From assembly GCA_051294905.1 (NCBI GenBank), contig CM119372.1, positions 16,990,001 through 17,054,000 on the forward strand: DNA of 64,000 nt. The letters are read 5' to 3'. Source of the DNA: Botryllus schlosseri. Taxonomy: Eukaryota. The first letter of the stretch is position 1, and every line of letters begins with the position of its first letter. Below the pieces are notes generated by a model. The model was given only the letters and a program-made list of their open reading frames with translations, had not been told where the DNA came from and ran no database searches. The position numbers and the translations under genes were made by a program. Shown here in pieces: positions 1 through 64,000 of the stretch.

Positions 1-176
1 TCAATGTATTGCTAAAAGTTTCATCATTTCAATACACCACAAGAATGCGATACAATGAAATATATAGGAAGGTGTCGATACGACTTGGAGATCAGACACC
101 CACCTGGCCTATAGACGATGTAACAAAGGAAGCATGCAAATATCTCTACCACTTTCTCAGTTGACTTACTAGTCAT

Positions 177-2316
177 TAGGGATGTTGTGAACGCGAAGTT
201 CACGATCGCGTTCTGTGTGTGAACCTCAGAAATTTAGAGGTTCTCGTTCACAAACGAATCTTGGTAGGTTCTGCACTGTGAACCTTTTTCATATGTTACA
301 ATTTTCGCTTTATTATAACATCTTTGGTTGAAATTTATTGCATTTCAACTGCTGGCCACGCTATGCATGACGCTGGCAGCGTAAAAAAATCAACACTAAA
401 TGAGCATGCACCTTGACAATCTCCAAAATTTTACTTGCTTCGTTACAAAAGTTTGCTCGAAGTATCCAACTTTCCGTTTGTGAATATTTAGTGACTTCTA
501 TCTCTGATGTGAGCTTGACTCGCAATCACACAACATCAAGAGCGAAATACACTACATGTAGTCAGGGAATGATGCTTGTTCAGCCAATCAATGAGATTGA
601 TATCGTTGTCTGATGTAAAAAATCTGGCAGGAGTACGTTGTCAATCTTGACTTCATATGTTTACTGTATCGTGAAAACGAAATCCGTGCGATTGGGGTGT
701 TGGCTACTGCTGTGTAACTTGTTAATGGGGTAATATTGGTAGCAAATACAGAAACCCGTTTTACACTCTACTCAGTACCAACGTAGCAATACTCAGCGTG
801 CCAAAATGTCAACAATGTGAAATTATTACCAACTGGCGTGCCAAGCATTTTTAATATGTCTTACTTAGCGTTTCGAGCAAGGAATCCCACCAACCGGTTA
901 TCTGTACCTGGCAACGGCCTCGGTTACGACAGTGATTCTTAAATTATTGATTGCTACCGCACTAGACATATCGCTTTACGTACTATTTGAACCTTTTGTT
1001 TTCAGTTGCGCAATTATTCTGTGGTTGCTTTGGTCATTTCCAAGCAAACTGCGTTCGCTACCATATCCTATAAGTGACAGGCCAATCAATGTTGTTACGA
1101 TGATATGTCCTAATGATGAAAAATGTTCCTGCCCACTGTAGCAGTGTACCATACAAGTTTGATGTCACATTGAGGTTGGTCTGGCACTAGATTTGACTGC
1201 TAAGCTCCAAAGGTCGCGGTAAAGCGGTAAAGGTTGCCGTTGCTCCAGATATATTGGAATCACTTACACGTATTGGACGAAACTAAAATAATATCTACTT
1301 TTGTGAGATGAGCACGATTCCAAATCCGCATTTAGACACAGGGCTCATTATATTTTCCTCGGTGGGTCTCATTTGATACAATGTGGAACGTTTTGGTTAT
1401 TTTTTTTTTCTTCAAGGTTTTATTGCCGCTAATCATTTAGCAGTGCACACACCGCACGGAGTCGCATGCTGCCCGAAACGCAACGTCGATGTCGTGTCTT
1501 CTATAGCGTGGAAATATCAAGCGCCGAAATGCCGGCTCATTTCATCGTCGCGCTCCCGCAGGCTGCACATTGCACAAGCACACTCTCAGACTAAAGCACC
1601 AAAACGGTTTCATACGATGTCAAGTTGCGGTTCTTGCATAATTGATAATACGATTGGACTCATTTCTGTACCTTATACATATTCGTGGGGGGCTACCACA
1701 TTATAATCATGAAATCAGGTCCCAATAAATTCCGCGAAGCGCGGAAAACAATTTCAAGATAATTAAAATCTGCCCCAAAAGACTCTCTTTGATGTTGATT
1801 TACGAAATATTTGTGGGTCGCCTACGAGCTTTGTACATTTTAAAAACTTCTATTTCACTTTTTACTAAAACATGGTTGTAATACGTCGTTTGCGTCAAAT
1901 CATTTGGCGTGGCATGAAAAATCAGCTCGCGTGCCACAAATGGCACGCGTGCCGGGGTTTGCCGACCCCTGACTTACATTGTCCGGTCTGGCCTAGACCG
2001 TTAAGCCGTAAGCTTATATGCCCTTGCCAGTCCTAGTCGAAATTGTTGGCAAAACGACGGAAGATATTGAAGTTATGTGATCATTATATCATTCGATTGT
2101 TTCAGTTGATACATTGAGCGACGTTTAAAACGTCAATATTACTTCAGGGATGTGGCATTATGTGGCCCGAGTCGTCGCTAGGTATCGTATACATTAGAAT
2201 AGGTTATGACTTCACTGAAATATGGGGTTGGAATTAGCAATATGACATCACGTGACGTCATGAGGTTCACGTTCGCGTTCACGCAGAACATTTCGAAAAG
2301 GTTCACACCGCCCCTA
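177..2316 (+). mobile_element. hAT-type MITE family A (TIR TAGGGATGGTGTGAAC), interrupted by ~1.2 kb of other sequence (~800-1971) ending in a CAGGGGTCGGCAAAC-type terminus
   Basis: Degenerate TIRs at 177 and 2316; exact 8-bp TSD CTAGTCAT (169-176, 2317-2324); colinear with the uninterrupted copy at 23079-24082. Confidence 0.85.
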
Positions 2317-2749
2317 CTAGTCATAGAAATCAATAAAACAAATTCCAATGCAGGTAACGTCCCCGTATTGCCAGTCGCAGAGGTGAAGTGGGAATGTGTA
2401 CACCGGGCTCGAAGTAGATGGTTGTTATAACAACCTCGATTTGATCCCGAATATAGCACATACAATTATTATAGCTTCAATTAGTCGAGTGGTCCTCGAG
2501 CGCCATTCAAGCAATTTTCAATAGTGAAGTCCCTACCCGAACAAACCGTCCGGCCTTCGAAATCTTACCCCTTGTTTTTGCTACTGTCCTTGAAATATGG
2601 AGTGGGGCGCCAGACCTTGGCAACTTCCGAAAAGGGGCGCTGCAGGAAAATAGGCAGCTTCGCCCATGAGCATCTCTATCTGGGGTCGGGAACCTATGAC
2701 TCGCGAGTCATATATGGCACTTTTGATGATAAAATATGGCTCTTTGATA

Positions 2750-3191
2750 ATTTGGCCAAAGGCAACTTTACTGCCAATTTTGACCGGCTTGCCGATCGTT
2801 AAATTCGATAAAACGGGTATCAATGTAAAGCTGCTGCTGTACTGATTTCGAAAATACAAATTTTATTCTGCTCCTAGACCTGGCACCCCCAAAACGTACC
2901 TCGAATTTTGCATTGTGATCGAGTATTGAATTGTGACGCAACAATGCCGTCTGGCTTTTACTTTCTAGCTTCACTCTCGTTTTGCCAGACAAAATTGTTG
3001 CGTCACAATGTAAAAACTGGATCACAATCCAAAATTCGAGGCAGGTTTTGGGGGGTTCCAGGACTAGGAGCAGAATAAAATTTGTATTTTCGTAATCAGT
3101 ACAGCAGCAGCTTTCCATTGATACCCGTTTAATCGAATTTAGCGATCCGCAAGCCGGTAAAAAATGGCCGTAAAGTTGCCTTTGACCAAAT
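2750..3191. mobile_element. ~440-bp foldback MITE
   Basis: Arms 2750-~2955 and ~2983-3191 are imperfect reverse complements around a short spacer; no coding capacity. Confidence 0.8.
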
Positions 3192-3299
3192 GGAAAGTGT
3201 GACGTAGACCAATTTCACTGCGCCGTGAGATTTGCTTGTGTCCACGCGATATAGGACACTACGCTCGCAGCGCATCGAAAGTCATGCATGGGCGCAACA

Positions 3300-3560
3300 A
3301 GTGTCGGTTTCGTTTCTTCGACTTGATAGTCATCAGAGATGAAAATCCTTGCTTGTAGTCCCACGTGGAAGTGAAAATTAGCAACTGGGGAATAGCGTGA
3401 GAAGCTAGCGTCGAGTACGAGGAGGCCATGCTAAGCCAGAAGAAAATTGGAGAACAATCCTAGTGTTTCGTCTTTGGTGTCTGGTGATCTTGGATATCTA
3501 TGAACTCCTCTTGCTCCCCAGTCCCGACAGGCAGGTCGGCTGGATCAACAGAGAATGGAC
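3300..3560 (-). pseudogene. Decayed hAT (Buster/Charlie-like) transposase C-terminus; element terminus CAGTGGTTCCCAAC at 3779 (minus strand)
   Basis: Translates GPFSVDPADLP..EQEEFIDIQ..*..FFWLSMASSYSTLASHA..FTSTWDYKQGFSSLMTIKSKKRNR, matching the hAT dimerisation-region motif (STxxCExGFS..K.K.RNR). Confidence 0.75.
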
Positions 3561-4199
3561 CGGTCATGTAGGCACAACATGTCACAGTGGTGAGAAAAAA
3601 GACGTACCTTACCACGGACGTACCATCCGACGACGACGATGGCTTCAAAAAACTCAAAATAAATCCCGTCTGAACTAATAACTCTCTTCATTAAAAAAAG
3701 AAAGAAATCTACTCGCGTACCACCTGGAAGACCTTCGCGTACCACTAGTGGTACGCGTACCACATGTTGGGAACCACTGCTATACGAGTATACGGGTCCA
3801 GACTAACTTTAAGCAACAACGAGCAGCCCGGAGCTCTTGCAGCAAGCTAATCATGCTACTTCGGTATCGGTGTGATTATAGTCAGTTTTTTAAAGAACTG
3901 TCATTTAAGAAAAGCGTGGTAATCCACATATTACTCCTCCGCGACAATAGCAGATGTGTCAAAACTCAAAACTGAACTAATAAATGTAGAGTATGTATAT
4001 TTCGCTACAAAACATCTGTGCTACTATTGCTAGCAAGACTGAATCCGTCATATTATACTCACAACCGACATGAAAACTAAAAACGCTCTGGCCCAGTGTT
4101 CAGATCAGTGTCCGTTGTTTGATTTGTGTGATACCTTTTATACGTAGCCTACACCAGCATTTCCGTCAAGTTTACGGAAGGTATCTGAGCTGACATCAG

Positions 4200-4650
4200 T
4201 ATCAGTATAAGTTTATTAATATTTTCATCATTTCAGAACACCACAAAACTGCGATACAATGTAAAGATAGGAGGGTGTCGAAACGACTTGGAGTAGTCTT
4301 TGAGATCAGACACCCACCTTGGCCGAGGCGAAGTATAGAGAAGAGGCATGCACACTGAATGAAGAGTAAACCAGAGGATATAAAAGGCAAGCGACAAGAT
4401 GATGTGGCATGTGGCGGAAGGCGAGATCGATGTTGGGTCGTGGTACGGAAATCCAGAAGGCTGACTAGTATTCATTCAGAAGAAATTGCTTGTATTCTGA
4501 CTTGAATGCGGACATGCTCGACGAATGTCGGATAGCCGGCGAGATGCTGCTCCACAATTGGGGTTCGGCATACTTGGTAGAGCAATGCGTTTTCTTGTAT
4601 TCCGTCCTGATCATATGGTAGTTGTTCTTTCTCCGAGGTGAAGTAGTCGC
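4200..4650 (-). mobile_element. 3' end of L2/Crack-type (CR1 group) LINE; related 3' UTR pieces at 1-120 and 7620-7735
   Basis: ORF tail STKYAEPQLWSSISPAIRHSSSMSAFKSEYKQFLLNEY* resembles the conserved ORF2 C-terminus (Y.GP.LWN.LP..IR...FK..LL); 3' UTR repeated elsewhere in window. Confidence 0.65.
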
Positions 4651-5302
4651 TGAAATTAGAGGGAAATTGACATGTGGGCGACCGCATAGTATTTGTTTAC
4701 CGATCACCAGGCATGATTCTTTTTGGCATATGCCAAAAAGAGCTGATTTTTGGCATTTTTCAGATTTAATTTTTGGCAGTTTTGGCATCGCCATGAATTC
4801 ATGTTTGTATATCCGGATTAACCATGTAAAGCGCTTTACCCATACCAATGGTTAGAAATCGTCAGTGGCTTTGATATTCAATGAAACACGAAGAAACATC
4901 GAGGAAAGGACTGAACGCATGTATATTGTATATAGGGTAGGCCTACGCATGGATTGGGTGTTGCTTCTTGGCAACTGCGGGCTCTTGCACTGTGCATGTT
5001 CATTCAACTATCCCTGCGGTCAAACGCGACACAATTTATCAGTGATTGAACCATACAGATATTTTACAATAACAATAAAAGTGAATGGAATTATATGTAC
5101 GCATTGAGCTAAATGCAGCATGGGAGTGCGTGGCGGCGACATTATGTAGCAGAATGCACGCCCGGTGACAACAGGAAAATGCATATTCACTGAACTAAAT
5201 CCATAAATTACGGCTCTCATTCACGAATTCCAAAATATGCTGATCACTAACGAAAAGCCTGCTGTTGTGGATCACTTCGTAATCGCTGGATATGATCTAC
5301 AA

Positions 5303-6295
5303 CAATGATTCCCAAACTCGGCACCGAGAGCCGCATGCGGCTCCCAGCTAGCTTTCTTGCGGCTCCTATTGACGTTTGAAAATACCACAAATATATCAAA
5401 AAATCAATTTACAACAAAAAAAATTGAATTCGTTTTCAAGAGTTAGCCTTGCTCGACCTGGAGTCTGGGAGTTTGTAATTAGGGTGGAGAACAATTCATC
5501 GTGTAGCGAACTAGCGATTCTCTACTCAGCATCGGTTTCGTGAATCTACTCACGCCAAAAAGTATACTCTCACTCAAATGCGTTTTAATCGACACTCAAA
5601 TTTAAGTCAGCTCACCACCAGACTTAAGTACAGGTGGTGTTACAACACATTTTCCAACGGTATCTGACCATCAAACCGATGAATCATTTGATGCATACAA
5701 CAGGCTTAACAGCAACTTTATTGATGAGTTCAACCGCAGCATTGATGGAATGAATGCTTTCTTGCCCATGATGAAAATGTTTTCAAATCCCATCTCATAT
5801 AATGTGACCACTGCCACTAGTAATTTTTAACTTGAGTTGCTAAACATGCAGTCAGATATCGAGCTCAAGCAATTCTTTAAAAGTGAAGACCTATATTTGA
5901 ATTTTGTAGTCAAGTTCCAAGGGCAAACTTGATAACCAATGCCCAGAAAAAACGATTTTCTATTGTGATCAACTTATGTATGTGAAGATCTTTTGAGCAA
6001 AATGGTCACAATCAAAAATAAATATCGCAATCGATAGACCGATGACCACCTCAAGCAGCTAATGCGTACTTCATTCTCTGCAATTACGCTTTGCTTTAAC
6101 ACACATCTTGAAGCTCAAAGCCAAGTTGGACATAATTTATTTTTGTATTTTTTTTCTTGTTAGTGTTGCTATTCGTTGGTAAGTGCTTTCATGCTTTATA
6201 ATTTTTGTTTTAACTAAGGAGTGTATTCGTGGGCTCCAAACATACTCTGGAATTCGAAATGTGGCTGCGACACCAAAAAAGGTGGGGAACCACTG
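5303..6295 (+). mobile_element. Non-autonomous hAT element with transposase remnant (GTF2IRD2/Buster-like)
   Basis: TIRs CAATGATTCCC/GGGAACCACTG; TSD ATCTACAA/ATCTGCAA; internal LELLNMQSDIELKQ...STYVCEDLLSKMVTIKNKYRNR*TDDHLKQLMR. Confidence 0.8.
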
Positions 6296-8319
6296 ATCTG
6301 CAAACTAATCGTGGGTTGCTCAATCTACAGATTTGCCCTGAATCCAAATTTCATTACTCGACTTTTTCGCCTCGACCCTAATAAGATTTTCATTTGTGTT
6401 TCATGGACGACTTGGATAAGTCAAAGGCCCCTGAAGGGTTCGCGTTCACGGGCGTCGATTCAGGAATTATGCGGTACGCACTTGTTTTGTCGCTCCACAC
6501 AAACTCATTTCAATTCTTGTTGGCAATTTTACCGAAAACCTTCACACATATCTATATTCTCAAAAAGCCCTTTTTCTGGCATTTCCATTTTTGGGCAGTT
6601 GTGGCATCTGGTTCTCGAAATGTCAAAAATAATCATGTTACCGATTAACCATGCTGAGCTAGCTGCAGTATAGATCTATAACATTTTTGTAGTCACTGTA
6701 TTCCTGTAGCTACATCCTCGCAGAGGTCTCAAACAGGCGGCCCGCGAGTGCATTTTGTGCGGCCCGCGACGGCATTTTTGAATTCCAAGTTTTCAACAAT
6801 ATATTCAGGTGCGTGCCATTTATCTTTTTCAGACAGAAGAAATTAAAGTTCACGCTAAAACTACGATAAAAATCACGGAAATCTCAACAAACTTCACTGT
6901 CACATCACTTTCAAAAGCTACCATGCTGTAGAAGACCAGCTATATACGTCACATTTCTAGTTCATGATGATAAAACATGACCTGTTGATGATTCGTGATT
7001 GAAAATTGTGACTTGGTTAGATGAGACCTTTTCGTAAAATTACTCGATTTCGGATTGACTGGGTGATTAAATAAAAATGACTCGAGTTGAGTCAGGTCAA
7101 ACGTTAAAATCAGAGAAGGATTTGCGACTCCAGGAGCTTCTTTCCCTTTGCATTTGTTCTAATTTTATACACCTTCTCGGTATCATCTTTATCGCTGACG
7201 CCTTACCAATTACTTTTCATTTGCCTTACTCAGCTCTGAGTATTCGTTTGATTACACTTCATTGACTGTCTCGTAGAACAAAAAATTCAAAATGTTCTGT
7301 TCACCCCATGAAATTGTCAGTCTGACTATAGAAACGATAACTCCGCTTCCACTGGTTGGAATTGAGCCAAATTTCGTGAGCATCGTTTCTATAGAGAACC
7401 TGTCAATATCATGGGATGAACAGAAAATTTTGAAATTTGTTTCATTTATTTTTATATAATAAATAAAATACTTTCTTCTCCTGTAGCAATGCGGCTGCCG
7501 GTTGGAATCGAACCAAATTTGGTGTACAGGCTTCAATTAGGTCACCTAACAATTTTATCAAGTAGCCAGTAGAATTTGTGAAAAAAAATTCCTTTTTGAA
7601 CACCCATAAATTGCACACATTGCCCAGAACACACTGAATGAAAAGTAAGGAAGATAATCCTAAAAGGACAGGTGACAAAAAGGTGGCATGTGTCGGAAGG
7701 CGAGATCGATATGTCAGGTCGTGGTACGGTAAAGGTTGATAAAATATCTCAATAATACTCTATAATTTATTTTAATTTACGAAATAATATTATTGGGCCC
7801 GCTTCGAGCTCGCCGACAGTCAATTGGGGGGGGGTTGATCATTTGGTGTGCGACAGTTATGGCCCTGTCTAGAATGCAAATCTTTGGGTGCAAGGAATCG
7901 TTAGCTTTCAAGTTGGGCAACAGTACATTACATAATAAGCGAATGACGTCACATCTAAAATGAAAATTGTTGTCTGATGAGGCCCATTCATCGCAATCGT
8001 TATTCTGTCTTCCAATGTGTCTTGAAATATAAGTTCTGAGAAGCTAAATAAAAGTATTCGGGAGTAATCATGATAACTAGGACGATCTTTTTTTTTGACG
8101 TGTCAAAAAAAGTCAAAATTAGGTCAAAATTGTAGAGTTTGGTCAAAAAATATTAAATTTGTTTACAAAGTTAAAACTTTTTTGCAACCTGCATTTCATT
8201 TGTATCGTAGATTTTACACCTTCGGTGAACTCATCATTTGACATTTTACAGCTTGTAGCCTACTTTATAGGCCTACCGTTGTAGACGACCCGTTGTATAG
8301 TATATTCATATTGAAATGA

Positions 8320-8363
8320 ACCCGAATATTTTCGGCTGACACTCGTCAGGGGTAATCGTCAGC
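8320..8363 (-). ncRNA. Putative minimal type I hammerhead ribozyme (Penelope-associated)
   Basis: Minus strand ACCC-CTGACGA-GTGTCAGCC-GAAA-ATAT-TC-GGGT: conserved core, stem I ACCC/GGGT, palindromic stem III. Confidence 0.55.
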
Positions 8364-8464
8364 AACTAGTAGAAAAATGGAAAGAACATTGTATATCAAC
8401 AATCGTATCACAAAATATGACGTCACCAGCATGAAATTTCGTGAATGAGAGAGCGTTCAATGTA

Positions 8465-8925
8465 CTATTTTAGGTGGTACACGAACTCCTTTTGTTGACA
8501 GAGTTTTAGTTGGTGTATTTTGATAAAAGTCGACTCCAAGGCACACAAATGGAATTGTGAACGGCCTCGCCCAACGATTCGAAATCGGTCGTCTCGATAA
8601 TTATTCGCACAAATCGGATTATCTAACAGATGTTTGCCGATGGCAGAATTGATGGCCTTTGATCGATCAGCATCAATCTTAAGCGGATGATTTAAGGGTG
8701 AGCTTTTCACTGAGCGTGAAGCACGTGTTCTGATGAATCTCGGGACATGTTGGTTTATGCGTTCCTGCAGACATTTTGACGTTCTTCCCACGTAGCCACA
8801 ATCACAGTGGCACTTATATTCGTACACTATACATTACTTTGTTGAAGTGCAGGGAGAGCGTCTTTGCGTGTTGAAGGGAGCAGTTGTGTTGTTGTAAAAA
8901 TCACATTGGTTTTGACTGTGTCGTA
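8465..8925 (-). pseudogene. Penelope GIY-YIG endonuclease domain fragment
   Basis: KDALPALQQSNV / (frameshift) YEYKCHCDCGYVGRTSKCLQERINQH...SAIGKHLLDN...LESTFIK; CxC, YVGxT, RxxxH, H and LE motifs typical of PLE GIY-YIG. Confidence 0.85.
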
Positions 8926-9399
8926 ACTGCGAATAATTATCGAGACGACCGATTTCGAATCGTTGGGCGAGGCCGTTCACAATTCCATTTGTGTGCCTTG
9001 GAGTCGACTTTTATCAAAATACACCAACCAAAACTCTGTCAACAAAAGGAGTTCGTGTACCACCTAAAAATAGTACATTGAACGCTCTCTCATTCACGAA
9101 ATTTCATGCTGGTGACGTCATATTTTGTGATACGATTGTTGATATACAATGTTCTTTCCATTTCTCTACTAGTTGCTGACGATTACCCCTGACGAGTGTC
9201 AGCCGAAAATATTTTGGTTCATTTCAATATGAATATACTATTCAATTGTATATTGAAGTTCTGTACCTCCAAGAAGCTCTTCAAACGACCCATTGTCTGC
9301 ACATTGTGAATCATAAACATTCAAATGAAAGAAATAAGTTGACATGGTGTTATGCTCAACGTACCGCAATATCCCAACTGAAGCAAGACTGCGTGGGCA

Positions 9400-9636
9400 T
9401 TGCGTGGTTCTTATATCAAGAAGCGCATGATGAAAAATCGGGATGTAGACACCATTGCCAGAATGAAGCAACACGGTTTGTCACCAGCAGTGTGCCCACA
9501 ACTTCAGTGTTGTCAGCCAACAACCGCTGCTGTCGAACGTTCTTTCCCTATTCCTGGCAAGCTACTTAGTAAGGACAGACACTTTCTACCCGAGAATGTA
9601 AGAAAGTATCTTTCGTTGTTATACAACATTCTTTAA
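9400..9636 (+). pseudogene. hAT C-terminal dimerisation domain remnant
   Basis: QPTTAAVERSF...LLSKDRHFLPENVRKY resembles the hATC motif P.TSA.VERSFS. Confidence 0.65.
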
Positions 9637-11403
9637 TTATTTCTACCATAATGCGTAATGTAACTGTTAGAGTTCTTCATAGGGCCAGATTTCGTTAAAA
9701 TAAAGTTTTTTCATGTAAAAATTTGTCAGTTTTTGAGGCAACAAAAGTTTTTTTTCCAGGTCAAACTACTTCGTAAGGACAGTCAGTTCGAACCAGAAAT
9801 GAAGATAAGTAGTACAATTATAACATTATGTGGGAAAACACCTAATTTGCATACGTTAGGTTAAGTTTGGTCAAAATTAAGATTTTTAAGGTCAAAATCT
9901 TCCGTTTTCAGGTCAAAAAAATCGCCCTAGTGATTACTTTCTCATGTATTCGAAATCGACAACTTCGAGATTTTTCTATAATCGTAATCGTAATCGCAAT
10001 CGATTACATTCCTGAAGTAATCACTCCATGCTGAGTAGCCTACCACGTCCTGACCAACCCCCTATGTAAATATCATTTTGTCGATGTCTGACGAAAGGCG
10101 GACGCTACGGACCAAGTCATTCAATATTGGTGTGATCCAGACATGGGGTAATCGCGATTAGTAATCGTAATCGATTACAACGATTACAGCATTTTGAAGT
10201 AATCGTAATTGCAATCGATTACATTCGAAAAAAAATCCGAAGTAATCGTAATCGTAATCGACTACTTCACATATTTAATCGATTTCTTTGTGAAATAACG
10301 ATTACTTTTTATTTGTACGAGGACTATGACATAAACTGAACATTCACGAACAAGGAGATATTATACCAGGTTTATTGATAGCATCAATGTCAGATTTCCA
10401 AACGCCACTCCTCCTTATTACGTCAGAAGTATTGGCTTTGCTGGTTAGTGTAATTTTAAGAACACTCGCCATGCTGGGTATCAGGTTATCAATATACTGC
10501 AGACGCCACTGCCTCGCAGCAGGATAATATTCACCACCCTGCCTAGTTTCAAATAGTAACTCATGTATTGATGTTTCGTTATGTTTAGTTAAAAACGCAG
10601 TTTGACCGCTGTTGCTTGCCGAGCAGTAGGACTATGTACGTGCGTAATTACACCGGACAAAGATATAGCCATTCACTTACACAACTAGTTAGCCTGTGTT
10701 GTAGCTAGAATCAGTAGCATAACAGCACTTCGTCCCCACCACGTCAATTTTCAGGTTGATGACTTAATCTCGTCAGTAATATTAGTGATCGCATTATATT
10801 ACTATTCATTGTTAATCCTCTCTCAGCCCCGATGGTCACATTTACCGATAGAGCTGGGAGCACGAAATTCTTATATGTTGTTATAATTACTCTATTTTAG
10901 TTTCGTGATCTCTCGTCTGTTATATAATCAAAAGATGTTGTATAGTCGCCCAAACGTATCAGACTGAAACTTTCGTGAGATGCGCGAACAAATTACCATG
11001 TCTTCATTCCTCTGTGGGGTCCCGGGTGACATTTGTATTGTGGGGCTACGATTGGAAGGACAGGACTATTCGTCACGCCCATCTAGCGTGGCTATTGACA
11101 ACGGACACATACCTAGCGTTTCGGCCTAGGTATTTCTTTTGTAGCACACTTCGTGAAGTCGCGTGTTGGTCGAAACTGCATATGTCTTTTGGAGTGTCGT
11201 CACTGTCGTGACGCGGTAATGACCGGCACCGCAATGCCTATTCCTATGAATCAGACATGCTTTTTTCTTTGGGGAGACGTATGCATTTCAAAATCAAGCT
11301 ATCTGGATTCATTAAATCGCGAACCTCGAAGAAAATTTTCAAGTCTATTCAGTCTCTCAAAAAATACTCCATAATTTATGTTGATTTACGAAATACTTTT
11401 TAG

Positions 11404-13421
11404 TAGGGATGGCGTGAGCGTGAGGTTCACGTTCGCGTACTGCATGTAAACCTCAGAAATCTAGAGATTTCACGTTCACAAACGAACCTTCGTAGGTTCT
11501 GCACTGTGAACCTTTTTCACGTAGGCTATTACAATTTTCCACGTCATTATTACATATTTGGTTTAAATTCTTTGCATTTCAACTTCATGCCACTCTATAT
11601 GCAAGGCGCTGGCAGCATAAAAAATCAACACTAATCATGCAACTTGCCAATCTCCAAAATTTTCCCTGCTTTGTTACAATGCTTTGCTCGAAATATTCAG
11701 CTTTCCTATTGTAAATATTTATTAACTCTATGCTGTGAGATTGACCCACAATCACACAACATCACGAACGAAATACAGTATATGTATAGTGTCAGCGAAT
11801 GATGCTTATTCAACCAATATTGATATTGATATGAAGAATACGTCGTTCTCTTATGTAAAAAATCCAGCAGGCGTACGGTCTCCATCTTGATTTGCATAAA
11901 AAAAAAAAACAAATCTGTGGATTACGATTAGGGTGTTGGCTACGGCGGTATAACTTTTTCATTAGCTAATATCGGTAGTAGGGATGGTGTGAACCTCTGA
12001 AAGGTTCAGGTTCGTGTGAACGCGAACCTTTTTGAAAGGTTCTGTGTGAACACAAACGTGAACCTCGTGACGTCACGTGACGTCATATTGCTAATTCCAA
12101 CCCTATCTTCCAACGGAGTGATAGCCTATATTAATGTACACGATACCTAGCGAAGACTCGGTCGACATAATGCCACAATGCTGAAGTACATATCGGCGTT
12201 TTCAACGTCGCTTAATGTATCAACAGCGGTGATCAAAGGATATAATAATTGCTTAAAATCAGTACATTCCGTCGCTTTGCCAACAATTTCGACGAGGACT
12301 TACCAAGGAATATAAGCTTACGCCTTAACGGTCTTAGCCAGACCGGGCAATGTGTTCGGAGTTGGTCGCTATATTGATATTGAGCAGAGTGTACAACGGG
12401 TTTCAATACTCACTACCGATACCACAAACAACGACAAGTTATGCAGCAGCAGCAGCAAGCAATTTAATCGCACGGATTTGGTTGTAATGATACAGTAAAG
12501 ATATGAAGTCAAGATTGACCCCGTACGCCCGTTCGATTTTTTACATCAGAAGACGATATCAATGTCATTGATTGGTTGAATAAGCATCATTCGCTGCCTA
12601 CGTATATCGCTCGTGATGTTGTGTGATTGCGGGTCGAGCTCACAGCAGATAGTCACTAAATATTCACAAACGGAAAGCTGGTTATTCCCAGAAAATTTTT
12701 GCAACAAAGCAACTTACGGAAAGCTGGTTATTCCCAGAAAATTTTTGCAACAAAGCAACTTTAAAGGTTGTCAAGGTGCATGGTGCATGCTCGTTAACCG
12801 TTGATTTTTTATGCTGCCAGCACAATGCATGGAGTGGCCCGCACTTGAAATGCAATAAATTTGAGCCAAAGATCTTATAATGGAGTGAAAATTACAATTT
12901 ACCAAAAGGTTCACAGTGCAGAGCATACCAAGGTTCTGTTGTGAACACCAACCTCTAAATTTCTGAGGTTCACACACAGAACGCGAACGTGAACCTCACG
13001 TTCACACCATCCCTAATCGGTAGCAAGTATAGAATCCAGTTTTACACTTTGCTCAATATCAATATCGCAATAGTCGGACACCGAATACATTGTCCGGTCT
13101 ATCCTCGTCCATTAAGGCGTAAGCTTACATTCTCTTGCAATTCCTCGTCAAAATTGACGGCAAAGCGACGGAAGATATTGATTTTATGGGATTATTATAG
13201 CATTTTTTTACTCAAGTTGATATATTTTGTGAATTTTAAAAATTCAGCATGTACTTCAGTATTGTGGCATAATGTGGCCGGAGTCGTGTACGTACGTACA
13301 TTTATAAATCGCTTCCGAGATATGTAGAGTTGGAATTACCAATGTGACGACACGTGACGTCATAAGGTTAACGTTCGCGTTCACACGAATCTGAACCTAT
13401 CAGGGGTTCCCACCATCCCTA
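11404..13421 (+). mobile_element. MITE family A, outer copy
   Basis: TIRs; exact TSD CTTTTTAG (11396-11403, 13422-13429). Confidence 0.85.
11979..13015 (-). mobile_element. MITE family A, inner copy inserted in opposite orientation
   Basis: Perfect TIRs TAGGGATGGTGTGAAC; exact TSD ATCGGTAG (11971-11978, 13016-13023). Confidence 0.9.
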
Positions 13422-14038
13422 CTTTTTAGTCCCCGTCGAGCTCGTTCTAAACATTATTGGGGTGCGGAAGTTACGGTCGTGACAAGAATAGCCTACCAAT
13501 CGGTGGGTGCTAGAAATCATCCCTCAAATTGGACAATGGACCCTTTATGACGTAGCAAGCAAATAACGTATCATATACAAAGAAAGTTGCTTACACATTT
13601 AAGGCCTTCTGTCGCAATCCTTATATTGCCTTCCAAATATCTTCTAAGATTGGTTTTAAGAAGCAAAATTAATGTAATCGTGAGTAATCGTGATTACTTT
13701 TCCAATGTAATCGTAGTCGTAATCGACTACTTCCTGATTTTGCTGTAATCGTAATCGTAATCGTAATCGCGTGATTCATAAGTAATCGTAATCGCAATCG
13801 ATTACATTCATGAAGTAATCACCCCATGTCTGGTGTGATCACTGAAGTCCGTTTACTATACTATATTCATCCAGTCAATACATACGCATGGGCGAAATGG
13901 ATCACAGGTTAAGAGCACAATGATCTGAAGAATTTACTATGTTTTGGACTGGAGTGTATTGACTATTGAATATACTCAGAAATCATGTCTGGGACAGTTT
14001 CGCAAGCCTATGCACTTGGAGTACATTCGGGTTGTATG

Positions 14039-14485
14039 TGGGGTTGCATTTAAAACAAAAATCAATTCAAAACAAACATGTTTAAAACAAGGCCCTTGTT
14101 TAAAACATGATTTTTATTATTAATATTTTTTTTAATCCATGATGTCACGAAAATTCAATTGTGACGTCATATTGAATTGACATTTACAATTGAAAATATA
14201 GGGTAAATACAGCTCCTTTGACGAAATATCTGTACCATTGCTGTTGAATCGACGATATTTTGAGGGTTCCAACCGTGCCATATCGATAGACTTCGGCTGT
14301 ATCGGGTGGTAATTGTCCGTAGGCTCATACAACATGTTTTTTGGAAAGAATTTACACAAATATGGCATAATTTTACAACTTAAAAAAATCACTATTTATT
14401 TTTTAATGCCGCAATTTAAAACACTGTTTAAAACATGTTTTAAACAAAGTGTTTTAAAACACGGTTTGTTTTAAATGCAACCCTA
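14039..14485. mobile_element. hAT MITE (TIR TAGGGTTGCATTTAAAAC)
   Basis: TIRs; TSD GTTGTATG/GTTGTAGG. Confidence 0.75.
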
Positions 14486-14816
14486 GTTGTAGGCCTATTG
14501 TCAGTTTGTCATACAGATATTGTGGCCGTATAATGATGTTCTGACAACGATGACCCACAGATATCGTTTGTGAAGGGTAGATCTGAATGGATGTGTTTAG
14601 GTCATATGTTTCTCATATATGTATATAGTGAATTAGTGATATGATGATCATTAATGCCTGATTGCCTGAGCATGAGCAACTCCTCGTGACGTGCTCCCCG
14701 TGCGTTTTTATTACATCATCGCCGTGTTACAGCATTTACGGCTTCCCCTCCCCACATTATTGTATGCCCCGCCAGGCAATCATCATATTCTGTCTCTCAG
14801 GCATATATCGTAAATG

Positions 14817-14822
14817 TTTATT
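14817..14822 (-). promoter_or_regulatory. Candidate polyadenylation signal of the Ly6-like gene
   Basis: AATAAA on the minus strand ~195 bp downstream of the stop codon. Confidence 0.45.
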
Positions 14823-15015
14823 TTCTTCATAACAGTATGTCAGTACTCAGGCATAATCTTTCATCCAGCAACCGAATTATTGATAACTGTGAAACCCGCT
14901 TGTGGTAGAATATTACAGAGATAGACATTGATTGACCAATAGCCTTGATAGCTACATGGGCCTACGCTGCCGAAGATGCGACGGTCATAGAAAGAGCGTC
15001 TTCGCCTTGATCATA

Positions 15016-15247
15016 TCAAAATACGTACGCTATTATGAAGAATGCAAATAGCGTGATCTGAAAATCTGCTAGCAGAACTAATCCTTCATTTCGTATGGTA
15101 GATGAAGCAAGATAGCCCATCGTGGATGACAAGCTGACATTATGCAAATAACGTTGGCTGGTGGCACCGTGATATTCGCGAACAGGTATTTTGAAATCAC
15201 TGGGTAGTGAACAATTTTCCTCTCCGCAGCACGTGATATTGCACGAT
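15016..15247 (-). CDS. Ly6/uPAR-like GPI-anchored protein, exon 3 (CCxxxNC motif and hydrophobic C-terminus)
   Basis: Acceptor tatttcttaag|; phase-compatible with exon 2; (E)SCNITCCGEENC...LVLLADFQITLFAFFIIAYVF*. Confidence 0.8.
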
Positions 15248-15326
15248 CTTAAGAAATAGATCAAAAAATTTCAGGCAAGAGATGGAAATTCTATGGCAAT
15301 ATATCCGGATACTACATATTTCTTAC

Positions 15327-15441
15327 TCTATGCGAGGGATGTTGTCTCCAAACAGGCCTTTGGTTGCGTGATTGGATATATCATCACATGATTGAGATCT
15401 GCACCCTTCCACATCTGTACATCGTCCGAGTTCAATATTAG
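15327..15441 (-). CDS. Ly6/uPAR-like protein, exon 2
   Basis: Acceptor ttgcaatttcag|, donor |gtaaga; open frame (A)NIELGRCTDVEGCRSQSCDDISNHATKGLFGDNIPRI. Confidence 0.8.
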
Positions 15442-15821
15442 CTGAAATTGCAAAGTGAAGGTCAGATGATAGTTGTCTTTTATCAATTTGCAAAATCTAT
15501 AAGATAGGCTATGATTTTCCTAAATTTCATTCACCAATAGCCAAGGATAAGGTCATATTATTTCTCAAATGTAATTACGACATCAAATAAAGTCATCACA
15601 GCCAGTGTAATTGTTAGACTGTTCAAGTGTTCGAGTGTTCGTATGTTAGTATCGGAGTGACTTCATATAACACCCGACTTGCAATGCAATATGTAGCCCT
15701 ATATGAAATTATATGCATGTATAGAGTTGTATGCTCCTATATATTACTTTTGAAAATAATACTGTATTAATATAGGTTTTGTAATATTGTGGCCCACAAT
15801 GGCATCAACAATTTGGCTTAC

Positions 15822-16020
15822 CCTGATCGCCCGCGAAAATCAGACTAACTTTTCCATTTATACACACTTCGGTGTTAGAGCAAATGGCAGAACTGATTTC
15901 ATCAACAATGTAGTGCCGAGACCAGACGCGTTGTCCAACTTTGCACGTAACGCCGATTACACTCACTTGAAAATAGCTAATGATAGCATAGAAACTGATA
16001 ATAACAAGTTGTCTCTCCAT
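15822..16020 (-). CDS. Ly6/uPAR-like protein, exon 1 (signal peptide and start of LU domain)
   Basis: accATGg start; MERQLVIISFYAIISYFQVSVIG-VTC...; donor |gtaagc; spliced CDS 546 nt = 181 aa with 10 Cys. Confidence 0.75.
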
Positions 16021-16037
16021 GGTCCCTTCCTCATTCT

Positions 16038-16074
16038 GAATGATGAGGTAGGACATCAGAAGCGTTCATTTATA
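16038..16074 (-). promoter_or_regulatory. Candidate core promoter (TATA + Inr) of the Ly6-like gene
   Basis: TATAAA at 16074-16069 and Inr-like TCATTC at 16043-16038 on the minus strand, ~30 bp apart, upstream of ATG 16020. Confidence 0.5.
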
Positions 16075-16499
16075 CTTCTAGCGTACTTAAATTATTCATA
16101 ATAGATTCATTAAAACAAAACCAGATAACCGAAGCTGTAGTTGTAAGCAAAACCAACATGATTTTAATTGAAAGGAAACACGAGTGATTTAGACGAAACA
16201 TAGTTCGTGAACCCGCATTCAGGTTCGGCTACCTGCTACAGGCATATTACCATATATTTTAGCAGCAGCAGCATACGTAGGGCTACCATATGTCAATATG
16301 ACGATTTGTTCTCTTTTTTTTCAAGAAAACTGAAATATTCTCGGAGGACGCCCAAATGTCCTATTCACGAATCGTCCTCTTTTATTACCGTGTCAGGTTT
16401 GTTTGTTTGTTTTGGGGTATTCATGGTGTTTGTCGACTACTATGGTCATTTACACCAGGCCGATATTCTTCTTATTTTCCGTAACTGCCGACTTATAGC

Positions 16500-16673
16500 A
16501 CGGCCCACCTCTAGGCTTTGGTAAGACACCGCTGATGCGGATGAGGTGGCGAGGAGGAGCCTAGGTAAACCTCCAACACTTAGGTATCGGAATTCGGAAG
16601 TCGACCTCGGTCGGACTCGAACCCGCACGCATTGGTGTTGCAGCCGCGGATCATACCACTGCGCTATCTCGCC
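16500..16673 (-). mobile_element. tRNA-derived SINE-like sequence (3' boundary uncertain)
   Basis: A box TAGCGCAGTGG and B box GGTTCGAGTCC at tRNA spacing, no acceptor-stem closure. Confidence 0.55.
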
Positions 16674-17254
16674 ACACAACCGTGTCAGGTGATGATATAG
16701 AGACAACTAAAAATGGTACTATCGGCAGCAAAGACACGGTAAAACCATTTTTCGTAAAATTCTTCCGTTTCATTTGTATATTATTGTCAGATTAAAAAAA
16801 CTAATCATAGTACGTCACCAATGAAGCTTTTTCTTTCCTATTAAAACTAAAAATTTATGAATATGAATTCCAATCTGAACCATCATATAACAACACGATA
16901 GAGACCGGCATGAAATGCAGTCGGAAGTCTAATTATGTCACGGGTTCTTTAAATGACCCCAATCCCTAGATCAGTGTTTCATTATCGGGGCTCCGCTGGT
17001 GGTCAAGACACACCAACTCAACTCATACATGACTCGTGATAACACGCCTATATCTTGGCCATCATTGGCTGCAGGCGATTAGGGCGTTAGGCGCAATCAG
17101 TGGTCGCATTGTGACTGTTGTGTCGGTTACCATATTTTGGGATCCGCAAAGGAGGATACTTTTTACGAATCACAAAAGTTAGATCACAGGACTAGAAAAC
17201 TGCTGAAATATTCTTGTGTTGACTATAAAAGCCCATTTTTCCGGCCCGACTCCC

Positions 17255-17630
17255 GGGGAGATAGCTTAGTGGTGAGCGGCGGCGCAAGCCAAGCTGGCGG
17301 CTCACACTTGATTCCCGCCGTTGGAGTTTATTCTGGGCTCCTCGTCACCCGTGTCGTCGTTCTTACGGCGACAGGAACAAAACATAAAGAAAGAAAAAGA
17401 GCAAGAAATATCTTCTAAAAAGGACCGAAAAAGAAAGAATAACATCGAAGAAGACTGTGACATCGGGCACTATGGCCGAGGTGGATGCCAGTTCAAGAGA
17501 CCCCAACTGGTTGGTCGTTCGGCATCCCCCTATCTCTTCATTACATCGCATTGTGTGTCTTTTATATCGCATTGTATATCGTGCGTGTGTCTAAAGCAGA
17601 TGAAAATATAATCTGTCGATTGATTGATTG
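17255..17630 (+). mobile_element. tRNA-derived SINE (homologous copy at 27290-27680)
   Basis: A box TAGCTTAGTGG, degenerate B box, shared body with second copy, (GATT)n tail. Confidence 0.7.
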
Positions 17631-18611
17631 AATATGTTTTAAAGACCCTCTCGAACATCCATATTACAGGTTTCGCGTCATTTATGGCGTTTTTAAGTTG
17701 TACACGTCCAGTGTCCCGGCTGTCAATTACAAAGGATGCAGCATTGCGAAAATGAGGACATGTCGGCGTCCTCGTAGGACATTTTCGATTTCCTGAAAAA
17801 GGAAGACATATGGTAACCCTACTGTTGTGATGCTACGTCGTGTGCAGTGGCCTACCCATAGGAGGGCGTGGTTCGAAGTCGTCGAGACCTCGTCAGTTTA
17901 AAATATAGATTATAACTGAAATATTTAGCAGCTCATTTTCAATTAAGCTATACAGGTATCACGCCGTTGCGTTTCGACAGAACAATATAACGGCACTTTC
18001 TGACCTAACGCGAAGCCTTACATTTCAAACTTGTCTCTGAAAGGCAATATCAAAATGCACCCTGATTTGCAAGAAATATTCACTATATACTGCTTTCATT
18101 TTGTGTGAAAATTACATTTTAATGTTTTTTCTGATGTCTCTGATTTCGCACAACAGTAAAGCAATGCGGAGCATAGTTACTTCAAGTAGCGTACCAGAAA
18201 AAATATTTTGCGGGGCGAAAAATTCGATGACGTAAAGGAACCCCCCTCGTTAAAGATAAGGAATAAATAAGTAAAAGAACGAGGTTTTGGGTCCTTATTG
18301 GATGATTAACACTACATATGGGCCGATTGTTATACATATATTTTACTCACAGACATGAATTAATGTAATAATATGATGATCGTGGAAAACTTGGGCGTCA
18401 ACACTTTCGCGCGAAGCGCGAACATTTTTCATGGTTAATGAATGAAATTGGTTCATTATATTGTTACTTGCATATTGCAAATACGTTTGCATTATCAGAT
18501 TTACTGGCAAGGCTGATAGAAGAGGTGTCATCGAACATTCAGGAGCACCTAATTATACATCTTGAACTATATGTTCATACCACACGGCTAGACTATTTAG
18601 AGTTTCTAGAG

Positions 18612-20013
18612 CAGTGGTTCTCAACCTTTTTTGCTTAGCGGACCCCTTTTGACCGTCACGGACCCTCGCGGACTCCCTCAAGTTTTAGTTCAATTTTAGC
18701 TCTATTATGGTGCAACCTTCATCTGTCTTATGCAAATATGAACTGTAGGCTTGTGATAGACAGCACAATAATGATTTTTCTTGAGGATAACATCATACTA
18801 TTTATGTAGGAATTGGTGGACTTTTATTATTTCAAAGCTAATTTTGCTGCTGTATTTCTTGAAGTACGTGGTCGTGTCTTGAAAATCCGCGTCTTCGTTT
18901 TGATATGAACGAGGAGTGCCAAAAACCATTCCCGCAAAGATAGATGGAAGCTAATGCAATATTAACGCATAACGCTTCCGCCGATACTTTTGGTGTGATC
19001 GCAACATTTATGGCACCAAAATATGAAGAAACACATATTTTATGAACATATCACGTCCAGCATCTAGCGCAGGGACGGGTAACATACGGACCGCGGGCCG
19101 GATTCGGCCCGCAGAGACTTTCTACCGTCAAAGTGAAATCCTAATCTAAAAGTATAGACAAATTTTATGCTCCAAAGAATGGATCCACGTTTTCCAACCG
19201 GAGAAAGACTGCCATGAAACGACTTGTTCTGTTCGGGTTTACATATATATTTACGAGCAAACATTTTCGAACATGAACAGCTGATTATTAACAAGACAAG
19301 GCTGCATACTAATATATCTGGTGTTATGAATTTCAGGGTTGGAGCGTAATGCTTTGATAGCAACGAAACACTCCTTGCTCATAAAAAAAATCAGCCTTGT
19401 CGATAGGGCATCCGCAATAAGAATGCACCAAATCTGATAGCCGAGCTTTATGAGCAGGTATATCATTGTCCGATTTATGACGAGTGTCAGCCGAAAATAT
19501 TCGGGTCCATTTCAATATGAATAGGCCTACACTATTCAATTGTATATTAAAGTTCTGTACCTTCAAGCAGCTGTTCCTTGCATTGGGACAAATTATGGAA
19601 ATACTTCGGAAATATTTATTTCAAACGACTGTTCACTAATTTGATGAGACTGACATTGTCAAATCGAGAAGGTTTCAAAGACATTACGAAGTCACCCTGA
19701 TTGACGTTACTATCTGCATAATTTTATTTTTTCCACAAACCGCAACAAAACGTCTCTAAACATTAATATGTTTGTATCAGCAGCTTATTGGAATATTGGC
19801 AAGGAAAATAAGTTTCCATACTACGATAGTCCATGTCAGACCATTATTATGATGATATGAGTCATGAGGTTTTAGCAGTTGCGGAGCGAAACTGCCTAAT
19901 GCTTTCTCAAATTAAAAAATAAAATAAAAATTAGGTTATTAACCATTTTAAAAATTTAGAGGTTTCGCGGACCCCCTGAAATTGCTTCGCGGACCCCCGG
20001 TTGAGAACCGCTG
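18612..20013 (-). mobile_element. Non-autonomous hAT element with transposase remnant and a small Penelope fragment (~19478-19575)
   Basis: TIRs CAGTGGTTCTCAACC/GGTTGAGAACCGCTG; exact TSD TTCTAGAG; minus-strand ASIYLCGNGF..VHIKTKTR remnant. Confidence 0.8.
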
Positions 20014-20165
20014 TTCTAGAGGGTGGGCGCCGGACGGGACAGTTGTCAATTACTGCTGTTACTTCATGACTTGCGGAGAAATCTGTCACCACTCATGAGA
20101 TCGTGCACACGCATGGTCGTAGCCAAAAAAAAAATGGGGGAGGGGGATTTTTCATGAGTTTAGGG

Positions 20166-20352
20166 TATGGTTACCATGCGTCCTCCTTTAGAATGATTTG
20201 TCCTCGTTTGTAGGGTTTTTGAAAATGTCCTACGAGAACGCCTAAATGTCCTCCTTTCTGGCAATTCATTTTCCTTTACAGTTTTGAGAAACTAACTTTC
20301 CTGAGTTTGTAAAAGTGTCCTCCTTTCCCGATTCCAAAATATGATAACCCTA
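20166..20352. mobile_element. Small hAT MITE
   Basis: Degenerate TAGGGTTACCAT-type TIRs; exact TSD GTTTAGGG. Confidence 0.7.
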
Positions 20353-20870
20353 GTTTAGGGGAGCTCCCCCGCGGTAACACTTGTCTGAACAGTACAGCAA
20401 GCCATGGTCAATTTCATCCCTACCCTTTATACATACGATTCTGAGACGCACACACCCACATACCCTATGGATCTTCCAGTTGCCAACTATAGCTTGAATT
20501 AGGCGATCGTTTCACGGACGAGCCCATATCGCTGACATTAAGTGATGAACAATTAGTGTGAATTTCTGGCCTAGTCGCCCGGAGCGTGAAAGTTTTTGAA
20601 TAAATGAAAGAATTTCATCAATAAAATTGGTGCGTGCATATGAGCACGTGGTGTCCATTCTTATTAATTACTTCGTTGAAGCACTGTTCTTCAGTAATCT
20701 CTGGTAAAGATTGACGCTACTTTAAAGATTGAAATCGCTAAGACATACCAGACCAAATTAAAAAAAAAACATTTGATCAGACTCCTGCGATTTCTAATTA
20801 GCACTTTTTAACGGGGGGGGGGGCGATATTTTCCAGTGCCAGTCGCATTGATGTCGGAGGTGTCTTATTG

Positions 20871-21254
20871 TAGGCTTACCATATTTTGAAAATGCAAAAA
20901 GAGGACACTTTTTCAGAAATCTGCACGATACAAAACCGGAGTAGAATTCTCAAAAACCGGTGAATTTTCCCCACTTTGCGGTCGGTTGACTAAAAAAAAA
21001 AAAAAAAAAAATAAAAAGGTCATCACTTCGCTCAGAGCTGAAATCACCGCTTTTCCTCCGAAATAACCGCCGGAGCTTCACTTCTGCGATAATTTGCGGC
21101 ATATCACTCGCAATTTCCTCTATATCTGACCTAAATTTTCAAAAAAGAGGACAAAATCTCAAAAAAGAGGACAAAACGGCGTCCTCCGAGGACACTTTCA
21201 AAAAAGTCAAAAAAGAGGACAAATCCTCTTAAAAGAGGACGTATGGTAAGCCTA
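20871..21254. mobile_element. hAT MITE (TIR TAGGCTTACCATA; AAAAAGAGGAC subterminal repeats)
   Basis: Perfect TIRs; exact TSD TCTTATTG. Confidence 0.85.
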
Positions 21255-22456
21255 TCTTATTGCATTAGGCGCCAGCCATTTAAGCACCTGAAAATCTATA
21301 TCGAAGGCTTCGGAAAACACGCGTCGGTTTTATACCCGTCAATCATTTTGGGAGCGCACTTCGCGGATGAGTCGCATGTAGCCTACTAACAGTCCCTAAC
21401 CCCCAAGCTGAACTGACACCCCTAGACTCAATCAACCCAACGACCTCGGGCTACTCTGGTGTATCTACTGGTACTGTTGTATTCTCGTAATTGAGAATTC
21501 AGCTAAATGCAATAATGGGTATTTGATGGAAAAAAAATCGGGATACCGAAAATAAAATCAAGACATTTAAGGACACTAAATCGCGCTAAGCGCGAAGAAA
21601 AATTTTAGGTTGCATTCATCTGCCCCAAAATACTGTAATATCTATTGATTTTAGGAAAATTTTCTAAAAATTGGAGGGGAGCGAACGGCACTTTCGCCCC
21701 CCTCCCCCCACTACGTAGGGACGTATGGATGCGAGAGAAACTGACGTCTGAATGAGCGAAAAATTGAAGAAGTCGTCCCCAAGATTACCAAAGACATGAA
21801 CACTACAAACATTCGTGTATTGGTGCACATAGCCTGAAAAAGGCGAGAAGCGCCACTATAAAATGTGACATAATAATAATAATAATAATCACTTAATATA
21901 AACTCTATCTCCAATTCTGTTTTAAAAGTTCCATTTTCCTGTTCATATACTCCCTTCTCTTGCAATTATCGTTCAGTGACAATTTCATGGCCAACTCAGC
22001 AGTTATTGCTTACAATACATATTACTCGGAACGCCGCGAACTGCGAACCCCTAAAAGGTTCTGGTTCTTGTGAACGCTAAACTTTTTGAAAAGTTCTGTG
22101 TGAACGCGAACATATGACGTCACGTGACGTCATATCGCTAATTCCAATCCTATATTTCCGTAAAGCAGCGGTCGGACCCCCTCTCTTCAAAATCATCAAA
22201 TTTAAGTTACTGTCACGCCGGCGGCCAATATCACTCGCGAATTCTATGCGCCAGTATTGTTTGTGTTATACTGGAACCGAACCTCGGCACCTATTAATTG
22301 GTAGGCTAATGATTAGTTCTCTGATTGCGTCGTTTATTTAGTAGCCTTACATAACGACTACTCGTGCTGTTAGGATGTCTCTTCTGTAATGAACGTTTAT
22401 CGTGTGACGACATCGTTTCGTGGTGCAACAGGGAGTACAGGCTCAGTATCCTGGCG

Positions 22457-22512
22457 TGGTGGCAGCGATGGGATTCGAACCCACGCCATCGAAATTACTG
22501 GTGACTCAAACC
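22457..22512 (-). pseudogene. 5'-truncated tRNA-Leu retrocopy including CCA tail
   Basis: Minus strand ...CACCAGTAATTTCGATGGCGTGGGTTCGAATCCCATCGCTGCCA-CCA matches the 3' half of a eukaryotic tRNA-Leu; flanked by exact 8-bp repeat TCCTGGCG. Confidence 0.8.
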
Positions 22513-23078
22513 TCCTGGCGATGTATCCGAATCGAAATCACGAATTGTTCGATACGTTGAATCGAAGAGCACAGCAGATACGGCGACGCCCATTTCAAAA
22601 CGCAGTTTTCAAATACACATTGTCTTCCTGATCTGACACGAGGAATCCCATGTAGTGAGTTCGAATTAGTGCTACGATGACGTCACGAATTTCCAATTGT
22701 GACGTAACAGTTGATTGGCATGTATGGCTCTTCAGGAGCTGAGATGGAAAAAATAGGGTCAATATGACTCTTCGGGCAAAAAAGGTTCCCGACCACTGCC
22801 GTAAAGGAATAGATTAATTTACATGATAACTTAACGACGACTCGGGTCATATTATGCAACAATGCTGAAGTACATGCTGAATTTATATATGTCACCTAAT
22901 GTATCAACTGGAACAATCAAATGCTATTACTATAATTCCACAAAATCAATATATCTTCCGCTGCTTTGCCAGCAATTTCGACGAGGACTCTGCTAGACTG
23001 AACAGATGAAAGAAGCACCGGTTTCAATACTTGCGATAAACATTATCTCAAAAACATGTTATACAGTACAGTAGCCAA

Positions 23079-24082
23079 TAGGGATGGTGTGAACGTGAGG
23101 TTCACGTTCGCGTTCTGTGTGTGAACCCTCGGAAATTTAGAGGTTCGCGTTCACAACAGAACCTTGGTAGGTTCTGCACTGTGAACCTTTTTCATATATT
23201 ACAATTTTCATTTCATTATAACATCTTTGGTTCATAATTATTGCATTTCAACTGCGCGCCACTCTATGCATGGTGCTGGCAGCATTAAAAATCAACACTA
23301 AACGAGCATGCACCTTGACAATCTCAAACGTTTTACTTGCTTTGTTATAAAAATTTGCGCGAAATATCCAGCTTTCCGTTTGTGAATATTTAGTGACTCT
23401 CTGTTGTGAGTTTGACCCGCAAGCACACAACATCATGAGCGAAATACGTATACTCAGCGAATGATTCTTATTCAACCAATCAATGAGGTTGATATCGTTT
23501 TCTGATGAAACATAATCTTGCAGGCGTACGCGGTCAATCTTGACTCCATATCTTTACTGCATCATTAAAACTAAAACGTGCAATTGAGGTGTTGGCTACT
23601 GCTGATAGTGTATAACTTGTTAATGCGGTAATATTTAAAGCAAGTATAGAAAGCCCTTTTACACTCAGCTCAATATCAATGTATGTATAGCGATACTCAG
23701 ACGCCGAATTCATTGTCCGGTCTGGTCTAGACCGTTGATGCGTAAGCTTATATTCCCTGGTAAGTCCTCGTCGAAATTGTTGGCAAAGCGATGGAAGATA
23801 TTGATTTTATGGGAGTATTATATCCTTTAATAACTTCAGTTGATACATTTAGCGCAGTTTAAAACGCCAATACGTACTTTGGCATTGTGACATTATGTGG
23901 CCCGAGTCATCGCTAAGTATCGTGTATAATTGTACATTAATATAGGCTATCACTTCATTGAAAGATAGGGTTGGAATTAGTAATATGACGTCATGAGGTT
24001 CACGTTCGTAATCACACAGAACCTTTCGAAAAGGTTCGCGTTCACACGAACCTGAACCTTTCAGAGGTTCACACCATCCCTA
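23079..24082 (+). mobile_element. MITE family A, intact ~1-kb copy
   Basis: Perfect TIRs; exact TSD GTAGCCAA (23071-23078, 24083-24090). Confidence 0.9.
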
Positions 24083-25674
24083 GTAGCCAACACCCCAACC
24101 CCAGATTTGGTTTTTATGATACAATATGGATATCAAATCAAGATAGATCACGTACGCCTGATCGATTTTTACATTAGACATCGATGCATTCTTTATGTCA
24201 ATTTCGTTGATGTAAATAATTGATTGGTTGACTAAGCACAATTCGCCGATTTCCTACGACCAACTAGTCTGGTTCGTTCTTGCTGTCGTGTGATTTCGAG
24301 CAAAGCTCACAGCAGAGAGTCACTAAAGATTCACAAACGGAAAGCAAACTTCCGAGCGATAATTTTTGAAATTGGCAAGGTGCATGCTCGTTTAGTGCTG
24401 AATTTCGTTTCATGCTGCCAGCGCCATGCAGGGAGTGGTCCGAAATTGACATGCAAAGAACTTCAACCAAAGACGTTACAGTGACCTGAAAAATTATAAT
24501 ACATGAAAAAGGTTCACAGTGCAGAACCTAACAAGGTTCGTTTGTGAACGCGAACCTCCAAATTTTTAGAGGTGACTCACACACAGAACGCGAACATGGA
24601 CCTCACGTTCAGGCCATCCGTAATACAAATGGAAGAGCCGTATATTCACCATTGTTGGCCATGCAATGAGTGCGAGCTACGCTACCGTGATTTATTATGA
24701 AGTTCATTGTTCAACATAATGATATATCATTGATCGACGGCTATGAACATTATTGCGGGTGAAATGTTTGATTCGGGAGTTCAATTGTAAGTTCTAACAT
24801 AGTGTAGAGTGTAGTGCAGCCTTTTCCTAAATTTTACAAGTGTTACGTAAACCATAAGGAAAGAAGCAACACGAAAACAATAGGCATATTGTTAATACCT
24901 GATAGAATGCATCAATTTATAATCAGTTTGAACCTCTCTAGCAAAATGGCGAAATGCATTTTATGAGCAATCAATCGCAAGCCGCAGTTTGCCCAATCCT
25001 GCTGGATGGAAACAGTCACTTTTTGTGTCTTTAATTGTTACGATGACACACTTTGCTACATTGGCTTTATTTTGAATGTGGATCACTCATATGACGTACG
25101 TAGGCTACGTTAATTGCGGCAAATAAATAAACATAATGAACGAATGTCCGGTTCAGTTTATACCGCCTATGATTTTAATCCACGGATTAACATTCAAAAG
25201 TGGGTTTTATGTTCTGAATTTCCGGTATCTTTTCGCGGGCCGCATATTGCACAGGTCTGAGTTAGCGTGAAGTCAATTGCCAGAGATTGTTGCGTTACAT
25301 TACCGTAAAAAGCCATACCGCATTTGGGCAAATACCAAGGACTTCAGAAAGGAGATCGTATTATATATTTCCCTGTCACTACGCCGAATATCGACCCAAC
25401 TCTGTTGAATACGACTGTTTGCTAATTAACATACGTCATACAAGGAAACCATTGCTATGGTATTAGACAAAATACACTTCATGCTTTATGCTAGTGTCGC
25501 TGAGGAGTGAGTCAACCAGGATATTGAGATTGAACAGGTCGATCTTTCGGACAAAGAAATACGAGTGTCATATGTTGCTCATGCTTGTCTTGCTCAGAAA
25601 TGGCCGGTACATGCTCGCATTTTGTGATGTACTGAGCATGCAACGCGGGCCGGATGTTTGACACCACTCTAGTC

Positions 25675-26811
25675 TAGGGTTGCCATACGTCCGGAATTTC
25701 TCGGACATGTCCGGAATTTCACTGTTCAAACTTGCGTCCGGGAGGAATTTCTAAAATATGCCCAAATGTCCAGAATTTCGAAGGATGGACGTAGGCTAAT
25801 AATTATTTTCGTAAATTTTCATAATAACATTATTTTGGGGAATATTTATGCTACATGATATTTTTCGTCGCGCTGCGAGCGATTTACTATCACATTTATT
25901 GATTTTAATATGGGGGCTATCACCCTCGCAAATGCAATAAAATATATATAAAAATAACCTTCATTTACTGAAATAAGCCTAATTGTAATCGCAATTATAA
26001 GAGAACGGTATATTCCTAGAGATGGTTAAGGCCGTTTAAATGCTTCATTCGAAGATAGTGGTTCCAAACGTGGGGGTCGTTTGTATTAATTCTGGGGTTC
26101 GCGAAGATGTTGAGCGTAATCAGCTTCCAAAATAACCCGTGAGTAAGTCTGGGCAAAGGTCCTGACTTCTTTTAGTATAGCTCGTCAAATTTTGATCTGG
26201 GCGACGGAACATTTTCAAATTGGAGATGGAGTCGCTGCCATAAAAGGTTGGAAACCACTGGATGTGGGGTGTTTATAAAGTTCCGTGGTGAGCTCCAGCT
26301 TAAAGCTGATAAACAATCTTATCGGTGTGATATGAGCATGACTTGACGATGTACAATTGTACACTCCCTGTGTTTTCGAAGTCATTATCCTCCACCAGAT
26401 CTATCGCTAACTCTGATCATGTGGGCGGAGAGAGGTTCAAACTATACAGTAATATGGAAGAACCAATATTTTTGACAGAATTCATTCAAAAAATAGAACG
26501 ACCAGATGCATATAGAAACCAGATGCATATAGCAAGCCCCTTCAGAAGTTGCATCGATTACCCGATGGTGGGCCAAAAATGATTGTTTATTTGGGCTGGA
26601 AGGGGTTGTAAAAATGTGGTTTCGGTCCCGGTTACACAACACAAAGCCACATACTCTTGAACCGGATCGCGCCCATCTCTGGTCTATATAAGCAAAGCTT
26701 TGCTAGTGTTACGTCATATTGACAGACAATGTGCTCCTAACTCATTTTGAAATCCACTAGTGGGCGCTAAAGAGCGTCCGGAATTGGGGTCAGAGAAATA
26801 TGGTAACCCTA
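25675..26811. mobile_element. hAT MITE (TIR TAGGGTTGCCATA)
   Basis: TIRs; exact TSD CTCTAGTC. Confidence 0.8.
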
Positions 26812-27289
26812 CTCTAGTCTACAATTTATCGAAATAGTCGATTACGCTAGTTTAGCAAGTCAAAATAGCAGTTATTTTATTCGGCAAATATGCATACTAC
26901 AATTTTGAAAACAGAACGACTGTAACAGAAGTGACGCTTCATCGTATTGATCTAATTACTTGAGTACTTTTGTCTGGTCTGCCGTATGCCACTTTTACTT
27001 TAGGTAATTTTGACATGCTCTGAAAATCGCTATTTCACTTCTAATTGTATAGACATTCATTCAGCTCATTACTTCTCCGAGTACCAATGACTACCATAAG
27101 TATGAGGTTATGGGGAACGAAGTAGGCTACTTTTGCTTTTTAGAGTAGGCCTACTCAAGTATAGATGTTTCCTACTACTACAGATAACTCAAGTTCATGT
27201 TTTAGGCTACTTCCACTACTACTGAACAGTTTATTAAAGCAAAACTACTTACTTTTAGACGTTGGATTTTGTAAAGTAGTTCTGCATTT

Positions 27290-27680
27290 AAATCGCCTAA
27301 TTGTGAGCGTCGGTGCCATGTACGCAAGCGGTCCAGGTTCAAGTCCCGCCGTCGGAGGTCATTCTGGGCTCCTCGTCCCCCGAGTTCGCTCTTCGCTGTT
27401 CTTACGGCGACAAAAAAGCCCAGATAAAAAAGACCCGATAAATGAAGAAAGAGCAAGAAATAGCTTCTAAAAAGAGCCGACGAAGAAAGATTAACATTGA
27501 AGAAGACTGTGACATCGGGCACTTAGTCAAGGTGACTTCCAGTTCATGAGACCCCAACCGGTCGGTCGTTTGGCATCCCCCTATCGGTTCAATACATCGC
27601 ATTGTGTGTCTTGTATATCGTATTGTACATCGTGTGTATCTTGGGCAGATGAAATACAATCTGACGTTTAATTTGATTAG
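27290..27680 (+). mobile_element. tRNA-derived SINE, second copy
   Basis: B box GGTTCAAGTCC; body homologous to 17255-17630. Confidence 0.7.
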
Positions 27681-29463
27681 TCTAGAGCAGGGGTCACCAA
27701 CCTTTTTGAAACCAAGAGCTACTTCTAGAACACGGATTAATGAGACGGGCTACCAGTTACTCCCGCCATTTATCCGTGCTCAGTTGGATTTCATTATTTA
27801 GACCAGAGGTCTCAAACACGCGGCCCGCGACGACATTTTAGATTTTTAATAATTTGACAAAATATGAGTGTCACATATATCTTTTCAGGTTATAAAGTGA
27901 AAATTCCCTCTTAACTTGCTCCGAAAGCCTTAAACTATTCATCAAACTTCACTATCACATCAATTGCAAACACTACCATGCAGTGGAACATTTACTATTT
28001 CGCCACATTTCCAATTCATGATGACAAAGGACGTAAGGACGTAAGGACGTAAGGACGTAGTTTTATTTTTGTCCTTGATGTTTTTGCGGCATATACACCG
28101 ACTCATGATACACATACACACGATCTGCGCATATGCATACCATGAGTGCATGATGTGCATATGCAAAACCGGACCCTTGGGCGATTCTGGACTGAAATTT
28201 GTGAGTGGACTTGGACTCGACCTTTCTTAGAATTACTCAGACTCGGGCTAACTCGATGACAAAATGAAAATGACTCGAGTGGACTTGGAGTGACTCGGAA
28301 AGCCGTAAATTTGTTACAAATATGGACGCAACAAACTAATCGCGTATCAGGGGAATAGTAATAGATCAGAAGGTCGCAGCTTGGTATTTCGCTAACTAAG
28401 CAAGTATAGTTATGGCAACCATTGGCAATCTGTTAGTTACATCTTTGGCCGCTAAACCATTTTATTAGGGCCACTTAAAGGTACCGAGTACCGTAGTGGT
28501 ACGCTCCAACGATGTAACAGCAATGGGGCGTTCTGCGTTCCGACATTTCAATCACTAGGACGCATTCATTAATTTATTTATATTATATTTATATTTTTTC
28601 TGCTCCTATATTTGAAGATATTAGGCCATGAGATCAATAGCCTACTTATCAGAAGTATACCCGAATCCTGGATTAGAATTACAATGGTCAACTTAAAAAT
28701 GTTTGGATATCAGATCAGTCTCTATTATCAATCTGTTGGATTCAAAATATTCATAGTAGCTGAAAATTATAACCCGATCGCTTTTGCGATGGCATCATAC
28801 ATTTGTCCGCCCATATGTTGTCTATATCTTATAGGTAATATATATCGTACAACAATTCTATTCAAATAGTTATAAATGTGATGATTCTTTTCGTGCCAGG
28901 CCGAAATTGATACAAAGGTAAATCACATTTTGTAAATGTGTGTTTACTGTCAGTCTGCTGGATCGGCTCACTTTCAATAGGACAATTCATTCCCGCCAAA
29001 TAAGGCCTACTTGAAAAGACATAGAATACCCCTATAAATGCTGCGGCCCACGGCGTCGTCAAAACTGGAAAACTGGCCCGCAAGCACATTTGAGTTTGAG
29101 ACCTCTGACTTAGACCTTTACAGCATTGGGCAGGGTTTCAGCCCCTTACCAAAAACAGAAAACGATCCCTCACCGGGACTTACACCAGCGTCTTCGGGTT
29201 CATTTGCGTTGCCGAATTGCTCACCGAAGCGTCGATCTCTGCGTCGAAAATTGGGAATATTAACTAGATTCCCGTCAAGCCTCCGCGTGGACGAAGTCGA
29301 GCAACGCCCCGATCGAAAGCTACGTTCGTATATGTTCTTTAGGTTCGACAGACCCATGTTCAACTGTTGATGATACAAAACCCTTCTCCACTTCGACATT
29401 CAAATCTCTCATTCGGTTCTCGTGGGCTACCGGTAGCCCGCGTTGATGACCTGTGGTCTAGAG

Positions 29464-30746
29464 CAGTGGTTCTCAACCTTTTTCACCTCGCGGACCGGTA
29501 AATTTCAAAAAATATTTAACGGACCAGTGGACTTTCAAAAATTGAAATTATTCCAAAATGTAAAGTATGCCACCGTTTTCATGCAGGACATTTTGAGGGT
29601 TTTGATCTTAATTAATCATGTGATTTTATGGTAATGAGTCTGCTGAGTAAAAGTAAAACTATCTTGCCCAGAGAAACGTGCTACCACCGAGAGTCGTTCA
29701 TATAGTCTTTCATGCCGAAAACCGTGGATTTAGCCGACCACGCCAACTCGAATATTCTTCTTCCCTTCGACAATATCGAGAGAAGCTTTTCGGAGTCTAA
29801 CTAAGCACCTTTTCGTAATACCTTGCTCATTGCTCACTACCAACAGACGTAGGCTTTCGGGTTACTATGAATACAATGCGTCGCACGAAAACCTCTGACA
29901 ACAGTCATTATATCGGGCCATTCACACAATCAGGGCCGAAAAAGCACTTCGTCAGCCCACCCCAAAACCATGTTGATCTTGCGCCCGTACAGATTGATAA
30001 GCCAAACTTATGTAGGTGGGCGGACCCTGTGGGGTACAGATTGCCAGGTCAGCGAGATTCGTCGCCAGCCATTTAGGCGGCTTTGGACAATTAGATATGT
30101 ATATGTATCGAAGTTTACGATGAACAAAGGGAAGTCCTTTTCGGCCAAGGTTTTCGGCACGGTTTTCGGAGTCCCATGTTAGCTTAAACTTCATTATGTG
30201 TTAGTGCGTCATGGCGCCGTAATGGCTGACACCGAAATGACTATTTCTATAAATCATGTGTATTTCGTGGGGGAATGGCACCCAATAATCAAGACATTTA
30301 GTGACACTAAATCGTGCGAAGCGCGAAAAAAATTTGAAAAATGTTGGATAAAGTTTCAAATAAACTCTCTAATTTATGTTGATTTCACGAAATAATTTCG
30401 GACAACTTCAAGCTCGGCCCCGCTACAATTGGGGGTTTGGGGTGCGGCGGTAACGGTTCTGTACAAAATGAATGAATCGAATACGAATGATCGCGCAAAC
30501 TGCGCGGTTTAGCGAGTCAGCTTTCACTTGTTGCTCGCATGTCGTCAAATGACATGGCATGAACTTCAAGTCAAATCGAACATGTTACCTCACGAAGTTC
30601 TGAATCAGTTTAAAATTTCACGTTCAATTTATTTCATCGATCGACAAGCCTTTAACATATTGCATCTTGAAATTGTGGTATAAAATTGGAATATACCTAG
30701 CGGACCGACAGGAAATTCTTCGCGGACCGGCGGTTGAGAACTACTG
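29464..30746. mobile_element. hAT non-autonomous element with nested repeat
   Basis: TIRs CAGTGGTTCTCAACC/GGTTGAGAACTACTG; TSD GTCTAGAG/GTCTAGTG. Confidence 0.75.
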
Positions 30747-31014
30747 GTCTAGTGGATGCTGGGGTCTCAAATTCCTAAAGCAGCAGCCTGTGATTTGTTG
30801 CTAACAGTTTGCGCCCCCTCGACCACATCCACTGTTTCATAATACTTACTTGAGTACTTGTCAGACCTTCTTTATTTGCAACGCACTTGAAGTAGTTTTT
30901 AAATGCGTTCAAAAACGCGACTTCAACTTCTAATGGAGAACCACCGATAGCCTTCATCACTAGGGTGGAGTGAAAATGACTTTTTTTAAATCGAAAAAAG
31001 GGGGTTCTTAAATC

Positions 31015-32012
31015 CCGACAAATGACCTGAAACTTCAATAATAATTGAATTTAGGGGATTTCCTCCATTTCCCAGCCGACAACGAAAACCCCCGAATTTC
31101 TGCGCGTGAGGGGGTAAATTTGCATATCTCGGCAACCGCTGGTGGTAATAGCTAAAAAGTTGCAGAAACATCATGTTTACATAATTCCTAAGAAAGTTTT
31201 ATCTATTGTGAACACAAAACTAGTTATAGCAACAAAAAAACACATCCAGTTTAAATAAGGGTAAACGACGGGAGTAACTACATGCTCAGATGTGTTGGGG
31301 CTGCGCGGAGCCCATCCTGGTGACGTGAGGTACCAGTCGTTTGCAATCGAGGTGAATACAAGGTTGCAATAAGAAGATCTTTGTCCAACAGGGATACTCG
31401 GCGGGTTGCCGTCAGCGGGACAGGGAGTTCCGCTGACGACGCCCGATTGGTTGATCTAGTTGAGGGGTTCTCAGCCCTTTCTTGGTTATGGCCCATTTTC
31501 CGGTTTGAAAATGTGCTGTGGCTCACCTCTTATCTTGGAGTAATAATCCTGTTCAGTCGAGTAGTAGTCAACGGCGCCGATATGCCCATTTTTCTAAATT
31601 ATGCGCATTTTTCTTATGATTTACTGATGATATTTAAATGTAGGCTACATCTCTCGGCCCATGAAATCGTGCGAAGCGCGACGACAATTTTCATGTCCAA
31701 AAAAGATCTTCCAACAAAAGACCAATCTTGGGCCCCTTCGAACTCCCGCAATTGGGGGTTTGGGTGCAGCAGTTACGGCCCTGGTAGATCATAGGCTAAA
31801 ACTCTGTATATTATGATCGTCTGCTGCTCCATTCACGTCGCGAAACACAATGATCAAATCCACACATCCGCTGTGTGATTGGGATTTTGGTTCCACTATT
31901 GTGGGGAATAATACAATCATTCTGGGTCAGTTTCAAACAATTCATTGGTGAATGGGGTACTACAGAGAAGTGGAGAAAGATTTATTTAATATGCATGCTG
32001 TACAATGCACAT
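31015..32012 (+). repeat. Diverged inverted duplication, partner at 58492-59952
   Basis: Blocks 31015-31145, 31260-31460 and 31570-32012 match the reverse complement of 59952-59832, 59710-59510 and 58940-58492. Confidence 0.8.
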
Positions 32013-32355
32013 TAGGGCTCTTCAAAAATGACTTTTTTTTCTCAATCGTACTGGCTACTTTATAAAATTGTTAGGTTACCTAATTTAAGCCTACACACAA
32101 AATTTGGTTCAATGCCAGCCAGTAGTCGCTTTGCTACAGGAGAAGAAAGTTTCTATTTATTATCTAAAAATAAATAATAAAAAATTTGAAAATTTTCTGT
32201 TCACCTCATGAAAGTGTTAGGCTGTCTATAGAAACGATCCTCACCAAATTTGCTTCAATTCCAACCAGTGGAAGCGGAGTTATTACCGTCGAAAAATTTG
32301 GATTTGAATAAAATAGTATTTACGGTGACCGATTCTTTGTTTATTTATTATAGTT

Positions 32356-33000
32356 ATGCTGACCGTACCAATACCCTACCAACGTACCAATTTATCGCCT
32401 TACTTCCGTAAGCATCGAATTTTGCGAATTGACGAACTATATCGCTTCGAAGTATCAAAAGTTACTCACAAATATTTTTCCAATAGTCTGCCTCATGTGT
32501 TTGATGACTTTTTCATACCTGCTAAAAATGTCCATTCCCATTACACGAGATCCTCGTCAAAGGGGAATATCTACTTACCCCCACCCAATAGCACTAAGAG
32601 ATCTATCGACTACTCTGGACCTATCATCTGGAATGCATTACCACCACATATCCGTGAATTGCCTTATAATAGATTCAAAAAAGACCTACTTGATCACCTC
32701 CTGTCGTTATACTAACACTGTTGCTCTACCTCGCCCAGACATTGCTTCATTGATCATTTACTACCATCGTTTAATTTTTCTATTTTATTTTTTAACTACC
32801 GCAACATTTTTTACAGCCAGGCTGTTTAGAGTCAAGTGTACCCGTTTGATGCTGGTGTTATCAGACTAGATGACCTTCACGGTCTTATCGATCATTCCTA
32901 TCTAATACCGAATACTGTGCATGCATATTTTCTGTACCATCATCACTGCCGTTTGTTATGTATTTGGGTCGGATAAAAATAAAGACTCTCTCTCTCTCTC
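32356..33000 (+). mobile_element. 5'-truncated L2/Crack-type LINE (ORF2 C-terminus 32356-32715 plus 3' UTR)
   Basis: SPYFRKHRILRIDELYRFEV...VHSHYTRSS...SIDYSGPIIWNALPPHIR...FKKDLLDHLL; AATAAA followed by (CT)n tail. Confidence 0.8.
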
Positions 33001-33759
33001 TGGAAGGCCATTGCTGGCCAGATATATTCGATACTGCAGCCCATTTTACTGATTTGGCGCACGACGCCGCCCACACACCTCGTTACGTCTTATGCCTTGC
33101 GCACAGCACCGTAACTGCCGCACCCCAAACCCCCCAATTGGGGGTGCAGAGCTCGAAGGGGGCCCAAAATTATTTCGTGAATTAGCATAAATCATGGAGT
33201 ATTTTTTGAAAATTTATGCAATTTTTTTTTTTAAATTTCGCGCTGTGCGCGAATTCAAGTAGCCATTTATCTATATTATTGGGAATTGGGCCATTACCGC
33301 GCCACGACCCACCAAGACATACAATCAAGTTTTAGGCCATATAACATGCGACTCCGAGAAGTGTGTCAGAACGATCGGCAGCGAGAAAAGCTTGGCCGAA
33401 AAGGTCTATGCCCTTATGCAGACCGAAGACTTCGTTATATAGGCTATACAAATTACATATAGGTTTAAATGTCCATAGGCGCCTAAATGACTAATTTGAA
33501 ATCGTGTGCGTCTCTTAGTTTAGAAGCCTACGTTTGGGCGATCCTATATTTTTTGATATAGCAGACTGGAAATCACGAAATAACATCATGTAACGAAGTC
33601 ATATCAACGGGTCCGCCCGCCCGAAGATGTTTATTCGTTATTTACGGGCCCTCCCGTTTTCAAGACACTTCACTCAGCTCTACCGGTAAATCTAATTACG
33701 TGAGTAGAGAGGACAATAAATTGATAGCATAATATAGTAGTATTATACACGGTAACGGG

Positions 33760-34450
33760 ACGCGCCCCAATCAACGTCGAGTATTTGATCACGTGACATC
33801 TGTTAGCCAATCAGAACGCAGAACAATGTGGGTGTGGTTTCAATACGAGAGAGGTTTTGGTTGTGCGAGAGATGGCATAGTTCCAGTCCAGTAACGCTGA
33901 GATATGTTTACGTCATGTTTGCGTAAGTTGATTACCTTCATTATGATTGCGTATTGCAGCATATTCATGATTACGTCATATGCGTAGTTGATTACTTTAG
34001 TTATTACGAGAGCGGCTTTGCTTAGTTCCAGTAATGCTCAGATATGATTACGTCATGATTGCGTCTAGTTCCAGTCCAATAACACTGAGAAATACGTTAA
34101 TATGATTGTGTAGTTGAAGCATGTTCATGATTACGTCATATGCGTAGTTGATTACTTTAGTAACGCTGAGATATGATTACGTCAATATTGCGTTGATTGC
34201 CTTTGCAGTTGAAGCAAGTGCAAGGCAATATATATAACGTATAATATTTATTACATGATTATTCGCTACACGCTGTAGATGGAATATGTCAAAGATTACT
34301 GCTAATGATATATACGTCATAATGGATCGAATTGACCTGATGAACTGGTATATTTACGTCATTATGATTGTGTAGTTGAAGCATGTTCAGTAATGATTAC
34401 GTCATATGCGATTACTTTAGTAACGCTGAGATATGATTACGTCAATATTG
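33760..34450 (+). promoter_or_regulatory. Subterminal TF-site cluster (CCAAT x2, E-box TCACGTGA, 8x TTACGTCA) in tandem repeats; mirrored at ~56560-57250
   Basis: Motifs read directly; TTACGTCA near 33908, 33971, 34047, 34131, 34177, 34354, 34397, 34437. Confidence 0.55.
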
Positions 34451-34554
34451 CGTTGATCGCCTTTGTTATTGCAGTTGAAGCAAGTGCAAGGCAATATATA
34501 ACGTGTAATATTTATTACATGATTATTCGCTGTACGCTGTAGATTGAATATGTG

Positions 34555-36040
34555 TAATAATATAAAAATTGGCAAAAATTGTGAATATCTAATCATTGTG
34601 AAAATAGCAATTATCTCATGTTGTTGATGAAAATGATCAGCTTACGTTGTTATAAGCTCCAAAGCATGATTTAAATATTTTTTAAATATTCCATTTTTTA
34701 AAATAATATTACTTTGGTTCTAACTTTGGAATAATAATTATTGATAATATTTTCATTATTCATTGAAATCATTGTAGCTTATAATGGTGTACATCTTTTA
34801 AATATTATTGTAATGATTTCAATTAATACCGAAAAAATATTATCAATAATTATTATTCCAAAGTTAGAACCAAAGTAATATTTTTTCTAAAATGGAATAT
34901 TTAAAAAATATTTAAATCATGCTTTGGAGCTTAAAACAGCGTAAGCTGATTATTTTCATCAACTACACGAGATAATTGCTAATTTCACAATGATAACATA
35001 TTCAGTAATAATATAAAAATTGGCTAATATTGTGAATATCGAATCATTGTGAAATTAGCAATTATTTCATGTTGTTGATGAAAATGATCAGCTTACGTTA
35101 TTATAAGCACCAAAGCATGATTTAAATATTTTCAAATATTCCACTTTTTAAATATTATTACTTTGGTTCTAACTTTGAAACAACAATTATTAATAATATT
35201 TTTTCATCATTCATTGAAATCATTGTAGCTTATAACGGGTGAACTGAACATCTTTTTAATAATATTGTTGCTTTGTGAATATCTTATTGATTTTTAGTTA
35301 AATTATCGATTATCTTGTATAGTTGATAAAGTAGTTGTACAAAAGACGTTCACTGTTATAATCTACATGATTTCAATGATTATTAAAAATAATTTTAATA
35401 ATAAATCTAGCAAAGTAATAATATAGAAAATTGGCTAATATTGTGAATATCTTATCATTGTGAAATTAGCAATTATCTCGTGTTGTTGATGAAAATAATC
35501 ATCTTACGTTGTATTAGGATTTATTTTACAAAACCGTAGTGTAAAGGTCTTTAGTACTTTGGAAAAAGTAGTTTCTATCTACTTTACTAAATTTGATGTA
35601 AAGTGTTCGGCGATTTAAAAAATTGGTATTTATTTTACAAAATTCCCAGTATAAACGTTTTTACAAAATCGACTTGAGTAAGTACTGTCACTAGGCAAAC
35701 CCTAGCAGAGTGTACTCTGATAAATGTAGTAGTAGTAATCGATTATCGCGAAATAAATAGATAACATACAATATGTGCGTTGCTACGATGTCTCATAAAT
35801 ACTTTCATTTAATGTATACAAGTAGGTTATTTATACGTTAAGTCAAGAATAAAAAAATTAACGCTGTCTCCATAGAAAGATATGTAAATATACTAGAACG
35901 GTTACATCTGGACGCCTGCAAGTAAGAACGTAAGCTGATCATTTTCGTCAACAACATGAGATAATTGCTAATTTCACAATTATTGGATATTCACAATATA
36001 AGCCAATTTCTATATTATTACTGAATATCTTATCATTGTG
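34555..36040. repeat. AT-rich ~200-bp unit repeated in direct and inverted orientation (local hairpins); mirrored at ~54975-56460
   Basis: Units near 34555(+), 34810-35003(-), 35005(+), 35415(+, partial), 35930-36035(-). Confidence 0.75.
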
Positions 36041-36111
36041 AGGTTTATTCAACTCTCATTAATTCAGGATTCTAGAACTACTGAAGTCTCATGGATTTAT
36101 AAAATACCGTG

Positions 36112-36190
36112 CTTTGCAAACAATGTAAAAAATAATAGAAGCGAAGTTAGCTTGGTTCCCTAGGGACATATATGCCTTTGTCAGGAATGT
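36112..36190 (+). pseudogene. Decayed IAP-type RING finger (C3HC4) fragment
   Basis: With one A removed from an A6 run: LCKQCKNNRSEVSLVP*GHICLCQEC = C-x2-C-x11-[C]-G-H-x3-C-x2-C. Confidence 0.55.
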
Positions 36191-36629
36191 TCATCCAACG
36201 ATTAGGTAATTGAATACGCGCGATTATCAATGCGTCTTGAAAAGCTAGTGGACGGAAGTGAATACCCTAGACAAGTGCGAACCTGTATATATTGCAGCAT
36301 ATTAAAGATAGCTTGTGCAATAGCCCTAAATACAACAAGATGCGGAGAGCTGATATCGCAATAGGTGCGCGGTATTCGACAATAACAAAACGCAATTGTT
36401 CGAACTTAGTGGATCCCATACCGCATTGTTAGCTCTAAATACTTAACCGTTGAAAAATCTATTCCCCAATGAGTTAGACAGCAATGCGTTAGTCGTAGCG
36501 ATTCAATCGTGTGCTCCATAATAACAAAAACACAAATGACTTAGTGGATATCACTGCTAGCTCTAAATACCAGTTGCATAGCTGAGGCTAAATGCCGTAA
36601 ATAACTACTGAGTTGGCCGAGTGGTGATT

Positions 36630-39600
36630 TACTCGCTCGGAAATCGTCACTTCTTGCACTTTACTAAAAATTTGCTGCTACTAAAATGTTAAAATGTACT
36701 TTTTTCAATGGCCTTGATGAGCAGCGTCAGTTTCATCTATATCCTATCATGCATTTTCGCACAGCAGAATGACTTATCGCATCGTAAAATAGCAAAAATA
36801 GGCTACATCGAGAATCTGCAGATTCTCACTGCGAAATATTTGAGTTTTACGAATTATCCTTCAAAGTGAGCTTACATATTGGATATCATCCAAACCCTCT
36901 CGATATCGAAATAATTGATTATTGGGAGTACTCGAGTATAGGTTTCGCCTGTCTGGGCTATACTTAATCAAGTGATTATCTGTTTAGACTAGAGTTTTCA
37001 GTTATCAGACAAATAATACCTTCAATACTTACTTTTTTTAGTCACTCGGAAATCAGCACATCATGTACTTTGGAAGAAACTTACTGGTAATAGAATGTTG
37101 AAATGTACTTTTCCATTGGGCTTGATGAGCGGGCCCAGTTTCATCTATATCCTACCATGCATTTTCGCACTTCAGAGTGACTTATCACAATGAAAAATAG
37201 CGGAGTCTCACTATACGATAATTGAGTTTTACAAATTACCCTTCGAAGTGAACCTACATGTTGGGTATTATCCAAAACCTTGTAGAATGTCGCTCCGAGC
37301 GACAAATCCTTTGAATTAAGGTGGAAGCAGCTATTTCCGACTAAGTAAAATGTTAGTATTCTAGGTCTATTTCTGCTTAATTCTGAAACTATAATGGATT
37401 TGAAGCAGTACAATATCATAAACACTTGAGAGTATTTGGTACATGTACACTAAAAACTTACTTGAGTATACTCTGAAGAAGTCAACATTTACTTGTTTAG
37501 CCGCTCGGAAATCATCACTTCTTGTACTTTACTAGAAATTCACTGCTGATGAATGAGTAATCGACTTTATTCAATATTCTCGTACTACGAAACTGAAGAA
37601 TGAATAGAGGCGTTTTCGAACTATAGAATGATATAGTCTCTACAAAATGTTTTTGATATCAAAATAACTTTTTTACATGAATGGTCACGTATCTTAATAT
37701 TCAAATAACCCAACACAGAACTAGTATTACAAGAATATCATAGTTCTTGTACCAAAGTTGTTTGTGCACAATATATGTTTAAGGTAAGTCCTACACATTC
37801 ATGATTTCGTCCGAGTTTGTATTTTAGAAAATAATATACCGACATCGCGACATCTTTCAAAAACAAAACCATGATCACTGCTTGAGAGACCTATCAATGT
37901 CATCACAGTAATCTTGTAACTTCCACAAAAGAGTAGATATGTATTTGACTTTCGTTCCACAAAGCTAACGCGCAAACAATTTACTTTACTAACGAGAAGT
38001 ATCGAGTTATCGAATGATTTTCCCTTACATCAAAACAAATAGAATGTAGATTGTAGAACTATATTTCTAACGTTCCTAACCCTTTGCACACCGCAGTTGT
38101 AAATCACACAAGCAACAAGTTTCGAGAAACGAGTTATTGAATAACGTGAAAGTGTTTTTCCAGTGTCAAGTCGTTATGTTGATTAAAGCATATAATGTAA
38201 TACCATGAAGTGAGACTTCGAAACTATCGTCAGTTCTCCATGAGCAAATATCGTGTTCTACAAGTGTTAAGATATTGTATTATGTAGCTAGTAATTAGTG
38301 CACGTAATCTCGGGATCGAACCAACGTGTGTTAACTTGCGTTATTATGTACCTAGTAATTGGTGCGAGTAATGCCGCAACTGCTGTTGTTCAATGCATTT
38401 ACCATGTTCGTAGCAAGCATCTTAATAAGGATAGACAGCGCCAAGCAAATAATGTAAGTATGTATGTATGAATGATTGGTCTAATGGTGCTTAACGACAG
38501 AAACTGGTCTTCTATTCTATATTCCGAAATAATCAAGTTGGTGGTTTACCAACACCTCGCCTCATAGAAACTTGGTAGAATCACTTATAAATCCTCACGT
38601 TCACTTAACTAAATCTAATTTGATACTCGAGTACTGAACCTTAATTTTCCAGCAGTGTGATAGACGCCGTCAGATGGTACTCAACATCGCATAATTCTGC
38701 TCGAATACAAGTAAAAGTACAGATTTTAAAGTAAGTAAGTAAGTAAGTAAGTAGGTAAAAGTGAGTAACTGGTTATGTTTGTAGACTATATCTCCACTTC
38801 TACCTTTCAGAGATGTTGAGCAGAGAAGTACATGTGTTTCTTCAAAGTAGTCAAGTAGGTTTTTGGCTACATGCACCAACTACTCAAGTGTTTATGATAT
38901 AGGCCTGTTTCGAATTCAAGTCAGTTTCAGTATTAAACAAAAATGGACCGTGAATACTAACTTTTTATAATGTGAAATTTTAAATGCATAAACGAAGAAA
39001 CGTCACTTTTACAATGCTTCGGTATTATTTCTATATTATTCCACTCTCGTTATTGGACTGCGGTGTGCCGGTGAGCTATACCTCGATGCCCGGGCTTCCG
39101 AATTAATTTTTTTCGATTTATTCTACCCTATGTAGATTTAACATAAGGAAGGTTATTTCACTCATAAAATTTGAAATACGTATTTGCTCGAGTTAAAGCC
39201 ATAACGCTTGGAGTGAAATTTTACGGGGTTTTCGTTAATATCCAACTTGGCTAATTCCGAAATATAAATTGAAAAACTCAAATATCGCATAGTAGGACTT
39301 CGCAAATTTTCGATACATTTTTTGCTATTTTTTCATGGTGATAAGTCATTCGGGACGGTGAAATGCATTATAGGAAATAGATGAAACTGGTACAATTCAT
39401 CAAGACCCCTGAAAAAATTACATTACATTTCAACATCTTATTAGCAGGTAATCGAAATATCACAAACTGTGCTAACCTTCGGAGTTGTTAAGTAAAGAAG
39501 TACTCGTACTTCTTCGGAGTACCCAAGTAGGTTTTTCGCCTACATGCACCAAATACTCTCAAATCCTTATGATGTTGGAGTGCTTCAACTTCATGATAGT

Positions 39601-40110
39601 TATAGTATTAAGCAGAAATATACCTGGAGTACTAACGTTTTACTTACTCGGAAATGACTACTTCTATCTTATTTTAAAGGATTCCCCGCTCGTCGCGAAA
39701 TTTTATTAGGTTTTGAATAATATCCAACATGTAGGTTCACTTTGAAGGGTACTTCGTAAAACTCAAATATTGCACAGTGAGAGTTCGCTAATTCTCGATG
39801 TATTTTTTGGTATTTTTATTGCGGTAAGTCATTCTGCAGCGCGAAAATGCCTCGTAGGATATAGATGAAACTGACAACGCTCACCAAGACCACTGGACCA
39901 CTGAAAAAGTACGTTTCAATATTTTAGTAGCAGTAAAGTCCTAGTAAAGTACCAGAAGTGATGATTTCCGAGTTAGTTAAAAAGTAAGTATTGTAGGTAT
40001 AGTTTGCTCGAAAACCGAAAACTCTGAAATAGAAGTAGATGCAGTGTAAAAAAGTTAATCACTTGATTAAGTATAGCACAAGCAGACCAAACCTATACAT
40101 GAGTACTTCA
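36630..40110. repeat. Diverged internal repeats inside the palindrome arm
   Basis: Unit CTCGGAAATC...CAGTTTCATCTATATCC...TCCAAAACC near 36636, 37044 and 37504 (partial) and inverted near 39240-39480 and 39710-39975; also a ~300-bp direct pair near 38277 and 40724. Confidence 0.7.
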
Positions 40111-41363
40111 AAATGTACAAGTACTTCGCTATGGACTCCCTCCACGTAAAATGTGACTAGGTTTTAGACTACTTTATCGGTACTTGACAGTTTCAGTTTT
40201 AGATAAGATTTGGAATAAAAAACTAGCTCATTCACCCACTTGGAAATCTCTTCTTTAACCTGTACTTGAGCGTAGCAAGTAAATCTCATTTAATATTAAT
40301 TCTACACGTACACTTGACCCTATTTTATGACTTACATAATTACTTTTCCATATATTTTAAGTCAAGTCTGTCAAATAGCAGTATATGTTACGATGAGCTT
40401 ATATTCGTTCTGTTTGATCATCTTGACTAATGATATTCACTCGGCGAGCTCTCCAGTGATAGCTTTGGGACTTGGAACAGTGTTATATGACATCATAGCG
40501 ATACGAGGTTACGACCGTTTATAATTAGCTACCTTACGACACCAAATTTCGTTAGTTCATCTCCACCTTCAAATATCGTGTTATACAAATATTGTGTATA
40601 CGGAACAAATACATATATGGCTATGTTGTTGCAATCTGCAAAAAAGTACCTCCCTCAGTAACCAATTTCTGGTAGGCTATGCATACAAATGAGGACAGTT
40701 ACATCAACGAGTCGTAACTTGTTGTATTATGTAGCTAGTAATTTGTGCAAGTAAGTCCGCAACTACTGTTCAAGTCCTTTTCCGCGTTTTTTGTCAAGCA
40801 TCATAGTAAGGACAGACAGTCCCAATCAGCTAATGTAAGTGTGTATGTATGTATGAGGGGTCTTATGGTCGTTGACGAATGAAGTTGGTCGTCTATTCTA
40901 TTCCGAAATAATCAAGTTAGTGCTTTTTAACAGGACCTCACCTCATAGAAACTTCAGTAGAATAACTTATAACTCCTCACGTTTACTCAACTAAATCTAA
41001 TTTGATAATCAAGTACTGAATCTTAATTTTCAAACGAGTTCAAATTTTACTCTAACTTATGAGATTACATATAATAACTTTTCACGATGCAATGTATTTT
41101 ACAGCATGAGCCAAGTGATTTCGTAATTAACACAAGATAATTAAATGAATTTCTAGAGTATTACAAGATATTCGTGTCATCCTCCTTCGTATATCATAAA
41201 AGAATATCTACTGCAGTCGATTTGTAATTATTTGCACTGTGTTTGATTAACTCAATCATGTCGCAGTGTTTTTTATTAACGAAACTCTTTTACAGCATAA
41301 ACCAAATAATTTCATAATAAACACACTAATTTCATAATAAACATAAAAAAATATTTCCGCGCC

Positions 41364-41405
41364 CTCCTAAACCTAATTCCTCCTAACCCTATAACCTAAT
41401 CCTGA
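41364..41405. other. Palindrome centre: 42-bp telomere-like spacer
   Basis: CTCCTAAACCTAATTCCTCCTAACCCTATAACCTAATCCTGA between ATATTTCCGCGCC and GGCGCGGAAATAT. Confidence 0.85.
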
Positions 41406-44400
41406 GGCGCGGAAATATTTTTTATGTTTATTATGAAATTAGTGTGTTTATTATGAAATTATTTGGTTTATGCTGTAAAAGAGTTTCGTTAATAAAAAAC
41501 ACTGCGACATGATTGAGTTAATCAAACACAGTGCAAATAATTACAAATCGACTGCAGTAGATATTCTTTTATGATATACGAAGGAGGATGACACGAATAT
41601 CTTGTAATACTCTAGAAATTCATTTAATTATCTTGTGTTAATTACGAAATCACTTGGCTCATGCTGTAAAATACATTGCATCGTGAAAAGTTATTATATG
41701 TAATCTCATAAGTTAGAGTAAAATTTGAACTCGTTTGAAAATTAAGATTCAGTACTTGATTATCAAATTAGATTTAGTTGAGTAAACGTGAGGAGTTATA
41801 AGTTATTCTACTGAAGTTTCTATGAGGTGAGGTCCTGTTAAAAAGCACTAACTTGATTATTTCGGAATAGAATAGACGACCAACTTCATTCGTCAACGAC
41901 CATAAGACCCCTCATACATACATACACACTTACATTAGCTGATTGGGACTGTCTGTCCTTACTATGATGCTTGACAAAAAACGCGGAAAAGGACTTGAAC
42001 AGTAGTTGCGGACTTACTTGCACAAATTACTAGCTACATAATACAACAAGTTACGACTCGTTGATGTAACTGTCCTCATTTGTATGCATAGCCTACCAGA
42101 AATTGGTTACTGAGGGAGGTACTTTTTTGCAGATTGCAACAACATAGCCATATATGTATTTGTTCCGTATACACAATATTTGTATAACACGATATTTGAA
42201 GGTGGAGATGAACTAACGAAATTTGGTGTCGTAAGGTAGCTAATTATAAACGGTCGTAACCTCGTATCGCTATGATGTCATATAACACTGTTCCAAGTCC
42301 CAAAGCTATCACTGGAGAGCTCGCCGAGTGAATATCATTAGTCAAGATGATCAAACAGAACGAATATAAGCTCATCGTAACATATACTGCTATTTGACAG
42401 ACTTGACTTAAAATATATGGAAAAGTAATTATGTAAGTCATAAAATAGGGTCAAGTGTACGTGTAGAATTAATATTAAATGAGATTTACTTGCTACGCTC
42501 AAGTACAGGTTAAAGAAGAGATTTCCAAGTGGGTGAATGAGCTAGTTTTTTATTCCAAATCTTATCTAAAACTGAAACTGTCAAGTACCGATAAAGTAGT
42601 CTAAAACCTAGTCACATTTTACGTGGAGGGAGTCCATAGCGAAGTACTTGTACATTTTGAAGTACTCATGTATAGGTTTGGTCTGCTTGTGCTATACTTA
42701 ATCAAGTGATTAACTTTTTTACACTGCATCTACTTCTATTTCAGAGTTTTCGGTTTTCGAGCAAACTATACCTACAATACTTACTTTTTAACTAACTCGG
42801 AAATCATCACTTCTGGTACTTTACTAGGACTTTACTGCTACTAAAATATTGAAACGTACTTTTTCAGTGGTCCAGTGGTCTTGGTGAGCGTTGTCAGTTT
42901 CATCTATATCCTACGAGGCATTTTCGCGCTGCAGAATGACTTACCGCAATAAAAATACCAAAAAATACATCGAGAATTAGCGAACTCTCACTGTGCAATA
43001 TTTGAGTTTTACGAAGTACCCTTCAAAGTGAACCTACATGTTGGATATTATTCAAAACCTAATAAAATTTCGCGACGAGCGGGGAATCCTTTAAAATAAG
43101 ATAGAAGTAGTCATTTCCGAGTAAGTAAAACGTTAGTACTCCAGGTATATTTCTGCTTAATACTATAACTATCATGAAGTTGAAGCACTCCAACATCATA
43201 AGGATTTGAGAGTATTTGGTGCATGTAGGCGAAAAACCTACTTGGGTACTCCGAAGAAGTACGAGTACTTCTTTACTTAACAACTCCGAAGGTTAGCACA
43301 GTTTGTGATATTTCGATTACCTGCTAATAAGATGTTGAAATGTAATGTAATTTTTTCAGGGGTCTTGATGAATTGTACCAGTTTCATCTATTTCCTATAA
43401 TGCATTTCACCGTCCCGAATGACTTATCACCATGAAAAAATAGCAAAAAATGTATCGAAAATTTGCGAAGTCCTACTATGCGATATTTGAGTTTTTCAAT
43501 TTATATTTCGGAATTAGCCAAGTTGGATATTAACGAAAACCCCGTAAAATTTCACTCCAAGCGTTATGGCTTTAACTCGAGCAAATACGTATTTCAAATT
43601 TTATGAGTGAAATAACCTTCCTTATGTTAAATCTACATAGGGTAGAATAAATCGAAAAAAATTAATTCGGAAGCCCGGGCATCGAGGTATAGCTCACCGG
43701 CACACCGCAGTCCAATAACGAGAGTGGAATAATATAGAAATAATACCGAAGCATTGTAAAAGTGACGTTTCTTCGTTTATGCATTTAAAATTTCACATTA
43801 TAAAAAGTTAGTATTCACGGTCCATTTTTGTTTAATACTGAAACTGACTTGAATTCGAAACAGGCCTATATCATAAACACTTGAGTAGTTGGTGCATGTA
43901 GCCAAAAACCTACTTGACTACTTTGAAGAAACACATGTACTTCTCTGCTCAACATCTCTGAAAGGTAGAAGTGGAGATATAGTCTACAAACATAACCAGT
44001 TACTCACTTTTACCTACTTACTTACTTACTTACTTACTTTAAAATCTGTACTTTTACTTGTATTCGAGCAGAATTATGCGATGTTGAGTACCATCTGACG
44101 GCGTCTATTCACACTGCTGGAAAATTAAGGTTCAGTACTCGAGTATCAAATTAGATTTAGTTAAGTGAACGTGAGGATTTATAAGTGATTCTACCAAGTT
44201 TCTATGAGGCGAGGTGTTGGTAAACCACCAACTTGATTATTTCGGAATATAGAATAGAAGACCAGTTTCTGTCGTTAAGCACCATTAGACCAATCATTCA
44301 TACATACAGTACTTACATTATTTGCTTGGCGCTGTCTATCCTTATTAAGATGCTTGCTACGAACATGGTAAATGCATTGAACAACAGCAGTTGCGGCATT

Positions 44401-45695
44401 ACTCGCACCAATTACATAGGTACATAATAACGCAAGTTAACACACGTTGGTTCGATCCCGAGTTACGTGCACTAATTACTAGCTACATAATACAATATCT
44501 TAACACTTGTAGAACACGATATTTGCTCATGGAGAACTGACGATAGTTTCGAAGTCTCACTTCATGTATTACATTATATGCTTTAAACAACATAACGACT
44601 TGACACTGGAAAAACACTTTCACGTTATTCAATAACTCGTTTCTCGAAAACTTGTTGCTTGTGTGATTTACAACTGCGGTGTGCAAAGGGTTAGGAACGT
44701 TAGAAATATAGTTCTACAATCTACATTCTATTTGTTTTGATGTAAGGGAACAATCATTCGATAACTCGATACTTCTCGTTAGTAAAGTAAAATTGTTTGC
44801 GCGTTAAGCTTTGTGGAACGAAAGTCAAATACATATCTCTACTCTTTTGTGGAAGTTACAAGATTACTGTGATGACATTGATAGGTCTCTCAAGCAGTGA
44901 TCATGGTTTTGTTTTTGAAAGATGTCGCTCGATGTCGGTATAATTATTTTCTAAAATACAAACTCGGACGAAATCATATGAATGTGTAGGACTTACCTAA
45001 AACATATATTGTGCACAAACAACTTTGGTACCAAGAACTATGATATTCTTGTAAATACTAGTTCTGTGTTGGGTTATTTGAAATTAAGATACGTGACCAT
45101 TCATGTAAAAAAGTTATTTTGATATCAAAACAACATTTTGTAGAGACTATATCATTCTATAGTTCGAAAACGCCTCTCTACTTCATTCTTCAGTTTTCGT
45201 AGTACGAGAATATTGAATAAAGTCGAATTACTCATTCATCAGCAGTGAATTTCTAGTAAAGTTACAAGAAAGTGATGATTTCCGAGCGGCCTAAACAAGT
45301 AAATGTTGACTATTCAGAGTATACTCAAGTAAAGTTTTTAGTGTACATGTACTCCAAATACTCTCAAGTGTTTATGATATTGTACTGCTTCAAATCCATT
45401 ATAGTTTCAGAATTAAGCAGAAATAGACCTAGAATACTAACATTTTACTTAGTCGGAAATAGCTGCTTCCCCTTAATTCATAAGGATTTGTCGCTCGGAG
45501 CGACATTCATACAAGGTTTTGGATAATACCCAACATGTAGGTTCACTTCAGAAGGGTAATTTGTAAAAACTCAATTATCGTATAGTGAGACTCCGCTATT
45601 TTTCATTGTGATAAGTCACTCTGAAGTGCGAAAATGCATGGTAGGATATAGATGAAACTGGGCCCGCTCATCAAGCCCAATGGAAAAAGTACATA

Positions 45696-45795
45696 NNNNN
45701 NNNNNNNNNNNNNNNNNNNNNNNNNNNNNNNNNNNNNNNNNNNNNNNNNNNNNNNNNNNNNNNNNNNNNNNNNNNNNNNNNNNNNNNNNNNNNNN
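45696..45795. other. Assembly gap (100 N)
   Basis: Run of N; sequence after the gap restarts at the equivalent of 37550. Confidence 0.99.
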
Positions 45796-48700
45796 TGAAT
45801 GAGTAATCGACTTTATTCAATATTCTCGTACTACGAAACTGAAGAATGAATAGAGGCGTTTTCGAACTATAGAATGATATAGTCTCTACAAAATGTTTTT
45901 GATATCAAAATAACTTTTTTACATGAATGGTCACGTATCTTAATATTCAAATAACCCAACACAGAACTAGTATTACAAGAATATCATAGTTCTTGTACCA
46001 AAGTTGTTTGTGCACAATATATGTTTAAGGTAAGTCCTACACATTCATGATTTCGTCCGAGTTTGTATTTTAGAAAATAATATACCGACATCGCGACATC
46101 TTTCAAAAACAAAACCATGATCACTGCTTGAGAGACCTATCAATGTCATCACAGTAATCTTGTAACTTCCACAAAAGAGTAGATATGTATTTGACTTTCG
46201 TTCCACAAAGCTAACGCGCAAACAATTTACTTTACTAACGAGAAGTATCGAGTTATCGAATGATTTTCCCTTACATCAAAACAAATAGAATGTAGATTGT
46301 AGAACTATATTTCTAACGTTCCTAACCCTTTGCACACCGCAGTTGTAAATCACACAAGCAACAAGTTTCGAGAAACGAGTTATTGAATAACGTGAAAGTG
46401 TTTTTCCAGTGTCAAGTCGTTATGTTGATTAAAGCATATAATGTAATACCATGAAGTGAGACTTCGAAACTATCGTCAGTTCTCCATGAGCAAATATCGT
46501 GTTCTACAAGTGTTAAGATATTGTATTATGTAGCTAGTAATTAGTGCACGTAATCTCGGGATCGAACCAACGTGTGTTAACTTGCGTTATTATGTACCTA
46601 GTAATTGGTGCGAGTAATGCCGCAACTGCTGTTGTTCAATGCATTTACCATGTTCGTAGCAAGCATCTTAATAAGGATAGACAGCGCCAAGCAAATAATG
46701 TAAGTATGTATGTATGAATGATTGGTCTAATGGTGCTTAACGACAGAAACTGGTCTTCTATTCTATATTCCGAAATAATCAAGTTGGTGGTTTACCAACA
46801 CCTCGCCTCATAGAAACTTGGTAGAATCACTTATAAATCCTCACGTTCACTTAACTAAATCTAATTTGATACTCGAGTACTGAACCTTAATTTTCCAGCA
46901 GTGTGATAGACGCCGTCAGATGGTACTCAACATCGCATAATTCTGCTCGAATACAAGTAAAAGTACAGATTTTAAAGTAAGTAAGTAAGTAAGTAAGTAG
47001 GTAAAAGTGAGTAACTGGTTATGTTTGTAGACTATATCTCCACTTCTACCTTTCAGAGATGTTGAGCAGAGAAGTACATGTGTTTCTTCAAAGTAGTCAA
47101 GTAGGTTTTTGGCTACATGCACCAACTACTCAAGTGTTTATGATATAGGCCTGTTTCGAATTCAAGTCAGTTTCAGTATTAAACAAAAATGGACCGTGAA
47201 TACTAACTTTTATAATGTGAAATTTTAAATGCATAAACGAAGAAACGTCACTTTTACAATGCTTCGGTATTATTTCTATATTATTCCACTCTCGTTATTG
47301 GACTGCGGTGTGCCGGTGAGCTATACCTCGATGCCCGGGCTTCCGAATTAATTTTTTTCGATTTATTCTACCCTATGTAGATTTAACATAAGGAAGGTTA
47401 TTTCACTCATAAAATTTGAAATACGTATTTGCTCGAGTTAAAGCCATAACGCTTGGAGTGAAATTTTACGGGGTTTTCGTTAATATCCAACTTGGCTAAT
47501 TCCGAAATATAAATTGAAAAACTCAAATATCGCATAGTAGGACTTCGCAAATTTTCGATACATTTTTTGCTATTTTTTCATGGTGATAAGTCATTCGGGA
47601 CGGTGAAATGCATTATAGGAAATAGATGAAACTGGTACAATTCATCAAGACCCCTGAAAAAATTACATTACATTTCAACATCTTATTAGCAGGTAATCGA
47701 AATATCACAAACTGTGCTAACCTTCGGAGTTGTTAAGTAAAGAAGTACTCGTACTTCTTCGGAGTACCCAAGTAGGTTTTTCGCCTACATGCACCAAATA
47801 CTCTCAAATCCTTATGATGTTGGAGTGCTTCAACTTCATGATAGTTATAGTATTAAGCAGAAATATACCTGGAGTACTAACGTTTTACTTACTCGGAAAT
47901 GACTACTTCTATCTTATTTTAAAGGATTCCCCGCTCGTCGCGAAATTTTATTAGGTTTTGAATAATATCCAACATGTAGGTTCACTTTGAAGGGTACTTC
48001 GTAAAACTCAAATATTGCACAGTGAGAGTTCGCTAATTCTCGATGTATTTTTTGGTATTTTTATTGCGGTAAGTCATTCTGCAGCGCGAAAATGCCTCGT
48101 AGGATATAGATGAAACTGACAACGCTCACCAAGACCACTGGACCACTGAAAAAGTACGTTTCAATATTTTAGTAGCAGTAAAGTCCTAGTAAAGTACCAG
48201 AAGTGATGATTTCCGAGTTAGTTAAAAAGTAAGTATTGTAGGTATAGTTTGCTCGAAAACCGAAAACTCTGAAATAGAAGTAGATGCAGTGTAAAAAAGT
48301 TAATCACTTGATTAAGTATAGCACAAGCAGACCAAACCTATACATGAGTACTTCAAAATGTACAAGTACTTCGCTATGGACTCCCTCCACGTAAAATGTG
48401 ACTAGGTTTTAGACTACTTTATCGGTACTTGACAGTTTCAGTTTTAGATAAGATTTGGAATAAAAAACTAGCTCATTCACCCACTTGGAAATCTCTTCTT
48501 TAACCTGTACTTGAGCGTAGCAAGTAAATCTCATTTAATATTAATTCTACACGTACACTTGACCCTATTTTATGACTTACATAATTACTTTTCCATATAT
48601 TTTAAGTCAAGTCTGTCAAATAGCAGTATATGTTACGATGAGCTTATATTCGTTCTGTTTGATCATCTTGACTAATGATATTCACTCGGCGAGCTCTCCA

Positions 48701-49608
48701 GTGATAGCTTTGGGACTTGGAACAGTGTTATATGACATCATAGCGATACGAGGTTACGACCGTTTATAATTAGCTACCTTACGACACCAAATTTCGTTAG
48801 TTCATCTCCACCTTCAAATATCGTGTTATACAAATATTGTGTATACGGAACAAATACATATATGGCTATGTTGTTGCAATCTGCAAAAAAGTACCTCCCT
48901 CAGTAACCAATTTCTGGTAGGCTATGCATACAAATGAGGACAGTTACATCAACGAGTCGTAACTTGTTGTATTATGTAGCTAGTAATTTGTGCAAGTAAG
49001 TCCGCAACTACTGTTCAAGTCCTTTTCCGCGTTTTTTGTCAAGCATCATAGTAAGGACAGACAGTCCCAATCAGCTAATGTAAGTGTGTATGTATGTATG
49101 AGGGGTCTTATGGTCGTTGACGAATGAAGTTGGTCGTCTATTCTATTCCGAAATAATCAAGTTAGTGCTTTTTAACAGGACCTCACCTCATAGAAACTTC
49201 AGTAGAATAACTTATAACTCCTCACGTTTACTCAACTAAATCTAATTTGATAATCAAGTACTGAATCTTAATTTTCAAACGAGTTCAAATTTTACTCTAA
49301 CTTATGAGATTACATATAATAACTTTTCACGATGCAATGTATTTTACAGCATGAGCCAAGTGATTTCGTAATTAACACAAGATAATTAAATGAATTTCTA
49401 GAGTATTACAAGATATTCGTGTCATCCTCCTTCGTATATCATAAAAGAATATCTACTGCAGTCGATTTGTAATTATTTGCACTGTGTTTGATTAACTCAA
49501 TCATGTCGCAGTGTTTTTTATTAACGAAACTCTTTTACAGCATAAACCAAATAATTTCATAATAAACACACTAATTTCATAATAAACATAAAAAAATATT
49601 TCCGCGCC

Positions 49609-49650
49609 CTCCTAAACCTAATTCCTCCTAACCCTATAACCTAATCCTGA
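49609..49650. other. Second copy of the palindrome centre (same orientation, offset 8245 bp)
   Basis: Identical spacer and stems to 41364-41405. Confidence 0.85.
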
Positions 49651-52600
49651 GGCGCGGAAATATTTTTTATGTTTATTATGAAATTAGTGTGTTTATTATG
49701 AAATTATTTGGTTTATGCTGTAAAAGAGTTTCGTTAATAAAAAACACTGCGACATGATTGAGTTAATCAAACACAGTGCAAATAATTACAAATCGACTGC
49801 AGTAGATATTCTTTTATGATATACGAAGGAGGATGACACGAATATCTTGTAATACTCTAGAAATTCATTTAATTATCTTGTGTTAATTACGAAATCACTT
49901 GGCTCATGCTGTAAAATACATTGCATCGTGAAAAGTTATTATATGTAATCTCATAAGTTAGAGTAAAATTTGAACTCGTTTGAAAATTAAGATTCAGTAC
50001 TTGATTATCAAATTAGATTTAGTTGAGTAAACGTGAGGAGTTATAAGTTATTCTACTGAAGTTTCTATGAGGTGAGGTCCTGTTAAAAAGCACTAACTTG
50101 ATTATTTCGGAATAGAATAGACGACCAACTTCATTCGTCAACGACCATAAGACCCCTCATACATACATACACACTTACATTAGCTGATTGGGACTGTCTG
50201 TCCTTACTATGATGCTTGACAAAAAACGCGGAAAAGGACTTGAACAGTAGTTGCGGACTTACTTGCACAAATTACTAGCTACATAATACAACAAGTTACG
50301 ACTCGTTGATGTAACTGTCCTCATTTGTATGCATAGCCTACCAGAAATTGGTTACTGAGGGAGGTACTTTTTTGCAGATTGCAACAACATAGCCATATAT
50401 GTATTTGTTCCGTATACACAATATTTGTATAACACGATATTTGAAGGTGGAGATGAACTAACGAAATTTGGTGTCGTAAGGTAGCTAATTATAAACGGTC
50501 GTAACCTCGTATCGCTATGATGTCATATAACACTGTTCCAAGTCCCAAAGCTATCACTGGAGAGCTCGCCGAGTGAATATCATTAGTCAAGATGATCAAA
50601 CAGAACGAATATAAGCTCATCGTAACATATACTGCTATTTGACAGACTTGACTTAAAATATATGGAAAAGTAATTATGTAAGTCATAAAATAGGGTCAAG
50701 TGTACGTGTAGAATTAATATTAAATGAGATTTACTTGCTACGCTCAAGTACAGGTTAAAGAAGAGATTTCCAAGTGGGTGAATGAGCTAGTTTTTTATTC
50801 CAAATCTTATCTAAAACTGAAACTGTCAAGTACCGATAAAGTAGTCTAAAACCTAGTCACATTTTACGTGGAGGGAGTCCATAGCGAAGTACTTGTACAT
50901 TTTGAAGTACTCATGTATAGGTTTGGTCTGCTTGTGCTATACTTAATCAAGTGATTAACTTTTTTACACTGCATCTACTTCTATTTCAGAGTTTTCGGTT
51001 TTCGAGCAAACTATACCTACAATACTTACTTTTTAACTAACTCGGAAATCATCACTTCTGGTACTTTACTAGGACTTTACTGCTACTAAAATATTGAAAC
51101 GTACTTTTTCAGTGGTCCAGTGGTCTTGGTGAGCGTTGTCAGTTTCATCTATATCCTACGAGGCATTTTCGCGCTGCAGAATGACTTACCGCAATAAAAA
51201 TACCAAAAAATACATCGAGAATTAGCGAACTCTCACTGTGCAATATTTGAGTTTTACGAAGTACCCTTCAAAGTGAACCTACATGTTGGATATTATTCAA
51301 AACCTAATAAAATTTCGCGACGAGCGGGGAATCCTTTAAAATAAGATAGAAGTAGTCATTTCCGAGTAAGTAAAACGTTAGTACTCCAGGTATATTTCTG
51401 CTTAATACTATAACTATCATGAAGTTGAAGCACTCCAACATCATAAGGATTTGAGAGTATTTGGTGCATGTAGGCGAAAAACCTACTTGGGTACTCCGAA
51501 GAAGTACGAGTACTTCTTTACTTAACAACTCCGAAGGTTAGCACAGTTTGTGATATTTCGATTACCTGCTAATAAGATGTTGAAATGTAATGTAATTTTT
51601 TCAGGGGTCTTGATGAATTGTACCAGTTTCATCTATTTCCTATAATGCATTTCACCGTCCCGAATGACTTATCACCATGAAAAAATAGCAAAAAATGTAT
51701 CGAAAATTTGCGAAGTCCTACTATGCGATATTTGAGTTTTTCAATTTATATTTCGGAATTAGCCAAGTTGGATATTAACGAAAACCCCGTAAAATTTCAC
51801 TCCAAGCGTTATGGCTTTAACTCGAGCAAATACGTATTTCAAATTTTATGAGTGAAATAACCTTCCTTATGTTAAATCTACATAGGGTAGAATAAATCGA
51901 AAAAAATTAATTCGGAAGCCCGGGCATCGAGGTATAGCTCACCGGCACACCGCAGTCCAATAACGAGAGTGGAATAATATAGAAATAATACCGAAGCATT
52001 GTAAAAGTGACGTTTCTTCGTTTATGCATTTAAAATTTCACATTATAAAAAGTTAGTATTCACGGTCCATTTTTGTTTAATACTGAAACTGACTTGAATT
52101 CGAAACAGGCCTATATCATAAACACTTGAGTAGTTGGTGCATGTAGCCAAAAACCTACTTGACTACTTTGAAGAAACACATGTACTTCTCTGCTCAACAT
52201 CTCTGAAAGGTAGAAGTGGAGATATAGTCTACAAACATAACCAGTTACTCACTTTTACCTACTTACTTACTTACTTACTTACTTTAAAATCTGTACTTTT
52301 ACTTGTATTCGAGCAGAATTATGCGATGTTGAGTACCATCTGACGGCGTCTATCACACTGCTGGAAAATTAAGGTTCAGTACTCGAGTATCAAATTAGAT
52401 TTAGTTAAGTGAACGTGAGGATTTATAAGTGATTCTACCAAGTTTCTATGAGGCGAGGTGTTGGTAAACCACCAACTTGATTATTTCGGAATATAGAATA
52501 GAAGACCAGTTTCTGTCGTTAAGCACCATTAGACCAATCATTCATACATACATACTTACATTATTTGCTTGGCGCTGTCTATCCTTATTAAGATGCTTGC

Positions 52601-54822
52601 TACGAACATGGTAAATGCATTGAACAACAGCAGTTGCGGCATTACTCGCACCAATTACTAGGTACATAATAACGCAAGTTAACACACGTTGGTTCGATCC
52701 CGAGATTACGTGCACTAATTACTAGCTACATAATACAATATCTTAACACTTGTAGAACACGATATTTGCTCATGGAGAACTGACGATAGTTTCGAAGTCT
52801 CACTTCATGGTATTACATTATATGCTTTAATCAACATAACGACTTGACACTGGAAAAACACTTTCACGTTATTCAATAACTCGTTTCTCGAAACTTGTTG
52901 CTTGTGTGATTTACAACTGCGGTGTGCAAAGGGTTAGGAACGTTAGAAATATAGTTCTACAATCTACATTCTATTTGTTTTGATGTAAGGGAAAATCATT
53001 CGATAACTCGATACTTCTCGTTAGTAAAGTAAATTGTTTGCGCGTTAGCTTTGTGGAACGAAAGTCAAATACATATCTACTCTTTTGTGGAAGTTACAAG
53101 ATTACTGTGATGACATTGATAGGTCTCTCAAGCAGTGATCATGGTTTTGTTTTTGAAAGATGTCGCGATGTCGGTATATTATTTTCTAAAATACAAACTC
53201 GGACGAAATCATGAATGTGTAGGACTTACCTTAAACATATATTGTGCACAAACAACTTTGGTACAAGAACTATGATATTCTTGTAATACTAGTTCTGTGT
53301 TGGGTTATTTGAATATTAAGATACGTGACCATTCATGTAAAAAAGTTATTTTGATATCAAAAACATTTTGTAGAGACTATATCATTCTATAGTTCGAAAA
53401 CGCCTCTATTCATTCTTCAGTTTCGTAGTACGAGAATATTGAATAAAGTCGATTACTCATTCATCAGCAGTGAATTTCTAGTAAAGTACAAGAAGTGATG
53501 ATTTCCGAGCGGCTAAACAAGTAAATGTTGACTTCTTCAGAGTATACTCAAGTAAGTTTTTAGTGTACATGTACCAAATACTCTCAAGTGTTTATGATAT
53601 TGTACTGCTTCAAATCCATTATAGTTTCAGAATTAAGCAGAAATAGACCTAGAATACTAACATTTTACTTAGTCGGAAATAGCTGCTTCCACCTTAATTC
53701 AAAGGATTTGTCGCTCGGAGCGACATTCTACAAGGTTTTGGATAATACCCAACATGTAGGTTCACTTCGAAGGGTAATTTGTAAAACTCAATTATCGTAT
53801 AGTGAGACTCCGCTATTTTTCATTGTGATAAGTCACTCTGAAGTGCGAAAATGCATGGTAGGATATAGATGAAACTGGGCCCGCTCATCAAGCCCAATGG
53901 AAAAGTACATTTCAACATTCTATTACCAGTAAGTTTCTTCCAAAGTACATGATGTGCTGATTTCCGAGTGACTAAAAAAAGTAAGTATTGAAGGTATTAT
54001 TTGTCTGATAACTGAAAACTCTAGTCTAAACAGATAATCACTTGATTAAGTATAGCCCAGACAGGCGAAACCTATACTCGAGTACTCCCAATAATCAATT
54101 ATTTCGATATCGAGAGGGTTTGGATGATATCCAATATGTAAGCTCACTTTGAAGGATAATTCGTAAAACTCAAATATTTCGCAGTGAGAATCTGCAGATT
54201 CTCGATGTAGCCTATTTTTGCTATTTTACGATGCGATAAGTCATTCTGCTGTGCGAAAATGCATGATAGGATATAGATGAAACTGACGCTGCTCATCAAG
54301 GCCATTGAAAAAAGTACATTTTAACATTTTAGTAGCAGCAAATTTTTAGTAAAGTGCAAGAAGTGACGATTTCCGAGCGAGTAAATCACCACTCGGCCAA
54401 CTCAGTAGTTATTTACGGCATTTAGCCTCAGCTATGCAACTGGTATTTAGAGCTAGCAGTGATATCCACTAAGTCATTTGTGTTTTTGTTATTATGGAGC
54501 ACACGATTGAATCGCTACGACTAACGCATTGCTGTCTAACTCATTGGGGAATAGATTTTTCAACGGTTAAGTATTTAGAGCTAACAATGCGGTATGGGAT
54601 CCACTAAGTTCGAACAATTGCGTTTTGTTATTGTCGAATACCGCGCACCTATTGCGATATCAGCTCTCCGCATCTTGTTGTATTTAGGGCTATTGCACAA
54701 GCTATCTTTAATATGCTGCAATATATACAGGTTCGCACTTGTCTAGGGTATTCACTTCCGTCCACTAGCTTTTCAAGACGCATTGATAATCGCGCGTATT
54801 CAATTACCTAATCGTTGGATGA

Positions 54823-54901
54823 ACATTCCTGACAAAGGCATATATGTCCCTAGGGAACCAAGCTAACTTCGCTTCTATTATTTTTTACATTGTTTGCAAA
54901 G
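54823..54901 (-). pseudogene. Mirror copy of the RING finger remnant
   Basis: Reverse complement of 36112-36190 with the same lesions. Confidence 0.55.
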
Positions 54902-57900
54902 CACGGTATTTTATAAATCCATGAGACTTCAGTAGTTCTAGAATCCTGAATTAATGAGAGTTGAATAAACCTCACAATGATAAGATATTCAGTAATAATA
55001 TAGAAATTGGCTTATATTGTGAATATCCAATAATTGTGAAATTAGCAATTATCTCATGTTGTTGACGAAAATGATCAGCTTACGTTCTTACTTGCAGGCG
55101 TCCAGATGTAACCGTTCTAGTATATTTACATATCTTTCTATGGAGACAGCGTTAATTTTTTTATTCTTGACTTAACGTATAAATAACCTACTTGTATACA
55201 TTAAATGAAAGTATTTATGAGACATCGTAGCAACGCACATATTGTATGTTATCTATTTATTTCGCGATAATCGATTACTACTACTACATTTATCAGAGTA
55301 CACTCTGCTAGGGTTTGCCTAGTGACAGTACTTACTCAAGTCGATTTTGTAAAAACGTTTATACTGGGAATTTTGTAAAATAAATACCAATTTTTTAAAT
55401 CGCCGAACACTTTACATCAAATTTAGTAAAGTAGATAGAAACTACTTTTTCCAAAGTACTAAAGACCTTTACACTACGGTTTTGTAAAATAAATCCTAAT
55501 ACAACGTAAGATGATTATTTTCATCAACAACACGAGATAATTGCTAATTTCACAATGATAAGATATTCACAATATTAGCCAATTTTCTATATTATTACTT
55601 TGCTAGATTTATTATTAAAATTATTTTTAATAATCATTGAAATCATGTAGATTATAACAGTGAACGTGTTTTGTACAACTACTTTATCAACTATACAAGA
55701 TAATCGATAATTTAACTAAAAATCAATAAGATATTCACAAAGCAACAATATTATTAAAAAGATGTTCAGTTCACCCGTTATAAGCTACAATGATTTCAAT
55801 GAATGATGAAAAAATATTATTAATAATTGTTGTTTCAAAGTTAGAACCAAAGTAATAATATTTAAAAAGTGGAATATTTGAAAATATTTAAATCATGCTT
55901 TGGTGCTTATAATAACGTAAGCTGATCATTTTCATCAACAACATGAAATAATTGCTAATTTCACAATGATTCGATATTCACAATATTAGCCATTTTTTAT
56001 ATTATTACTGAATATGTTATCATTGTGAAATTAGCAATTATCTCGTGTAGTTGATGAAAATAATCAGCTTACGCTGTTATAAGCTCCAAAGCATGATTTA
56101 AATATTTTTTAAATATTCCATTTCAGAAAAAATATTACTTTGGTTCTAACTTTGGAATAATAATTATTGATAATATTTTTTCGGTATTAATTGAAATCAT
56201 TACAATAATATTTAAAAGATGTACACCATTATAAGCTACAATGATTTCAATGAATAATGAAAATATTATCAATAATTATTATTCCAAAGTTAGAACCAAA
56301 GTAATATTATTTTAAAAAATGGAATATTTAAAAAATATTTAAATCATGCTTTGGAGCTTATAACAACGTAAGCTGATCATTTTCATCAACAACATGAGAT
56401 AATTGCTATTTTCACAATGATTAGATATTCACAATTTTTGCCAATTTTTATATTATTACACATATTCAATCTACAGCGTACAGCGAATAATCATGTAATA
56501 AATATTACACGTTATATATTGCCTTGCACTTGCTTCAACTGCAATAACAAAGGCGATCAACGCAATATTGACGTAATCATATCTCAGCGTTACTAAAGTA
56601 ATCGCATATGACGTAATCATTACTGAACATGCTTCAACTACACAATCATAATGACGTAAATATACCAGTTCATCAGGTCAATTCGATCCATTATGACGTA
56701 TATATCATTAGCAGTAATCTTTGACATATTCCATCTACAGCGTGTAGCGAATAATCATGTAATAAATATTATACGTTATATATATTGCCTTGCACTTGCT
56801 TCAACTGCAAAGGCAATCAACGCAATATTGACGTAATCATATCTCAGCGTTACTAAAGTAATCAACTACGCATATGACGTAATCATGAACATGCTTCAAC
56901 TACACAATCATATTAACGTATTTCTCAGTGTTATTGGACTGGAACTAGACGCAATCATGACGTAATCATATCTGAGCATTACTGGAACTAAGCAAAGCCG
57001 CTCTCGTAATAACTAAAGTAATCAACTACGCATATGACGTAATCATGAATATGCTGCAATACGCAATCATAATGAAGGTAATCAACTTACGCAAACATGA
57101 CGTAAACATATCTCAGCGTTACTGGACTGGAACTATGCCATCTCTCGCACAACCAAAACCTCTCTCGTATTGAAACCACACCCACATTGTTCTGCGTTCT
57201 GATTGGCTAACAGATGTCACGTGATCAAATACTCGACGTTGATTGGGGCGCGTCCCGTTACCGTGTATTATACTACTTAATATATATGCAATCGCCCATC
57301 TGATTGACCGATTTTATCATAAATTATCGAAAATTTTCGCGCCTCGCGCTGGCTCACAATACAGTACAGATAATTTCGTGACAAACGCGACCAACGTGAT
57401 CGGGGGGGGGTCGTGTTATCACCCTATGGGAGCCCAATACCCACGTATTTTGGGGCCTGACGAGGTGCTGTTTCGTTCCTGCCAACGAATATACCCCCGA
57501 AGATGTTTAATTGTTATTGAGTGGTCCTACCTTTTCAAACACACCTCACTCAGCTCTACCGGCAAATCTGATTACGTGAGCAGAGAAGAAAAAAAATTGA
57601 TAACATTATATGCAATTCCTGATCATACTAAACCAGGGCCGGCCAACCCGTGGCCCGCGGGCCACATGTGGCCCGCGAGAAGGTTTTGAGTGGCCCGCGT
57701 GGTGATTTCCGAAATTAGTAACATAATACAAAATGGATTGCACCGATTGTGAACTTTGTGAAAATGAAAGAACGCCAAATGTATCAGATTGAGTCTAATT
57801 CAGGGGTTCTCACAGGGTGGGCCATGGCCCACCCGTGGGCCACAGGAGCATTTGAGGTGGGTCGCAAAGCTATTTAGAAAATTTTAGAATTGATGTTTAG

Positions 57901-58491
57901 TTTAGTTATATTTGTTACATTAATCGCTAAAAATATACTCATATTATCTAATTATACGTAGGCTACGTAAAGCTTTTCATCCGACTCTGATGAGACGTAA
58001 TGGCACGTATGGAGTCAGCATGTTCAAGTCAAAAACGAGAGGGAGAAACGGCGGCTTTTCCACTGGCTATGACAACCTACGGCTAGTAGCAACTAAAATA
58101 ATTTCGAGCATATAATAACTGGAAGGTAATGCTGAAGTAACCAAGTATTCCGGCAGGGTCATGTCGTATGTCGTTGAAAGGGGTGTATAATAGACTCGGA
58201 ATGAAGTGTAATTGGGGTATAGATTTATTGTACTTGGGCGAGTCGTATTATTGTAAGATACTAATAGCCATAATTGCAAATTATTAGCAACTTCTGGCGG
58301 AGGTATCTGAACCACCGCAACGAATCGTATGGGATCGTATGGGTTTAGCGGAGCGCATTAATCTTTGGAGTCGGTTTAAAATGTCCGCCCAGGAAATCAT
58401 TGTATATGATGTAGGAGTCACATGAATTGATTGCATCATTGGATTGAATATTCTGAGATCGCAACTTCAGTTGGTTGGTACAAGACATACA

Positions 58492-59952
58492 ATGTGCATT
58501 GTACATCATGCATATTAAACAAATCTTTCTCCACTTCACTGTAGTACCCCATTCACCAATGAACTGTTTGAAGCTGACCCAGAATGATTATATTTTTCCC
58601 CACAATAGTGAAACTAAAATCCCAATCACACAGCGGATGCGTGGTTTTGATCATCGTGTTTCGCGACGCGAATGGAGCAGCGGACGATCATAATATACAC
58701 CGAGTTTTAGCCTATGATCTACCAGGGCCGTAACTTCTGTACCCAAACCCCCAATTGCGGGAGCTCGAAGGGACACAAGATTATTTCGTTGGTCGATTGT
58801 TGGAGGACATTTATTAGACATGAAAATTTTCGTCGCGCTCTACGCGATTTCATGGGCCGAAAGGTCTGCATTTAAATATCATCAGTAAATTAAGAGGAAA
58901 ATGCGCACATTTTAGAGAAATAGGCATATCGGCGCCGTCGACGACACAAACTGATTGATGCATGTTGGTCGAAGCTTTCGATATCGATATGTCCAGGCGA
59001 CGAATAGTCCAGTCCTTGCAAACTGCGCCCAGCAATATACAGCAGGCCCGCAATATAGTCAAGTGACAATATTATTGACGTATGAACTTCGAACAATTTT
59101 CGCGCTTCGCGCGGCTAATGGCCCGCGCAATAGTTCGTCAATCGAATGTGGCCCTTTGGCCAAAAAGGTTGGCCAGCCCTGTACTAAACGATGAAATCAT
59201 GAATTCTAGAAATTTTTCGCGCCCCGCACGCTTAGGCGACTAAAGCTTATCCACTAAACAGACTCCCAATGAATAGCGGTAAACAGTGCACCGCCGGAGG
59301 GGGGTGAATAAGCCCCCCAGAAGTTCGGTCTATAACCCTATGGGGGCCCAAGACCAAAGTTTTGGGGGGGGCCTGACGAAGTGCTGTTACGGCCCTGCTT
59401 GCGCATACCTTTACGCTTCGTTCAAGGACTAATACAGTCGCAACGGGCTGGGAGGCCACAATCAAGGGGGTCCGACGACCACTCAGGGTCTCCTTCCACA
59501 GCCATATTCTAGCTAGATCAACCAATCGGGCGTCGTCAGCGTCCCCGTCCCACTGACGGCCCCCCCGCCGAGTATCCCTGTTGGACAAGGATCTTCTTAT
59601 CGCAACCTTGTATTCACCTCGGTTGCAAACGACTGGTACCTAACGTCACCAGGATGGGCTCCCGCAGCCGTAACACATCTGAGTACGTAGTTATTCCCGC
59701 CGTTTACCCGCAATTTTTTCACTCTTTTTCGGTTGAAACTAGTTTCATGTTCACTATAGAGAAAACTATCTTCTTAGGACTTATATAAACATGTTTCTGC
59801 AGCTTTTGAGCTATATATCATGACTCTACGACCAGCGGTTGCCGAGATATGCAATTTTACCCCCTCGAGCGCAGAAACTGGGGGTTTCCGGCTGGAAAAT
59901 GGGGGGCAATCCCCTAAATTCAATTTTCATTGAAGTTTCAGGTCATTTGTCA
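58492..59952 (-). repeat. Partner of the inverted duplication at 31015-32012, with extra internal sequence
   Basis: Colinear reverse-complement match, interrupted at ~58950-59510. Confidence 0.8.
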
Positions 59953-60524
59953 GAATCCTTCAATTATGACAATGCCAGCACCCAAACCCCGACTTATCTC
60001 ACACAGACACAAAACATTGACAAAAACAGATATTGCCCTGGTCCACTAGTTCACCTATGGTCAATTGGTCATTGATCATCCATAACAAAGCAAGCCAAAT
60101 TATAGCTAGTGAAATATTGTTGAGCAGAACGAATTTTATTGATGAATTTGCATAGTTTATGACCAGAATGATCACTATCACCAATCATTCAGCAATACAG
60201 CTGTGGACTGACGGACATAGCATAAAGTTTTCGTCCAGTTTTGACCACTCTTGGAACACAATTATCTATGTCACTATGTGTATAGGCTAGAGTAAATCTC
60301 TACAGCACCAATATGATGCACATGACAAGTGTTTGATAAGATTACTGAGTAGTTCGAACACCATCCCAGCAAAGACATAATCTGCTAAGCTAATTTCCTT
60401 GGATGAAATCGCAAACAGAATAAAATGAAAGTGAACATGTATTTTACTTCGTGTTAGTGCACGACGGTTGAAATCATCACTGCCGAATCTTCAACAATTG
60501 CGCTGTTGCAAGCAAAAAACGATT

Positions 60525-61172
60525 TCAAGTGGCCGATCCCGTTTTCTGAGTTTTCTCAACAGCAGCTATCACATGCGAATCAAATAATTCAGCTCTGATA
60601 GGCATTTCTAGGGAGTAGAACGGATTTTTCAAAGCATAGTCCGCATATATACGATACAGTTTATTCAGCAGAGAGTCTACACCTAGCTGCTTGTTGTCAG
60701 CAATGACAACAAACTTCACTCCTGTTAGAGTTTGCTTGCAATGCAGCGTGAAAGCATCTGTCTCCAATTTCTGTATTCCTGAACTCGTGCTGTTTGGTGA
60801 CAACTGCACGCTGATCGCGTACAATGAGTGGAACATACTGGCGAGCATTATTTTTTGGTTCGATGATAGTTTACGTCGTCCAAACTTTATACTGAGCGGG
60901 AATTCTTTTTCGTTTTTTAGGATGTCCATGGCTGATACCCCATCGATTCTGCCTCCCTGAACAGGTTTGCCATTGATTGCGAGGATAATATGACCAACTC
61001 TGATTCCATCCCTTTGGCCAAATATAACGGTGATACCTTCTGACTGCTCTTCCAACTTCAGCTCTAATGGATAGCTGAGCGTCTTCTCCATTTCAAAGTT
61101 TGGTTTGTAATGGTCATACTGAAAGATCAGTCCTCCTGCTTTGTTGATGACAAAAATTCCGAAGACTGTCAT
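60525..61172 (-). CDS. TRAPPC4: Trafficking protein particle complex subunit 4 (synbindin/Trs23), single-exon CDS, 215 aa
   Basis: [14 protein letters not shown]-terminus, PDZ-like insert ([14 protein letters not shown]), [52 protein letters not shown]. Confidence 0.97.
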
Positions 61173-62910
61173 GATGTCCTTGAAATCACTGTATCAATTT
61201 TTTTTCCGCACCTAGAGTGTAGCCAAAGACATCAGACATTGGACAGAAAATTAAAGTAGGCCTACAATGAAAATTATTATTGTAACATAAACCTTGACAT
61301 AAAGCATCAACTTGAAAAATGATGGTGATGGTGGTTATACTATCAATGACATGAAGCGTGCAATCACTGCGGCGATATTGCTATAAATGACATTTGGCTT
61401 CTCTTAGTCGCTTGCAAAAAATGAAGCGTGCATATGGATTATTGATGTAAAATGTAATCATATATAATAGTATGGCGTTGTCACATTCATATACCGTGTC
61501 AAAGGGTTTAGTTAACATTAACCTCCGAGGTAAGGGGCGGTTTTAGGCTCTTAGATGGGATATGTCCACGCTTATAGTGAAACAGGGTGTAAGTTGGGGG
61601 CTGAATTAGATTATAGATGGTTTGTTTGAGGTCGAGCAAGACGCCTAGTCCCTCTCAAACCTTAAAAACAATAAACCAAAATGAAACTCCACCGAATGTC
61701 CCAATCTAACACATAACCTTGGCTGGCGCATGCGCACATCATACGCAACTAATTACGGAAAGGAAACTTGATTGCACCCTCTCCTGGCCATGATTAACAC
61801 CTATTATACACCACAACTCCAAACTACGGTCAATCCAATCAATCGCTGACGCTAACCTATAACGTCTAAGCCTAATCCAATCCAATCAAACCCTTTTATT
61901 TAGCAAAACTCCCAGACACATCCGTATTGTATTCTGTGCCTGACATCGCCAATTCATACCCACCGAAAAACGAAAATAACGACGAATCTATTTCTAGCTT
62001 CGACAGACTGCTAACAACGGTACAGCTGGTTAGAAAACTATGACAATTTTTATAGAACTAGGCCTATCTATTAGGTTGCGTGTCACGCAGCCGAGTCTAT
62101 CAGATATAATATTATTTCCCGGCCCAGCCTATATTTATCGAGATTGAGACATCATACGAAGTTACTGACATGTCTACCGATACAATATGCCACTATCATT
62201 TCGTTTTATTTGTTCACTGCACCTATTTGATTTTTTTGTTGATTTTGTCGATGTTCCCACTTGATTCCAAAACTATTTTTATATTGCAATAGTTTTTTTT
62301 TAAGCCTGAAATCCAAAAAAAGATCAGATTACGGATTCTAAACACTGAACTGTATAAACTGAAGAATTTATCAGCTGTGATTACTCAGCCCTATCGCCAT
62401 TGATGCCATGGTGACGTAATAACGCTATAGTATAGTCGGAATTTCATTTAAGTAATGTTAGACGAGGTCGAGGACTCGAGGTGATCATCATCTGTCTTCG
62501 TCGAGCTTTTACAGCCATAGGAAATAATATGTGCTGCTGCTAAAATTTTATGCAAGATTTTGTTTCCAATCTATATTCATTAGTATCGGGATTCCCGTGA
62601 CATGAGCTACAGAAGCAGATGTCATTGCTTGACATCGATGCAATCTCGTTCTATTTCAATTAATAATCGGGAAATCATACCGTACTGTTCGATATTCTTC
62701 GATACAATATTCTTGAAATGTTCCCTTTTAGCTTATCCACTGCAGATGATTTGGTATAATTATATTTACAAGTATCTCTGTCTCAGCCCATTAACTAGTG
62801 CTCCTATGTATTGGTAATATATGATTAACTATGTGGGTGCATGGCATTTCCTATGGTATCTGTTGATTAAAAAACTGCACAAAGATGCTATGGTTGCTAT
62901 TCCACTATGG

Positions 62911-63133
62911 CAGTGGTTCTCAAACTTTTTGCGACACGCCCCCCTTATTATCATCACAAAATGCAACCAGAATGCTAGCAATCCGGGACCGTTAATGAGA
63001 GAATTTAGACTATACACAAAGCAAAAACGATGAATTAGAGGCAAATCGCGCCGAGCGCAAAAAAAATTTCCAGTTGACCGCAGCTTCGGGCCCCCTTCAG
63101 TTGCTTTTACGCCCCCCAGTTTGAGAACCACTG
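62911..63133. mobile_element. 223-bp hAT MITE
   Basis: Perfect TIR CAGTGGTTCTCAAAC; exact TSD CACTATGG. Confidence 0.9.
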
Positions 63134-63526
63134 CACTATGGCATTCTTGTTTCCAGAAAATATACTGGAAATTGACTGAAATATTTGTAGAGTTTTCAAA
63201 TATTGCAATCTAGTCAGGTAAGACAGAATGATGTCTTATTGTCTGTGAAGAAAATTATCAATTCGTAAATTCGCAATTACAGTATGACTAACGACATTAA
63301 AAATATTATATACCAATACCGTTTTCACTTCAATCATTGACAGGAGGTGTGCACATCATACATGGTCACAAAATGCTGACAGAAGCATAAAACAATGATC
63401 GAGTCGATATTGAAAGTAGATAAATCATATAAAGACACTATTCATGTAAAATCAATGTGTAAAGGCGGCCTCTGATTGATACTTTGAATCATTTGAGAGG
63501 ATGGATGGTTGAGCATTGTTTATAAG

Positions 63527-64000
63527 TAGGGCGATTTTTTTTACATGTCAAAAAAGTCAAAATTTTAGCGTTAGGTCAAAAAATTTCAAAATTGTTGACA
63601 AAGTCAAAATTGTTTTGCAACCTGTATTTGGTTTGTATCGTAGATTTTGCACTGTCGGTGAACTTATCATTTGACATTTTACACTTGTAGCCTACTTTAT
63701 AGGCCTACCGTTGTAGACGGCCCGTTCTCTGCTCATTTTGAATTCTCTACTAGTTGCTGATGATTACCCCTGACGAGTGTCAGCCGAAATATTCGGGTTC
63801 ATTTCAATATGAATATACTATTCATTGTGAATCATAAACATTCAAATGAAACAAATAGGTTGGCATGGTGTTATTTCCAACGTACCGCAATATCCCATCT
63901 GAAGCAAGACTGCGTGGGCATTGAATAGTTCTTATATCAAGAAGTGCATGATGAAAAATTGTGATGTAGACAGCATTGTCAGAATGAAGCAACACGGTGT
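63527..64000 (+). mobile_element. Second copy of the 8078-9929 hAT-derived element (runs off window) with a short Penelope insertion at 63744-63822
   Basis: Colinear with 8078-8296 and 9297-9478. Confidence 0.75.
63756..63798 (+). ncRNA. Putative minimal hammerhead ribozyme
   Basis: ACCC-CTGACGA-GTGTCAGCC-GAAA-TAT-TC-GGGT; upstream GCTGA complementary to loop II TCAGC. Confidence 0.55.

What the first reader, a model, noticed from the sequence alone, without database searches (positions are those of the whole stretch)
33736..57277. Giant fully palindromic, gene-less element with Polinton/Maverick ends: candidate snap-back (defective) polintovirus genome integrated as a unit
Seen: the element starts AGTAGT, ends ACTACT and is flanked by an exact 6-bp TSD (TAATAT). 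The whole ~7.6-kb left arm is the reverse complement of the right arm around a 42-bp spacer, and there is no pPolB, integrase, ATPase, protease or capsid ORF. Established: Polintons have 6-bp TSDs (retroviral-type integrase), 5'-AG termini with short tandem repeats used in protein-primed initiation, TIRs usually under ~1 kb and lengths of about 15-20 kb. Inference: one end of a Polinton was copied back on itself, as in copy-back/snap-back defective genomes of linear DNA viruses. The product has two identical origins and integrase sites, sits at Polinton size (~15.3 kb) and was mobilised in trans. This would be a satellite/defective-interfering class of Polinton parasite.
Basis: partly seen in the sequence, partly recalled or inferred. 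Interest (0 to 1): 0.9.

Follow-up and report, generated by a model that had tools for sequence, protein, structure and literature searches.

The report
Palindromic gene-less Polinton parasite family
This is one copy of a multi-copy family of about 15-kb, gene-less, almost perfectly palindromic mobile elements built from two copies of the left end of a coding Polinton (virus-like transposon) that lives in the same genome, and the extra 8 kb at this locus is an assembly duplication around a gap.

Summary
The ends (AGTAGT../..ACTACT), the 6-bp duplication TAATAT, the 7.6-kb inverted arms, the 42-nt asymmetric centre and the lack of genes are all real. The stated span (23.5 kb) is not the element's size. 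It holds a 100-N scaffold gap flanked by two overlapping contig ends that repeat the centre; the true element is about 15.3 kb.

It is not a one-off. An arm-specific probe found 14 loci, each with plus and minus copies. Gap-free copies of 14.5-16.1 kb have different 6-bp duplications and arms 99.2-99.9% alike.

A 17,873-bp Polinton in the same genome has a polymerase-B-motif ORF, an rve+chromo integrase and an A32-type ATPase. Its left end matches the first 617 bp of both arms at 92%; its right end matches only the 257-bp terminal repeat. So both ends of the palindrome are Polinton left ends. The remaining ~6.8 kb per arm is non-coding and not from this Polinton.

Differences between copies are almost all mirrored in both arms (158-281 mirrored against 2-39 one-armed substitutions), so the arms evolve in concert.

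Best reading: a non-autonomous, helper-dependent Polinton derivative formed by inverted duplication of one end. Mobilisation in trans and the way symmetry is renewed are inferred. I found no published counterpart.

The parts
33730..33735 (.). Left target-site duplication TAATAT
   Evidence: Two of 2 paralogous empty sites (L055, L056) hold a single TAATAT.
33736..41363 (+). Left arm, 7,628 bp, non-coding, starting AGTAGTATTATACACGG
   Evidence: None of 10 ORFs of 60 aa or more matches Pfam.
33736..34553 (+). [quoted passage not shown] Arm positions 1-617 match at 92% and 620-818 at 90%. Only the first 257 bp also match the Polinton's right end, i.e. its TIR.
33908..34445 (+). Cluster of 8 same-strand copies of TTACGTCA inside a ~23-nt repeat (GAGATATGATTACGTCAT-like). 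There are none elsewhere in the arm. Candidate binding or packaging sites.
   Evidence: The function is inferred.
41364..41405 (+). 42-nt asymmetric centre (CTCCTAAACCTAATTCC...; four TTAGG on the other strand), closed by the stem AAATATTTCCGCGCC/GGCGCGGAAATATTT
   Evidence: Conserved in all 13 hits at other copies and in both window copies, including the second subfamily.
41406..45695 (-). End of the left contig: a redundant, indel-rich second reading of the inner 4.3 kb of the right arm
   Evidence: 99.02% to 49651-53910, with 3 mismatches and 33 gap openings
45696..45795 (.). 100-N scaffold gap
45796..49608 (+). Start of the right contig: a redundant second reading of left-arm positions 37550-41363
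   Evidence: 99.97%, with 0 mismatches and 1 gap
49609..49650 (+). Second reading of the same 42-nt centre, in the same orientation as the first
49651..57277 (-). Right arm, 7,627 bp, ending ..ACTACT
57278..57283 (.). Right target-site duplication TAATAT

Best explanation
The locus holds one ~15.3-kb member of a family of non-autonomous Polinton/Maverick derivatives. Each member is an almost perfect palindrome: two inverted 7.2-8.1-kb non-coding arms around a conserved 42-nt asymmetric centre.

Each outer end is a copy of the LEFT end of a coding Polinton resident in the same genome. That end comprises the AGTAGT terminus, the 242-257-bp terminal repeat, and a further ~360-560 bp of left-specific sequence rich in a TTACGTCA repeat.

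Shown:
- The ends are shared with a coding Polinton.
- Copies have 6-bp duplications at many different sites, and empty sites exist.
- All members of the family examined are palindromic.
- The arms evolve in concert.
- The extra 8.2 kb at this locus is an assembly duplication around a gap.

Inferred:
- The family arose by inverted (tail-to-tail, copy-back) duplication of a defective left-end fragment.
- It carries two identical replication origins and integrase sites.
- It is replicated by the helper's protein-primed polymerase and inserted by the helper's integrase.
- Its symmetry is renewed mostly during that extrachromosomal phase, either by copy-back at the centre or by repair of the snapped-back hairpin. 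Arms would then be near-identical at insertion and drift apart afterwards.
For: 1. Boundaries and mobility. Seven of 10 palindromic copies examined have perfect and mutually different 6-bp TSDs: TAATAT, TGCGAC, ATAATA, CTAGAT, AGTATG, CTTGCC and CGATTG. The other three match at 4/6, 4/6 and 5/6. Paralogous empty sites were found in 2 of 2 fetched copies of the host repeat.

2. Family.
- The terminal 18-mer (up to 1 mismatch) occurs 23 times forward and 29 times reverse, against 4 and 3 for the control.
- A 1-kb arm-specific probe gives 14 loci. Thirteen have full-length copies on both strands; one has a truncated minus copy. No single-stranded locus was among those scored.
- Gap-free copies are self-complementary over 13.8-15.8 kb at 99.2-99.8%.
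- At 6 further loci the conserved centre lies at the exact midpoint between the plus and minus termini.

3. Partner. C11:2511867-2529739 is 17,873 bp, with TSD CAAAAC and a 242-bp TIR.
- rve E=2e-13 with Chromo E=3e-10; Pox_A32 E=1e-9.
- A 1,310-aa ORF holds the strings IAYDFES, NSARYD, DANSLY, KLCGNSAFG and GDTDS. The motif names are from my own knowledge.
- A 443-aa ORF resembles clusters carrying a DJR-like domain. This is an atlas lead only.

4. Both ends are left ends. Arm positions 1-617 match Polinton left 1-601 at 92.2%. The right end matches only arm 1-257 at 90.3%. The second subfamily behaves the same way.

5. Concerted arms. In the 9 comparisons between distinct elements there are 158-281 substitutions shared by both arms, against 2-39 in one arm only. 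Twenty-four of 33 indel blocks of 12 columns or more are mirrored; 8 of the 9 others belong to C11b, whose arms were mis-split by a one-arm insertion.

6. Arms look like a clock. Copies with perfect TSDs have arms at 99.65-99.93%. The rearranged C3b (TSD 5/6) has arms at 96.6-97.6%, and C11b (TSD 4/6) at 99.2-99.4%.

7. Size. Single palindromes are 14.5-16.1 kb, which is 81-90% of the 17.87-kb partner.

8. Motif. There are 8 copies of TTACGTCA in arm positions 173-702, against 2 at the partner's left end.
Against: - About 6.8 kb of each arm has no counterpart in the partner. No tblastn hit of its polymerase, integrase or ATPase ORFs appears in 10 elements at E<=1e-3. Only two short DNA pieces match, at 78-80%. 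So the origin of most of the arm is unexplained. At least one ~380-bp piece is an unrelated high-copy repeat (1,296 candidates).
- Only one coding copy was read in full. An ancestor with a longer TIR would weaken the 'left end only' argument.
- C3a and C1a are 99.9% alike with different TSDs, and share 2 arm asymmetries at arm positions 4440 and 6408. Symmetry is therefore not remade at every transposition.
- C6 has a decayed TSD (4/6) but arms at 99.89%, against a strict clock.
- No extrachromosomal, protein-linked or packaged form has been seen. Helper dependence is untested.
- The 100% look of the window's arms could be partly due to assembly polishing.
Confidence: 0.75

Rival explanations
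1. Same element and same origin, but the arms are kept alike in place, by arm-to-arm gene conversion in the chromosome (as in large sex-chromosome palindromes; this comparison is recalled). Nothing in the element's replication would be involved, and copies could then be old.
For: Concerted substitutions and indels are equally expected under this model. C6 has a decayed TSD but arms at 99.89%. The 2 asymmetries shared by C3a and C1a passed through a transposition unrepaired.
Against: C3b keeps both ends (TSD 5/6), yet its remaining arms are only 96.6-97.6% alike, as far apart as different elements are. C11b holds a 1,262-bp insertion in one arm only, and 40 one-arm substitutions. Since C3a and C1a split, 8 of 8 new differences are one-armed and 0 are mirrored.
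Confidence: 0.3
2. The window's locus really is a 23.5-kb or longer double palindrome (arm, centre, arm', ..., arm, centre, arm'), for example a dimer, not an assembly duplication.
For: The gap's content is unknown. At least four other loci show doubled centres 8-12 kb apart: C16, C8, C4:272 and C12:79.
Against: The sequences on both sides of the gap are redundant with the outer arms (99.02% and 99.97%). The left one differs almost only by indels, with 33 gap openings against 3 mismatches, as an unpolished contig end would. The only other doubled locus that I read has its own 100-N gap at the same place. All gap-free copies are single palindromes.
Confidence: 0.07
3. The palindromes are artefacts of long-read assembly (chimeric fold-back reads), not real DNA.
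For: Fold-back chimeras are a known artefact (my own knowledge). Several loci broke the assembly. One unplaced contig, C165, consists of the element.
Against: Both ends sit in matching flanks with 6-bp duplications and a continuous empty-site sequence. There are many loci with locus-specific one-arm differences and one-arm nested insertions. A non-palindromic centre is conserved across two subfamilies. Arm sequence is present in contigs of an independent sample, X5, though those do not test the inversion.
Confidence: 0.03
4. It is a Foldback-type transposon of another superfamily (Mutator/FB, or P-like Galileo) that only resembles a Polinton at its tips.
For: It has very long inverted arms with subterminal repeats and no genes, as in FB and Galileo (abstracts of PMC3573991 and PMC4079207 in the listings).
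Against: The TSD is 6 bp in every copy, not 9 or 7. The first 617 bp are 92% identical to the left end of a coding Polinton. No transposase ORF was found in any of 10 copies.
Confidence: 0.03
5. The element acts for the host as a hairpin-RNA source. Transcribed through the centre, it would give double-stranded RNA covering 0.6-0.8 kb of the Polinton's left end and so silence the Polinton.
For: The geometry alone: perfect inverted arms that include Polinton sequence.
Against: It is mobile and multi-copy like a parasite. Nothing here points to a promoter or to selection by the host.
Confidence: 0.05

Closest known systems
Polinton/Maverick self-synthesising transposons (polintoviruses) and their non-autonomous derivatives
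   Same: 6-bp TSD; 5'-AG..CT-3' ends with a short tandem repeat at the tip; terminal inverted repeats; size near 15-20 kb. The ends are 92% identical to those of a coding Polinton in the same genome. The general features of the family are as in PMC6431247 and PMC3014272 (passages read) and from my own knowledge of Kapitonov and Jurka 2006.
   Different: It has no genes at all. The 'TIR' is the whole element (7.6 kb per arm, against 242 bp in the partner). Both ends are left ends. The centre is a conserved asymmetric 42-nt loop. The arms evolve in concert.
Foldback elements (Drosophila FB, Galileo, Tetris)
   Same: Gene-less copies made almost wholly of long inverted arms with internal repeats, mobilised in trans (abstracts in the listings).
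   Different: FB and Galileo make 9- and 7-bp TSDs (recalled) and belong to cut-and-paste superfamilies. Their arms are mostly tandem repeats of a few kb at most. Here the TSD is 6 bp, the arms are 7.6 kb of mostly unique sequence (Tandem Repeats Finder found only 2 small arrays), and the ends are Polinton ends.
Snap-back or inverted-repeat defective genomes of protein-primed linear replicons: adenovirus incomplete-particle DNA made of left-end sequences, and palindromic/hairpin deletion forms of the yeast pGKL1 killer plasmid
   Same: Both ends come from one end of the parent, joined as an inverted duplication. In adenovirus, the end that is kept is the one with the packaging signal, a set of short AT-rich repeats just inside the left ITR (PMC12090768, passages read). 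Here the kept end holds a cluster of short repeats just inside the TIR.
   Different: Those are laboratory or in-virion molecules, not integrated, heritable, diversified families with TSDs. The adenovirus inverted-repeat genomes (Daniell 1976) and the pGKL1 hairpin plasmid (Kikuchi et al. 1985) are recalled. Daniell 1976 was seen only as a reference-list entry and could not be opened. The pGKL1 paper was not found.
Large chromosomal palindromes kept alike by arm-to-arm gene conversion (e.g. primate Y-chromosome palindromes; recalled)
   Same: Arms of several kb at more than 99.9% identity around a short spacer, with concerted evolution.
   Different: Those are single-locus, gene-bearing and not mobile. 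Here there are TSD-flanked insertions at many loci.

Membership tests
Polinton/Maverick (as a non-autonomous member) | 6-bp target-site duplication | tested here: met
   Perfect in 7 of 10 palindromic copies, and 4/6, 4/6 and 5/6 in the others. Perfect in the coding copy. Empty sites confirmed.
Polinton/Maverick (as a non-autonomous member) | 5'-AG ... CT-3' termini with a 1-3-nt tandem repeat at the tip | tested here: met
   AGTAGT (two units) or AGTAGTAGT (three units) at all termini read
Polinton/Maverick (as a non-autonomous member) | Termini shared with an element that encodes a protein-primed polymerase B and an rve integrase | tested here: met
   The C11 copy has rve+Chromo, Pox_A32 and a polB-motif ORF. 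It is 92% identical to the arm over 617 bp. Pfam PF03175 itself did not match, so the polymerase call rests on motifs read by eye.
Polinton/Maverick (autonomous member) | Encodes its own polymerase, integrase, ATPase, protease and capsid | tested here: not met
   No ORF over 102 aa in the arm. None of 10 ORFs matches Pfam. No tblastn hit of the partner's proteins.
Foldback (FB / Galileo type) | 9-bp (FB) or 7-bp (Galileo) TSD and ends shared with a Mutator- or P-type transposase gene | tested here: not met
   The TSD is 6 bp and the ends are Polinton ends. The TSD lengths of FB and Galileo are recalled.
Copy-back / snap-back defective genome | Both termini derive from the same end of the parent genome | tested here: met
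   Arm 1-617 matches the partner's left end. The right end matches only the 257-bp TIR. Both subfamilies behave this way. Only one full partner was read.
Copy-back / snap-back defective genome | The arm is collinear with the parent genome up to the turn-around point | tested here: not met
   Beyond ~0.8 kb only two short matches of 78-80% were found, one of them inverted. There are no protein remnants.
Copy-back / snap-back defective genome | Replication and spread depend on, and interfere with, a helper | not testable with these tools
   Needs experiments

The most novel reading that the evidence does not exclude
These are natural copy-back defective genomes of a polintovirus that have become a heritable, transposing lineage.
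- They are replicated from two identical left-end origins by the helper's protein-primed polymerase.
- They are made symmetric again by hairpin copy-back at the conserved 42-nt centre.
- They are held at 81-90% of helper length because they must fit its capsid.
- They carry extra copies of a left-end repeat (8 against 2) that lets them out-compete the helper for replication or packaging.

This would be the first defective-interfering or satellite class described for Polintons, and sequence-level evidence that Polintons pass through a single-stranded, snap-back stage.
Probability: 0.3. Interest if true: 0.85.

Novelty: new variant of a known kind. Interest (0 to 1): 0.62.

Why it matters
How Polintons replicate has never been shown. 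The proposed single-strand excision, pairing of the ends and protein-primed synthesis remain a model.

A diversified family of whole-element palindromes that keeps only one end of its helper bears on this in two ways:
- It marks which sequences are needed in cis: the terminus plus about 0.6 kb of left-specific repeats.
- Its mirrored substitutions and indels are a natural record of a step that copies one arm from the other.

Practical points:
- Perfect 15-kb palindromes are expected to be fragile in chromosomes (my own knowledge).
- They visibly break this long-read assembly. They produced gaps with false duplications at two loci read here, and one unplaced contig. Annotators of this and related genomes should expect collapsed or doubled copies.
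- If the arms are near-identical at insertion, arm-to-arm divergence could date each insertion, as LTR pairs do.

Tried and rejected
- Pfam PF03175 over the whole genome: 0 matches, and the tool's own controls also rang nowhere, so it is uninformative. Pfam and PDB sequence searches also left the 1,310-aa ORF unnamed.
- Rfam on 33000-42000: 4 sub-threshold hairpin-like hits only (MIR7807 at 39 bits against a gathering score of 90; a Wolbachia sRNA model on the centre). I take these as chance hits on inverted repeats.
- Tandem Repeats Finder on the arm: 2 small arrays only. The arms are therefore not FB-like tandem arrays.
- RNA: no RNA holder was listed. In the one RNA run laid (about 6 in 100 of it read), 160 reads were laid and 159 lay only partly on the stretch. 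They were mostly on the flanking host repeat, and most arm bins were at 0. This says nothing either way about expression.
- Contigs of a second species label (organism B) cover the terminus and some arm pieces at 90-95%, at depths of 0-24. That is too thin, and too confounded by nested repeats, to claim the family occurs there.
- Telomere idea for the centre: chromosome ends carry TTAGGG/TTAGG-type repeats, and the genome is full of interspersed degenerate TTAGG arrays (839+750 pattern hits). The centre's four TTAGG cannot be tied to telomere healing.
- A gradient of arm differences towards the centre: seen only in the window copy (5 of 5 differences within the outer 1,610 bp) and not in C3a, C1a, C1b or C11b. 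Dropped.
- C15:11059686, a 17,987-bp element with exactly the window's terminal variant, was checked as a possibly closer helper. It is a rearranged Polinton and shares only 244 bp with the arm.
- Literature: four searches for palindromic, foldback or non-autonomous Polinton derivatives found none (passages read in PMC6431247, PMC3014272 and bioRxiv 10.64898/2026.07.28.741278). The last reports 52-nt terminal palindromes in protist elements, which is a different thing. Repbase could not be searched.
The right ends of other coding copies and the other doubled loci (C8, C4:272, C15:223, C12:79) were therefore not read.
Full report
**1. What is in the sequence**

The element begins AGTAGTATTATACACGG at 33736 and ends ..ACTACT at 57277. 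TAATAT lies immediately outside both ends.

The outer 7.6 kb on each side are reverse complements. An ungapped comparison shows mismatches at only five positions (33744, 34889, 34934, 35020, 35345). The aligned arms differ by 5 substitutions and one gap column.

The arm turns around a 42-nt non-palindromic spacer at 41364-41405, closed by the stem AAATATTTCCGCGCC/GGCGCGGAAATATTT.

One arm holds only 10 stop-to-stop frames of 60 aa or more. The longest is 102 aa, and none of the 10 matches Pfam at E<=0.01. The element is AT-rich: 33.9% G+C against 38.2% for the window.

**2. The stated span contains an assembly duplication**

33736-57277 is 23,542 bp, and the outer arms are 8,312 bp apart. In between lies a run of exactly 100 N at 45696-45795.

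- Left of the gap, the sequence passes the centre and runs back along the arm. 41406-45694 equals 49651-53910 at 99.02%, with 3 mismatches but 33 gap openings.
- Right of the gap, the sequence restarts inside the arm. 45796-49608 equals 37550-41363 at 99.97%.
- It then passes a second copy of the spacer that has the same orientation as the first.

Two copies of an asymmetric spacer in the same orientation, redundant sequence on both sides, and indel-type noise at one contig end are what two unmerged overlapping contigs of a single arm-centre-arm' element give.

A second locus on C16 has the same doubled layout and its own 100-N gap (L051 6507-6606).

**3. The insertion is real**

The left flank is a host repeat with 2,789 first-look candidates at 97-98% identity. 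Two other copies of that repeat were fetched, and both read straight from the window's left flank through a single TAATAT into the window's right flank.

Contig ends of an independent sample (X5, 6 contigs) and RNA reads (X23, 10 reads) that stop matching at 33736 continue with the same right-flank letters. These most likely come from other copies of the host repeat. They are paralogous empty sites, not proof of an empty allele.

**4. It is a family, and every member examined is a palindrome**

- The first 400 bp match 77 places in the genome.
- The terminal 18-mer with up to one mismatch occurs 23 times forward and 29 times reverse, against 4 and 3 for the reversed control. The hits form plus/minus pairs.
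- I read nine further loci in full. C3a, C1a, C11a and C13 are self-complementary over 14.9-15.8 kb at 99.60-99.79%, and C11b over 13.8 kb at 99.20%. C4a and C6 have arms of 6.3 kb at 99.65% and 99.89%. C1b has arms at 99.91%. C3b is a rearranged 10.8-kb copy.
- TSDs are perfect and all different in 7 of 10 copies: TAATAT, TGCGAC, ATAATA, CTAGAT, AGTATG, CTTGCC, CGATTG. They match at 4/6, 4/6 and 5/6 in C11b, C6 and C3b.
- A 1-kb probe from a low-copy part of the arm finds 14 loci. Thirteen have full-length copies on both strands and one has a truncated minus copy. No one-stranded, non-palindromic progenitor was among those scored (40 of 549 candidates).
- At six further loci the conserved centre lies at the arithmetic midpoint between the plus and minus termini.
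- Two subfamilies exist. One is 96-97% identical to the window's arm throughout. The other (C13, C11a, C4a) shares only the ends, the inner 2.3 kb and the centre, at 86-93%.
- The centre stem and loop are conserved in both. All 13 blast hits at other copies, and both copies in the window, carry it. The loop is unchanged in 8 of those 13 hits, has one change in 2, is cut short with one change in C3b, and has a 5-nt deletion and about five changes in the 3 copies of the second subfamily.

**5. The coding partner**

Seven plus/minus pairs lie 17,829-17,882 bp apart. I read one in full, C11:2511867-2529739. It is 17,873 bp with TSD CAAAAC and a TIR of only 242 bp at 98.3%. It encodes:

- a 352-aa rve integrase with a chromodomain (E=2e-13 and 3e-10);
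- a 274-aa Pox_A32-type ATPase (E=1e-9);
- a 1,310-aa ORF that Pfam and PDB sequence searches leave unnamed. It contains IAYDFES, NSARYD, DANSLY, KLCGNSAFG and GDTDS in that order. From my own knowledge these are the ExoI, ExoII, PolA, PolB and PolC motifs of family-B polymerases;
- a 443-aa ORF that resembles clusters in which 14-24% of members carry a DJR-like domain. This is a lead to a capsid protein, not a test.

Three other copies share 1.9 kb of left end with it at 96.7-97.8%. The remaining three are assigned by size only. An eighth pair, 17,987 bp apart, is a rearranged Polinton.

**6. Relation between palindrome and partner**

Arm positions 1-617 match the partner's left end (its first 601 bp) at 92.2%. 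Positions 620-818 match repeated left-end sequence at 89.8%. The partner's right end matches only arm 1-257, i.e. the TIR. The second subfamily behaves the same way. So both ends of the palindrome are left ends.

Beyond that there are only two short matches. Arm 2505-2590 matches at 80%, and arm 2631-2890 matches, inverted, at 78%. None of the partner's ORFs of 80 aa or more gives a tblastn hit in any of 10 palindromic elements at E<=1e-3, apart from spurious frames over the shared terminal DNA and one weak 35-residue hit over a shared non-coding piece in the second subfamily.

The shared left-specific part holds a ~23-nt repeat with the core TTACGTCA. There are 8 copies, all on one strand, at arm positions 173-702, and none in the other 6.9 kb. 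The partner has 2 at its left end, 2 inside its right TIR and 1 internal. C1b has about 1 kb more of this repeat region in both arms.

**7. The arms evolve in concert**

I aligned both arms of five subfamily-1 elements (win, C3a, C1a, C1b, C11b). C3b and C6 were left out as rearranged, and subfamily 2 as too divergent.

- Arms of one element are 99.42-99.93% alike. Arms of different elements are 95.9-97.4% alike.
- Site by site, in the nine comparisons between distinct elements, 158-281 substitutions are shared by both arms of one element against both arms of the other. Only 2-39 are in one arm.
- Of 33 presence/absence blocks of 12 columns or more, 24 are mirrored. Eight of the nine others belong to C11b (a 1,262-bp one-arm insertion, and the mis-split it caused) and one is at C1b's deleted centre.

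Something therefore copies changes, including indels of hundreds of bases, from one arm to the other.

The tenth pair is the exception that informs. C3a and C1a have different TSDs and are 99.9% alike. They show 0 mirrored differences and 8 one-arm differences (1 and 7). They share 2 arm asymmetries, at arm positions 4440 and 6408, besides the asymmetric centre. So a palindrome can be transposed with its small asymmetries intact, and since that event changes have been one-armed.

Copies with signs of age have less similar arms. C3b has TSD 5/6 and arms at 96.6-97.6%. C11b has TSD 4/6 and arms at 99.2-99.4%. C6 is a counter-example, with TSD 4/6 and arms at 99.89%.

**8. How it most likely works**

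Shown:
- the cis ends of a coding Polinton;
- the integrase-type 6-bp duplication;
- many independent insertions;
- symmetry maintained over 3-10% of sequence divergence.

Inferred, from the published model of Polinton replication (Kapitonov and Jurka 2006, recalled; restated in bioRxiv 10.64898/2026.07.28.741278) and from adenovirus biology (PMC12090768):
- The element offers two identical origins and integrase sites to the helper's terminal-protein-primed polymerase and integrase.
- A displaced single strand of such an element must snap back into a 7.6-kb hairpin with the 42-nt loop.
- Either repair of mismatches in that hairpin, or copy-back at the centre (the polymerase turning onto its own product), would re-symmetrise the arms often but not always. 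That fits sections 6 and 7.
- The retention of ~0.4-0.6 kb of left-specific repeats beyond the TIR, their multiplication, and the narrow size range (14.5-16.1 kb, 81-90% of the helper) suggest a left-end cis signal and a length constraint. Adenovirus has both: its packaging repeats lie just inside the left ITR. This last step is analogy, not evidence.

The main rival for the symmetry is arm-to-arm gene conversion in the chromosome, which I put at about 0.3. The two are not exclusive.

**9. Comparison with what is known**

The element passes every membership test for a non-autonomous Polinton that can be run on sequence. It fails the tests for Foldback-type elements (TSD length, partner).

As a 'copy-back defective genome' it meets the two-ends-from-one-end criterion. 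It fails collinearity with the present helper beyond 0.8 kb.

Four literature searches and the passages read found no description of whole-element palindromic Polinton derivatives. Repbase and subscription journals could not be checked, so 'not in print' holds only for those searches.

**10. Verdict**

It needs three corrections: this is a diversified family, most of the arm is not Polinton sequence, and helper dependence is untested.

It is a new variant of a known kind, of clear interest to people who work on Polintons and on palindrome biology.

Noticed in passing
L053:115-519 (-), L054:4305-4784 (-), L054:5277-5795 (-) = G000:C11:2511867-2529739: The coding Polinton carries host-like cargo near both ends: a BIR/IAP-domain ORF (E=2e-11), a ubiquitin-conjugating E2 (E=2e-48) and a Bcl-2-family ORF (E=9e-20). 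This is an anti-apoptosis set typical of large DNA viruses.
   Followed up: partly
window 33400-33735 and 57284-57400: The element sits inside a copy of a very high-copy host repeat (2,789 candidates at 97-98% identity; word depth about 100 times that of the arms). Its other copies gave the empty-site sequence.
   Followed up: partly
window 37100-37480 (mirrored at 53533-53913): This ~380-bp piece of the arm is itself a high-copy interspersed repeat (1,296 candidates) and occurs again, inverted, within the same arm at 39520-39801 (81%). The arms are therefore partly built of other small repeats.
   Followed up: partly
G000:C1 and C2, many places (e.g. C1:18470901-18471213, C1:25943441-25943734): Interspersed loci with degenerate TTAGG/TTAGGG/TTAGGA arrays lying head to head, minus then plus, 100-200 bp apart. 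This is an unexplained second kind of small palindromic repeat. True terminal arrays are seen at C1:41841128-41841385 and C2:417-438.
   Followed up: no
G000:C6:10008800-10028200 (element coordinates 17167-18412): One arm of the C6 copy holds a nested insertion with two overlapping ORFs (192 and 235 aa). Their sequence looks like a GIY-YIG endonuclease of a Penelope-like retroelement; that name is recalled and was not tested.
   Followed up: no
G000:C15:11059600-11062599 (L057): This 17,987-bp element has the window's exact terminal variant. It is a rearranged Polinton: right-end sequence is followed by an internal jump of ~3.9 kb and then left-region sequence.
   Followed up: partly
G000:C165 (whole small contig) and G000:C1:1-14862: An unplaced contig consists of the palindromic element, and chromosome-scale contig C1 begins inside a copy. 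These are further signs that the palindromes break the assembly.
   Followed up: no

Follow-up and report, generated by a model that had tools for sequence, protein, structure and literature searches.

How did a short stretch resembling a telomere come to lie at the axis of a long palindrome in Botryllus schlosseri? The palindrome, of ~15.3 kb, lies in the window analysed here, a 64,000-nt stretch of contig CM119372.1. The locus raises three linked questions: what kind of element the palindrome is, whether its central spacer belongs to this site or to a family of copies, and whether the telomere-like letters point to the origin or to a function of the spacer.

A palindrome with Maverick ends

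The left arm of the palindrome (33736..41350, plus strand; 7615 nt, 33.6% GC) was delimited by an inverted-repeat search. Its interior is a mosaic of repeats, some of them direct and others inverted. The right arm has the same length (49663..57277, minus strand; 7615 nt) and differs from the left arm by five substitutions. The left arm starts with AGTAGT (33736..33741, plus strand) and the right arm terminates in ACTACT. Comparison of the flanks revealed a 6-bp target-site duplication, TAATAT, directly outside the two ends (33730..33735 and 57278..57283, plus strand); the chance of such a match, estimated from the flank composition, is ~3e-4. In the available sections of a published account, (AGT)2//(ACT)2 ends together with a perfect 6-bp duplication form the end signature of Maverick elements (PMC8097293). 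An alternative Maverick end motif, (AG)3//(CT)3, is also reported. Close to the left end, a repeat search located sub-terminal imperfect repeats with eight TTACGTCA motifs (33887..34553, plus strand). The terminal motif of the element gave no match when searched in viral contigs.

The longest stop-to-stop frame in the arm encodes 102 aa. Of the 19 listed frames of at least 55 aa that overlap the arm, 10 were scanned and none of these contained a Pfam family; Rfam gave no match. No frame was recognised for the protein-primed PolB, integrase, protease, ATPase or capsid of an autonomous Maverick, and there is no helper Maverick within the 64-kb window. The element has the cis ends of a Maverick without the genes of an autonomous one. 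As far as extracts of two papers describe them, Maverick/Polinton elements share with it the ends, the 6-bp duplication, terminal inverted repeats and a length of ~15 kb (PMC8097293, PMC6431247). Unlike them, it is an inverted repeat over 99.7% of its length, with a telomere-like loop in the centre. The repeats presented in the Pannagram preprint, judging from the part available, are coding 2-kb repeats and have another structure. Repbase contains non-autonomous Polintons, possibly palindromic ones, and Kapitonov and Jurka are said to have described non-autonomous Polintons in 2006. In titles and abstract openings, we came across no palindrome with Maverick ends for which a loop resembling a telomere was described; earlier accounts of palindromic non-autonomous Polintons may exist.

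The right half of the palindrome is interrupted by a 100-N scaffold gap (45696..45795). The contig on the left of the gap ends in a partial right arm (41418..45695, plus strand), which is exact against the left arm up to 44108 and noisy beyond; its tail has 34 extra, five missing and three substituted letters. The contig on the right starts with a direct repeat of 37550-41350 that contains a single difference (45796..49595, plus strand), a probable assembly overlap. It continues with an identical, co-oriented duplicate of the whole 67-nt spacer that the repeat finder reports at the axis (49596-49662), including a second copy of the loop at an offset of 8245 (49609..49650, plus strand). Over ~8.1 kb, the two contigs repeat each other directly at 99.5%. 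Most likely, the second axis is an assembly overlap and a single element was entered from both flanks; by arithmetic, such an element measures 15,297 nt. The 100-N gap carries no stated size, and the two axes could in principle both be real, in a head-to-tail dimer of ~30 kb whose middle is hidden in the gap. We consider this improbable, as the long direct overlap of the contigs, the errors in the left-contig tail, which look like those of an unpolished read end, and the identity of the two co-oriented spacers all speak against it. A fold-back dimer is excluded, since its second loop would be inverted.

The axis loop and its recurrence in other sequencing runs

The inverted-repeat search and DNA folding define the true axis loop as 42 nt (41364-41405, plus strand). 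It is closed by an 18-bp inner stem. The left side of this stem (41346..41363, plus strand) ends in the all-GC block CCGCGCC (41357-41363) and the right side (41406..41423, plus strand) starts with GGCGCGG (41406-41412), confirming the GC-rich closing stem noted at the first inspection of the sequence. An A7 run at the outer end of the stem (41345..41351, plus strand) faces a T6 run (41418-41423), and contig variants reveal that its length is polymorphic among family copies. The repeat finder gives a spacer of 67 nt because ungapped pairing halts at this length difference. The original prediction, which had set the spacer at 41351..41418, identified the axis correctly, and the interval it gave included 13 bp of the inner stem on each side of the loop. 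It had also regarded the spacer as the sole non-palindromic part of the element; this is not the case, as the A7/T6 difference and the five substitutions in the outer arms demonstrate.

With 1 G, 16 C, 13 A and 12 T, the loop is almost devoid of G on the plus strand, and it is composed of degenerate CCTAAN units, in agreement with the predicted CCTAA-type spacer. No base pairs form within it in the minimum-energy DNA structure, and the centroid structure adds a short bulged pairing at the loop base. Local alignment of the loop with (CCCTAA)n scores 20, which is equalled by none of 2000 mononucleotide shuffles and two of 2000 dinucleotide shuffles. With (CCTAA)n the score is 17 (none of 2000 and 27 of 2000, respectively). 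Non-telomeric units outscore both: CCTAAT reaches 23, and CCTAAA and ACCTAA reach 22. The most apt description of the loop is an array of units resembling CCTAAN. It matches TTAGGG in 32 of 41 alignment columns and is thus ~22% away from a perfect repeat; the longest exact telomere tract in it is 10 nt. When 42-nt segments of the window were scored every 7 nt on both strands, only three came within 2 points of the loop's CCCTAA score, and all three lie on the loop or its duplicate. Weaker telomere-like tracts are located near 61850, 21394 and 17079, none of them within a palindrome.

Contigs from 4 of 16 listed public runs aligned to the interval 40700-41432: 804 from X1, 70 from X11, 11 from X12 and 66 from X5. 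X1 may be the assembly's own sample, X5 is a marine metagenome and X12 bears a different organism label. The loop is covered fully in X1, X11 and X5 and partly in X12. Four substitutions in the loop are found among the 40 listed of 100 substitutions: 41380 C>T in nine X1 contigs and also in X5 and X12, 41392 T>C in eight X1 contigs and also in X11 and X5, 41394 A>T in X11 and 41398 A>G in X5. Small deletions in the loop occur at 41399 and 41405 (among the 12 listed of 38 indels). One X1 contig of 118 nt spans the stem, the loop and the other side of the stem with 12 differences. Contigs from these runs thus contain the same loop with point variants, and the axis loop is inherited by an element family rather than private to the present site. 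In X5, the loop differs at no more than 3 of 42 letters and the arm at 17 of 297 letters in one contig (~6-7%). The loop diverges about as much as the arms, and there is therefore no sign of extra constraint on it.

The sequence depth of the loop is uneven among the runs. In X1, the summed depth is ~4000-8000 on the nearby arm and 374-794 on the loop, which is 5-10 times lower where a twofold difference is expected, with the proviso that summed contig depth is not a copy count. The ratio of arm to loop depth is ~1-2 in X11, and in X5 it has a wide spread. The deficit in X1 may reflect library bias, or many arms with other axes. Seven joints are listed, none of which changes strand; contigs cannot reveal a flip/flop of the loop. 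The comparison of spacer orientations suggested at the outset says little in any case, since in a symmetric element the orientation of the loop reports only the orientation of the insertion and the two copies in the window are probably a single locus.

The same contigs bear on whether the palindrome is genuine. Its near-identical arms, and the breaks of the assembly within them, would also be expected if the entire palindrome were a sequencing chimera produced by read fold-back. Both outer ends, however, adjoin unique flanks that share a perfect 6-bp duplication, there are five differences between the outer arms, and the loop is found with variants in independent runs. The last observation largely refutes the chimera, to which we assign hardly any probability.

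Origin of the loop

It had been proposed that telomerase-like or untemplated additions to a broken end gave rise to the spacer before the end folded back. At the present locus, this does not hold. Many contigs, from independent runs, contain the loop with point variants; it is therefore not a telomerase addition made here. It is ~22% off a perfect repeat, against the ~6-7% by which related copies in X5 differ from it. Judged by the contig sequences, that distance would predate these copies. Telomerase acting de novo is expected to leave a near-perfect tandem telomere repeat, which a match in 32 of 41 columns with a 10-nt exact tract is not. De novo telomere additions and interstitial telomeric sequences share TTAGGG-like hexamers and a strong strand bias with the loop; they differ from it in that the loop is degenerate, only 42 nt long, placed at an internal axis and common to many copies.

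A telomeric addition could be moved back to the founding event of the family, where telomerase or polymerase theta would have extended a broken ancestral end with TTAGGG-like letters, the end would have folded back, and the letters would have decayed later. The loop fits CCCTAA better than CCTAA (2 against 27 of 2000 dinucleotide shuffles), the limits of the tract nearly coincide with those of the loop, and the 3' side of the minus strand pairs imperfectly with the stem base in the centroid fold, all as such an addition might leave it. We nevertheless think it unlikely. Decay of ~22% would have to be older than the family, in which copies are only ~6% apart, none of the four listed loop substitutions restores a perfect repeat, and in human fold-backs, according to the available part of the source, new telomeres cap the opposite end and the spacer consists of sequence that was there before.

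We favour, with some confidence, an interpretation in which the spacer is a hairpin loop inherited within a non-autonomous snap-back element with Maverick ends. The loop would go back to a single snap-back in the ancestor, at a degenerate tract rich in CCTAA. Long inverted arms kept apart by some tens of nucleotides are characteristic of fold-back junctions, and the 42 nt found here are close to the median of 36 nt reported for fold-back loops in yeast with intact Mre11 and Sae2. The extracts available on fold-back inversion and origin-dependent inverted-repeat amplification (ODIRA) junctions (PMC7467729, PMC10766186, PMC3907307) further describe repeats of ~5 nt, 40-80 nt apart, in the ODIRA model, and inverted microhomology of 2-8 bp around pre-existing spacers in human fold-backs. 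The 42-nt loop and its few bulged base pairs match these junction data and are therefore as an ordinary fold-back leaves them, which lends support to the fold-back origin suggested at the outset. Fold-back and ODIRA junctions have in common with the element a short unpaired spacer, long inverted arms and imperfect basal pairing; as the excerpts portray them, they are one-off chromosome rearrangements, whereas the junction of the element is mobile and common to the copies of its family.

The proposed sequence of events starts from an ancestral linear element, which would have been copied by a helper Maverick through protein-primed strand displacement. Polintons are reported, in the portion of the literature available, to use a protein-primed polymerase for replication and a retrovirus-like integrase for integration. 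This element may have broken, or its copying stalled, just beyond a degenerate CCTAA-rich tract that it already contained. The free 3' end would then have folded back, annealed through 2-5 nt and been extended along the arm, so that the tract remained as a loop of 42 nt. In this way, a derivative missing one end could restore it, with the other end as the template after folding back. Each displaced strand could thereafter fold on itself into a hairpin duplex whose double-stranded end is complete. Such folding would promote amplification and maintain the similarity of the arms, and insertion of the duplex form would fall to the integrase of the helper. The GC stem need not be older than the fold-back, and may be the first sequence that was copied. 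The telomere-like letters would have drifted since, with no function required of them. A polymerase stall at a G-quadruplex in the loop is weakly supported at best: the mean G4Hunter score of the loop is 0.79 and its best 25-mer reaches 1.0, against 1.44 for TTAGGG repeats. The snap-back reading does not explain why, of all 42-mers sampled in the window, the one most like a telomere should form the axis. A non-palindromic parent with the loop was not seen in the contigs of the four runs on 40700-41432, where a single X12 contig of low depth gives no more than a hint of one.

Snap-back defective viral genomes and palindromic Streptomyces linear plasmids are self-complementary derivatives with two identical outer ends, as is the present element. 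In AAV vectors, structured (hairpin) DNA causes template switching, and the resulting genomes, to the extent that the accessible text describes them, share with the element a helper-dependent self-complementary design and two identical outer ends (PMC7397707). They differ from it in that the element sits in a host chromosome, flanked by a target duplication, and is known here as integrated DNA alone. The hairpin telomeres of phage N15, Borrelia and poxviruses share a duplex palindrome around the hairpin site, as outlined in the part of the source available (PMC13685816). Such telomeres combine a short loop with a linked resolvase; the element has a long unpaired loop of 42 nt, no resolvase frame and no sign of resolution at the axis. 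The element is neither an autonomous Maverick nor a de novo telomere addition nor a resolvase hairpin telomere, and we infer that it resembles a helper-dependent snap-back derivative of a Maverick.

Searches of viral, metagenome and prokaryote collections gave no relatives among the loci listed. The stem-loop pattern occurs at a minimum of 120 metagenome loci, none BLAST-similar to the arm among the loci listed; one of the 120 listed contains three telomere-like words, in a self-paired, unrelated context. The loop pattern had no match in prokaryote genomes, and none of 51 viral loci with the stem-plus-CCTAA pattern displayed arm similarity or an extended stem.

The fold-back site could also have been imported. 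Short palindromic transposons with a TTAGG-like loop exist in animal repeat libraries, and one of them might have entered the parent element and offered a ready hairpin. Just four sites in the arm are all-GC 7-mers, the GC block among them, and two X12 contigs join the element close to the inner stem, at 41336 (after 254 unrelated letters) and at 41346 (after 10). These joins are single contigs at a depth of ~2, and they may flank an insertion of the element, since a third contig leaves at 41320. No X1 or X11 contig has a loose end between 41032 and 41432 among the 24 listed of 135, and 1% of the aligned X1 contigs run on into unlike sequence. The window has no second telomere-like hairpin outside the element, and titles and abstract openings yielded no such transposon family. 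On balance, we find the capture of a hairpin doubtful and retain the ancestral snap-back as the origin of the loop.

Telomere likeness and the survival of the palindrome

Whatever its origin, the loop could have been selected as a telomere mimic; such a role is compatible with any of the histories above. In the snapped-back extrachromosomal form, the single-stranded G-rich loop would bind host POT1/shelterin and hide the hairpin end from Mre11/ATR. A motif search found the nonamer TAGGGTTAG on the minus strand of the loop (41383..41391), a candidate POT1 site identical to the minimal human one named in a reference title in PMC3241663. Elsewhere in the window, TAGGGTTAG occurs only in the duplicate axis. 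The four listed substitutions and both listed deletions in the loop miss the nonamer. Hairpin ends are targets of Mre11-Rad50, and phage N15 protects its own hairpin ends, according to the excerpted sources. The full 10-nt POT1 site TTAGGGTTAG, of high affinity, is however absent from the loop. Simulated degenerate arrays contain the nonamer in 35-74% of cases, and four changes would all miss it with p ~0.38. A double-stranded telomeric tract, which shelterin prefers in the accounts available, is missing beside the loop, protection would extend to just one strand of the two, and the loop diverges as fast as the arm. A selected mimic therefore appears rather unlikely to us. The same modest standing applies to its fullest form, a helper-dependent Maverick satellite that would replicate as an extrachromosomal rod, protein-primed at one end and closed by a hairpin at the other, the hairpin being shielded from Mre11/ATR by host POT1 recruited to the single-stranded mimic. 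The telomere-like sequence is real and probably incidental to the element family.

The length of the loop may matter more than its letters. In the extracts available, loops of at least 15 nt are reported to evade Mre11-Sae2 in yeast, and a 42-nt loop may help the element to survive hairpin-cutting nucleases. The suggestion that the spacer stabilises the palindrome is consistent with these reports as far as loop length is concerned, and not on account of the loop sequence.

Multi-kilobase palindromes with short spacers are described as normally unstable in the excerpts at hand. A family that keeps one through many insertions is therefore a natural survival test, in which the influence of loop length, loop sequence and replication route could be compared. 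If the loop did bind POT1, a mobile element would be drawing on the telomere protection of its host to cover a hairpin at an internal position, for which titles and abstract openings offered no precedent. The axis is the best marker of the founding event of the family and of its subfamily structure. Assemblies break and duplicate at such elements, and lengths and copy counts are inflated as a result.

Substitutions between the two arms

The left arm (33736-41350) and the right arm (49663-57277, reverse strand) of the palindrome differ at five positions in their outer parts (window positions 33744, 34889, 34934, 35020 and 35345, left arm versus right arm). All five substitutions are confined to the outer 1.6 kb of the 7.6-kb arm; the post hoc probability of this is ~4 × 10^-4 if substitutions were uniformly placed. 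The clustering could result from arm-to-arm copying that is strongest near the axis. Alternatively, polishing of the assembly could have homogenized the unanchored parts of the arms.

Repeats near the axis and around the element

Near the axis, a 38-nt direct repeat is found at 41097-41134 and 41288-41325. Other copies of the element carry duplications in this region (each seen in a single contig), and one copy, also a single contig, skips 168 nt (41178 to 41347) and retains the stem-loop. In several contigs from two public sequencing runs, X1 and the marine metagenome X5, the match to our sequence stops on either side of a ~107-nt module (40925-41031). Because such loose ends flank both sides, the module is present in other contexts too. 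Outside the element, a ~117-nt direct repeat has one copy on each side (33619-33735 and about 57495-57611), and the left copy ends where the element begins. Two smaller palindromic repeats in the window, at 8293-9245 (arms of about 318 nt, 98%, with a 318-nt spacer) and 2750-3191 (442 nt, 85%), both lack a telomere-like centre.

Motifs of the terminus and the axis stem

The 7-mer CGCGCCC has one site near the terminus (33761, 25 nt in) and one within the axis stem (41358), both in the same orientation, and no other in the arm. The two sites may be bound by a shared protein. A sub-terminal cluster (33789-34445), promoter-like in its motifs, contains one TCACGTGA, one GCCAATCA and eight TTACGTCA, motifs that we take to be E-box, CCAAT and ATF/CREB-like; the ~40 kb outside the element contains five TTACGTCA.

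A neighboring reading frame

An uninterrupted 222-aa frame at 60528-61193 (reverse strand) carries a PDZ-like insert and is a member of the Sybindin family, presumably the host TRAPPC4.
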